Below are positions 1 through 64,000 of a DNA stretch of 64,000 bases, piece after piece; the stretch's first letter is position 1, and the number at the start of each line of letters is the position of its first letter. The translations under genes and the position numbers were made by a program. The notes beneath the pieces are model-generated. The model made no database searches and had not been told where the DNA came from. It worked only from the letters and a program-made list of their open reading frames with translations. The DNA is taken from assembly GCF_038025025.1 (NCBI RefSeq), contig NW_027117342.1, positions 744,001 to 808,000 on the forward strand. Reading direction: 5' to 3'. The DNA comes from Phyllosticta citribraziliensis (taxonomy: Eukaryota).

Positions 1-838
1 CTTACCCATCGTCATCATCGTCGTCTTCAGCAAGCGTCAGATCGATCACAACCTTGGGCTTTTTTGGCGCAGGGCCTTCTTCGTCGTGGTCTGTTGTTGG
101 ACGTGTCGGTGGAGGTGGAGCACCAGCCTCGGGCTTAATTTTTGGCGTCGTGCTTGCGCTTGTAATTGCATTGGTAGCAAGGATGGCCAGGTTTCGGCGG
201 ACTTCTGAAGACGTGGACTGCGTGCTCTGCCTGGGCAGGAGGCTGATAAGCTCGTCCGTGGAAATCTATTTCACACACAAGTAGTTAGCTTTCTACTCGT
301 CTTTACCAGGCTGCAGCAGGGATCCTGACTTCTGATCTGGACATTTTGGCGTGAGAGAGATGGTGATGTAGGGTAAAAGAGGTGAGGGGAAAAGGCGGGA
401 AAGAGAGCGATGGGTATTTCATTGAAAGGTCCGGCATGGCCTGCTGCCGGGATAGGCAGGTTAACCATTGTTATCATTTTTGTCTCCATCAACCGTGAGA
501 TTGATCACAACCTTGAGCCTTTTCGGCGCCGGGGCTTGTTCGTCGTGGTCTGTTGGCGGACGTGTCGGAAGGCGCGCATGATCGTCCTCCGACTTGATTG
601 CTATCCGTGACTGTCCGATGCTGTGTGCGGTGGGAGGGAACAGACTCTGACGCTTGGACCGGGGGACTTCTTCGTCGACATCACTCGCGTCGTCGACTCT
701 CGCACGCTTCAAGGCGAAGACCTCTTCCTCAGTCAACTCTCTGGGCTTCCGCTGCCTGGGATACGAGCCAGAATGCGGCAATACACGACTGCTCCCTGAG
801 TGCGGCTGCAGCAGCAGATGGACGCTCCTGAAGCGCAA
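1..838 (-). CDS. Partial multi-exon hypothetical protein with two copies of a basic + SIM-like module; may be degenerate; runs off the left edge
   Basis: Minus-strand reading 265..6 gives ISTDELISRLL...PTRPTTDHDEEGPAPKKPKVVIDLTLAEDDDDDDG followed by GTAAG; ORF 461..838 ends PTRPPTDHDEQAPAPKRLKVVINLTVDGDKNDNNG; intron-like GTAAAG..GCTAAC..TAG at about 306-266. Confidence 0.5.
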
Positions 839-966
839 CTGTATCAGGGAGTGAATGCTTCAAAAGCGCGGCTGGAGCAGCAGACGGATGCTCCTAAAGT
901 TCAACTGCAGCAGCAGATGAATGGTCCTGAAGCGCGACTGTGGCAGCGGAGGAACGCTCCCCAGAT
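802..966. repeat. Five degenerate 33-bp tandem units
   Basis: Units such as GCGGCTGCAGCAGCAGATGGACGCTCCTGAAGC; plus strand reads RLQQQMDAPEA/QLYQGVNASKA/RLEQQTDAPKV/QLQQQMNGPEA/RLWQRRNAPQM. Confidence 0.8.
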
Positions 967-1126
967 GCACTCGCTGCCCTGTCTCCTCATTCGTTTCCTA
1001 AAGCGGGCCGTGGATATCACAACATGGGTCGAGGGGAAAAGCTTCGAGTTTTCAAACCAGGGCTGCATCGCTCAAGGCCACTGGCAACATTTTGTGAACA
1101 GTCATTTCTCCTAAATGCTGTCTATC

Positions 1127-2979
1127 CTATCTTCCATGAACAAACAGCTGCAGTCCGCCCGATGTGGCACTCCTCCAAGGAAAGACGGGCCTTCGCGATA
1201 TCTCGGTGCAAGGCGCGACGTTGCCGGTTTCGTCAGCCGCGGTCGTCTTCCCCAAGCCAAAGTCAAGTCCAAGGCATGCATAACCAAGCTTAAAAAGCAT
1301 TTCCACTGTCCAGTCCAACGGCAAAACCTGATGGGCTTTCAGCTGCCGGCTGCTTCCCTCGACCATCCAGGTTTCTGGGTCGTCCTTGGTGAAACCAAAC
1401 GGATCGCATGCCGCCTGAAATGAGCGTGCTTTAGCAGATGACTTGTTGAGCATGGCTTGCAAAGCAAAGAAGTCCCGATTTCCTTCACAACCTTGGTCCA
1501 TGATCTCTTTGGCAGTCAGATCGATGTCGGGTTGGGCCGTATCCATCGGTTGTGCTGTTTTTCCGTTCAACAAGTGGTCAAGAGGCAGGCTTGGCTTCTG
1601 CATCTGTGGGTAAACGACGTGTTTTCCTTTTTGCGTTGACTGGAAAATAGAAAGAAGGATCTTCTCACCATGGTGAGGAGGGATCGAGGGGCGGTGAGGC
1701 AGTTTGGTGAACGACTCGTGGATTGACTTGATGAGCACCTTTTGCATCGACTGGAAAATGGAAAGAAGGATCTTCTCACGGTGGTGAGGAGGGATGGAGG
1801 GGCGGTGAGGCAACTTGGCGTAAGACTCGTGAATTGACTTGATGAGCACCCCTTGCGCACCCCCAAACCTCTTTTGCGTCGACTGGAAAATGGGAAGAAG
1901 AATCTTCTCACGGTGGTGAGAATGGATCGAGGGGCGGTGAGGCAGTCTGGCGAACGACTCGTGGATTGACTTGATGAGCACCCTTTGCGCATTCTCAACC
2001 TCTTTGGCATCCGAGTACTGCTCTTCGTCGTCGTCGGATGACTCATCCTCATCTGAAGCCGGCTCGAACGCCTGGAACGGATCCTCCCCGCCCGTCTTCT
2101 CAACAAGCTTGGCTTTGTTCACGTCTTCGTCGCTGAAGAACTGGGGTCTGATGGCCGCCACTTCCCTCAAAGGGCCTCCAGCGCTGATGCGGCCCTCTTG
2201 TCGATGGCGCAAAGCGAAGCGAAGAAGTTGGGTCAAGCGAAAGAAGTCCTCGGTGTGCAGTCCCCCGACCTTTCGAGGGTTCTCTTTCTCAGTGGCCGGT
2301 CCTGAAAGGCAGCTTGCAGGGATGACATCCTTCAACCTCCAGGAAGCAAAGAGAAAATTGATGTGGTCCACGATGGAGTCGTTTTTGAAGAAAGCTTTGA
2401 GCTCAGCATCTTTCATGTGGAGGTCTTTTTTCAAAGGGAAGTTGGCGACGGGGAAGAGTGCAGATGCAATGTTGACGTCAAGCTCGTCGTCGTCGTGCAA
2501 TTGCTTCACGCGTGTGCCGATGACTCTGGAGTTGTCTTTGTATCCTCGGAACTCTTCGACGATGAGAGCAAGGCGTTCCGTGTCTCCCAGTGATTTCAGG
2601 GAACTTGGGGGGCCAGGCATATCCGCTTGGATCAACAGTCGTGCCTCCTTGGTGTTGTCCAGATTCAAGTAACCAGCCAGAAGCGGGGCACTGGAGTAGA
2701 GATTGCTGTGCTCGATGACGGTGACCCCCTTTGGATTCTTGGAGAAAGCTGCCAGGATGGGGCTCGCCTTTGATGGGGAGCTCACACTTCCAGCCGTGGG
2801 AGTCGCGGGCTGTTTCTTCTTCGGCGTTGAGGGCGCCGCAGGGGTGGCGGGCTTCGTCTGGGGGTCGCCGCCTGCTTTGGTGATGACGCCGGCTCGGAGG
2901 TCGCAGCCTGCCTGGAGGATGCCGCCGGCTTGGAGTTCGCCGCCGGCTTCGAAGGTGCCGCCGTCTTCTTGGGTGGCAT
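1127..2979 (-). pseudogene. Truncated SNF2-family ATPase gene with long N-terminal region
   Basis: ORF 1127..2785 ends with LKAHQVLPLDW (SNF2 Q-motif-like) and CLGLDFGLGKT (cf. LADEMGLGKT); an alternative frame at about 1163-1190 gives RLSLEECH (motif II-like); MPPKK start at 2979 joins the long ORF only via a frameshift at the G5 run 2860-2864. Confidence 0.6.
1630..1982. repeat. Three in-frame tandem coding repeats (about 111 and 132 bp periods)
   Basis: VLIKSIHES(F/Y)xxLPHRPSIxxHHxEKILLxIFQSxQK occurs three times in the 552-aa ORF. Confidence 0.95.
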
Positions 2980-3865
2980 GGTGTCACTGTTTTTTGGTTG
3001 GCTCAGCTGTGTTTGGGAGAGGCTGCCGAGGGAAGGAAGTTGTAACCTGCGGTTGATTCTTGTAACGCAATTGTCTCAAGGATGATTCGTGTTCGTCGCT
3101 CTCGTTGTCGTCTTCATCTTTGTCGTCGTCTTCGGGGTCCAGGACGGGGAGAGTGGAGTGGAGGAAAGATGGTTTGGGGGCAGTAGAGGAATACCAATGT
3201 TCACGCCACGCGAGCGCCCGCTGACTCACCACGAGAAGCGCCTGCGTCCTTTTTGGGACTAGTACCTGTAAGACGATGGAAGAGTTGCAGGCGCGCGTAA
3301 GGCACTTTGGAGACGGATGAGGAGGGAGCTCTAGACTGGCAGGAAAACCAATTGTACGATGCGGTCGAAGTCGGTGCCAGCCGAGAGGTGGGCTGTGGGC
3401 GCAGAAGAAATGCCGAGATGAAGAAGTCAAAAACCGTGGGTCTATTTTGTCTATGAGGAACGCGCGCGTAGAGACGCGCCGCCTGGTAAATGGCACTGCT
3501 GTGAAATGGAACCATCCGGTCCCTCTGATGCCCGGCCCTTCCAATCATCACTGACGTCACCTGCACCGGAAGCGAGCCGAGCGGCACAACAGAACGCAAG
3601 ACTCTTTGCCATCCTCTCTATTTACCTGGCCCGGCCTCTCTCTGTCGCCCCAGTATTTTCTCAGACGCGTGGACTTCGGTTCCAGTTCCAGCCTTGTCGC
3701 AATTCTGTCTACTCGCCGGAGTCTTTCCGTCGCGCCAAAATCTTCTCCCGGATGAAACCAAGGCTTCAGATCACGGCCCCGACAACATCCTCTCCACTCG
3801 CCTCCGCCTTTCTGTCGCTCACCCCACTCCAACGCTTCAGGTCCCAGCACTCCAGCCTCAAGAAA

Positions 3866-4760
3866 ATGGGTACGAGGCAACCTGGTTTTTCCCTACGGGC
3901 GTGGTACTAACAGGGTTCCTGTAGAATCCATCGATGACCTCAAGGCCAGATTCTTCGCCGTCTACAAATCCCTCAACCATCTGTCGAAGGGGCTTCTGCA
4001 ACAAGCCTTGTCTTACATGGCGGTCCTCTACCAAAACGACGCCCTCCGGGCACCCACCACGGAGATCGACGATTTAATTCACGGCTGGGCCGCACACTCG
4101 GCCGGCGAATCAGCAAACGGCAGACCGGCTTTCCAAAATTGGTGCCACGAATCCCCGGAAGGCCACGCGCTCATGATGGACTGCAAGAAGACAGCGCAGA
4201 AGGAGAGGGAGCAAGCTGGAATTGCGGACAAGCAAATCCTCACCGCAGATACGGTCAACAGATGGCTTCTGGACTGCCCAGAGGAGTTGAGGCGCATGAT
4301 GGAGTCCCTGGATGGCCCCGATGGCTGGTACGACGAAGAAATAACCAGCGAGCATGAGGCTGTTGAAGGCGCTGCAGGCAAAGAGGCCGAAGGTAGCAAG
4401 GGCGCTGCCGAGACCAGGGAGAAACGCGAGGAATCAGAGCTTGGTCGTGACAAAACCAAGCGCGCCGAGAAGGCTTCCACGGCGTACAATCAGCAACAGC
4501 TCGAAGCGAAGGAAAAGAACGAGTTGTGTGAAATCTGCAGCGAGCTTGGTGTCACGGGATACAAGAGGGCTGATGAGCAGCGCTTGGTGGCAGAAATTTG
4601 CCAGAAGCAATCGGATTCTGGCCAGGAGGAAGAAGATAAGGAGGAAAGCGAGGAAGAAGACGAGGAAGACGACGAGGGAGGCCTGTTGGATGCGCGGATT
4701 GCGGCCATGGAGCAAGAGTTGGAGACACTCAAGAAGCAGCGTCAGGAGGCGAAGAAATGA
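3866..4760 (+). CDS. Hypothetical protein with Rho_N/HeH (SAP-like) motif, acidic tract and C-terminal coiled coil
   Basis: ATG 3866 (in-frame ATG also at 3752), intron GTACGA..TACTAAC..TAG 3870-3924 restores the frame of ORF 4008..4760; LEAKEKNELCEICSELGVTGYKRADEQRLVAEI. Confidence 0.65.
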
Positions 4761-5634
4761 AGAATAGAGGGAAGGGGAAGAGGGCTACACTCATGCACCA
4801 TCCATGTCCGCGTGGGAACTACTTGTGGTAGATTCATAGAACATAAAGCGGGACGGGTCTATTGAGCAGCTACCATGAGCTTCCGTAAATTTGCATCCAA
4901 GGCACAATCAAACACGGGAAGTTTCCAGAATACCTCTACACTGGCTCCGTACATTGTTTGGTTTCAACGGAGTTTGTTGTGTATCATTGTTCAGGAACCC
5001 TTTATTGGAGTGACCAAGTTCCGTTTGTTTTTGCTTTTGAGAGGACAAAGGCGCGTTCATGATACAACACGCAGCAGATTGTTGGATGGTGAATTGAAGT
5101 TGACAACGCTTTGGTTTGCGTTCTCATCTCTGCTCTATTCCAGCCTTAAGCAGCTGCCGGCTTTCTTCTAGACAATCCCATCAGTGCGCCGCATCAAGGA
5201 AGTCTTCCTTTTCCATTAACACGACTGATGAATGCTCTTTATGAATTGAGGCATATGATCTGTGCAGTAGACAGGCTCAAGATGGCTACCTACGCAGCAA
5301 CCCCCGCTTCTCACTCCCGCATATCTGTTGATGTAGAAAAGGTGGCCGCCCACGCCGCCCACAACCGCCCGCATTTTGAAACTGTATGTGTGGGCGCACC
5401 AACCAACATCAACATCTGCACCTCGCCTGAGCCCAGACGCAGACATACTCCCTCCATCCTGCACCTACCTTGGGCGCGGCCGCCTGATCCTTCAACGTCA
5501 CCGCCCACCGTCCGCCCCCCATCCTCCGCCCTGCACACCTCGCGGGCTTGGCCACCTGGACCTCATCCTTCACTCGCATCACCACGTTGAGCTCAGCGTC
5601 AGGCCTTTTCCCTCGACCCTCAATCTTCCTCGCC

Positions 5635-6653
5635 ATGCCCTCGACACCGCCGAAAACCCCAATCAAGCCTACCAGGCAAGAAGGCCTCACCAGGTAAGTA
5701 CCCACTCTTTGAACGGCCAGATCATGAACAGTTTTTCTTACCAGCGCGGATGTCACATAGTTCTGGTGCGTCCGGCACCCGCAAGCGGAAGCGAGACAAC
5801 TCACCCGGTCCTGATCTCACCTCCAAGCAACCGAAAGTGGGCTCAAGCGCGCTGGCTTCACGACAGGTGATCCTCGCCGGCCAGTCCGGCGTCCTGGACA
5901 ACATGTTGGGATGGCTCTTTCCGTGCAATGCGGCTGAGCAGAAAGAAGCAGGTAAATTTCCCTAGCTCTTCTTCTTCTTCTCCACTGTAGTAACATGCTT
6001 CAGGCATCACCTCGGGATTCATCGAGCAACAGAAGACTCATGTGCGCGCCATGATCTTCATCGTCAAGCATGAAGTCAGCGGCGAAGATATCAACCGGAT
6101 CCTGAGAGGCCACCACCTTTACGACGCGAAGACAGTTCTCATCCACAAGGAATGGTCGAAGGCCGTCACGGAATGGCAACGTAAGGTCCTGAACTTCGTC
6201 AGTAAAGTCGTTACTGCGGAGATCCTCCCGGCTGTCAAGGGTACGGCCTCTGACCCGATGAAGATGGATGATATCGGCGCTCGCTTCCAAGTCTGGGCCG
6301 ACTTTTACAACAAGAATCCGGCCAATGTTGCAAAGAACATGTGGGCTCCCGTCAAGTGGGTCATCGACTGGGACGCCATCTACGACACCCCAAAATGCGT
6401 TAGCCAAGAGATTGCAAGCATCTTGAAGAAGTGGAGGAACTATTTCCTCCAATGCTTTGTCATGGCTGCTGATTATTCCTTCCTCTTTCGCAACGCAGCT
6501 AAGGAAGACCCCGAAGTCGTAGCGGAGTTCCTGGCAGCTCATGAGACGGAATACACCCTATTCCGCAGCACCCCCCTGGATGATGGCTTGGATGTCCCGG
6601 ATATCACCGAGATTCCGGTCTCTGAGGCAGTCTTGCCCAAGACCACAAGGTAA
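5635..6653 (+). CDS. Unassigned family F, copy 1
   Basis: Introns 5694-5760 and 5952-6003 join MPSTPPKTP / RKRKRD...VILAGQSGVLDNMLGWLFP / VRAMIFIVKHEV...; homologous to 10535-11579. Confidence 0.75.
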
Positions 6654-6995
6654 TTCTAGCCAGACAGTCTAGTGTTATCCATTCTACTAGACTACCCAGA
6701 CCCAGCTAACATGAATTTGCTCTCGGGATGATAGGCACTCGGGATTGAAGTAAATGGGAGTACTCGACGGAAGGGCTGCCATTAGAGTATTGGCACATCG
6801 CCACAGTCAGGGTTTTGCCTTTCACTTGGCTTGCTTCTAGCACGATTAGGATTTTAACGTCTGTCTTTCTCATACGCACGAATGCTCCCCGTGTTTCCGT
6901 GATCGGGAGCGTGTCCGCATACCCGAAGAATTGTCTCCGTCTGTAGCCGAGGTCAGGACATGACAAGCTTCCGCCCCTCCCTCAGAGCATACATG

Positions 6996-8060
6996 TCATG
7001 ACCAGCGTAGTTGCGCCATTCTAGAGCCTTCGTCATTTTCATCGCTCTCCTGCCCTTCTTCAGAAAACTCTATAGCCGCACCAGAGTCGTGAGGAACTCC
7101 GGAGGCTTCCGCAAATCCCCGGTCCAACGTGCCACTGGGAGCATTGATCCAGCTGCTGGGTCCCTCTCCAGCTTCGCCGGACGCGAAGTTATCTCCGCTG
7201 TCAGTGAGAGCGTCACTCCACGCACAAGCGCCTCCTGGGGCTTGGTCGAAAGTGGCGCCATCTCCAGCTGCGGAGTTTAAATCACCACTCATGTCCATGT
7301 TGAATACGGCATCCGCCGTGATGTCTTCAAGCCAGCGATGGGTGTACGCTCTCCCCATCTGTCTGGCAGGAGTCTGATAACAGGCTGCTTCATCTTCGAG
7401 AAATTCTTGAGGACCCAGGGAAACACAATTGCACGCGCTTACCTTTCGCATGTTTCTCAAATTCATGAAGATACTCGTGCCGTACCCTGTTCATCCTGTT
7501 GCGGTCTCTGAGGAAGCCGGGGCCGCGCATCCTTACGACGCCGACCATACTCTGAGCCGAGGCAAACGTCTCCAGCTGCGCGTTGACGATGGCGGAGCTT
7601 TCTTCCACGTGCACTACACACTGGAGCTGAAGTGCTTGTTTGAGCACACGGGCGATGGGAGCTTTGCCATCAAGCTCAGCTGGGCCTTAGTGATGGATTT
7701 CCGTCCAAGTCTTGCTCTTCATTGCCCTGTGAATAAACCTGCTCACACATGAGCCGTCTTAACTGACCCTCTTGAAATAAAAAACCTCAAACTGGTATGC
7801 AACATCGACGCTCGGGACGTACTTGAGCTTCTCTCACTTGAGAATCACATGTGCTGCAGCGATGCACGTCCAAGAAGCATTCATCTGTCATTTCATGGTT
7901 CTTGAGACCTCCCTTGCCCTCTACAGAAAGTCTCTACAAACAGCCAATGTATTTAGGAACTCCTTGGTCGTATCTGATCCTCATTGGACTGCGTCTTCTA
8001 TCGCTAAGCCAGCAGGCACTGCCTGTGGTGAGTCGGCAAACAACGCCCACTGACGGATGA
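6996..8060 (-). pseudogene. Heavily degraded SF1B helicase remnant (H1) with acidic C-terminal tail
   Basis: AQLETFASAQSMVGVVRMRGPGFLRDRNRMN (ORF 7390..7647) matches MESFDTIQS...DLVRTSGPGFLRDSRRVN of the 25.4-28.2 kb helicase; weaker PAGL..DRR and LDVHRC traces upstream; GTAAGC donor at about 7443. Confidence 0.55.
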
Positions 8061-8400
8061 CGCTTCGGAGTCTTTCAAGAAGCTTGCCTAGTTGGAGACA
8101 GACGTGAATCTTGAGACAAACCGAACTGACCGGTCAGCAGGCGCAAGAAGATTTCCCGAAAGGGTATGGTGCGGGCGCAACAGGCGACGGGGCTAGCGCA
8201 CCGCACATCGTATAAATACCTCGCTCCTCCCCCCTCCACCACCTTTTCTCACTATCCGCCCGTCCGGCTTTCTGAGGTACGCGTTCTCATGACTGGTGCT
8301 CCACTGCACCAAGCCCCCCACTTTGACCGGTTTGCTAACCTTTTCTTTTGCCAGAATGGAAGTCGGGCCTGGTTGGGTCCCAGCCGCTTGGCGGCTGGTT

Positions 8401-8550
8401 GGTGGACCGGCCGTTGGATGGTCCACCCCGACAAGCTCCAGCGGCATGCATGTGCCTACCCTGCGGACCAAAGGCGTGCAGTCTTCTCTCCTCCCCTTTT
8501 TTGCTGTTTTGTTTCCAACCTTTTCTGGACCGGCCGTTGGATGGTCCACC
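8401..8550. repeat. Two copies of a 25-bp hairpin-forming motif
   Basis: TGGACCGGCCGTTGGATGGTCCACC at about 8403 and 8526; GGTGGACC/GGTCCACC stem in the first copy. Confidence 0.8.
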
Positions 8551-8731
8551 TCGACAATACCCGCTTGACACTGTCAGAGCCCGGGAGGCCTCACATGGCT
8601 CAAGTCTTCATCGTTCCATCGAGTGAGTGAGCCCACCTGCTCTGCTTCAGCGGCTTTTTTGAGTACAACCACGTTGAGTGTTTTCTGACAAGTGACTTGG
8701 CAGGAACTCGTTGGATCTTCCCCTCGACAAT

Positions 8732-8978
8732 GTACGCCAACAGCCCGTACTTCGACAAATTGGACACTACCGCTGCCAGTCCATTGCAATAAGCCGAGCT
8801 CGGCTGCCATTTCCACCTTTTTCGTTCCCTTGCAGCTTTTTCGCTCAATCCTTGGGTCTTGCGCTTGACGATCCGTTTCGACAGTGTACGCCATCAGACT
8901 CGTACCTGCGACAATTTGGACACTACCATTGCCAGTCCACTGCGAAGATCGGAGTCCGGCGACAATTTTCACTTTTTT
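8732..8978. repeat. Two diverged direct repeats, period about 154 bp
   Basis: GTACGCCAxCAG..CGTAC..CGACAAxTTGGACACTACC..TGCCAGTCCA at about 8732 and 8886. Confidence 0.8.
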
Positions 8979-9164
8979 GGTTTCCCTCTCTCTGCTCCGC
9001 ATCTTCTGCCTACCCAGGACAGGTAAGTTGTCACAATGCTTTTTCGCATGTCTTCCACAATTTGTTAATTGACTGTCTGCAGATTTTCCTCCACTGTCCG
9101 CTTCTTTTGGTCGCGTCTGCCGATTCCCAGCCAGCTTGACTGCGAAATCTGCACGCAATTCGCA

Positions 9165-9560
9165 CGCCACCGCCCTCGTCGATCGGTCAGACCACCAGCC
9201 TTTGGGGTTCAGCGCTCCCCGTTCAGAACCAAAATGCGCACTCGAATTACCTTCTCTCTCCGTCGACTTTCCCACACCGTCATCCTCGTCGATCGCTCAA
9301 ATCTTCGACTTTGGGGTTCAGCGCTCCCCGTTCATAATCAAAATGCGTACTTGAAACCCCTTTCTCGCAGTCTCCCACGCCACCGTCCTCGTCGATCGCT
9401 CAAAACATCGGCCTTTGGGGTTCAGCGCTCCCCGTTCATAATCAAAATGCGTACTTGAAACCCCTTTCTCGCAGTCTCCCACGCCACCGTCCTCGTCGAT
9501 CGCTCAAAACGTCGGCCTTTGGGGTTCAGCGCTCCCCGTTCATAATCAAAATACGCACGT
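9165..9560. repeat. Minisatellite, four units of about 104-109 bp
   Basis: TTTGGGGTTCAGCGCTCCC at 9201, 9310, 9414, 9518; units 3 and 4 nearly identical. Confidence 0.95.
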
Positions 9561-9780
9561 ACTCTACCCTCTTCCTCTTTGACATTTTCCGCGGCAGGCG
9601 TTGTGTTCAAGTTACTCTTCCCGCTTGCGCACCGGTTTTCGCCGGGTCTTCGTCAATCAATGAAACAAGGATTTCGGTGTACATGCATCAGCTTGCTTGA
9701 CAGTGCCTCTCCAGTGATTCCATCTTGTCGTGATCATTCTACGCTGTTTCTGACTTCAACTTTGCAGTATGAACTTCTAG

Positions 9781-10256
9781 GTACCATACATGGCCGCCCC
9801 CATCACAAATTCCACGACCAGCACACTCCAGAGAAGCTCGTACACCTTCGTAATATGATCTACGTCATCTACCACCACATCGACGGTGATGACATCGACA
9901 AGTTGATTGGAATCCACCGCCGCGCGACGTTTAAGACACTCTGGCTCAGTCAAAAGACGTACGGCGGAGTCAGGACTCTCCAATGCCAGATCCTGAAGTG
10001 GGTCAAGTTGCGTGTCGCGGAAATCTACCAGGCCAGTAAGAAGGCCGGCGCCAAAATGGAGGCGCTCACCAGTGCGCAACGCATTGAGCGCTACTGGACC
10101 CCATTCCTGCGCAACAATCCCGTTAGCATCATATACCGGTGTAGCCATGATCTCAAATGTGCGCGGGCGCCAGTGGTGACATTACTTTCAACAAAAGCGC
10201 GAACGACAGAATGGTTTCATACCCGCAGGAATGATGAGAAGACGAATGCTCCTTGA
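9781..10256 (+). pseudogene. Unassigned family F, copy 2 (truncated)
   Basis: EKLVHLRNMIYVIYHHIDGDDIDKLI...LQCQILKWV...RYWTPFLRNNP aligns with copies 1 and 3; similarity lost after about 10140; AG acceptor at 9780 in the matching phase. Confidence 0.6.
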
Positions 10257-10534
10257 ACGAGCCTACAACTACAGGTGGTGTGCGGATGGTAGACAAATAA
10301 AGTGCGTGATCTGAATCCGGGGAGCTGATTGGCGTAGCCAAAGTCGGCGAAGAAGCCCCATCGCCCAGACTTTGACCCGACCTTGGGCGTGGCCATCCGG
10401 TACTCCAACTTCCTCGCCCACCTTCCGACCCTTCTCACTCTGCATTCATCCTACCTTCCCATCTCTACAGCCACGCAAACTGCGACCCTCTCCTCTCCTC
10501 CCAACAACCCGGCAGACTGCAACCCTCGCAGATC

Positions 10535-11579
10535 ATGGGTTCCACGCCTCCCAGCACTCCCAAATCGAGACCATTCAGGTAAACAGGCTCTCCCGAGATC
10601 ATCAGGCAGTCTCTGATCTGAGTGCACATCACCTAGTCATGGAGCGCCCAGCTCAAACAAGCGCAAGAGAGAGGATCTGGAGCTTGAGGTGAAGAGTCCA
10701 GAAACAGACGCGGGCGGTCTTGCCGAAGACCGCGAGATTAAACTCGCGGGCCAGTCCGGTGTACTGGACGATGTGCTGGGCTACTTGGTCCCGGGAAACA
10801 CAGACAAGCCCAACGAGAAGGGTAATGACTCCATGAATGCATTTCCCACCTTCAGTTTACTAAATTCCTTAGGCTCCACTACTACCACGAGGGAAAAAGT
10901 CCAGATTGTGCGCGCCATGCTCTTTTTTGTTACACACGAGGTCGACCCCGCCGACATGATCAAGCTTCTTCGGGACCGCGACATGTGGAGCAAGGACATG
11001 GAGCTCGAGGCTGTTTCTTGGGCAGGCACCGTCTCAAACTGGCAGAACCGCACCCTCAATTTCGTATCGGACTCGATTCAGGCAGTGGTCAAGCAAAGGG
11101 AGACAGAGCTGCCCAAGATGACGGGGAAGGACCGGTCCCAGGTCTGGGCAACCGAGTATCGCAAAAACCCCATCCGCTATGCACAGAAGATGTGGGGCGC
11201 CGTCGGGGCCGTCGTCAAGTGGGACGTCATCTTCGACCCGCCCGCCACCTGCAGCAAGGAAATGAAGGACCTCATGCAGACCTGGAGGACGTACTTGATT
11301 CGCTGCTACGTTTACGCCGCGGAAAACTCCTACGTCTTTCGTCACCTCTACAAGATCGACCCAGAGGCCCTGCTTGAACACAAGATGGCGGGTGAAGATG
11401 AGTACAGCCTCTGGAGGGGTGCTCGCTTGACCGAGGCAATCAACCCGCCGAGCATCAAAGACATTCCAATTCCCTCCGAGTTCGCCCCCGCCAGAAAGAA
11501 GCGCCGGGCTGTCAAGCCCGCAAAAATTGCCAAACCCGGCAAAGACCTCAACGAGGCCATAGAAGGAATCATTGGCTAG
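10535..11579 (+). CDS. Unassigned family F, copy 3 (apparently intact)
   Basis: MGSTPPSTPK exon, introns 10579-10636 and 10822-10872; KRKRE, IKLAGQSGVLDDVLGYLVP, VRAMLFFVTHEV, C-terminal RKKRR. Confidence 0.8.
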
Positions 11580-14122
11580 TACCTGGCCGCCTGGACCATT
11601 GCAAGTCCCCATCCATCCGGCGAGGTGGTCGCAAATGGGCCAAAAGAAAAAGTGCGCGGGCGGGATGGATTTAGCGTCCAGCGGCACGTCTTTGCTTTCG
11701 GAATTTAGGAAGACCGTAGACAAATGGATACACAATTGCGCGAACATGGTATGACTGAGTAAGGAGATGATTCAGAATGGGAAACAATGGGTTGAGGTGA
11801 AGAGCTCACACTTCATCTTCGCTGTTGGTGGCCTCCTGCCCGCATTTGTGCGGGGTCTTTTCTGGAGTCGCAGGCAGAGACATGATGTTGAGGAATGAAA
11901 GGGAGGCTTGGAGGTTATTGTCGGAAGGTACAAGTGTTTGGCGTGCTTGGATGAACTTGAAGAGAAGGCAAGTTGTACGTTGTGGCAGCTAACTCAGCCA
12001 AACCCCCCTCTTCATTGGCACGAACGCCAGACAGTCACCACTCTGCGAGGACGTCCCACGATTCAAACCCACGACCCGCTCTTCCCCGGTCTACGGCCAC
12101 ACCACGTTCGAGACCTCTCCGCCCCGCACCTTGCGAGGACGTGGCTACGCCTCCCCAAGCTTTGCGAAACTTAAATCACGTTTCCGCGCACAGTCAAGGG
12201 CACGGTTCCGGAGTTGAGCTCAGCCCTCCGTCGGTGTCCGCAGACGATCGAGTGTATAGTCGCGCGCGGCAGAGTTGCATTCTTTGCTGTAGAGGATGAG
12301 CTCCTCATGTCTTGGAGGAGGGGTGGATTTACTGCCGACGAGATGCTGTGCACGACTGAGCTGAGCATAGTGGCAATGTGCGCGAAGAAGGAGCAGTCAT
12401 TCGCTGGAGTGTGTTGGAGACAGAGGGAGGAGTAGGATAAGCAGCGCCCCGTAGCACCACAGGCAGTCGACAGCCACTGCTTTTTCGGCTTGCCGACTGC
12501 GGCCAGCGAGTGGGTAGTAGCCGAGATTCGTGTTGTTTTGCGAGCTTTTGTGCTGGAAAAGGGGCGTGCCTCTCAGGCGTCCGGTGGGGCTTGCAGCACC
12601 GCCACTTCGCTAGCGTGGGGGCGCTGGATCGTTCCCGACAGCCAGCGATCCCTGGTCGCTGGTTCCCCGGAACCTTCTATGCACGGTTAGCGCTTGCGAG
12701 ACCCTGGTCCGGCATTTCGACGACATGCCTTTGCGTTTCCACCCACTTGGGGTAAAGAAAGGATAGTTGTAGAACCAACGTCGCCTTCTCGGTGTTCGTC
12801 TCATTGTGCCCTCCGAAACCGCTTCGATTCTTGCGCATATGCAGTTTGACGTTTGACCGCGGCCTTTCTTGCCCACAGCGGGAACATTCGTTGACGCCAT
12901 CATCGACGATGTTGTCAAAGAATCGACTCGGAACAGAAGGATTGAGGAGCGACTTCTTCGGAGAAACTGACGGCAAGAAGTGGATTTCTTGGCGCTCCAC
13001 TTGGGATTGTCCAGACCTTTCATGGCTTTAGTGATGCGCAAATATTTAGACTTGTAACTCACTTTTCACAGGTGGGAAGTTTCTGAATAAAGGCGGGGAA
13101 GTGAATTGAGCTCTGATCAGTACAGTGTGATGTTGAAGCATTCACTCGAGGTCGAGCGGAAGGGCTGGCTGCCAGATCACGGACGGGAGGTGATGCACAA
13201 GCAGTGCGGGCGCGGCGCCGTAATGGTGGTAAATCGGCGCCACGAGTAAGCGAAGCAAGATGGCTCGTGCCCTGCAGGCGGCATGAATGTATTTTTCCGG
13301 CCCACAACCACCGATTCTTTTCACCACCCACCCGAGCCTGTCCGAGGTATGCGCCCTGAGCCCCCAAGCGCGTAATCGTCACCGCTGTCAAGGTTGCTGA
13401 CCTTTGTGCTTTGCAGATGCGGGCTGGTACGGGTCCCAGTCCCTCGTGGGCTGGCAGTTGAGGTTTGCCGCTGGATGGCCTCTCACGACAAGGCCCGCCG
13501 GTACATGTTACCGGCCCTGGAAGGGCTGCGATTCGCCCGCTGGGGCTTCTTTCTTCAACTTGGTGATCTGCCGCTAGACGGTCGCTATTTACGACAAGAC
13601 CCGCCGAGTCTCTCACAAGACATCGGTCTTCGCGGGGTTGCATGAAGCCGGTCGGGATTTTCTCTCAGGTAAGCGTTCGAATCACACTGCCACAGTGCCA
13701 ATCCTCGCGCGCCGCCGCATTTGACCTGGTAGTCATGCTCACCAGAGCTCGCATGCCCAAAGATTACCACCGCAATATTGCCACGACAATTCCTTCAAAA
13801 CCCAACCTACCCTCACACATGTGGCATGTAAGTGGTCGCCCGGATCGGACGACAGCCGGCCTGCGAGCCCCAACACCTTCCCGACATTGGCCCGCGTAGC
13901 ATCGCGCTAAGCCCAATCCCGTCGCGCCTGCTAACAAAAAGGTCGCATAGGCCGCCAAAAGCGTTTCCTACTCTTCGCCGAACCCTTCATCTCTCTTCCT
14001 CTCTGCGCATCGCACGTCTCTTGACCATCGGAACCATCGTTGCCACCTTGTCGACCTCAATGTAAGCTCCCAGCCTCCCCGACTCTACGCAACTGCTACT
14101 GACCGCAATCAATCAGACCATC

Positions 14123-14359
14123 ATGGCCAGCTCTCAATCCGATCTCAACCTCGACAGGATCCTGGAGCTGATGAAAACCTGCACCTCCCACGAAGAGTTT
14201 ACCAGGCTGCAGACTCTTGCCATCATGCACGTAGAGGCCAAGTTTCATCGCTTTCCTCAGGCTGCCAACGGCGCTGGAGCTGCGGGAGCCTCTACCTCGC
14301 AGCAGCCCGTGAAGCAGGAGCGCTCTGCCAGTCCCCAGGTCAACGAGGAGAACGCGTGA
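14123..14359 (+). CDS. Small hypothetical protein, family S copy 1 (may continue after a GTGAG donor at 14356)
   Basis: 5'-UTR intron GTAAGC..TACTGAC..CAG 14062-14116 directly before CATCATG; helical N-terminus, Ala-rich linker, VKQE. Confidence 0.55.
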   Translation: MASSQSDLNLDRILELMKTCTSHEEFTRLQTLAIMHVEAKFHRFPQAANGAGAAGASTSQQPVKQERSASPQVNEENA

Positions 14360-16233
14360 GCCCATTCCCTTCCGTCGCGAGAAACTCCGTCGCTGATTGC
14401 GCTCCCAAGCTTCCGCTTCAAGCACGAGTCACCCAGCCCTTCACCCGAGCCGAGTTCATTCAATGGAGTCACCGAGTCGCGTCGCGACGAGCCCATGAAC
14501 CTTCCGGCTCCCACCAGGTAACGCAGCTCTATTCACATGCAAAGACTCATGCTTACGCAGAGCCCAAACAGACGTCCTGCCCCCGACTCAAGCAACGTCG
14601 ACGGACGCGTCTTACGCCGTTCTGCCCGTCTCCAGGACAAGACTGTGAAGTCGAAGGACTAGTCAGATACATGCGCGCGGCTGGATCTTCATCAAGGTAG
14701 TATGAATGGCTCGATGGCTATGGATGGTTTTGCCGGATGGACTTTTGCACTGGACGGGTAGCCAACCAGGTCTCGGATTGCTTCACCGGGCCTCTGCCAA
14801 CCAATGAGACAAGGGTTTCGCGATCTGCCCAGCTTGCTTTGTGGTGAATTCATTTTGAGCCGTGATGATTTGGTCTTGCTTCGCAAAGTTCGGGCTTCCA
14901 GCAATGCCATTCGCCTCAATCGCGCAATGTGCGTTCCGCCATTGCAGCTATTGCTGATCATTCTCAACCTTGAATTCAGCTGCTTGCTCTGAGCAGCGGC
15001 GACATGTCTGTCAGTAAAGAGAAGAGCAATGAGGGGGTTTCTTGGGCTCAAATATCCTGGGTAAGCTCTACCCCATGCCACTTGTTGCATCCGCTGATCA
15101 AAGAAGGCTACTTGCCAGGAAAAGAAGTACCCTTGCCCACCAATCAACAAAAGACACACCAGAGTCAGACGCGATAACGCGTCAGAGCCGCTGCCGCGAA
15201 GCCCCCGTACCTGGACGAAGGCATTTTCGTCTTCTCCATCACGCATAACGCCAAAGCGCACACGCCAAAACGCACACGCCACAAGCGTGTCGAAGACCAG
15301 CTCAGATATGGAGGCTTCTCTCCAGCCTGAAGTCCGTCGTACTGCCAAGCAGCAGCGTCGAGAAGCTTCGACGAATCTGCGAAGATTCCCTCCCAAGCGT
15401 CGATGCGGGCAAACAGCAGCTGTGTCGAAGAAGCAATCGTGGCCACGAATGCTCCCCGCGTGTCCACAACCATATCCTCGGGGGTCATGTCGCGACGAAT
15501 CATCTCGTTCAAAGCACCTCTGCTCTGCCACGGAGCGGGAGCTTGAATCCATCACCCGCATCCGCGGAGGCCGCTGCGCGAGCACCATTCGAGACGCCAC
15601 CACGCGATGCCTGACCAACCCGCACTGCCAGCCCACATTTCTCAAGCAAGTAAGATTCTTTGTCCATTTATCTTCGCGCTGGCTGCATGATCGCCTTAGG
15701 GCTGAAGTACAAGCTGCAGATCTGGAGGTCTCTCGTCGATGCGCGAATACCCCCTGCGCCAACCCTTTGTGTGTTGACGGAGTCGAATTCCCAAAACCTC
15801 GCACGCGTCAACTGCCTCAACAACAATGACTACAGCTGCCCCGAGGGTATGAAGTGCTTGCTCAACATCGCACACGGACAATTGTAAATTTCATGACCGG
15901 CGTGCTGCCGTATCTACGAGCCGACGGCGAAATCCCTCGTGTAGGTTGCGCACGAGCGTATCATGTTCCCGTCGTGCCAATCAGTAAGGATACCAGCTAA
16001 GCATGCCTTGTCTGTCTGGCGTCCGGCCACCCTATGCTCAAACGGCACCGGCCGAAGCATTCCGGCTGAGGGAATGCCAAAGTTTCGACGTCCTTTTGGG
16101 TGGTCGCAGGCTCCAAGAGCATCCATCTTCTCGTTGTCCAGGTCTTCTCTGAATATGTTGTCCCATTTGAGGGAGACTTGTGCAATTCTACAGGTTGTTG
16201 GTTCAAGTAATATATGGTGGGGGAAGGGCTGCT

Positions 16234-16576
16234 TACGGTGCTGGCATGTCCGTATCGTCATCAGACTCGTCATCGGAAATCAGGCTGATGATTTCAACCG
16301 GGCGCTTGGCACGACTGTCGTTGTCGGTACTTCCATGGTTGTCGTTTCCAGAACTCAGATCAGGATCCTCGACCTTTGGTTTCTGCAACCTCTCATTGAC
16401 ATCTTTTGCGGGTCTGAGTGGCCTCTTCTGTTCGCGTCGTCGATTTGAAGGATGAGGCGGGCGTGGCGGGCACCTGCTTCCCTGGAGCTTGCTGCTGCGA
16501 CCCGCTGGTGGAGCTCGTCAAGGATTTTGTGCTGGTCCGGTAATTCAACCATCCTGTCCACGAGATTAGTGTTCAT
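16234..16576 (-). pseudogene. Frameshifted small gene with C-terminal SIM-like motif
   Basis: Intron-like GTGAGC..TTGAC..AAG just before ATG 16576; a second frame reads QKPKVEDP...KRPVEIISLISDDESDDDTDMPAP*. Confidence 0.45.
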
Positions 16577-17212
16577 GCTTTGTCAATATACAGAGACAAT
16601 AGTGTGCTCACTTGAGATGATGCGGCGAGTTCGGGGGGAGATTTGGAGGGGCGGAAGACGGTGTAAAGTGGGTAACCTGTCCTGAGATTAGGAGTTTGTT
16701 CGCAGAGAGTAAGTGAGAAGGGTAATGAAGCACGAGGAAGTAGCATCCCAAGGCTAGCCCCAAAGACGACGGGCAAGTGGGACGCAACCCAACGACGATC
16801 TAGTTTACAAAATCAAAAAGAAAAGGAGCCAGCACTCGATGATCGCAAGATATAATTTTGGCTATGGACGGCAAAACGACCCCTCAGTTTTACCTGGAAT
16901 GCCGAATCATGTCGCAAGTGTTACCCAAAAGTCCACGTGGGTTGGGTTCAGAAGTGTCGGAAAAGACCCAGAAACACCAGATCATGTAATGAAGTGCAAT
17001 TCGAAATCCCAATAGGCGGCCACCCCGCCGGATACATTAGTGAGGGAATTCTGGCCGGAACAAAAGGTGCCAAAAAGGGTGGGTGATATCGGCGATGTTC
17101 AGCAGAGCAAAAGAATTGTGTCCATCTGGCAGCCACCCTCCCGGATCGGTTGAGACAGACGAGCGGATCGAGAGAGACCATTATCGCCGGCTTCGGCATG
17201 TCAGAAAGTTCT

Positions 17213-18086
17213 CTAAGCTGCGACGCCGCCGACGTGCGAAACCGCGAAGTCCGAGATGACCTTTTTGGTGACAGGAATGAGATGGGGATACTCCCCCGGG
17301 TCCTGGGTGTCGTGGAACACGACTTCCAGCCATAGCTCGCGTCTGTACTGCGCGATATAGAATGACTGTGCCCTGATTTCTGGCCTCATCATGTGCCGAT
17401 AAGTTTTCATGAAATACTGATCAGCTTGGCTGAGCCAACAATAGAGCAAGCGCCATTGCCAGTCCTTCAGGATTTGCTTCGTGCGGTCGTCGGCGGTCGT
17501 AGGAGGACTGAAAACGACATCAAAGTCGATGGTCGGCGTGAGGAAGTAGAACATCTTCTTGACAAGATGCGCTGGGCGCCTCAGAAAATACGCTGTCAAG
17601 ACTCCAAAGCGCGCCTCCATACCCACGGTCAGAAGGTTGTCTTCCGTAGAAAGCGAACGATTGACGATGCCACGAACTTTGTCCGAGATGAATTCGAGCA
17701 CACAAGTCGTCCAATGGTTTCCTGTCCTGACATGTTCACGATGGGCCTTGTCGGATCCTCCCAGGTCTACCTCATGCCAGGCAAGATAGTACAACGCGCG
17801 GATGTGGTTGGTCTTCGTTTCCCTGGCCCTCTTCTCGGCGGCAGCTAATCCATGTTAGTCCAGTCGGCCACAGGGCTGTAAGGCACTCACAAGCACGATG
17901 TGTCGGGGATCCAAGGGTGTCTTCCCAAGCATCGTTCGGAACTGCTTGACCCGAAAGCACCACCTGGCGCTCGTTTCCATCATTTCCAACCTTTCTGTGA
18001 AGTCCAAATTCACGATAGACCCTTTCGCGTCCGATGCGGAAGCGTTGACGCGGAGTGCGCTCCGGCTCTTCGTCATGGTTCGGCAT
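17213..18086 (-). CDS. Unassigned family F, copy 4 (diverged, internal deletion, possibly pseudogene)
   Basis: RQVVLSGQ exon; intron GTGAGT..ACTAAC..TAG 17890-17845; HIRALYYLAWHEVD...IDFDVVFSPPTT...ILKDW...CWLSQA aligns with VKWDVIFDPPAT...LMQTW...CYVYAA of copy 3. Confidence 0.65.
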
Positions 18087-19728
18087 GTCTTCGTCGGATG
18101 TTGTTCTGAGTCGGAGCCGGGGTAGGTGGAGGCAACACTGAGTTGGTGAACTGGAGCAGCCGGCGAGTCTTTGCTGGAGGTGGATAACCACGTCTCAGCA
18201 GAGAGCTCGAGTGGATGAACGGTTGGCGCAAAGGGCGACAGAGCTTCACCAGGGAGTTGTGAATGAGGAGTATGCCGAAGGCGCAAGATATTCGGAGGTG
18301 TGGTGGGTGAGACTGGAGCCGATTGGAACACGCGAAGCGTGATCTGGAGTAGCGGGTGAGATCTGTCGAGAGCCGAAGATACAGACGTCAAGCTCGTAGG
18401 CCTGCACGAGGTGGGAGGACCGGCGCGATCGAATCAGAGAGTTTGAGGGTGGATGATGAAGCAGAGCAAAGAATTGGGAGATTTATTGGGGAATGGAACT
18501 CGACAGAGTGCAAGAAGAAAGTTGTGGCGGCTTGAGAATTGTGTGTCGGAATTCGGGCGGTGAAATTTGGCATTGTCTGCGGTGTAGGGTGACTGTGTGA
18601 GAGCGGCGTACCGTAGACGGGCCCGGCAGGAGGTTAGGTAAGGTCAGGTACCATGTAGGTTGCAGCTTGAGCCTGTCCGCTGCACAGCAGATCCCAATCG
18701 GATCATCTGCCTGGAGTGGCCACTGGCTTGCACCAAGGAGCATTCATGTGCCGATTCAATCCTCATCTCCCGTGTTCTTCTGTGGTAGCGGCTGCGTCCC
18801 GGGAGCAGTCATCTGTTGTCGCGCCCACCTTTGTCCCTATGGACCTATTCCTTCGATGAAAAGCTCATTGCGTGCCTGAAGTTGCTCGCTCGCAACCTAA
18901 GGCACCAAGGCAGGCTACCCTCACCTCTTCCTTTTCGCTCAACAACCTGCTGCGCGTACGGGTACAGCCCGCAAACTACGCCCTGATTAACGGAGACGTA
19001 CAATCGAACCGGATCCGCAGTGGACCGAGCTGCCTCAGGGGACGCATTGCGGTCTTTGACGACCCAGGATTCCTTTTTGAAATGTACCTCTACGCGAAGT
19101 CACTCCTTGAGCCTTTCATCGGCTCGATAAACCAATTCAACATCCACAATGGCCACAACGTGCTCGCACAACAACCTTTACCCCGACTCAAACCATCACG
19201 ATCAGCTACCGCAACCGCTACGCCCTCTACCTTGCTGCTCAGCCTAACATTGGCGCCGCAGCCCCTTGGGGAGGGATTGGAGAGCAATTCCGAGCCAAGG
19301 AACCACCTGTCGACCAACGACGAGGTGCTACCGGCCAAAAGTAGTGTCTCTACCGCTGACGGAGTCAATTCTCTTGGCCGCGCTTTTGTTTGTCTTTCTT
19401 CTTTGCTTTCTATTAGATACTTCCTTTCCATTCACGAGGGGACGTCGTGTAGCACCTGGGTTGCTCTCAACCATGGTATGAGGTCGGCGACGTGTATCAG
19501 CAGGCTATGACTTCTAGAGCAAAGATGAGTGCATACGAACGAACGCTTCCACCGCCTCTGGCGCTTGTTCAAAAATTAATGCCGCGTCCCCTCTTGTCAA
19601 TTGCCTTGCGTGTGATCTCTCTCTCTGAATCGATAAGACTTCATTTATTCGACCCTGCCTACTTTCAATCGAAAATCCATTTCCCCGCCCTTTTACTGGT
19701 GTCTAATCTAAGATGTTTTTCTGAACCC

Positions 19729-19797
19729 TTTCATACATTCGTTCTTCGCCCCCTGGACGGCATGTTCTTCCATCTGCTTGGGCCATGAACGCTCCCT
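19729..19797 (+). repeat. Left arm of 69-bp inverted repeat pair A
   Basis: Reverse complement of 22294-22362, 5 mismatches counted by eye. Confidence 0.9.
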
Positions 19798-19799
19798 GC

Positions 19800-21572
19800 C
19801 ACACGCAAAGACAATGAGGGTTCAATAGCGGTCTGCGCCTGGTACTTCGCCGAAATGCGGGCAGCACCGGCGACCTTCCGAACGGCGTCGACTGGGGATG
19901 CCGTGTTGATATCTGCGGCAGGAATGGCCTGGGGCAGCTCCATCGAGTTCCAAGCCTTGGATTCCTTGTCCCAGGGGCGGTTGATGAGCAATGGAATCGT
20001 TCCGGGTGGAGCGATTGGGAGGCGAGTGGTCACGATCGCGTGCCAGGCACCATCCATCGGGGCCTCAGTCCAGTCCTTGTCTGAGCCAGGCTCATTGGTC
20101 ATGAACAGGACCTTGACAACGTCGTCTTCTTGCAAACGGAAAGTCCAAGTTTCTTCCTTCGTTTCCTGGCCGTCGTTGTCTTCGGCGTTGTCCTTGCGGG
20201 TGAGATCGTGCTCAAGGATGCCAAAGTACTGGCGGCCTTCCGAGTTGTTGACCTCGACAAGACGAATGTTGCTTTCGAGGATCTGGGTGCGTGTGCTCGA
20301 ATTCTTGCTCTTGCAGGACCAGGACGGGGCCTCTTGTCTTGTCGAAAGTGGCCACGGTCCCACGAAGCATCTCTGGGAAGCTTTCGGCGACGAAGGTGAT
20401 TGCGTACGTCACCACAGAGCTCTGTTAGTGGGACGGCAGCAGGTTTGCAATGTCCGTCGCTGGAATTCCCTGGCGGAGTAGCTTCACGGTCGCATCAATG
20501 ATGACACGGGCGTGATCGACGTTGTAGGTAGATCCAGATGCCTTGACCAATGCATCCTTGGAATACTTGACATCGAAAAGGTACACTCGGCGGTTGTACG
20601 GCACCTGGTACTCTGCTCTGATGGCGGCTTCGAAGGGCATGGAGAAGGGATGGAGCATTGCCTCGGTCGCTTCGTCAATCTGCAGAAGGCCGCTGTAAGT
20701 CATGTTCGAGACAACATGCAAGACTGAGGAGACGCATCGGTGCTGTTGAACAAGCATCCTGAACGGGATGCCAAGCAGGAGCATGCGGAGGAAGAACGAA
20801 TGCCTGTACAGCTCTGACAACGAGTGCCTTGTGCTGACGATTGGGTTCAGCTGTGCTGGGTCGCCAATGAAAGGCTTGGTGCCGAGAGGGTACCAAGCAA
20901 ACAGGCCCCAGACGTCGGACTCCAGGGCGCGGGCTGCCTCGTCTACCATCATGACGGTCGGACTGATGACCGTTCTGACCTTGGGGTGAGCCGCACCCAT
21001 CACTGTGGTGACGATGATGTCGGCCATCTTGAGAGCTGCCTCGCGCAACTCCGCCTGAAGCTCAGTGGAGCGTGTCCTCGAATTCTTGCTCTTGCAGGAC
21101 TGGATATCCGTACATGGCCATGTACTCCTCGCAATTGGATAGGGTGGCTTGCTTGACGACAGTGATCTCGATTCTGTCTTCAGCTGTGGTTTGCGACCCA
21201 AATCCGATGAAGCACTGGTGCTTCGCACGTTCCTTGAACCACGAAGACGATCGTAGGGCTCTAACAGGTCTGGGGCGTCCGAGCGGTAGGCAAGAAAGTG
21301 AAGAAGGCGGTCGGATGCCAAGGGGTTTTCTGTGGTGGCCTGGTGAGATCCATGGGAGGCGAGCGACGTGTGAAGGTCGGCGGACCAAGTAAAGTCGGTA
21401 TGCGACACGGTGACGACACAATGTAGAGAGTGAGGGTCATCTTGGGCCTGGTCTTGATATCTCCGTCCGTGTCGGTACCGTCGGCGGGCGCAACAACGTG
21501 TCGACGCCGGAGGTAACCAACCTCACAGGTTTTGTGCGGCTTGGCATTGGAGAGGTGGTTGGGTGAGACCAT
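19800..21572 (-). pseudogene. Rearranged SF1B (Upf1/DNA2-NAM7-like) helicase pseudogene (H2)
   Basis: N-terminus TCEVGYLRRRHVVAPADG matches DCEVDSLSCRLAVFPANG of H3; ADIIVTT, VDEAAR, IGDPAQL, QQHR present; no Walker A; frameshifts. Confidence 0.85.
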
Positions 21573-22293
21573 GCCGTTCAGCTAAGACAATGTTAGCTGC
21601 ATGCCTGGGAGTAGGAGGGACGCGAGAGGCGCTTACCGATGGGAGCGTCTATTAGTGCGGTTGGGTTGAGTGTGTGTAGAAGCAAGGGTATCGAGCTTGG
21701 AGGGCATCATGGAGCTCTGGCCGTTCAGTGCATGGTCTTTGAGGACTTAGCGCGTGTCCTCATGAATGCTCCTCGCGCAAGACACATACCTCGGGGCGTG
21801 TCAGACTTGTGCGGCACCGCAGCGAGCCATGGGCGCTCGTAGAGCGTGGGCTGAGTGGCAGCAGCCTGGCCGCAGTTGTGCTGGTTGTGGCGAGTGGAAA
21901 TCCTGAGAGACGGGCAGAGAAAGAGAAGGAGGAGGTGTGTAGGTGGTGAGTGAAGGAACCGGGGCCGGTACTGCAACCTTCGTCGGAGTGTGCGTCGGGG
22001 AAGTGAGTCGATGGGTTTGCTTGGGACTGGACACAAGGTCAAGTGGGCAGAGGGCGAAGTGTGCTTCGAGAATTTACCGAAGCGACTTGGGCGCTTCGCT
22101 TATGGCCGCCTGATCATCCGGCGGCGCGGTTTCAACGCGGGTCCCGAATGGAGTGGAAGACGCGAAGCCCAGGGAGTCGACCGTCTGGGTACATTCTCGT
22201 TTCACCGTGCGAACGTCTGAAAACCTGTCCCAGCTGCTCCTACAGAAGCTCTTTGTCTGTCTCTTTTCCAGACACCTTGTCCCCGCATGCGCT

Positions 22294-22362
22294 AGGGAGC
22301 GTTCATGGCCCAAGCAGATGGAAAAACATGCCTCCCAGGCGGCGAAGAACGAACGTATGAAA
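22294..22362 (-). repeat. Right arm of 69-bp inverted repeat pair A
   Basis: AGGGAGCGTTCATGGCCCAAGCAGATGGAA...GTATGAAA is the reverse complement of 19729-19797. Confidence 0.9.
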
Positions 22363-24093
22363 TGTTCCAGAAAGCGTACTTAGGTTCAAAAATGCTAATG
22401 CTGAAAACAGCACGATTCACGCCAATACTTGCGGGATTTTCGACGCGATCTGCTTCCCAGATGTCGACTGGCGCGACAGTGAGCAAGGCTTCGCCGAGTA
22501 CGGCTGGGACTACAATCTTTACCAACAAACCGGACAATACGCCAGCAACGTCTAATCGAGGTCCACCCACAAGGAATGCCATATTTACGAGGCGGAAGTC
22601 CGAGTCAAGAACGTTCTCGTCTTCATGGATTTGCGGGTATGGCGGACGTCGAAGAAGGTGGAGATGAGACTGGGCCAGATGATTCATGAGGACCACACGG
22701 TTGGCGAATGGCGACGAGAAACATCTCGAGGCCTCCCCAAGGTTCCGCACCTTCGAGCGCTGATTTACTTCGTTTTTCACCGCTTTGAGGACGATCACGC
22801 CAGGCCGTTCTTTGAAGACATACCCCGTGAGTGAGACGTTCGAAGCCTTTTGGGTCAGTGAAAAGCTCCAGGAAACTGGCCGTTAAACGCGTCCTGGGAG
22901 TGGTCAACGCAGCCAGGGAGAGGAAGATCGAGTTGGCGGACTTCAAATACCGAGCCGACGAAGACATTATATGAGCCCCATCATCCTCATCTCATCCCTT
23001 CCTTGCTGTTTCTTTTCTTTCTTCAAGCCATCCCAAGGCGCATGGGCGGATTTGGTTTCCCTCCAGGTTGCATTTTTGGTTTTTTGCGTTGCTTTGAATT
23101 GGCCGCTACACGGGGTGATGCACGGATGGAGTTGCTTTTTTTGGGACTTGTTTCGAGAAATACAAAGTCTTTAGCACCAGTTCTGAGTATGTTTCGTGAC
23201 TGATGTATAATAAAAGCTCTCAGGGTGGTGTTGAAAGCTCCGTAAAACTCCAGCCCGTAGGCTTGTCTGCTCAAGATTTCTCCATGTTCCGGCTGCTATG
23301 GCATAGGAAGCATCCGTGATTCTTCACTGGCAGAACAAGAGGAGCATTCATGCGCCCGGAAGCTTCCTTATCACTCAATTTGTAATGCAAACAAAACGCA
23401 ATCGCGGTGCGCTACAAAGGAAAGTCCTCATGGGAGGGCTAGGCGTTCCATCAAGAGCTGTGAGTTTCTGGGGGCAGCTTGGGTTGCAGAGGCAATACTG
23501 AATGTTGGGGTATTGGTGCTCCTCTTTGGGTGCTTCTGGGGGATTCTCCGTAGCAAGCTGCGTTGGGTATTGTTGCAAGTTCAAGCTGCAGGGCCCTCGG
23601 CGGAGCAAGTTGGAAGCAACTGGGCAACCGTACAATGCTTCTGGCTGGCTATACAAAGGGACGATGCTGGCTACGGCGTAGAAAACATCGAAAGACAGCC
23701 ATAGCGCGGGGACCTGGCTTGTGTGGAAACAATGCAGGAGCGCGAACCTGGAGAAGCAGGTAGAACAAAGGGCTTTCACGGCTTCTTCGAAATGCAACAA
23801 CCAATTTTTCTCCTCATATTTCAGCTATACCTCATGGATTGTACGCGGGCAACGGGCATCAGCGCACTCCCAAGACGGAACCTCCGGAACCTCCACGAGC
23901 CAGCAGAAACCTCCTCTCATCTTGTATGCTGCCACCTTGATTTTTGTCCATTCCGGTAATACGGCCAGGCCGGCGCAGCGGGCGGAATGCTTCAGTGCTG
24001 TAATTCATGTCAGCCAGTGTTGAGCGGAGGTAAGGTGCGCAGAGTAACGTTGACTCACGTGTTCTGCAAGTGGAGCGCTGGGCCTGTACCAGA

Positions 24094-24441
24094 CTACATG
24101 GACTCGACCGACGGCTCCCTCTTGAGACCGAGCGACTTCTTCAGACCGAGCGACTTCTTGGTTCCGAGAGACCTCTTGACTCCGAGCGACCTCTTGACTC
24201 CGAGCGAGCGCTTGATTCCGAGCTCCATCTTGACTTCGAGCTCCTCCTCAACATCGGGCTCCTTCTCGATAACGGGCTCTCCAGCAGCAGCATCGGCGGC
24301 AGCGGCCTTGCTCTTCAGGACATCGAGATAAGTCATGCAGATTTCTGACCACTCGTAAGCGTCTTGGTAGGAATCGGCATTGCCAATGTAGTCCAGAAAT
24401 TTCTTGAGCATGGCATCGCTGCTGGGGCCTGGGAAGGTCAT
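24094..24441 (-). CDS. Small hypothetical protein, family S copy 2, with LGxK(R/K)S repeats
   Basis: 5'-UTR intron GTAAGC..TACTGAC..AAG 24516-24446 directly before CATCATG; 115-aa ORF. Confidence 0.6.
   Translation of the reverse strand: MTFPGPSSDAMLKKFLDYIGNADSYQDAYEWSEICMTYLDVLKSKAAAADAAAGEPVIEKEPDVEEELEVKMELGIKRSLGVKRSLGVKRSLGTKKSLGLKKSLGLKREPSVESM
24119..24244. repeat. 18-bp coding tandem repeat, about six to seven units
   Basis: CTCTTGACTCCGAGCGAC-type units; LGIKRS LGVKRS LGVKRS LGTKKS LGLKKS LGLKRE. Confidence 0.95.
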
Positions 24442-25447
24442 GATGCTTCAATCCAAGTCAGTATCGCCACGTCTGGCTTTGCAGCAGGATCTTGGGACTT
24501 GAAAGAGGAAGCTTACCGGAAATAGAGAGATTATGCGTGGAACTGTGGTGGAACGAGGTTGTATGGCGTTGTTGAATATGTTGTGGGTTTTGAGAGTGTT
24601 AGAGGAAAGTCGCGGTCGAGGGAAAGCAGGCGGCGAAATGGTTACTTGCGAAGTGTTAGTCGCGCCGCGAAGTGTTAATTGGGACTTTGGGGTGCGCGAC
24701 GCCGGACTGCTCCCAGCGCCCGGCAGTCATGCTCCAATGTCTATTTTCGCAAGCGCTTGATGCTTGATTTTGCTGGTTTTTGGCCTGAAAATACATTCAC
24801 CAGGTTTCTCAGGCCTATATACAAATAGAGTGTGTAAAGAAGGAACAGGTGTGGGCGAGGCGTGAACAGCTGCCTTTAAGTAATTCGCTCAACGCAATCA
24901 ATTAGAGGCCTGCGATTAAGTGCCTGGTTGATTGAATTGCAGTGCATTCGGCAACTCGATTGCGCGACTTGCGCAACTGCTTGAGTTGTCGACCACACTA
25001 CTCCCAAACTCAGGCAGAGACTCGCAAGTGAATGGAGCAATGTCTGCATGGTTGACGACCTCTGCGCTCTGCTCTCTTCCCGCCGTCAGTCGGTCGTACT
25101 ATTGCCAAAACACCGCGGCCCGGGTGACGACTAAGGGGCCTCGCCAGCGACGACAAACAAAAGCTCTTTCTCGTACAAACACCTCCACACTTTGACACTG
25201 GCGCAAATTCAACCCACAGCACCCGAAGCGACGCATAGCACCGGAAGCGACGCGCTTGGGCCACCCAGTCCTTTGCGCCCGCCACCAAGCGCCGAACGCC
25301 ATTGCATTCGCCCTTTTCTCACCGCACAACGAACAAATCGACTTCGTACAAATTCGAAAGCTGCCTTCACTCCTGGTCATTTTCCTACTTACGCGGTATC
25401 CCCGTCGACTTTGCTTTGGTTAGCTAACTTTGTTGCAGTCGACAGCC

Positions 25448-28225
25448 ATGGCGTCAAGACTTTTGCACCACTTCAACGCATCATCTCCCGATTGCGAAGT
25501 CGACTCTTTGTCCTGCAGGCTGGCCGTGTTTCCTGCCAACGGTGGTGATCCCTGGGCCATCGGCGATGGTCATCTCCGCGAGCTCCAGAATACTTCGCTG
25601 CAGATTGCTTCGGACACTGGACCGATGGTCTACTCTTCGCTTCAGATCCGCCATCATCGCCACTTCAACTGCTTTGTTGATGTTAAAATCGTCTTCCGCG
25701 ATTATGGAGACGACGGAAAGCCGATCAACACTTCTGTCATCGTCATCCGGCTTGACCGAGACTCCATCGTTGCGGAGAACGGACAGCCTGCCAGACTCGG
25801 TTTCCGCGAGGTCAGCGACAACAACCTGGCCGATTCTGCCGTAGCTTTTGGCCTCACCACCCAGGCCCTCATGTCTCAGAAAGAAGCGGTCGCCAAAAGC
25901 GGCGAGAGGTTGTTCTTCATCTCGATCCCGTACGCCGCGTCTCCGCCCTCCGCCAACCTCAACACGCGTGCGCCATGCCATGGTTCCCAACGCGCGTCAA
26001 TCGAACACCTCCGACGCACTTTTGCCTCCAACGGTGTCATCCACGCCCTGGTCCGTCGTCCGAACGCTCCCATCCCGCTGATGGCCAAAATCAACGCCAG
26101 AATTACGCACTACCGAAATCAGAATCCGCTGGATCCTTACTACGCGATGGTTCCTAGGAAAGAGCGGCACATCCAACTTGGCGTTCAGACTCCCAAAGAT
26201 CAGCGTCCAAAAGTCCACCTGGCGCCCCAAGTCATCTTCTGTGACTGGGATGCGTACATGACCGTATTGGGCTACGGCGTCGTCCAGGAGCGGGAGTGGG
26301 AGGTTGAGCACGCGGCTGAGAGAGGAACCTCCATGAACGCCGCAAACCATGCAGTGCTCAGGTTGGACGCTCTGCGGGAGCTCAGCACGGGAAATGCCAA
26401 CGACTGGGCACGCAAGACATTGCTTGGGACCCGCATCATAGACATGCCTCTCTCCGACATGTACAACGACGTGGAGCGTGACGAGCTGGGGAATCAAGCG
26501 ATGTGGCTGTCGATGTCCCACCTCAATCCAGGACAAGCCGCTGCCATGGCCATGACGCAGGCATTGCCCAACGGAATCGGACTGATCCAAGGGCAGGCCG
26601 GCACAGGCAAGAGTTTTCTCCTCGCGAACATGGTGCTTCCTTTGCTGTTCACGGATGCTCGTGTTGGAAAGTACGGCAGACGCGATGGTCCGGCGGCGCT
26701 GCTGCTGTCGACAGCTAACGAGAGTGTTGACGAAATCGCCAGGCGTGTTGAGTCCATCTGCGAAGACACATGCGAGCAGCTGTCAGTTCAAGGCCCAATG
26801 TATGTTGTCAGAGTGCATTCGGCAGCCTCGGAGTCTGCCCTTCTTCGCCGGGCTGTGGATCAAAGTCACGATTTGCAGGGCCAACAACACACACCCGGCC
26901 CGACCGAGTTGGACCTCTCGGATTTTGCAAGATCCCGTGCGACCATGCTCACAAGTGCGACGGACGCAGCACCCTCTGGGATTGCTGACAGGCGTGTCAA
27001 GCTCGTCAACCTCAGTCTCGGCACCCTCATGATGCTCTTGTCTGGCTTTGAGACAACGTGTCTTGCGGAAAGGGGCCAACAGCGTTTTGCGCGCTTCCGG
27101 GAATTCTACCAGTTGTATGAAGACGGCAAATTGGTCGATGAAGAAGCGAAGAAGACGTTTTTCAACCTTCAGGAAGAGCTGCGACAAGCAGCGCTGAGGC
27201 ATGCGGACGTTGTGGTGACCACTCTCTCTACGGCTGCTAGTCGGAAGATTCGTGGCGTCGTTCAGCCAATGACAATCATAGTCGACGATGCAGCGCGAAC
27301 CATGGAGCCAGACATTTGGAGTTTATTCACGTGGTACCCGCGAGGTGTCAAGCTCTTTCTCGGCGACACCCAGCAGCTGCGCCCCTTCGTGATGTCTGAA
27401 GGTGGATTCTCAGATCAGCTCCGTCTGTCTTTCTTCGCGCGCTTCCTTTTGCTGGGATATCCTTGTGTTGAATTGGTAGAGCATCATAGGAGCGTCGGCA
27501 CCATCAAGAGTATCTGCAGCAAGTTGTCCAACGCTGGCCACCTTGAGACGTCGAAACAGACCGAGTTCGAGCTCCGGAGCCTGTCAAAAGCTTTTGAGGC
27601 AGCAGTCAGGGCTGGGTACAATACCAAATACAATCGGAGCGCACTGCTCTTCGACATCAAATATTCCGAAGACGCCTGTATTCCCCGCTCCAAATCGTAC
27701 ATCAACATCCACCACGTCCGGGTCGCACTGGATGCAGTCGAAAAGCTGCTGCGTCAGGGCATCAATGCTGAGCGGATAGCAGTTCTGGTCCCCTACCTCT
27801 CCCAGTTGGCAGTCTACAGGTTTGCACGCAACACCCTGGCCCAAAGCAATCCGTCTTTCGCCAGCCTCCATATGGAATCGTTTGACACGATCCAGAGCCG
27901 AGAGTACGACTTCACGATCGTCGACCTCGTGAGGACCAGCGGCCCTGGCTTCCTGCGGGATTCGCGCCGCGTCAACGTGGCTCTTTCGCGTGCGCGATAC
28001 GGCATGATCATCTTGGCCAACCGCAGCGAGATTAAACGCAACCGGATCGAATTTCGCGACACTCCACCCGCCAAGATTCGAGAGATCTTCGCCAGCATGA
28101 AAATGTCGGTCATTGAGTTTCAGGCGCATGCGGAGGAAGGCTTGGTCGAGATTCCTGGATTGCGCGACATCACTGCCGAGAGTGCGGCTGGTCTGGATGC
28201 CGCTGAGGAGCCTGTCGCCGAATGA
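25448..28225 (+). CDS. SF1B Upf1/DNA2-NAM7-like helicase (AAA_11/AAA_12 type), longest copy (H3), with variant motifs
   Basis: Uninterrupted 925-aa ORF from ATG 25448: LNPGQ, LIQGQAGTGKS, ADVVVTT, IVDDAAR, GDTQQLRP, HHRS, VPYLSQL, FDTIQSRE, RRVNVALSRAR. Confidence 0.9.
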   Translation: MASRLLHHFNASSPDCEVDSLSCRLAVFPANGGDPWAIGDGHLRELQNTSLQIASDTGPMVYSSLQIRHHRHFNCFVDVKIVFRDYGDDGKPINTSVIVIRLDRDSIVAENGQPARLGFREVSDNNLADSAVAFGLTTQALMSQKEAVAKSGERLFFISIPYAASPPSANLNTRAPCHGSQRASIEHLRRTFASNGVIHALVRRPNAPIPLMAKINARITHYRNQNPLDPYYAMVPRKERHIQLGVQTPKDQRPKVHLAPQVIFCDWDAYMTVLGYGVVQEREWEVEHAAERGTSMNAANHAVLRLDALRELSTGNANDWARKTLLGTRIIDMPLSDMYNDVERDELGNQAMWLSMSHLNPGQAAAMAMTQALPNGIGLIQGQAGTGKSFLLANMVLPLLFTDARVGKYGRRDGPAALLLSTANESVDEIARRVESICEDTCEQLSVQGPMYVVRVHSAASESALLRRAVDQSHDLQGQQHTPGPTELDLSDFARSRATMLTSATDAAPSGIADRRVKLVNLSLGTLMMLLSGFETTCLAERGQQRFARFREFYQLYEDGKLVDEEAKKTFFNLQEELRQAALRHADVVVTTLSTAASRKIRGVVQPMTIIVDDAARTMEPDIWSLFTWYPRGVKLFLGDTQQLRPFVMSEGGFSDQLRLSFFARFLLLGYPCVELVEHHRSVGTIKSICSKLSNAGHLETSKQTEFELRSLSKAFEAAVRAGYNTKYNRSALLFDIKYSEDACIPRSKSYINIHHVRVALDAVEKLLRQGINAERIAVLVPYLSQLAVYRFARNTLAQSNPSFASLHMESFDTIQSREYDFTIVDLVRTSGPGFLRDSRRVNVALSRARYGMIILANRSEIKRNRIEFRDTPPAKIREIFASMKMSVIEFQAHAEEGLVEIPGLRDITAESAAGLDAAEEPVAE

Positions 28226-28399
28226 AATGCCCCTCAGTCTCGCGGTCAAGATTCGCGCCAGGACTGTGGCTCATCAGTTGGGATAGAAGTTAGTTAGGTA
28301 TTGCAGGGACGGGGGATGCATCTCGGGGTTCAAAGAATTTGTAATCTCGAGTCTTTTCTCCCAGGTCTACACATGCGCGCGGAACAGATGGAGGTCGCC

Positions 28400-29345
28400 C
28401 TCAGCGGCGCACAGCCAGTCAAAGTCAAGTATTGTGCTAAGGCGGACCAGAAGCTTGTCCGTGACTAGATTTGGGCCCTTTTGACGTTGGATCACCCGAA
28501 GTATGGCTTCCAATGGGTGAAGGACACCCTGCTGTGTGGAAACATCAACGGGGTGTCTCCTTTTACGCAAATTCACTTGTGACATCGAGGCAGGAAAAAA
28601 TCACATTGGCACTGAACTTGTTCGGCTCAAAACGGCACTCATCCCTACAACATTGAACGTCTGGAGCAAAATCAGACCCTGCCGACTGCAATCGGTGGCA
28701 TCGTACCGTTAGATGTTTGACAGTGAATTCAAGGTACCTCTTTTGGCCTCTCTTTGACCTAAGGCGGCAATCTACTGTTTTCAGCTTTAAACATTCAAAA
28801 CAAAGTCTAAGCCTACCGACTTGAGTCGATGGACCAGTCGGTATCAGACGTTTGACGGTGAGCTGAAGACTGCCTCTTTTGGCCTGTTCTGGCGGCCATT
28901 AAAGCACATTCACGCCAATGAGCCTTGCAGACTCAGCCTGTAGCCCGAGCCTGGGAGCAGTCGTTCCATGCTACGGCTATTTAATTGGAGCATTCGTCGA
29001 GTACAACCGCTTTGCCGCCACAAGGACTCTCGGGTTGCAATGTACCACGCCGAGAGGGTGACTGACAGTACAGAGCTGGCGCGGGTCACCAAACATCAGC
29101 TTGGAGCCTTGCTGGTCTATGGCTTGGTCATAAAATTGCGGCACACATGATAACGGCAGAACTAGTCAAGGAGCATTCATACGCTTGAACGGACGACGGT
29201 AGGAAGCATTCGAGCCCAGACTTAGGCATGTGGCAAAACCCGGGACACTTCCCGTCCGTTTGTCCTCCGAGACTCCATTTAACCTAAAAGAGCAACTCTG
29301 GCTTACGCTTCAACTTCAAACATTTGCTATCTCATAACGCCCATA
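28400..29345. repeat. Degenerate copy of the structured repeat family also at 62.36-63.6 kb
   Basis: AACGTCTGGAGCAAAAT, TCAGACGTTTGACGGTG..TGCCTCTTTTGGCC, and AACTTCAAACATTTGCTATCTCATAACGCC (about 29312) vs AACTTCAAACGTCTGCTATCTCATAACACC (62611); left limit approximate. Confidence 0.8.
29104..29231 (-). repeat. Left arm of about 130-bp inverted repeat pair B
   Basis: Reverse complement aligns with 32204-32340. Confidence 0.9.
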
Positions 29346-29767
29346 TTTCCACCTTGAAGACTCGATGGGAGCTGGAATACTCTTGAATGCTCCTCATCTG
29401 ACTCTGGGAGGTCGTTGGTTTGCGACCTTCTCCTTCAACACTACGACCACGTCCTTCCAACAAGGCACATTGTGCATCCTGGCGATAGCCATGGAGAAGG
29501 TACAGCTGGGGGTGGTGCACCTGCTGCCGCCCAAGTATTTCTCTCTCGGCAGTCCTGGGGGAAGTGAGCCCAGTGCACCTGCCCACTCCATGGGTCAGCC
29601 CGCCTCTGGCCGTCGTCCTGTTTTCCGCCTTCTTCTCTCCATTCGTCCTCTTCCTATCCTCCTCTCCCCTCAACCTCAACCAACCTCTGGTGCAACTCTC
29701 CGCCACGTCGCCCTATCTTCTCAAGCTCTCACCACGAGGTGGATTCAGCGTCAATTTGACATGTAAG

Positions 29768-31348
29768 ATGACCTCTCCATTTTTCGGCACCTTCTCCATC
29801 ATTGATGCTGATACATTCCTTCTCCAGCCATGGCGTACCTTGAAGCGGCCCGTCACGGAATCGAAAACACGTCTCTGTCACTTTTGCATAGAGCAGCCTT
29901 TGAGAACATGCTTGTCAGCGACGTCCGCAATCGAAGCCGGTACCTGCCGACGCCCGGAGAGCACCTGATACAAGAAGCAGCGAGGATGATGGTTTGCCCC
30001 GACGTTGCCGAAGATGTCCGCAGAGATTGGGCTATCATCCTCCGATTCGAATCGGAACGAGAGGCACCAACCCCGCAGAATGACCACGGCCAAGATGCTC
30101 CCCAAGAACGTCGTCAGGCTCGCCAGCGTGAGTCTCAGCCACCGTCTCGTGGCAGACGTTGGCATCTTCAAAGGCCCTCCTGGTACGGGAAAGACATTCT
30201 GGATCGGTACCATTGTCCAGCCGCTCCTCTTTGCGACGAAGAAGAAGGAACCAGGTCCCGTCGCGCTGATCTTGCCCACCAAAAACGACTCGGTGGATGA
30301 CATTGGTGCTCGCTGTGTCGAGTCATCAGAGCAGTTTGCCGAGGAGCTGGAAGTCGATCGCACAATCACCGTCGCGAGTCTTCATTCGCGCAAGTCCTAA
30401 AAGCCAACCGTTCGACAGCCCGGCATGGCCAGGCGCGCCCCTCGTCGTCCTCCGTTTCTGCGCAGCCCAATGGCCGAGGCGCTGCACGACTTTGCAGCCG
30501 CAAAGGAATGTGGCGCCGCGTACGCTGGCACCGTTCCCTCGCCACATGCAGACAAGCGTGTGGAGGACGTCGAGCACAGCCATGGCCAGCTCATGTGGGA
30601 CATCTCGGGCTTCGTCGAAACGTCACGGTCGGAAAAGTTCAGCAAGGAAAGGTTTCTCAACTTCAGACACTTGTACCCCATATTTGAGCAGGACTTTGTC
30701 TTCACGCCAAAAGAGTCGACTGATTTTACCGCAGCGCAGCTGGATCTTGCAAAGGCCGCGCTTCTCGAGGCAGACGTGATCGTGGCCACCGTGGCTAGAG
30801 CCAGCGACCCTACTCTCTACGAGGTCGTTAAGCCCCACCTCATCCTGACCGACGAAGCCGCGCGGGCCACGGACTCTGAGATATGGCCAGTCTTTGTCAA
30901 CTACCCAAAGGACCCCAAGCTGATGGTGGGCGACTCGAAGCAGCTGCGCCCAGTTTCCCACTTTGACAACCGACACCGGGATAAGCGCCACCTGGCCCTG
31001 ATGACAAGACTCATGATCCTCGGAGACCCCTGTCTGAGTTTCATCAACCAGCATCGCTGTGTGAAGGAAATCGCCAAATGTCTTCTTGGAGTTGTCGTAC
31101 GAGAAGCGCATCAAGAGCCCCGGCCACGAAAGCTCCCAAGACGCCTCGCCTTCGCCTGACCATGCCAAAGGCCAAGGGCACGACTGCTCCCACCGCGACC
31201 CCACGCATGTGGCCCGGTCTCTGCGGCCCCTTGCGAAGCCGTTTGTGGACGTGGTCAGAGAGTCCTACAACTGCCCGGTCAACAGGTTCGCGTAGCAGCT
31301 GGACCCCCAGAAGGCCGAGGAAGAGATATTGGAGTTGGCTGAGTCAGT
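29768..31348 (+). pseudogene. SF1B helicase pseudogene (H4)
   Basis: [12 protein letters not shown] in ORF 30005..30400, stop at 30398; ADVIVAT, TDEAAR, VGDSKQLRP, NQHRC in ORF 30425..31159; frameshifts; motifs V-VI absent; start approximate. Confidence 0.85.
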
Positions 31349-31386
31349 TTCCAATGTGACCAACGTCCGCGTCGTCATGAACATCA

Positions 31387-32203
31387 TTGTCAAGCTTGTC
31401 GCTGCCGGAATCGATCCCACAACTTGGCCTGATCCAAGGCCCTCCAGGCACTGGCAAGACTACCCTGATGGCAAACATGGTGCTGCCTTGCGTCTTCAAT
31501 GATACTCGCTTGGAGGACAAGAGTGAAGGACCACCTGCGCTGCTGTTGTCCACCTCGAACAGCTCAGTCGACGACATAGCCGTGCGGGTCAAGGCAGTCT
31601 GCGAAGATGCCTCGAAAAGCTTGTCCTTCAACCGGTACGTGTACACCGTCAGGTTGCACTCGCCAGGAAGCGAGTCGGCCATTGTGAGGAAGTCCGCAGA
31701 CCGGAAGCGCGGCGACAAGCGCCCAGATTTCCTCAACAGTCCGGTCGACCAGGACCTGAAGGACTTTGCCACGGCCAGGGCCCTTGCATCAGTGTACACG
31801 AAGTCGAAAGACAGACCCGCCGGCGTCCCCGACAAGCGTGTCCGTGTCGTCGACCTAAGCCTTGGACGGATCATGCTCCTCATGTTTGGTTTTGAGGACA
31901 CGCCTCTCGCCCGCAAAGACCAGGAGCAGTTCGAGAAGTTCCGCGACAAAGAACCTTGCGACCCAACAAGGGATGGCGCGCTTCACCGCGCTCCAGACGG
32001 AAGGAGATCGCCAATGTCTTCTCGGACTTGTCGTACGTGAAGCGTATCAAGACCCTGATGCATGTGGCCCAGTTTCTGAAGCCCCTTGTAAAGCCATTTA
32101 TAGATATGGTCAGAAAGTCTGATAACTACCTAGTTAATAGAATAGCGTTATAGCTAGACCTGCAGAAGGCTGAGGAAGAAATATTAGAGTTGACTGGGTC
32201 AGT
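31387..32203 (+). pseudogene. SF1B helicase fragment (H5), tandem to H4
   Basis: [60 protein letters not shown]; jumps past motifs II-III to a tail homologous to 31066-31348. Confidence 0.85.
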
Positions 32204-32340
32204 ACATGCCTAAGTTGCTGGGCTCGAATGCTCGAATGCTTCCTACCATCGTCTGGTGAAGCGTATGAATGCTCCTCGACTGGCCCTGCCATTTATCATA
32301 GTGCCGCAATCCATGACCAAGCCATGGACCAGCACGGTTC
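32204..32340 (+). repeat. Right arm of about 130-bp inverted repeat pair B
   Basis: ACATGCCTAAG..CTGGGCTCGAATGCT..TCCTACC..AAGCGTATGAATGCTCC..GTGCCGCAAT..ATGACCAAGCCATGGACCAGCA. Confidence 0.9.
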
Positions 32341-33045
32341 GGTGAAGCGTCTGTGATTCTGTTGTGTGGTTTAAAGACAACTGATAGCACTCTAGCGTCT
32401 CTAGCTTCAGGTAATGAAGAGAATTTGGGCGACTTGGTGGGGCCAGTGAAGAACACTAGAGGTATTCCCTGGTTTTGCTGGAGGCCGACTAGCCTTTGAG
32501 AAATTTGATAGTCTGTGAACAAGGAGGATTCAAGCGCAAAACAGGCATCGGTCGGGCGAGTTGTTGCCTTGCTCAACTCCTGATGTCCGTCGTTTACTGG
32601 CCAAGCATCATCAATCAGCGAGCGGAATTGTGTTCTTGGCGAAGATCTTCTTGCCCAGGCCAACAAGTAGAAAGTACCTTGGATATTGAGATGCGAAAGC
32701 ATGTGTGTGCAAGCTTCTGGCATGGCCGATCTACAGCTGCAAGGAGACTCACCTCGGTGGAGGAACGGCTACGCCGGAGACGCCGGTCGCAGGAGTAGAA
32801 TGCGCGATTGATGCGCAAAAGGAATGCCAAAAGATCTGAATTTCTGGGGGACTGCTTCCCCGGCAGCGAAACAGCTGGAAGCAGATCGTGCTCGACGGAG
32901 CCTGGAATCCGTATGTGTTGCCGTGCCAAATTTACAGCCAGAATTTCTCCTTCCCCAACCGCTGCACCCCAGGTATCAATATCGAAAGAAGCGAAGGAAA
33001 GCGAAAAGGACGTAACGAGAGGCTGAGCGTCACCCCCTGCAGACG

Positions 33046-34106
33046 CTAAACTGGAGTCTTGAAAAAACCGTCTTCCTCGCCCCAACTCAGCGCCACGCTG
33101 CGTGCCAACAGGTCGTTGACGGCCTGCCCGGGGTGGTAGTCATTCGCCCACAAACAGGACCATCCGTCCCAATTGAAACATGAGTCATCTCTGGCACCAA
33201 AGCCCGCTGGGTTGTGTAGCGGGATGCGGAACGCCGGCCGCACGTCGACCAGCACCGATTTGACGCCCAGCTTGTGCGTCTCGGCGTGATATCGCGCGAC
33301 GCGCCGGATGAGCAGCTTGTTGAATTCGGTCAGGATGGCGTGCATGAGTGAGCGGCCGAGCAAGTCGTCGGATTGTGCGCGCATCGCGGGTGTGTACTGC
33401 AGTGCTGCTGGTTGTGAGAATTTGGCGCACCAGGAGGAGCGGAGGACCTACGTGGCAGTGTGAAAAAAGCAAAATTTCTCACGCCCTCCTTGTACAGGAT
33501 ATCCACCTGCTCAAACGTCTGCTTGATGACTTCGTGCATGAGCTCTCGTCGGAAGTGGTATTGGTGCAGCAGCTGGTCCATCCATCCATGTTCGTCCAGG
33601 CGTTTTGGGAAGCGGTGCCAGTCGTTCCCGAGATCGTTGAGGCCGACCCAAATGGCGAAGAGGGTGTTTTCTGACGTCCAGTTGGCGTACGAAGGACGCG
33701 GCGTGGTTGCGAGTTCATCGCGGAATTGCTTTACCTGCGCTTTGTTAGACAACATCTACCAGAAACGACGAAGACTGACCTGATCGTTGGCGCACCTCAC
33801 TCGGTCAGGATACGGCATGCGCGGCTCCACCAGGGTGCAATTCACCGTCGCGCCACCGTCTGCAAAGTTGTACGTCAAGATGTCGGTAGCATTGTACTTG
33901 CTGATCAAATGGCCCACCCAATTTGCCCCACCGGCTGTGGTGACACCGGGCCAATTTGGGTTTCCGAGAGGGTTCTCCAACGACGGTTTCGGGCCAGCAA
34001 GGTTGAAGTACGTCCATGAAAAGGAGTCCCCTCTGCAAGCTCGTCAGTCGGAATTTGGTAGTTTTGTTGCAACTTACATAATGAAGAGGTACTTCAGGGC
34101 CTTCAT
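33046..34106 (-). CDS. SGNH/GDSL hydrolase (CE16 acetylesterase-like), multi-exon
   Basis: Spliced KYLFIIGDSFS, NPLGNP, TYNFADGGATV, IWVGLND, WANDYHPG; no obvious signal peptide from ATG 34106. Confidence 0.85.
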
Positions 34107-34459
34107 CGTGGCTGTTGAATCTCCATGCTCTCTTGACAATAGTATATAGCAATTGGGATGGTCTATGCTGTTGGCATTCCATTCGCTTTAAATTCTAGAT
34201 CTACGCGCTGAGCATGTGCATTCCGACAAAATATACTCATCAGGGTTGAGAGGCATCAAGGTACATCGCGACCCTTCCGGGGAATGTCCCTTGTTTCGCG
34301 CGTTCTACGCGCGTGGTTTGTTGGAGCACGCGCCACTTTGCATGACCTCCAATTCTTCTTATTCCACGCATCTCGCAACGCACCTTTTCAACCGAAAGCC
34401 ATTTCCATCGAATTCATCCCCAGCCGGAGAGTGAGAAGGGTCTGGAGTGCTGTTGAATC

Positions 34460-36094
34460 TCATTTCTTCGAGAAAAATGACATTATGCTCCCCTGGCCTT
34501 GTTTCGCGCCACCCTTTTTGCCTTTGGACGTTGCACTGGGCAACCTGGGCTTTTTGGGCGCCGGCTCGTCCTCCGAGAATGATTCCCAGACGGCTTCCTC
34601 TTTGGTGACTGGCAAGGGTCAGCTGACAGCTCATGCTCAAGACGAGCCACCTACCCAGGAATCCTTCTTCATCCTTGACAGTCTTCTTCTTCATCACGCG
34701 GCGCTTGCCTCTTCTTCTTCCTCCAGTGACGGTGACAGTGTCTTCTTGCTTCTCTTCCGGCTTGGGTTTGTCGATCGGGACGTCTTGTGGCTCTTCTTCA
34801 GCCGACGCAGGCGCATCCTCCATTACTTCGTCTGCGAATTGTCAGATACTGAAGACAGTCCAGTGGAAAAAATACCTTCGGGTTCATCCATCATGTCCCG
34901 CAGAGCCTTGTCGCGCTCTTCCTTTTCCTTCTCTGCCTCAGCCTTGGCCTTTTGAGCCTCCCCGTTATCCTTAGACTTGTTGGTTGACACAACATCCTCT
35001 GCTTCTTCGCCCTCGGATTCGCTGAGCATGGGTTCATCCACTGGGGGCGTGGGCGTAGCGTCGGCTGTAGGTGTCTTTTTGGGTTTCGCCTTGGAGAAGG
35101 AGGAAAAGAGGTTCGATGTCTCCCGCTTCATTGGCGGCTGCTTGGAGTCCTTTTTCTTGCCTGGTCCTCCGGACGCGTGCGCCTGCGAATTGCTTTCCTT
35201 CTGCTTCGGTTGTGTGGCTTTGGAGTCGGTCTCTGGCTCCGCTTTTGCCTTTGCTGGAATACTTGGACGAGGCGCACTCTTGTTGGCGGCGGCCGGTGTG
35301 GGACGGTTTGGCTTCGGTTGATTTCGACCAGTTCGTCTCTTGACGTGAGGGTTGTGAATGGCACCATACTGTCTCAAGGCCTCGACAGGATCCTCAACAG
35401 TAGCCAGCTTTTCACAGACCTCCCTGTTACAGTCCGAAAGCAGATTGAGTGTTTTCAGAGGACCAGCCTCGAGGCTGTAAACGTGCAAGGCGGTGATTTC
35501 CTCGTATCTTGATTTGGCATCTGCTCTTGTTAGCCGTGTCGAGCGCTGGCACCGTACAACAAGTCGAGGGAAATGAGAAGGAATCCTGCAATGTTCCTTC
35601 ACGTGCCATCGCTCGGAGGTTTCAGGGCGGGAGCAGACCTTCAAAATCCTCCTCCCTCGCAAGCATTATCAACGTCTCCTTCATTGTTGGTCGAGCCGGC
35701 TCGTCGTCTGCGTCGGGCAGAGAGCTTTGGTAAGGAGAGCTGCTTGGGATTTCGCCATCTTGATGTGCGCCGTTGGTGCCGTTTGTCTGTATTGCGGTGG
35801 GTCTTTTGCTGCCGGAGACGAGGTAGGTAGCGTGGACGGAGCCGGATTTCTTCGCGTTTTGGGTCTTGTGAAAGTGGTAAAGCATCCTAATGCTGATTAG
35901 CTTGAGACTTCCAATTGGCCAAAAGACTGACTGCTTGGCTAGGTTGACATGCACACCCAACGCTCTGCTGAGCAGGCGGTAGTTGACCTGCGATGCGACA
36001 GAGTCAGCTCAGTACGCCGCGCAGGTGGGGACCACAGTACAGGTCGACCTTCATTGAGGACATTGGTGGCCAGATATTCCCTATACTGGTCCAT
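34460..36094 (-). CDS. POL32: DNA polymerase delta subunit 3 (Pol32/Cdc27 family), multi-exon
   Basis: MDQYREYLATNVLNE, HVNLAKQ, VHATYLVSG, RRRGKRRVMKKKTVKDEEGFL, C-terminal PIP box QGSIMSFFSKK*. Confidence 0.9.
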
Positions 36095-36246
36095 GGCGAA
36101 TGTTGGACAACAAAGTAGAGAGTTGCGGAGAGAAAGAGGTGCGGAGCGCGTCGACCGTCTGTGCGCAGAATCGCGTAGCGCGTCACGTCACATGTCGCTC
36201 AGGGAAGACCACCCACTTCGCACTCGACCCCTGCATCACCAATGCA

Positions 36247-39200
36247 ATGGACCCCATCGACGACGAAGACGTCAAGCTGCAGCGAGCATCAGTCGGCTTG
36301 CTGTCCGACTTGCAGACGTCGCTAGAAACACTGCTTTGGAAAACAGACCGCTCCGGCAATCGACGTGTTCACCGCGCAGTCAGGCAGCTCGAGCTCCATC
36401 GCCTTACATCGTTGGTAAGTGCCCATCTTGAGTATCTTCATTAGCTGATTGGGTCAGATTGAGCCGTTTCAAGAAGATCCGCAGCTGTTGGATGCACATT
36501 TGAAGCATGTCGTCCCTCCCTTGGTATCTGCCTACTTGGAGCGTTTACGGCTGCCTTCGGCCGCCATCACAAAGCCAAAACTCGTCTCCATCTCTTTTGC
36601 CATTTCCCGAATCCTGTACACGCTATGCAAAGTCCGCGGAGAGAAGATCATTGTGGGATTTCTCAACAACGAACCTCGTTACTTGGAGCCAATGCTGGAC
36701 CACGTCGAGCAAGGCTTGAAGGACGATTCCTTTGCGTGGGAGGAAAAGTATGTGGGGTTGCTGTGGCTTTCTCATCTAATGTTGGCGCCCTTTGACCTCG
36801 CATCGATATCTTCGTTCCAGCCTCCCGAAACTGCCCAAGCCCGGACCGGCATCTCTTTGCCAGACGACTTGCCCGGTATCGTGAATCGAATGATTCCAAT
36901 CTGCATCAATCATCTGGAATGTGCTGCAAAGGAGAGGACTGCCGCCAGCGGGGCATTGGTTCGACTTTCCCTCAGGCCAGATATGCGCCGGCTCGGTGTT
37001 CTCCATTCTCTAGTTGACTGGGCCCTATCCTATTTCGAGAACACCTCGGAGGAGCTTGCTGGCATCCATCGTTGCATCGGAGTGCTGACGTTTCTCAACG
37101 GTCTTGTCGCCTCGGCTAATAAAGACGAGCTTGGAAGTCACATTCAAAAAATCTATCGCGCCTGTGACAGCATCATCAATCAAGGAAACCTTGCCTTTTT
37201 CAAGTCTTCAGCTGTGTCAAGAAAGCTGATCATCAAGACTTTTCGCAACATTGTTGTCCACTCTCTCCAATCAGATGGCTTGGAAGATACATCGGCCCTG
37301 CTGGAAGATGTAATTGATTTTCTTCTTCAATCGGTCGGGGACGGCGACAGCCCTGTTCGTTACGCCGCAAGCAAGGCACTCAGCATCATTGCCATGAAGT
37401 TACCAGACGAGATGGGTGCTGAGGTCATTGAAGCCCTTCTTGGCTGTCTTGACGAGGATGTGCTTTGGGAAGGACCCGTCCCCAATCTTACCGTGGTAAA
37501 TGCCCTTCGCTGGCATGGCCTTACCCTTACTCTGTCGCATCTCCTGTACCGAAGGGCTCCTGCCGTTGACCAGCTACCGGAAATCCTGAATGCCCTCGTG
37601 CTGGCTCTGAATTTTGAGCAACGCTCTGCGACAGGCGGATCGATTGGAACCAACGTGCGGGATGCTGCCTGCTTTGGTATATGGGCAATATCCCGACGCT
37701 ACTCCACGAAAGAGCTGGAGAACGTCCCTACCACCTCCATTCGGTCGGCTCAAGTCCACGATCAAAGCCTTTCTGTCATTCAAGTCTTAGGAATAGAGCT
37801 TCTCACCACAGCCTGCTTGGACCCGGCTGGCAACATTCGGCGCGGATCCTCAGCTGCACTTCAAGAGCTCGTTGGACGGCATCCCGATATGGTGAAAGAT
37901 GGCATCTCCCTCGTGCAGACGATCGACTTTCATGCCGTGGGTCTTCGTGATCGCGCGCTGGGACAAGTCAGCTTTGAAGCAGCAAAGTTCCAGCAAATCT
38001 ATTGGCAAGCCCTGTTCGATGGGCTGCTCGGGTGGCGAGGAGTGGGATCTTTGGATTCGGCATCAAGATTGGCAACAGCCAAAGCTGTTGGTCGGCTTGG
38101 TTCACTCCAGCTGCCTGGAATCCTCAGGAGTATGATTGAGCAGGTCAGGGCACAGTTGGTCCAGCGCCAGGTTCGAGAAGTGGAAGAAAGACATGGCCTG
38201 ATGCTCTGTCTGGCCTCTCTGCTCGACGAATCTTTGAGTCGACTGAAGGCATCTAGCTCCAACGAAGGCGTGGATGGATTGATGGACTGCTGGAATCTTC
38301 TTAATGGTCAGCTCGAGCTGCCCGAAAAAGCATTCACGTCACCAGCCCTCCGGCCAGAATTCACGGCTGGTGCTGTTTGTGCTCTGATTGCAGCTTTGGC
38401 CCGCATTGCCAATAGTCGCCCCGAACACTTCAAACACGACGTGGATACCGCTTTGACGCCACTCACCCATTGCCTTGGAAGGAGCGAAGACTCCGTCCTT
38501 CGAAACTTACCTCCGGCTGTCGCAGAAATCTCAATCCTCCTCACAGAAGATGGGCGAAAAGACCTACTTGACAGCTGGCTTTCACACCTTGGCCAAGCAA
38601 CGACTCGCATGAATGTCAGAGCGTGTGGCTACATGATGGCACTCGGTGCGGTATATCCCACAATCCCGGATCAAAATCGCACGCGGATCGTCGAAGCTCT
38701 TGCATCCCGATGTACAGCACCGTTTGAAATAGAGACGCGCGTGATTGCACTTCGCAGCCTTCAGCTGCTCTTTGGCAGTGTGGTCGTTGAAGACCTCAGA
38801 ATCAAGATCGCGGGAGCTCTCTTGACTGCGCTGAACGACTACACCATCAATGAGCGCGGGGATGTTGGCTCTCTCGTGCGGCTTGAAGCGCTCAATGCCA
38901 TGGAGAGCGCCTGGCAAATGGGATTGACGGCAGGCCTTGAGGTACAACTTCAACTGCACGCTGCGGTGCTGCGGCTGTCCCTTGAAAAACTCGACAAAGT
39001 TCGACTAAGAGCAGCCACCTGCTTGCATCGGAATGGTCATGGAGTCTTTGAAAGGTGAGTCAGAATTCATGTGCAAATGCGGTTACTAACTTTGCCAGTG
39101 AACCTGAGCTCGAAGCCTTTGGTGTGTCTTCCCTCGAGTACTTCCAAACGGCATTGAAGCAGCTCGATTCGGACTTGGAGGATCCGACGGAACTAGCCTT

Positions 39201-39847
39201 TGTTGAGGGCTACATTAGTTCCGCCGGCATGGGATCTGAATCGGTCGTCCAAGCCTCTCGACTTGCCCTTGTTGAAAAAATGGAATCGCTACCTGTGGAG
39301 GGCGCACAAACCTCCTTGTTCGACGTCGCAAACGCAATCCTTGGCGTTTTCAAAGCCAATCTATCCAACGACCGAATCATAATGCCACTGCTGGACGTAG
39401 TAGCATTTCTCTTCGACGTGCAGGTCCTGCAGCGGCTGAATGACAGCAATTTCAAGTAAGTCCCTATATAAATCTGATGATGCGTTCTGACAAGCCGTCC
39501 CAAAGATGGCGAAATCTTCTTTCCCTCGTGCAAAAGTCGCACTTCAAATCAAACAACATCGCCAAACTGCACCTGGCCTTGGATGCCTACCGAGGGCTTG
39601 CAACTGTGCCAGCTATTCGCCCGGATGTCATGACGAAACTGTCGAGCATGTTGCTACATGCCTTTCCCAAGGTATTCTCAACGAATCTGGTTTATTCTCC
39701 GCTAACATCAAGTAGATTCGAGTGAGCGCGGCGGAAACTCTCTTCATCATCACCACCAACGACGGTCTCAAACATTGCGACTGGTCCCAGTCCGCCAAGA
39801 CTCTGAAGCCAATGGCGGAGGAGTTTAAACGAGCAGCTCAAATTTGA
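36247..39847 (+). CDS. TBCD: Tubulin-folding cofactor D, multi-exon
   Basis: EPFQEDPQLLDAHL, LCKVRGEK, LLWLSHLMLAPFDL, GTNVRDAACFGIWA, NIRRGSSAALQELVGRH, DYTINERGDVGSLVR, EKLDKVR. Confidence 0.95.
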
Positions 39848-39927
39848 ATGGTTGAACAGTCAAAACGCCATTAGAATATATTCGTCTAAGCTCCAGTGGT
39901 ATCACGCATTACTCTAAAACAAACAAA

Positions 39928-41479
39928 TCAAGCACTCTTCGGCGCAACATCTTCCTTGTCACTCCGGTGGCTACTGGCACCAGACTGGCTGTTGTTCATG
40001 GCCGGGGACATTCCGGTCGTCACATGCGTCTGCTCGACGAGGGTCCAATCGCCAATTTGTTCGTCGAAAAATTGGTCAATGTCCAGACCAATCATCTCCG
40101 CCTCTTCGCTCACCCGCAGATGCATGCCCGGAATGTACTTGAGACCCAGGAGCAGAATGCAAGAGACGGCGAAAGAGTAGGCAGAAATGGCGGTGATTTC
40201 GGCAAGTTGCCTGCCAACTTGAATGCCTTCGCCGTCCAGAGCACCAGCACCCGAAGTTCCCAGGCCGTCGAGGGACGCCACCCAGGTCTGTCCGAAGATG
40301 CCGGTGAGGAAGGATCCAATCATGCCGCCAATTCCGTGAAGCTTGAAGACATCCATGCCCTCGTCGATGTGCATCCATTTTTCAACATCCTGCACGAGCG
40401 AGCAGGCCACACCCGTGAGGAAGCCAATGACGGCAGCGATCCAGAGAGAGACGAAACCGGCAGCGGGGGTGATTCCAACGAGACCGGCAATGGCACCTGA
40501 GCAGGCTCCGACGACGGAGAACTTGCCCTTGTGCTTGATGTAGTCGACAATGACCCAACCGAGGATACCGAAGCAAGCGGCGGTGTTGGTGTTGAAGCAG
40601 ACAAACATGGAGCGCACGGTACCGTTGAGGGCCGAGCCACCATTGAAGCCGAACCAACCAAACCAAATAAGGACAGTTCCTAACCAAGTCAGCTTTGTAG
40701 AATATAGTGAAAGTTGCAGCTTACCCAGAAAGACCAGGGTCGTGTTGTGCGGCTTTGCGTGGCTCTTTTCGCCATGATGCTTTCTCTTTCCAAGAACAAG
40801 CGCATAAGCCAGCGCCGACCATCCAGAGGCAATGTGCACAGGTCCACCACCGGCAAAGTCGAGCGAGGGCAAATTGTACAACCAGCCGTTGGGGTTCCAG
40901 GTCCAGCACGCAATGGGGCAGTAGACGATGGTCGCCCACAAAAAGGCAAACACCAGCGACGGCACAATCCGACCACGCTCAAAGGAGCCGCCAATGACGA
41001 TCTGGACGGTACAAGCGCAAAAGAGCAACTGGTACAAGCAAAACACAATCTCCGGAATGAGCGCGGAGCCTGGCGACGGGGCAACCTGAACATTGATGAG
41101 GCCAAAGTTGGAAAGGTCGCCAATGAAGGCGTTGGCGGTGCGACTGTAGGCCAACGAATAGCCCCAGAACATCCATTGAAAGGTGGTGACGGCCATGACC
41201 ATGAAAGATTGGAAAAGCAGCGCGAGTGACGACTTTCTGCGCGCAAGACCGCCATACAGCAGGCCGATACCGGGGATGATGAGGAAGACGAAGACGCTGC
41301 AACACATCAACCAGATGTAGTGGAACTCGATGCCCGTGTATTGGGAGTTGACGTTGACCATGGTCGGGTCGCCGCCTTTGGGCTCGGCGGAGTTGAACTC
41401 CGGCTGTCATCGTCAGTCTGGAATTAGTCGTGCGAGCAGCACAACTTACGGTAGGGAACATCGTGGTGGCGTCCGCCAT
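39928..41479 (-). CDS. Ammonium transporter (Amt/Mep family)
   Basis: Multiple hydrophobic helices, LDFAGGGPVHI, WFGWFGFNGGS, GLVGITPAAG, DVFKLHGIGG; short first exon MADATTMFPT and intron at about 40725-40678. Confidence 0.97.
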
Positions 41480-41659
41480 GGTTGGCAACCTCGAGCAGCA
41501 AGCAGGCTCACAATATCGCTGGTGCCAGGTACGAAGTCCAAACCAGGGGTGGGAGTGCAAACGCGGGAAAAAGCAAATCAACCGTTGTGAAGAAGAGCCC
41601 CCGCGTATATTATATCTTCGCCTGACACCGATGGCTCATACGCGTAGTGGGTCTTCCAT

Positions 41660-42985
41660 TACCTTTATCTCTGCCGCCGCGGTACGTCCGCCCAGAAAGA
41701 CGACACGCGCTCCGCCTGGGCCGGCCAGCCAAGCTTACAAAGGGAGAGTCAAGACGAGCCGAATCCTTCGGCACGGCAGTGTACCCTGGGTAGGCAAGTA
41801 GGCGCGCGGGGGTCACGACTACCGCCGCTCCAGCGCAGCGGAACGCCAGCTTGGCTCTGGTGGTTGCTGGTTGAGCTTGTCAGACGCCTCGCGCCCATCA
41901 CGACGGCGGCCGATAAGCAGCGCAAACGCGTTCATCGCCGTTTCGGCACTGCATGAGACGAGGTAGATTGGGGCCGGGAATCGGGGATGAGGGCCGAAAA
42001 GAGCGTGGGCATCGCGATGGGCGGCGGAGGCCAAGAACTGGGCGCGTGGGGAGGAGGGAGGGTCGAATGAATGGACGGGGAGGGAGGAACCGGGGGAACG
42101 TGCTTGGTGAAGGGCGCGTGGGATGGGCATGGTGGCTGCGTAAGTACAAAAGTATTTTTGGCAGAGACGAGCTTGTTCGCTTGCTTGCTTGCGGCCCCCG
42201 TTGATAAGTGGTAAAGGTTGTTTCTGGAAATGTGTTGTTTTGAGTTTCGTTGACAACAACGCAGATAAGCGGATGGCGGAATCTTCAGAACTGTCAGTTC
42301 TTGTCCATGTCGTCATGTCACCATTTCTTTTGTTTCTTCACAGGTCCACCTTCTGGGCTGCAGACAGGAGGCTCGTGGACGGACGGTTCCTCGCGTGGGC
42401 GCCCCGTTCGCCTACAGATTGTCTGGATTCTTCCGCAGCCGCTAGCCAGCTGGGACGGCGGCGTTCAATAACGGGAAAAACTTGCCCAATAAAGTTAGTC
42501 TCCGGAGACCAGACGCCGAAGGGTTGCCCTGTGTCGCTGTCGATTTACCCTCTGGCTTCAGAGATAAGCAATGATAGACGCATGTCTGTGTAGCTTCACA
42601 TCAAATGCGCGCGTTCCAAATCGTGAAATGCTGAAGAAGATGTCGCAATGCGCTTAACATCTATTTCTAAATGTCACAGCTACAGCGGCCGCCGGGGTCA
42701 ACTGGATGGCCCAAATGTTCCATCAACGTCGTCTTATCAAACGCAGAACTACGGCAATCCGCAGCCCCTGATTGGCCGGCCCCGTCAACCTCACATCGCT
42801 GGCGCAGCCTTAATTCAACTTCTTGCCTGAGGCAGACAGATAAGATAGGGCTCGTTGAGGTAATGGCATGTGACGGCCGATATTGGCAGCGGCTGTTCTA
42901 GTCAGGGCGAGCAAGATTGATCCCAGGAGTACGGAGCAGGTCCTGCAGCGATCGAGTGCATGGGGGAGATTGTTATCTTATCTCG
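41660..42985. promoter_or_regulatory. Cluster of GATA sites upstream of the ammonium transporter (AreA/Nit2-type)
   Basis: GATAAG/GATAG/TTATC at about 41665, 41912, 42202, 42263, 42562, 42572, 42693, 42838, 42843, 42973, 42977. Confidence 0.65.
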
Positions 42986-43264
42986 GGCTGTGATATCATT
43001 GCGCTGCTGGGACAGGCTGCCCTGGGCCGAGGCCGTGGCGCAAACTCCGGACCCTGCTGCTGATTGGACCGCATGCTTTCTGTTGGAGGATGCGGTTTGT
43101 GGTTTGGCATGGGAATGGTTTCTATGTGAGCCGCTTGTTGATTTCTTTTCAAACAAATATGGGAGCACTCGACAGCCAACCGACGTTCAGCAAAATCAAT
43201 ATGTAGTCGTGATTGAATCTCCATTAAACGCCGCAACCCCTTGCCAAACGAAGAATTCCATCTC

Positions 43265-46142
43265 TCACAATCTACTCTCAAGACCAACCCAACCCTTCTC
43301 GCCTGGCCATCTCGCATCCGGCCAGACGTGCCTCATGGCCTCCCAAATGTGACTGACGTGCTCAATCTTTAAGCCTTGCTTGACCTCCTCAGGCAAGTCC
43401 TTTGCGTCCTTCCTGTTGCCCTCAGGCAAGAGAACAACCTCGACGCCGGCTCTCAACGCTCCAATCAATTTCTCCTTGATGCCACCCACCGGCAGCACTC
43501 TTCCGCGCAGACTGACTTCTCCCGTCATGGCGAGGCGCGGCGGTACCGCTTTGGCGGCAAACAACGAGATGAGGGCAATGGTGTGAGCAAGTCCGGCAGA
43601 GGGGCCATCCTTGGGAATAGCACCAGCAGGGCAGTGGACGTGAATGCTGCGCGCCTTCATAATATCCTCCGTCGGATCGGCCGTGAGGCCAAGGTCATAT
43701 GCGTGTGCTTTGACCCACGTCAAGGCCACCTCGACAGATTCTTTGAGCACATCACCAAGCTTGCCCGTCAATTGTACGCGCCCAGTGCCCGGCATGTCTG
43801 CAACCTCGATGAAGAGGATACTACCTTGGCCGCCGGTGCTGTAGGCTACGAGTCCTGTGACGACGCCGGGACGCGAGGTTTGCTCTGCAAGCTCTTCGCT
43901 AAAGGTTTCAATGCCAAGGATGGCTTCAAGGTCCTCGAGACGAACCTCAGGGTGGTAGGCTTGCAGATTCTTGGTGTCGCTTGCTTCGGCGTACTCTACT
44001 GCCTTGTAGCGGCACACACTGCCAATTTCGCGCTCGAGGTTGCGTACGCCAGACTCGCGAGTGTAAGCCGTGATGATTTTGTCAATGACTTCCTCTGGGA
44101 GGAGCACTTGGTCGTGTTGGAGACCATTGGTCATGACTTGCTTGGGGAGTAGATGCTGAGTAGCAATGTGGCGCTTCTCCAGCGTCGTGTAGCCAGACAG
44201 CTGGATCGTCTCCATTCTGTCGAGCAGAGGTGGAGGGATTGTATCCAGAGAATTTGCGGTGGCGATGAAAAGAACTTTGCTCAAGTCGATGGGGATGTTG
44301 ATGTAGTGATCGGTGAAGGTGTGATTTTGCTCCGGGTCGAGGACCTCGAGCATCGCAGCAGATGGGTCGCCGCTGTGGTTTGCATGTCCAACCTTGTCGA
44401 TTTCGTCGAGAAGGAAGACGGGATTTGCAACGCCAACCTTTTTGAGTCCTTGGACAATGAGACCCGGCATCGCGGCGACGTAAGTTCTTCTGTGTCCGCG
44501 AATCTCGGCCTCATCACGAACACCACCAAGAGAGATGCGATGGAATTTGCGGCCCAGAGCAGTCGCCACAGATTTTGCCAAACTAGTCTTGCCAGTGCCC
44601 GGGGGGCCGATGAGGAGCAAAATGGGAGACTTGTCGACCATGCGCTTCTTTTCGAGGAGCCGCGTTTCTTGCTCTTGACGACGCTCTTTTTCTGCTGGGT
44701 CGGCTTCGACAGTCGGCTTTTCGGACTTTTCATCTTCGCTCGCTTCGACATCTGTTTCTTTTGGCTTTTCATCCTCATGCTCCTTGTCGGACAGTTGTTT
44801 GATTTGAGCCTCCAAGCCAGCATTCACAGACTGTTTGAGCTTCAGGACGGCCAAGTACTCCAGGAGCCTCTTTTTAATCTTCTCGAGCCCATGATGGTCA
44901 TCATCGAGCTGTTTTCTCGCTCTCGCCACAGTCTGAGCGTCAAGCTGATCCTGGGTAACCTTTGTCCACGGAATCTCGGCCAAATTTTCGAGATAATTCC
45001 TGCAGACCTGGTATTCTGTCTGCGCAGGATTCATCTTGTTGAGCCTGGCAAGCTCGCGCTTTGCAACCTTGTCTGCTTCGGGAGAAAGTTTGGCGTCCTC
45101 GAGCCGCTTCTTCAACTCGTCGAGCTCGCTAGCCTCCTCCTGATTTCCGTTGCCTCCACCTGGGAATCCCGGGAAGCCGGGGAAGCCGTTTGATCCATTC
45201 ATCGAGTTGGGCATGCGGATGCGTCCTCTGTTCAATATTCCCATCTTCTCCGGGTCGATGCCGTTTGACTTGTTTGTGGAGAGTGTAATCAAGCGGCTAT
45301 TTCCTTGAATGTTTTGAATCTCGCGCTGCACAATCTCAATCACTCGCTGAACCCTCGCCTTGACGGATAGAGTAGAAAGCACGAGGAGTCGGTCCTCGCG
45401 AGAACATTCCGAAGCGGTTGCGGCCATGGTATCGGCCAGGACTCCCGCCTCTTCGATTCCTTTTCGCGCAATGGAAAGTTCCAACCGTCGTGCCAGGATG
45501 GGCGTCATGTTCATATTCATGCCGGGGAGGATGGAGGAAAGTCGAACCAAGGCAAGATACTCGCGCGAGAGCTGCTTCAGCTCGGCAAAGAGCTTGATCA
45601 GGGCGGGATCCGCAGTATCAACTAGCAACAGTTAGGTCATGGCTCTGCGCAGGTAGTGGGAACGCACCATCATCTTCCGTGTACAACACCTCCGCCTCAA
45701 AGTATGGCCGTTCTTGAATGACTTCCTTGATTTTGAACCTGCTAATACCCTCCACCACCAGACTTAAATCGCCTTGTCCTCTTCCCTGCACGCCCGACAC
45801 TTTGGCCAGCACTCCGTACGCATACAAATCATCCTTGGTCGCATGGACGGGTTCCTTATGATCCCCTCTGGCCGACACGTCCTTGTTTCCCCGCTTCTTC
45901 GAGTCAATCAACCTCTTGCCATCGCGGCTCAGCAGCGGCGACGCCAGCGGGACGCAGCCGATGGTGACCGGAGTATCGGATTTGGTATTGGTCGCGCGAC
46001 TGTAAATGTGCGCAAGTAGAGAGGCGATGTCGGCGCGATTGACGATGGGCAGGGTGAGCGAGGTGCCGGGGAAGAGGACGGACGGCGCCGCAAGTGGGAT
46101 GACGGGGAGCACGCGCGACTTGGGAGCTGTTGCGCCGGCCAT
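43265..46142 (-). CDS. LONP2: Peroxisomal Lon protease
   Basis: Lon N-domain exon 46142..about 45666; [32 protein letters not shown]-terminal SRL (PTS1). Confidence 0.96.
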
Positions 46143-46434
46143 TTATCGCGACGATTCCAATAGGGCTGGATGGTGATGAAGTGCGACAGGCGGGCCTAAA
46201 GTAGGGCCGAGCACTGGATCTTTGTGGGGTGAAGATGATGGAGAAGTTGCTGGAAGGTCCAGTCGTGGTGACGCGGTTCAAGTACCCCGGACCTCGGCCT
46301 GGACTTATCGACCACAATCCCGAACGTCACCAGGCACGTGAGAATCTTATCTTATCTTGATCGCTATACAATGCTTTGTGGATGAATGCCCTAACTCCTA
46401 TTCGCTATGCAACAACAAAGGGTATCGTACTGAA

Positions 46435-49400
46435 TCAAAATCCCTCAATCCTCCTCTTCTTCTTCTTCGGACGACCGCCATGCGTGCCCCTTTCAACCTG
46501 AGTGCTTGGAAACTGTGATGGGGTCATCTGGCTGCTAACGAACTGGCTGAGATTTGGCCGTGGGATATTTGCAGGACCCGGAGAGCTTTGAGGCTGGTGG
46601 TGAATCACCAGAGGAGTCTGGGAAGCTGTTTGAGCCAAATGGGCTGCAGTTTCCCGTCTCTGTCTCTTGAGGTGTCGCATCGCTTTCCTGTGCAGACGCT
46701 CACGCTCCTTTTGGGTGAGTCCCTCGTCATTCATGGCAGCTGCGCGCTCATTCGCTCTCTTGGTCGCGTAGTAATCATACAACTCAGGGTTGGTTCCTGG
46801 TGCCCAGTGCGACAGCAAGCGCGTCATTTGACGGTTCAACGACGGCTGCTGCTTGCTGAATGTAGTGTACTGTCTCAGCCGTGACACTGCTCCATCATGA
46901 ATTGAAGAAACTCCAGATGAAAACGTTGTCCCAGATACAAGCGACGGAGTTGCCTCGGGAGTCGGAAGAGTGCCGTGGAAGTATGACTGCGACGAGCCCA
47001 GTTGCGATCCAGGAAGACTGGACGGAAACGAGTCTGGTCCGAAGCCCGCACCCTGGCTCTGCGCCTTCAGCGGCGACTCGTAATCAAGCCTTTGACTGTC
47101 CGCTACTTCCGCTTCATCAGACTGGGGTGCTGGTTGCTTGATGCGTATCGTGGTGGCCGACAAGCACAGTTGAGTTGCGACCTGCCTCGCCAGTCGTTCA
47201 TTCGTCAGGCGAACTCGTCCAGGCGTGTCTTGAGGTAGTCCGGACAACCAGGTCTGGATAATCTTGTCGTAAGTTGCCGAAATGGATGGAAGTGGAGAGC
47301 CGACTTCCTCGCCCAACTGGGTTTGAGCATTTTTGAGAACATTGATAGACAATGCATTCTCCGCAACGTTGTCCAAAGAAAACGACTGGAGAAGCTCCGC
47401 GAACGCCAGCGACCCCTCATCAACATCATCAACGCCAATCTCAAAGCCAGCAAACTGCATGAGAGTGTCGTTGTGGTGGGTTTCGGTGTCGGCTTCTGCT
47501 CCCAAAACTTCTCTCAAGCTTGTAGTTGCCGCAGTGATGTCTTCGGCTTCCGCCTTGATCGATTCATTCAGATTTTGGCTGACCCGAGTGTTGTTCACGG
47601 TAAAATGGTCCACACCATCTGTCGGGAGGTCACGGGGCAACGCCTGCACGCGATGGCGTCGACGTCTCTTTCCGTTCAACCACGGAGGTGTCACATCCTC
47701 TTCTTCGCTGGCATACTCATCAGGAACAACAAAATCCTCCTTGACAATGCGCGAGCTCAATTGAGCAGAGCCCTTGCCATACCACGAAAATTGTTCGATT
47801 CGAGGAGGGTTTCTCCATGGTGGGTCGGAAAGGTCGTACTCGGAGTCCCACACGGAAGCAAACTGGTGGTAAATTTCCATCTTGATCGAAAGAAACCACA
47901 GTCCAAAAAATCGAACACCATGGTCGCGGTACTCTTGGCCGATTCCAGAGGTCTCTCGACCTGAAACCTCGCTGTATTCGAGTGGTTGAGCGTGCACCCC
48001 CACCACAGACGTAGGTCGCGCACCGGGGGTGTCTATTGGTCCTAGATTGAGCTCGATCGGATCCGAGCAAGCAACCAAGGCAGACTCGGCATCTTCCTGT
48101 CGCTTGTAGCTTAAAGACGTCACGAGACTATTTTGTTGAGAGCGCAGCAATAGAATGCAGTCTGAAAAGTCAGTGGGTGTTTTTTCTCATGAAATGGCAA
48201 CGCACCATGCTCCTGGACGACTGGAGTGATTTGGAGAGTCGTATCTTCAACGTTGCGAAAATGTCGCCAAGAAAGTAGAACGACGGGGTCGATGGCTTTT
48301 TGCGGATCCGTGTTCTCCAAGCTTGGGACTTGAATGACCAGAACATGACTAGACGTCAAGACAAGCAAACGCTTGGGATCAAGAGGATCGACTCGTAAGT
48401 CAAGAATCCAGGTACTTCTTCCGAGTCTGAGGCTCGCAGCACTCAGTCGAGCTGAATGTCCTCGAAAATTCGAGACGACAACGTTCCGCCTGTTGCACAC
48501 GGCGACAGTGCTGACGTCCTTTACCCAGGTGATGCGTCCCCAGCAATCATATCGGCCGCCCAAGTCCTCGTCTTGTTCAAACGTGTCGTCCGCGCTTTCG
48601 AGATGGCCGGAGTACGCGACGACGGTCTTGTGGCGATGTCTTCTTCCCTTTCTACCCTCAAGATCCCAAATAGACCACGACCCTTCTTGATTTAGGGTGG
48701 CAAATTGACGCTGGTACCAAGGATTGAAAGTGAGGTCGGATATCGCAGGATCGTTGGGTTCGAGCAAGAGGGTGACGAGCGGACTGGCTTCCAATCTCGA
48801 AGGCCGGAATGACGAGCGAGAATTTGGCGCTCTCGATGCTGAGACTGGTGTGCGGTGGAAGAGTGGTCGAAAAAGATGGACCGATCGAGCCGTCCGCGCA
48901 GCCAAGTACGTTCCTCGATCCTCAGCCGTAGGCGCCGCAGCGATGATTTGCATAATGGGAGCACCGTTTCCGCACCACCAGCCAGTTTCTCCGTGCTCCA
49001 GCTCCGGCGTCCTCACCCAGAAGTTCTTGTCATTTCTCCAACCATGTCGTGTAGGCACAGCTCTTATCAGGCGAAGCGCTTCGCCCGCTTTTCCACCAGG
49101 CACAGCTGCAAAGGCGAGGGCTGCTCTCGAGCCTTTGCGATGGACGTCTCGAGCCCTTCCGAAAGCCAACAAATCTCCACGCAGGGGGTCGTACTTGGAG
49201 GCAACGATGTCGATGGCCTGAGAGACTTGAAGGTCGCGTGCCAGAACATCCTTTTCGATCAACAGCTCTGGATACAGCCCGGAGAATTGTTTTTTGCGAA
49301 AAATGTCTGCATTGTTGGTGTTGCGCTCGACTTGCTCTGCGCCGGAGGCCTCAATTGAGATTTTGGGTTCGTCCAAGGGCCGCAGCTCCTTTCTCTGGCC

Positions 49401-49496
49401 CGGCTGCCGTGGAAAGTCCCACGAGTGATTGTCTACATTGTAGCTGGGAAAGCCAAAGTGACCGTAGTGCAGGTCGTGGAGCGAGCGATCAGTCAT
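46435..49496 (-). CDS. RRN6: RNA polymerase I core factor subunit Rrn6-like
   Basis: DLHYGHFG..Y N-terminus, FNPWYQRQFA, LLSWRHFR, SQ-rich tail ending KKKKRRIEGF; two ORFs joined by an intron at about 48206-48160. Confidence 0.75.
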
Positions 49497-49766
49497 CTGG
49501 CTCGAGTACGTCGTACGGTTTGTCGTATTTGAGCGCGATCATTTCCGGCGAAGGATACGGCGTAATAATGGTGTAGAGGTGATCGGTAGCATGAAGTTGT
49601 TCAACGGAGTGCAGATGCGGCGAGTCGGTGGAGAGTCGATGCGACAACTTTTTGCTGGGCCTGACGGAGCTACCGCTTTACCGCCGACGCTAACCCGCAA
49701 CAGGATGCAAAGTAAACAATCGTCAACACCACCACAACACCTCCACGACATCACCAAACTACCACC

Positions 49767-50584
49767 ATGGCTGCCACCTTTGAACCGTCCTTGTCTACCA
49801 GCGCCATGCGCGCGCCATTTTCCGCCGATGCGCCTTCCATGGCCGACTCCTTGCCGAGCATCAACTTTGGCTTCGACGACTTGCGCCAGCGCATGAACAG
49901 CTTTACCGCACGCTTCGACGACTTCATCGAGAAGGGTCGAAAGAGGGTACTGGCGGAGCGCAACCAATTCCGCTTGAGCATCGCCGAGTTGCAAGGTAGG
50001 TTCCCGCAGACGGTAGAAGACCGAGCTAACAGGACGCAGAGGACGAAAGGCAGAAACAGCGCGACATTGAAATCCTCACCCTCAAATCATCGACGCACCA
50101 ACAGACGCTCTCCAAAGAGTCGCAAGAAACGGCCGAGATGAACAACGCAATCGCCAACCTGAATGCGCGCCGCGACGAACAAACTTCGCGTCGCGACCTG
50201 CTCAAATCTCAGATTGCCGACGTCCAGAAACAAATTGCAGCAAAGCGCGATGCACAAAACAAGCACGCTCGCTATTTGGATAGCCAGGCTCGATTCAACG
50301 TTCCGGAGCTCGACTTCTGGGAGAATTACCTGTGCATGCGGATTGAGGGCGCGGGCATGGACGACCGGCTCAAGTTTGTCTATACACATATCGATGAGAT
50401 GGATTGGGAGAAGGAGGCATGGTTTGAGTTGGACATGGGCAGTAGGGAATACCGCATAACTCACTTGCGGCCAAAGGTGGAGACGGAAGAAGTGGAGAGG
50501 GTACTGGAAAGATTGAACGAGAACAGGGAGCTGTCAAGCTTTTTGAAGGGGATGCGAGAGGTCTTTGTCGAGGCTATGAAATAG
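49767..50584 (+). CDS. SPC25: Kinetochore protein Spc25
   Basis: LPSINFGFDDLRQRMNSFTARFDDFI, coiled coil, FNVPELDFWENYLCMRIEG..DRLKFVYTHID, FLKGMR; intron at about 49996-50039. Confidence 0.92.
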
Positions 50585-50600
50585 CTACGACGGCGTTTTT

Positions 50601-52670
50601 CTATCTATTCGTATTGTAGTACTTGGGTGCGTACTCCAAAAGCCACCCCTTTTCAATCTTGGAAATGTCCCGGATAAAGGTTTTGCTACCAGTCTCCATG
50701 ATTTCGTGGAAAATGACCCAATCAGCTTTGCGATTCTGCAGGTGTTAGTGGGATCAAAAAGGAGTTGGGCAAACTTACAAACATCAAAGACGTTGGATGC
50801 GCATGCAAAGTCATTCCTCCAACCGTCTTAAAGGTGCCGTCTGGTTGCATCCTCGCGGCGTGCGCAAAGAACCCAGTTGTGAGACACTTTCGAATCTGCT
50901 CCGCCTTGTCGGGACCACCAGCCCTCAACACGCCGCTGCTCAAACTCTCAGAAACATCGATTCCGAATCTTTCAAGATATCTCCGCAGCTGGTTCCGAAC
51001 ACTGACGGCTCGAGTCATTGACTTGTAGTTGAGGTAGTTGTCTCTGCACCATTTGGCCTCCTTCTTTCCCTTGGTGACAAAGGCCTGGTAGGCGTTGAGG
51101 AGAGTCAAGTGATCTCCTTCTTCGACGGCAAATTTGCGGCGTGCAGTCTCTTGCGCCTTTTTCTGACCTTCATGGTAGAACCACACATTGCCCTGCAGAC
51201 TTGTCATGGCGGCAATGGATAAGATCTCGCTCAGACATCCAAAGGATGACGCGGTGAGCAAGACTTTTGCCGTCATTGGCTCAACGGCCAGCTCGGCCAT
51301 GCGCGTCCCCAGTGGCTTTGTCAACTTGGCAAAATCATCCAAAGCGCCAAGAGAGTAGAGAAGCTCCAAAGCGCGGATGATGAGCTCGGCGGGAGGGGGC
51401 GTCAGGTAATCGAATCGCGCAATGTTGTCGATTCCAAGCGCCTTGAGTTGAAGTATCGTCGGTGCCAAGTTTGATCGTTGGATCTCGGGAACCGTGGCGT
51501 CTGGCAAGGATTCATAGACTTGCTCGGTGTAAAGGCGGTAGCATTTTCCTGGCTTCGTCCGGCCTGCACGACCAGCACGCTGGGTGGCAGATGCTTTTGA
51601 GACTGGTGTTGCTGTCAAAGTCTCGATTCCGGCAGTCGGATTGTAGGCCTTTAGCTTCACAAATCCGCAGTCGATGACGTAGACGATGCCCTCGATGGTC
51701 ACGGATGCTTCGGCAATGTTGGTTGCTACAATGACTTTGCGCGTGTTCTCGGCCGCGGGCTCAAAGACGTACATTTGCTGGTCTGTAGAAAGGCCGGCGT
51801 AGAGAGGAAGCGGCTGGAGCTTTTGGGCGTTTGGGTTCAGAGATGCGGCGCGATCTGCGACCATTTCGATCGCGGTTTCGATTTCTTCTCGTCCAGTGAG
51901 GAATATCAAAATGTCGCCCTCTGGCTCTTGGGTGTGAATGTCAAACACCGTCTTGACGGCTCGCTCGACGTAGTCCTCAGCGGGCTGCTCCAGATAGTGT
52001 ATGTCTACGGGATACATTCGACCTTCCAGGCTGATGATCCTGCCAGTTTGCTCGTCATCTCCAGCAAAGAAATTGAGAAAATCTTCTGCTTGAAGCGTTG
52101 CACTGCTGACGATGATGCGCAAGTCTGACCTCTTTTTGCGAATCTTTTTCAACAGTCCAAGGAGAACATCAGAGCTGAGGGAGCGTTCATGAGCTTCGTC
52201 GACCATGATGACAGAGTACCGAGAAAGCAAAGGGTCCACCAAAGCCTCCCTCAGGAGCAGACCGTCGGTGAGGAATTTGATTTTTGTGGCCTCGGAAGTC
52301 ACATCTTCAAATCTAATCGAGTAGCCGACTTCTTGACCCAGATTGCACCTCATCTCATCAGCAACTCTAGCGGCCACCGTCGTGGCAGCCACTCTCCGAG
52401 GCTAAACAAAGTTAGGGCAGTATAAGTCGGAGTAAACGAGGCCAACTGACCCACCTGCGTAACGGCGATCGACTTTCCCTGACGAGTCCATCCTGCTTGG
52501 TCCAGGAATTGAGGGATCTGCGTAGTCTTGCCGCTTCCCGTGTGGCCGACGACAATGGTTACGGGAAAAGTCTCGACGAGGTAGAGCAGACTCTCGCGAT
52601 GACGAGCAATTGGCAGGAGGGAGGTCGGCTTGTACAGCGAAGGAATAAAGGAGGAATCGTCCGGGTCCAT
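50601..52670 (-). CDS. DHX35: DEAH-box RNA helicase, DHX35-like
   Basis: GHTGSGKTTQIPQ, VDEAHER, SSAT, ATNIAEAS, QRAGRAGR, HA2/OB region; short N-terminus; two introns. Confidence 0.88.
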
Positions 52671-52895
52671 GGCGACAGCGATGTCAGGAGATGGATCCGT
52701 GTGTGATGGCGGAGCGGACAGGGCGGGCCGGGACCGGCTAGCGCGCCAAGCCCGTTGGCCAAGGTCAACGTCATTGCGTCGCGGCGCAGGAGTCCAGGCA
52801 ACATCTACAGCTCGTCCTGCTTCCAACTCCCAACACCACTGCTCTCGGTCGGCTCCTCACACGTTTCATGCTCGCTTGCCGATTCTATCGCCACC

Positions 52896-54385
52896 ATGTC
52901 CGAGAAGTCCGCCACCGAAAAGGCTGTGAGTTGCGCGCATACCACTTTCAATATTGTGCAAGAGCCCAACGCTGATCTGCGACAGAATTCAAAGCCAGAG
53001 TCGCCTACGACCGCACGCGAAATGGACTTTGACGATGATGTTCCAGACTCTGCGACGCAGGAGAGGGAAACCAAGTCCCCCCCTCCCAAAAAAGTCAGCT
53101 TCCAAGACGCTCCCGACGACGACGACCCCGCGCCCCCTCCCAAGCCTCCTCGACCCATGAGCCCCATGGCGCAAGCCGAAGCGACGTTGATTGAGGCTTT
53201 CCCGGATACCGATCCAAAGGTTATCAAGGCTGTTTTGGTGGCTAGTGGAGGCAAGGTCGAGCCAGCATTTAATGCTCTGTTGAGTATGTTTTCCGAACAT
53301 GACCAGGAAGTCGCTAATTCAGTAGGCATGTCGGACCCCAACTTCAAGGCTGACGATGTCCCTCCTCCGCCACCTCCTCGTCCTGGCTCAGGTCGCACAC
53401 AGCTGGAGGCCGACGAACTCTACGCGCGCCAGCTCGCAGAGCACTACCAAAGCACCGGCGCGCCCGCGGGATACGGTACTCGTGGGAGGGGTGATCCGCC
53501 TGTCGGTCAACGCAGACAGACGGATTTGAAGCCCAACGAAATGTACGACGATCGCGAACATAGCTTCTTTGACGGTAAGAGGACCATAACTCCAGTGTGA
53601 AGAGCAACCGCTCAGGTTCCGGCTAAGATCTCGCAGACGACCTCCCGGTAATCCAGGAGAACATCAAGAAGGGCTTTCTTGAGACGCAGACAAAGGTCAA
53701 CAAGTGGATCAGCGATTTCAAGAAGAAGTTGGATGGCGACGAAGAGGAGGAGCCAGTGGCTGGATCCTCGAATCAATACAGGCGACAAGACTTTGGACCT
53801 TCACAATCTGATCAACTTCATGGCATTCGCAAGAGTGCGGAAGGCAGGCGGAGTGCGGACCGCGAGAGATATGATGCAGACCCGCGCGTGCTGAGTGACG
53901 ACTTTTCTGGGCTCGAGCTGAGGGACAATGAGGGTATGGAACCAGGTGTGCTGTTTACAATGCATGCTGACAATTTAGGACCGCACTCTCGTACCAACCG
54001 ACCGACAGCCAATCCCGACCTCTTCAAGCCTACACCCAAGCCTCCGCAGTCCGGTCCCGTTGATGAAGTCGACGCGATCTACCGCCAACCTTCACCGGTA
54101 TCCAAGACGAAGAAATGGCAGCCCTTGACATCGGTAGCGCCCAACCCAGAAGCCGATGATCACGATCCGTTCAGCTTGGGCGACAGCGACGACGAGCAGG
54201 AAGCGAAGACCAAGGATTTGAAGTCGGAGGACAGCGAGAGGTTGAAGAAGGCGGCAGCAGAGACGGAGGCGAATGGAGAGGGAAGCAAGAGTCCGCCTGG
54301 AGAGGCGATCAAGCCTCACGAAAGGAGTGGAAGTTCGGGTCAGCAGGACAAGCTGGCTACGGAATTGTTGACGGACAAGAAATGA
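52896..54385 (+). CDS. CUE5: CUE-domain ubiquitin-binding protein, Cue5-like, multi-exon
   Basis: LIEAFPDTDPKVIKAVLVASGGKVEPAFNALL, QLEADELYARQL, SFFDDDLPVI, DPFSLGDSDDE. Confidence 0.85.
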
Positions 54386-54695
54386 TGGAGGCGGAATTAT
54401 ATCCCAGCGATGGAGCAATGAATGGAGATTGATATATTAAGTTGCAAACATTGTGCACTTAACTGCCAAATCCATGTTTTTTGAGGGTCCATATGGGGTC
54501 GACCTGCCTCTTTGGGTTTAGCTCAACAAGACGTAGCAGAGGAACGGAAGGTAACAGCGAGCGGGGACTATCCATACTCCTCCGCATCATTGACACAACG
54601 TAGCTTGTCAAGACTGATTTATCTATATCTACAGCACATAAAACACCCCTCATCCAAAAGCCAATTTCAACAATCTTGTCCAGTTCAAGTCCAAC

Positions 54696-56649
54696 ATGGC
54701 CTCAACAACCCTGCTTTTTCTGTTCGCAGCAACGTCAACAGCACGCGACATTGCCTTTCCCCCGCTCTCTCCTCTCGGCTTCCAACAAAACCCGCTGCTC
54801 GGCTCCAGCGGCGGCAGTCTCTTGGGCGATGGCATCGGCGACGCTCCGTGGGCTGGCTTGACTACGTTTGCCAATCTGCCGCACGTGCATTGTTTAGCTG
54901 GCGCGGATGCGGAGGAAAAGGAGGAAGGCGAGGCGTTTGATATTGCGGTTTTGGGTGCGCCGTTTGATACGGTAGGTTCATTTTTTTGGGCGATGTACCT
55001 TGGGGTGTCTGGGCTCGAGGTGGAATAGACCACAGGAAAATTGGAAAGTCTTCATGACTTTGAAGCACACATTGGGATGGAGACGGGTCGAATTGCTTCC
55101 TTTTTTCAACCACCAGACTGATGAAACAGGGAGTGACGGCAAGACCAGGAGCGCGATATGGGCCTACGGGAATACGCCTTGGCTCGAGAAGGCTGGGAGT
55201 GGGGTACAACATCTACACTGGTACGTACCTGTCAACGACGAATCCCGCGTGCAAGTCTCGACAGAGGCATGGCGGCGCCTGACGTGTACTGCTACATTAC
55301 ACGGCCCAGGAGTCCTGCATGGCCTTTGAGTCACATGCTGAGAAGAGTCGGACCTGCATATCCAAAACATCTCGTCAAGAAATGCAAGAAACGTTTGCTG
55401 ATGAACATTGTGCAGGCGAAAGCACCTACAACACTTGGGCAAGGATTGTCGACTGTGGCGACGTGCCGTTGACGGTCCTGGTAAGTCTCGTTGCATCTCA
55501 TCGACGAATCAACGTTGTTGACTGCTGCAATAGGACAATACTGTTGCACTGAGACAGCTGGACCGGGCGCACAAGGTGAGTGGCCTCAAGTACCAATACT
55601 TTTGTCACGGCACGTGTGGGCGCGAAGGAAATTTCCGTAGGCGTCGATCTGGCGTAGCCTGCGGTAGACGCGCCTTGCCGATGCCGTGGCATGGTTTGGA
55701 CAGTCCAATCGGTTTGCTAGCCTAACGTGTGACGCACGTAGGTCGTTGCGGCTCGCAAGACGAATGCCAGCAGTTACACGACACCAAGGATACTCACTCT
55801 TGGCGGCGATCATACCACGACATTGTCAGCGCTGAGGTCCACGTCGGAGAAATGGGGCCCGGTGAGCGTGATTCATTTCGACAGCCACCTCGGTACGTGA
55901 ATCCAGATGGTATCGAGCAGGCTGACCATTGGTAGATACGTGGGATCCAAAAGTCCTAGGTAAGGAGTCCGAATATTCAACATCCGTAGCTAACGGTGCA
56001 CAGGTGGCGGAATTTCCCACTACGCGTACGCAAAAAGTTCCTCGATGCAATGGCGCTAATGAATCTCCAGAGGTGTAAACCACGGAACTTTCCTCCACAT
56101 TGCACACGAAGAAGGATTGATCCGCAATACGTCAATCCATGCGGGGATCCGAGCTCCAGTTTTCAATCGCCACAAGGACTTGGGTAACGACGCTCGATGT
56201 GGGTTTGAAATGGTCAAAGCACGAGAAATTGACCGCATCGGCATTGACGGCATCATCGAACGGCTAAAGGCCAGAGTTTCTGGAAGCAGAGTCTACATCT
56301 CTGTCGACATTGATGTCTTGGATCCAGCTTTTGCGCCAGGTGAGTGAGCCTCAACGAGTAGGAATACCAATCTGATTGGTTCAGCAACGGGCACGGCGGA
56401 GCCCGGTGGATGGAGCACCCGGGAACTGTTGAGCATCCTTGACGGCCTGACCGGGCTGCAGGTCATTGGTGCAGATGTTGGTAAGTCGGCTGCAGCCTTC
56501 CAACGTGCACAGACAAACGGTGTGACTGACGACCTCTTGTAGTTGAGGTTGCTCCTGTGTACGACAACGTGGGAGAGCCCACTACTCTTGCTGCGGCACA
56601 GATTGCCGATTCGCTGTTGACCCTGATGGTACAAACACCTGTAGGTTGA
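54696..56649 (+). CDS. Arginase/agmatinase-family ureohydrolase with N-terminal signal peptide, intron-rich
   Basis: [74 protein letters not shown]. Confidence 0.92.
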
Positions 56650-56958
56650 GGGGGACTTCAGCGAGGGACATTTGGCGGGGTAGAAAGATCTCAAATAGAT
56701 GAATGCATGCCGTTTGTTTGTTCAATGCACGCGAGATAATTCGGGATGCAAGGACTATGCTTTGTCGATTGAAGATGAGGTTGAAGTTGACAGGGAGGAT
56801 GCATTGCTGGCAGTCGGTCCCGACCAATCACATCTACCAAAAGTCCTGGCCGGCCAACCCCACCTCGGGACAGCATCTCCAGCTGGCACCGCTCCTCGAG
56901 TCAACATCCTCAACCACAAAAGCAACATACACCACTGTGCAACCCGAAATTATTCATC

Positions 56959-57509
56959 ATGGCCGACAACGGAATGAGAGACGCCAACCACGCCGAAGAG
57001 CCCAAGCGCTTCGAGCCAAAGAATCCCGTCCAGCTCGACCCGCCTAAAGACGATCCCATCACCCCCGAGTACCTGGCCAAGTGTAACGGTAAGGCCCATG
57101 CGTGCGCATGATGATCATGGCGGCTCTGATGCAGTTGCAGGTACGAATGAAGGCTTCCCGACGCTGGTGGCAATCAAGGTACGAAACCATCCTTCATTTT
57201 CTACTGTGCAACTGACATGGCCAAGGGCACCGTCTTTGATGTCACCAAGAACGAAGCCTACGGTCCGAGCGGCCAGTACAAGGGTAAGAAGCCTGATTAC
57301 CTCCAGTTGCTCGCCATCTGACAGCCAGCGCAGTCTTTGCTGGCAAGGAGCCCAACCGCGCGCTAGCCCAGTCCTCGCTGAAGCCCGAGGACTGCGTGCC
57401 CGAGTGGGAAGACTTGGCCGACAAGGAAAAGACGGTCCTCGACGAGTGGTTTACTTTTTTCAGCAAGCGCTACAATGTTGTTGGCAAGGTGCAGCGTGCC
57501 AATCTGTGA
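56959..57509 (+). CDS. Cytochrome-b5-like heme/steroid-binding protein, multi-exon
   Basis: FEPKNPVQLDPPKDDPIT, VAIK/GTVFDVT, YGPSGQYK, FAGKEPNRALA, VLDEWFTFFSKRYNVVG; ends ANL*. Confidence 0.9.
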
Positions 57510-58119
57510 GTAGTCGCCATAGTTTCAATCAACTGTGTCTGCCTTGCCACTCGGCCTAGTTGTACGTGAGACGGCTTACCAGCGTCGATTTGAAGGGCCC
57601 CTTTGCAATCGAGGCAAGTTTCAAAGTTGCAATCTCAGTTATTCACCGACGCCGCTTTTTGCATCGTCAGCCTCGTCCTGTTGTACTTTTTGGCGTCATG
57701 GTTCCAGAGCAAGTCTGAGCTGTAGTCTGAAGAAAATTGCCGCAAGGCTTTTATCAAGAGGTACGTCTGTACTCAAGTACAAATATCGTATTACTGACAT
57801 TGCCCAAGCACGTCTGAACACACGTGAAAGTCTGATATTTTGAACAACCACGCTGACGTACCATCAGGTCCAAACGAATAGAATCCAAGCTGTAGAAGTA
57901 CCCAACCAAATGGCAACTCCAAACGCCCTCATCCAAATTGCCCGCTATGAAGTGCTTTTGTTATAGTGTAAGACGAAGAAACCACAAACAACGAGCCAGC
58001 GCAACGAAAAGCCGTGACAGCGCCGTCCGAATTTTGCGCGGCATCCGCCGGAACCCCTGCCCTTAGCCAAATACCCTAAGAGTCCAGCTTTTGTCCCTCG
58101 TTCCTCCAGTCGCGCTCCC

Positions 58120-58323
58120 TCACATGCGTCGCTGGTACGCATCGCGCGGCAGGCCGGCGTCGACGCAACCTCCGCAATTTTCGTGCGGCTGCCGCCACTC
58201 GCGCTTGATGCTCCACGCGCCGAAGCACTGGTGGTTGGGGTCGTTGCGCGCAAAGTGGCAGTACTTGATGAGGCGCTTGTAGACGTGGCCGCAGTTGAAA
58301 TGGATGGCCTCGTACTGGCACAT
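58120..58323 (-). CDS. Small Cys/His-rich protein (67 aa)
   Basis: MCQYEAIHFNCGH...YCHFARNDPNHQCFGAW...CGGC; strong C/G third-position bias; TATAAAA upstream at about 58612-58618 (minus). Confidence 0.7.
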   Translation of the reverse strand: MCQYEAIHFNCGHVYKRLIKYCHFARNDPNHQCFGAWSIKREWRQPHENCGGCVDAGLPRDAYQRRM

Positions 58324-59708
58324 TTTGTGGTGGATGTGTGAATTGAATCTATTCCTGTCAGTACTGCACTGCGGAAGCTGGATGGTGTCTGCTGTGTCCG
58401 CGCGGGTGTCAGCTGTCATCGACATACCGTATGTAGTTTTTCGACGCTCTGCGTGAGCAGTGGTGGCTTTGTCAGCTGTCGAGAAGGAAGCCGTCCGTCG
58501 GTCCGTCGCAAGAGCACGTGTTGTGAGGGTGCGAGCACAAGGGGCGACAGTTTTTGTACTGGTAAGAGAGTGAAGGTAGGACTTGTGCGTTTGAAAACGC
58601 TCGACTCCCCTTTTTATATTCCCCCAATCCTCTGCCAATCCCCTCCCCGATCTCATCTGCTGCGTGGTCCGGGGTCGCCTCCTTTCGATTGCTCACATCA
58701 TGCTGAGCGAGGTGCGCCGTGTCCTATCAGGCAGGAGGTGGAGCAAAGGACTGTCGACAGACCATCCAAGCAGGGGTCGAGTTTGGCGCGGGATCTGGGG
58801 GAGCCTGCCCTGCCTGCCATGGGGCCTGGATGCCTGCGTGGCGGGAAGAAGCGTTCTCCTTGTCTTGATTAGTACCGCTGAAGCCCGGCGGATACTGGCA
58901 GCAGCCGTGGAGACACGAAAGGGAAAGAAACTGGGATCTTTCTTGAAGACGCTCCTGACGTGCCGTGACTATTTAGATGAAGATGCCTGGTGAGTCCGAG
59001 CTTTCGTGTAGACCTGTGTCCTGGGTGACCATATGCTGTGCGCCGGCCTGTTGACCGTCCTGGCAGACGTGAGGTCGTCAGGGCATGCTACGCATCACAT
59101 ATTGGACATTGACCCATATGGTGTGCAACGACCAGAAAAGACGTTGTAAGGCGAGCTTTGACAACCTGCCACAGCATCTGAAACCGATTGGTTTGCTCTT
59201 TGCATGTTGCAAACTTTTGCTGCATGGCGGCAGAAGCGCTTCGGCACGTCCATACAGGGGCAAAGACGCTCCTGTACGGAATGGGAATTTCGTGCATATA
59301 GCTCCGTGCAGACGGCAGCGGACCGGTGGCTGGGCCGGGCCGCCGGTCAATCCTTGAAGGGTTCCAGTTCGTCGAAATTTCTTTGGTTGCACCGTTGACA
59401 TGTGGATGGCTGAGGGAATTCACTTGAAGATTTCCAACGTTGCTTCGATGATGAACCCCAAGACTGTGCGGAACCAGATTGGTTTCTTCAAGCCTGTCGT
59501 CACTTAAACGAATCTTTATCTCTTGCACAGTTCACAGCCTTTCAAAGCTCCCCGTTCCACTGATGCTAGGGCGGTGCTACCTGGATACATCACTCGTGTA
59601 TCGTGGTATTCGCACTGACAGTTGCTTGACGGCGCAGAAAATCCGATTGGTATCTTGATGCTTGCAGGTACATTGTTCAACGTATTCGCCCACTGTTCTA
59701 CCGCTTCC

Positions 59709-61961
59709 TCAGGCCTTGCCCTTGTTGCGAGCTCTACGCAATTGCCTCTTCCTGGCAATGATGCGCGACGCCTTGGCAAGTTTCTCGTCTTTCGACGCAG
59801 ACTCCTCTGACTTTTTTGACGCACCGTCGTCATCACCCGCCCTCTTGCGCTTGCGTGAGTCCTTGTCACCTTTTTTGAAACCTCCCTTCTTCCCCTTGCC
59901 ATCCTTTCTCTTTGACCGAGAGTCTCCCTCCTCGTCTTTTTGTTCAGCCTTCTTTTGGCTCCGCTCGTACATCTTCTCCTCCATTTCTTTCCTTCGCTGC
60001 ACGACTTGAGCGTTCTCGATAGCAAACTCGACAATCAGCCTCTTCTTTCTCTCCTTGACATCTTCCGGAGACAGCTTCTTGCCCTTGCTGCTTTCAATGG
60101 CCGTGTAGTCAACCTCGTGACAGTTGAGCCACCGAAGACCCATGAGCGCATTGCGGTGCGTGTAGTACTCGATGAAGCCATAACCTCTGCTGCGACCGGC
60201 GCCGGAATACTCGTTCACCTTGCTGCCCTGCTTGTCTTCAAACACGATTTTGGCTTGCCTGACAATACCCTTGCCCCTCGATTTCCTCAGCTTTTCGGCC
60301 TCCTTCTGCTCTTGACCGTCTCTGACGAGCTCTTCTTTGGACAACGGTTGGCGCTTGCCTTCCTTCATGTCCGTGGAGAATCCAACGACGGCTTTACGGG
60401 CGAGCTGCTTGAGGTCCTTGGAAGTGATGGTGCGGGGAATGTTGCGGATCGACAGACGAGTCAAACTCATGTGCAGGGAAGGATTGCTTTCAATGAGCTT
60501 CTTGCGTTGCTTGGTACTGTCCTCACGCAGCTTGACCTCGGCCGGGGGCAACAGGTTGTACATGGGCGAGTTGGTTGCAATCGTGCCCTCGGAGAGTAGA
60601 TAGAGCCTGCGCTTGTCCTTGTCGCGTTTGTAGCGATGCTCGACACCCTCCGCAGTAAACCTTTCGGCCTGCGTTCGGTCGACTGCTTGCGTGATGTTCA
60701 AGACGCGGCCGTCCATGGTGTACTTTCCAGTGGGGTCGGCGTCCTCGTTTTGAAGTACTGATTGAGCGACGGCTGGACCGGGCTTTTCCTTGGAGGCCAT
60801 TCCCAGAGGATTTCTCGGTGCAGCCTTGAGACAGTTGATGGCATCCTCCTCATTGTAAAAGCAGACGAAACCAGTGCCTTTGGGCTTTTCCGTGTCTCGG
60901 TCAATGACGATTCTCGCGTAACGGACAGCTCCAAATTGTTCAAAGTGTTCCACCAAGTCTTCATCCACACACGTGAAAGGTAAGTTCCGTACGAAGAGGG
61001 TTGTATGGTTGGAGTCGCGTTGGTGTCGTGGGGCTTCCTCTTCGACCTCGTCGAACTCTTCATCCAATCCCTCGTCCTCTTCGTCTTCATCTTCGTCTTC
61101 ATCCACGTCCGACGAGACTTCATCCTCGTCTTCCTCTTCACCCGACGCAGCTTCCTTGTCTGAGTCGTCGGCCGCCTCATCAGTTTCAGCCTCCTCTTCC
61201 TGAGCGTCTTTTTGAACCTTTTGCCAAGTATCCTTGTCGACAGCCCAATCCACAGCCAGTGTTCTGCCGTCAATTTCCTTGCCGTTGATGGCCTCCAACG
61301 CCTTTTCGGCATTCTTCCGACCGCGCAAAGTCACAAAGCCATATCCGGCAAGCATGCCGCTGGCCTTCTTGGGGAGCGAAACATTCTTGATCTTGCCATA
61401 GCTCAAAAACAGCTTGGTCAGTTGTTCCTCCTTCTTGATGCTCCACGGCAGGTTGCGAACGATGAGCTTGCTCTGACTCTTCAGCGGATCCTGCGCTTGG
61501 TGCTTTTTGCCCTCCTTCGAAGGAGTAGCAGCCCCGGTTTGTGGGTCACGGTGACGGTGTTCCGCGACTTCGACGCGAATCTTGCGGCCTTCGACCTCCG
61601 ATCCGTCGAACTCTTCGCTCGCGCGCTGAGCGTCTTCGGCGTCGGCAAAGGTGACGAAACCATAGCCCTTGCACTGTTTGGATTCCTTGTCAAGGACCGC
61701 AACGGCGTGCTTGATGGGGTATGATTGCGAAAAGAGCTCGGTAAGGATTTCGGAGGTGACGGTGGCAGGGAGTCCGCGAATGAAGAGCTGGCGACGGTGT
61801 TTTACGGCGTTGGGGTCGTCGGCAAGCTTTTGCTCGGCCTGCTTTTGTTTCTGGTCTGTTGGAGTCGACTTCGTAGAGATTTCAGGCGAGTCATCGGTCG
61901 CGACGGCAGCGATAGCTTTGCCATCCTCGGAAAGACGTTGCTTCTTGCGGTGGGGACCCAT
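59709..61961 (-). CDS. NOP4: Nucleolar multi-RRM protein Nop4/RBM28
   Basis: Four RRMs (KGYGFVTF, GYGFV, KGTGFVCF, RGYGFIEY), acidic linker, DKRRLYLLSEG, RLIVEFAIEN; first ATG at 61961. Confidence 0.95.
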   Translation of the reverse strand: MGPHRKKQRLSEDGKAIAAVATDDSPEISTKSTPTDQKQKQAEQKLADDPNAVKHRRQLFIRGLPATVTSEILTELFSQSYPIKHAVAVLDKESKQCKGYGFVTFADAEDAQRASEEFDGSEVEGRKIRVEVAEHRHRDPQTGAATPSKEGKKHQAQDPLKSQSKLIVRNLPWSIKKEEQLTKLFLSYGKIKNVSLPKKASGMLAGYGFVTLRGRKNAEKALEAINGKEIDGRTLAVDWAVDKDTWQKVQKDAQEEEAETDEAADDSDKEAASGEEEDEDEVSSDVDEDEDEDEEDEGLDEEFDEVEEEAPRHQRDSNHTTLFVRNLPFTCVDEDLVEHFEQFGAVRYARIVIDRDTEKPKGTGFVCFYNEEDAINCLKAAPRNPLGMASKEKPGPAVAQSVLQNEDADPTGKYTMDGRVLNITQAVDRTQAERFTAEGVEHRYKRDKDKRRLYLLSEGTIATNSPMYNLLPPAEVKLREDSTKQRKKLIESNPSLHMSLTRLSIRNIPRTITSKDLKQLARKAVVGFSTDMKEGKRQPLSKEELVRDGQEQKEAEKLRKSRGKGIVRQAKIVFEDKQGSKVNEYSGAGRSRGYGFIEYYTHRNALMGLRWLNCHEVDYTAIESSKGKKLSPEDVKERKKRLIVEFAIENAQVVQRRKEMEEKMYERSQKKAEQKDEEGDSRSKRKDGKGKKGGFKKGDKDSRKRKRAGDDDGASKKSEESASKDEKLAKASRIIARKRQLRRARNKGKA

Positions 61962-62358
61962 GGCGGCGAATGTTGTGTTGCAGACTGGTGATGGAGGTCG
62001 GAAACCAAAAAAAGTTATGACCGGAGTTTTTTGCCGTCGGTCGCCGCCTTGAAGAGCCCGTGCATCAACGCTCGGACCATTTACAATCTTGACCAATGAT
62101 CTTGTGTCCTTTTGCACTTCATCTTCTGCCCTCCTTTCGCCATCAAACGAGAACCAATTTTTGCACTGCACATCTGCATCAGTATCCCTTACATTGTTTC
62201 CACATGCGAGGCTCTATGACAACAGTTGAGGAGCACGACAATATGAATTGAACCCAGAGGGATCCAGAGAGGCTTTTTATGCTCTTAGTCGCTCTGACTC
62301 TAGGACAAGGCTTGTAATGAGAGTCGTGCCACACACGATTCTGAGGTTCTGTTGATCA

Positions 62359-63600
62359 GGGCTCGAATGCTCTCTATTCCACTTGCAAGCTGAACCTAGA
62401 CGTTCCACAGCGGACAGGCAGTACATTACCTCTTTTGGCCAGGCAAAGTGACACGCCGTTTCAGCCAGCTCACCCGGCCGCCTGGGATTCAGCTTGCAAG
62501 CCGAACCTCAGATGTTCGATGGGAAATTCACCATCGAGATTATATCTTTTGACTACAGTGGCCCATCAGTGCCTCCGCATGACCAAAAAGATAATTCTAA
62601 CTTGCGCCGCAACTTCAAACGTCTGCTATCTCATAACACCATAGCGTCCCCATAATGGCCTGGGGTTCTCATAACGCCCCACACCCCTAATAACGCCTCT
62701 AGACGTACAATGTCACCTGAATACCAGAATCACCCCTTCCAGCTTGGCTTAAAAAGGCAATTCACTGCAGGTTCGGCCAACATCAAACGTCTAAAGCAAA
62801 ATGTGCCAACGACTCCAGTCGGTAGGTCGTGATTTTCCTTCAAACGTTTGGTAATGGATTCAAACCTGCCTCTTTTAGCGGCTGTAATGGCACATCCAAC
62901 TTGCAAGCTGAATCTCAGATGTTCGACGTTGGACGGACGTAGGATTTCCCGTTTTAGGTCAAAAAAGAGACTACCAGACAGCAGGTTCAGCCTGCAAGCT
63001 GAATCCAGACGTACCGTCCAACATCAAACGTCTGAAGCAAAAATTGAACCCACCGACTGCAGTTGATAGAGCATTCGGCCTCAGACGTTTAACGATGGAC
63101 TCAAAATTACCCCTTTGGGCCACCTGTGAACGCCAACATCAAACATCTAGAGAGATTCGCGGATATCTTCATTCGGCGGCCCAAAACGGCAATCCCTCCA
63201 ATTTCAGACGTTTGACGGTGGACTCACTGTCGGAATTGCCTCTTTGGGCCACCTGTGAACACCAACATCAAACATCTAGAGATTTTCGCGAATATCTTCA
63301 TTCGGCGGCCCAAAACGGCAATGCGTCCAACATCAGACGTTTGACAGCGGACTCAAGATTGCCTCTTTGGGCCACCCGTGAACGCCAACACCAAATGTCT
63401 CGAGAGATTCACGAATATCTTCATCTGGCGGCCCAAAACGGCAATCCCTCCAATGTCAGACGTTCGACGATGGACTCACCGTCCAAATTACCTCTTTCGG
63501 CCACAGCTCGGCCGGCGGTCCGAGATGCAACTTGCAAGCCGAACCTCAGACGTTCGACGGTGGACTCACTGGTGTCCAAATTACCTCTTTCGGCCAAGTC
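62359..63600. repeat. Structured repeat region; tandem units of 123/129/123/90 bp from 63081 plus degenerate upstream copies
   Basis: TCAGACGTT at 63081, 63204, 63333, 63456, 63546; related motifs at about 62397, 62507, 62611, 62780, 62915, 63020. Confidence 0.92.
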
Positions 63601-63740
63601 AAGTAGAGCACGGAACCAGCCTACGGACGAACGGATTTGAAAGGGTCGGTTATTAATTCGTTGGCTTTACTGTATTTGCTCTATATGACTTGATGTCAAA
63701 TCAAATCACCGCTACCGTCCCGACCCACCAGCTGTGTCTA

Positions 63741-63765
63741 CCCCCCCCCCCCCCCCCCCCCCCCC
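63741..63765. repeat. C25 homopolymer
   Basis: 25 consecutive C. Confidence 0.95.
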
Positions 63766-64000
63766 AGCCGACCGCCGCTCATCCACGTCAGCAACCCAAA
63801 AGCGTCAAACCAAATCTCCACACATGTCCAATCCCAACTCAATCCACCTGTCATCCAAGCATTGCCCATCCATCATCCCATCCGACGTAAGAGAAAACAG
63901 AGAAAACACCGTCAAATGCGCAACAAGGACCGCCTGACTCAAGTGCCTTGATAATTAAAAGAGCTGGAGAGAAACATGACGCAACGAGGGATTTTTTGTC

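Follow-up and report, generated by a model that had tools for sequence, protein, structure and literature searches.

An old, inherited cluster of nuclear gene families in Phyllosticta citribraziliensis with a predicted homeo-Prospero-like fold in its F proteins

Positions 1-32340 of the window (the whole stretch of 64,000 nucleotides analysed, C5:744001-808000, in a genome of 31.4 Mb and 22 contigs) form the right-hand end of a larger cluster. When 200 kb of sequence on the left is included, the cluster spans C5:~670,400-776,340, i.e., 106 kb or 0.34% of the genome, including a further 74 kb to the left that an earlier, sequence-only reading of the window had missed. We hold with high confidence that the cluster is old and vertically inherited, and that five nuclear gene families duplicate locally, diverge and die in it gene by gene. 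The best explanation joins this inherited cluster to a conflict module, at a probability of roughly 0.47; that the products are parts of a chromatin-level genome-conflict or surveillance module is itself a tentative proposal, at odds a little short of even. Of the results, the Prospero-like fold predicted for F most deserves pursuit.

The right border of the cluster is sharp, with the housekeeping genes Cdc27/POLD3, TBCD, ammonium transporter, Lon, Rrn6, DEAH helicase, and CUE and RRM proteins lying to the right of 32.3 kb. The features are listed below, those of the left part last.

2-265 (-): short frame with a SIM-like motif and acidic tail at its end; DNA 82% alike to 461-568
461-859 (-): second SIM-like frame, tandem copy of the first by DNA likeness
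1127-2980 (-): SNF2-like remnant comprising the family's N-terminal domain and the beginning of the ATPase; frameshift close to its start; internal tandem repeats
3866-4760 (+): 279-aa single-copy gene, acidic tail; weak Rho_N/HeH-like match
5635-6653 (+): F1, intact model, two GT-AG introns; P. citrichinensis orthologue 66%
7393-7686 (-): small SF1B helicase remnant, weak (E 1e-4 to H3; E 0.02 in a second search)
9777-10139 (+): F2, truncated, first half of the domain alone
10535-11579 (+): F3, intact model, 311 aa, two GT-AG introns
14123-14662 (+): S1, 143 aa, spliced; helical N-terminus
15914-16279 (-): His-Me finger endonuclease remnant, front domain 51% to the intact copy at C5:734 kb; whole entry 15914-16517 with the preceding SIM-like motif
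17213-18086 (-): F4, open model, one intron; nearest relative in P. citrichinensis
18860-19163 (+): family G, no known family; second copy at C5:743.6-744.0 kb
19164-19305 (+): 142-bp piece, 86% identical to C6:2030555-2030696
19734-21522 (-): broken SF1B helicase, sister of H3, broken frame
24094-24441 (-): S2, 115 aa; 18-bp tandem repeat
25448-28225 (+): H3, SF1B helicase, open, 925 codons; AAA_11 and AAA_12
29990-31156 (+): H4, broken SF1B helicase
31381-32040 (+): H5, truncated SF1B helicase
C5:675.6 kb, 703.9-707.8 kb and 709.9-711.7 kb: SNF2-like genes
C5:716053-719196: H1, intact SF1B helicase
C5:736971-740486: H2, intact SF1B helicase

The left part also contains four more F genes, His-Me finger endonucleases, a giant repeat gene and a copia element. 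Genome searches score the best candidates alone, so that the family match counts given here are lower bounds.

F belongs to no known family and is the gene with the most copies in the cluster. As the sequence-only reading had proposed, the window holds four F paralogues, all of which align with each other; F1 and F3 are intact models, F4 is open and F2 retains the first half only. At least 7/9 and 8/11 F matches, with two queries, fall in the cluster, and outside it F occurs at C5:2036 kb and C12:587 kb. The latter locus (C12:586712-590203), between a Rua1-domain gene and EF-1alpha, consists of a long F copy plus, on the opposite strand, two short fragments of the F N-terminus. The F domain of F3 is predicted at pLDDT 96, and its best structural match is the homeo-Prospero domain 1mij. 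The predicted fold displays the trait of the PROS class, a divergent homeodomain in which helix 3 runs on into a helical bundle, and basic columns on the modelled helix 3 are at most consistent with sequence-specific DNA binding. However, identity to the homeo-Prospero domain (Pfam HPD PF05044; PDB 1mij) is 8-11%, with ~60 F residues unaligned. A PF05044 match over the cut-off was found in 0/108 and 0/83 F members (in the second scan, among the 25 of 42 weak families listed), and F is therefore not filed as Prospero. A genome search with PF05044 returned 0 matches, the control being likewise empty, and no viral fold match was found for F.

The homeo-Prospero domain is described as restricted to bilaterians in two sources (bioRxiv 10.1101/041806; PMC7535936), whereas F is a fast-evolving multigene family of Dothideomycete fungi. 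On balance, the reading of F as a true fungal homologue of this domain is slightly favoured. If it is correct, either this "bilaterian" DNA-binding unit arose long before the animals or it was transferred from one kingdom to another. Prospero/Prox1 has been cited as an invention of the bilaterians, with no relative of its DNA-binding unit known elsewhere; with at least 108 fungal clusters sharing the predicted fold, the origin of this unit becomes testable, and a blank Dothideomycete family would gain a name as DNA-binding proteins.

The F genes also bear on the age of the cluster. In a tree of 34 rows (10 own copies and 24 of the 108 relatives), the nearest relative of 6/8 cluster F copies is a sister-species protein, at 99-100 bootstrap for five and 91 for one. 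These proteins have neighbouring accessions, used as a proxy for synteny, on one contig in P. citrichinensis (KAK8161946/49/54 and KAK8161039/40/43) and on one contig in P. citriasiana (KAK7510940/46/47). Sister-species orthologues of single F copies are clustered on one contig by this proxy, in line with an old and inherited cluster. In P. capitalensis, the longest contig of the H1 orthologue and the contig of two F genes both measure 2,881,607 bp, a weak linkage because F genes are there distributed over at least four contigs. A relative in run X2 is collinear with window 23108-28552 and 91% identical to F3 over 10512-11512; together, the clustered orthologues in two sister species and the collinear X2 pieces point to the presence of the cluster in relatives. 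The term "accessory island", applied earlier to the window part, is wrong if taken to mean strain-specific. Gene content does vary between species: next to its F4 orthologue, P. citrichinensis carries a further F copy with a flank that matches window 18225-18404, a place where P. citribraziliensis has no F.

The five helicase loci reported earlier in the window are all present, one open and four broken, truncated or remnant. H1, H2 and the P. capitalensis orthologue have intact Walker A, Walker B and motifs III, V and VI in an AAA_11 and AAA_12 core, and the best solved match of the helicases is UPF1 (E 1e-41). The same core is found in Upf1-like SF1B proteins (Upf1/Nam7, Sen1, SMUBP-2/Hcs1, ZNFX1, Dna2 and MOV10 type). 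However, the cluster helicases form one separate clade (99/92), orthologous to none of these, include many broken copies, and carry a ~300-aa N-terminal domain of no family where Upf1 has its zinc domain. The UPF1 zinc-binding and UPF1 1B domains are strong in the genome's own Upf1 gene, kept on C13; they are neither among the families of H3 nor in the 5 of 10 families listed for H1/H2. Given the tree and these listed families, an assignment as Upf1 orthologues was rejected. The P. capitalensis H1 orthologue is nested inside the clade, so the helicase duplications predate that split, and H1 has stayed intact throughout the genus. Of the 120 matches listed, 2 from outside the genus group with the clade (92/82). 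Within the genome, at least 8/16 helicase matches lie in the cluster, the others being distant SF1B genes including Upf1. A separate long-branched SF1B helicase (C5:603796-607770, minus strand), 65 kb left of the cluster, groups weakly with HELZ2 and not with the cluster clade.

The Walker B glutamate has a role in ATPase activity. In H3 it is replaced by Asp, the Gly of motif V is Ser, and ~135 residues (1B-like region) are absent compared with H1/H2; because of the Walker B Asp and the missing residues, H3 may have weak or no ATPase activity while its frame has been kept open. It is 96% identical to its X2 relative over 25421-28552, compared with ~91% in nearby non-coding DNA. The broken helicase at 19734-21522 is flanked by an 80-bp inverted repeat of 90% identity (arms 19718-19797 and 22294-22373), and a 130-bp inverted repeat of 80% (arms 29104-29231 and 32204-32340) encloses H4 and H5. 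In run X1, one 2136-nt contig covers 19768-21581 of the broken helicase, and a GT-AG joint at 22354/22411 (window 22354-23128) reveals a spliced plus-strand transcript opposite the helicase remnant. Both are possibly antisense or pseudogene RNA.

The SNF2-like remnant seen earlier is borne out by a match to the SNF2 at C5:705 kb (E 9.6e-6). All 5/5 SNF2-like matches (a lower bound) lie inside the cluster, and the largest of these genes has Gln at the position of the Walker B Glu. The endonuclease remnant at 15914-16279 (minus strand) was overlooked in the sequence-only reading. An intact gene stands at C5:734385-735512, and at least 6/7 endonuclease matches fall in the cluster, one intact and five decayed. 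PF05551 scores of 40.7 and 36.5 bits against a cut-off of 27 place the His-Me finger zinc-binding loop in this protein. It resembles the His-Cys box endonucleases (I-PpoI; PF05551) in exceeding the family cut-off and in aligning to the I-PpoI active-site segment. By contrast with the His-Cys box type reference, which sits in a group I intron, the cluster enzyme is free-standing among protein genes and has a SIM-like leader; SIM-like segments lie directly upstream of two copies. Its front domain is found at this locus only, and the genes are not in rDNA. Two more free-standing PF05551 genes occur amid ordinary neighbours (C6:129373-130815 and C11:269173-269514).

The smaller genes are more heterogeneous. 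SIM/SUMO-motif frames are present as described earlier, in modest excess: 4/6 matches of the SIM-like pattern in 524 kb fall in the cluster. S1 is spliced: run X1 shows three GT-AG joints, of which X4 repeats two. It includes two psi-K-x-E sites and RRSARL near its end. The proposed S family stands in part, S1 and S2 aligning only at shuffle p 0.03 while a sound paralogue lies outside the window at C5:713.9 kb (0/5000 shuffles). The frame after the S1 paralogue at C5:713 kb contains RRSKRL; motifs as short as these can occur by chance, though rarely (2 in 524 kb). RRSARLSA is described as the HMGN/Dsup nucleosome-binding motif in PMC12487698. S1 matches 6/8 of its letters and is otherwise unrelated in sequence, so nucleosome binding is putative and S1 was not assigned as an HMGN protein. 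The gene noted earlier as Rho_N/HeH-like exists, with a Rho_N match under the cut-off (18.3 vs. 24.9 bits). A 279-codon frame of no Pfam family (C5:741246-742082, plus strand) adjoins H2.

Other proposals of the sequence-only reading were a multi-gene unit that arrived repeatedly, an undescribed large mobile element and cargo of a Starship-like element. Pfam scans of 26, 123, 150 and 150 frames (at least 85 aa across C5:666-776 kb, at least 165 aa from 650 kb; excluding nine frames that crossed stretch borders and antisense frames lying within known genes) yielded no DDE, tyrosine-recombinase or HUH domain, the copia polyprotein aside, and no DUF3435 captain. The absence of transposase and recombinase domains reported for the window thus holds in the frames scanned across the cluster, and the proposed left-flank scan for DUF3435, DDE and HUH found none. 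A genome-wide PF11917 (DUF3435) search gave 0 matches, its control also being without a match. Comparison of the two cluster ends gave no long repeat, the best match being 18 nt (E 0.25). None of the four outside loci (F at C5:2036 kb and C12:587 kb; PF05551 at C6:130 kb and C11:269 kb) carries a second kit family in 60-70 kb. Among 32 hand-ordered kit genes no order recurs, the commonest pair being found 3 times (p 1.0) and the commonest triple twice (p 0.88), and no DNA match spans two kit genes (longest paralogue match 213 bp at 66%). The expected co-occurrence at unlinked loci within tens of kb is therefore lacking; the families are instead largely single-locus, with F copies syntenic in sister species by the accession proxy, and in genome searches the helicases, SNF2-like genes and endonucleases are confined to the cluster save distant SF1B genes and 1/7 endonuclease matches. 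The mobile-kit idea falls, the co-occurrence, order and recombinase tests having come out against it. What finds support among the earlier proposals is long birth-and-death of nuclear nucleic-acid/chromatin genes, and a genome-conflict or defence locus is what we infer as the best functional reading.

In such a module, F proteins with their modelled homeo-Prospero-like fold would bind DNA and supply changing specificity. The small S proteins might dock on nucleosomes through the HMGN-like motif and carry putative SUMO sites. The His-Me endonuclease, led by its SIM-like segment, would be recruited there and cut DNA, and the SNF2-like ATPase and Upf1-type helicases would open chromatin and unwind nucleic acid. 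A moving target, such as selfish DNA or rival alleles, could drive the fast turnover, which takes the form of single genes being duplicated locally, inverted and lost to decay over the lifetime of the genus. That F, endonuclease, ATPase and helicases form a joint SUMO/nucleosome-linked system is doubtful, the chances leaning against it; that a Phyllosticta system of these parts, with F as its variable targeting subunit, and the homology of F both hold is unlikely. The cluster itself is a candidate eukaryotic conflict locus in which targeting genes, a nuclease and motors come together in the manner of bacterial defence islands; the genus includes citrus pathogens as well as endophytes. If the architecture alone is true, it is an ordinary birth-and-death cluster.

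A less likely alternative is a gene nursery without shared function, i.e., a rearrangement-prone, permissive stretch where unrelated nuclear genes that evolve fast accumulate by local duplication and inversion and for the most part decay, F among them as a set of ordinary lineage-specific transcription factors. The lack of recurring gene order, the inverted repeats flanking two broken helicases, the unrelated insertions (young copia element, captured 142-bp piece, giant repeat gene) and the two loci with F alone all agree with it. However, a neutral nursery does not require the piled-up families to be almost all predicted nuclear nucleic-acid/chromatin proteins, three of them confined to the cluster, and it sits poorly with H1 being intact across the genus and with H3, collinear in a relative, exceeding its non-coding surroundings in identity.

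Improbable is a homing-type selfish locus, in which the His-Me endonuclease cuts rival alleles and gene conversion repair copies it together with its neighbours, stacking old copies. The WHO clusters of Torulaspora and Lachancea, as described in PMC7282813, are likewise single-locus, common to related species, and mix very diverged endonuclease genes of low tandem identity with pseudogenes. One intact and five decayed endonuclease matches at one locus would fit, as would a captured piece and inversions left by repeated break repair. The cluster differs from WHO in its nuclease class, its several further families and the lack of a repeated host-gene fragment: frames of at least 60 aa match no flanking gene, and outside the cluster frames matched only another SF1B gene and low-complexity or repeat pieces. 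Moreover, there is no age gradient or unit order, and most copies are not the nuclease. Helicases, SNF2 proteins and HNH-type nucleases are common in mobile DNA. With the sharp right border and the few relatives of the helicase clade outside the genus, this is what speaks for a mobile relic (Starship cargo, an unknown large element or an endogenous DNA virus stripped of mobility genes), the least probable of the readings. Against it stand the absence of mobility domains from the scanned frames, of long terminal repeats and of a second kit copy, a host-like GC (0.52-0.59), no RIP signal, spliceosomal introns, no viral fold match for F and the orthologous copies clustered in sister species. A Starship is defined, according to PMC11162782, by captain, cargo and direct repeats; the cluster resembles one in its ~100 kb size and accessory-looking genes in a filamentous ascomycete, and departs from it in that no DUF3435 captain and no long terminal repeats were found, and in a probably orthologous position and old paralogues in sister species.

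Several insertions and repeats complete the inventory. The 142-bp piece at 19164-19305 looks like a captured fragment, and its donor like a non-coding or leader stretch; in the RNA-like runs, the contig that contains the C6 copy has a very high depth (5105 in X1). The copia element (C5:724163-729351) is full, with a 1516-aa frame, LTRs 99.3% alike and a 5-bp target duplication, and is a young insertion that interrupts an F gene; a solo LTR belonging to its family (82%) was located ~1.2 kb upstream of the F gene on C12. The giant gene inside the cluster (C5:677559-698225, minus strand) is a single frame of 6889 codons (22% Thr, 12% Ser, 10% Pro); the 6889-aa protein has a hydrophobic segment at its N-terminus and numerous diverged repeats, and resembles a secreted wall protein or adhesin. 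Just upstream of F2, 9163-9552 comprises 3.7 tandem copies of a 104-bp unit, and similar short arrays are found at 790-960, 1629-2011 and 8724-8985. A further tandem array at 62381-63653, near the window's right-hand edge, shares a 70-bp piece (74%) with 28812-28884 in the cluster.
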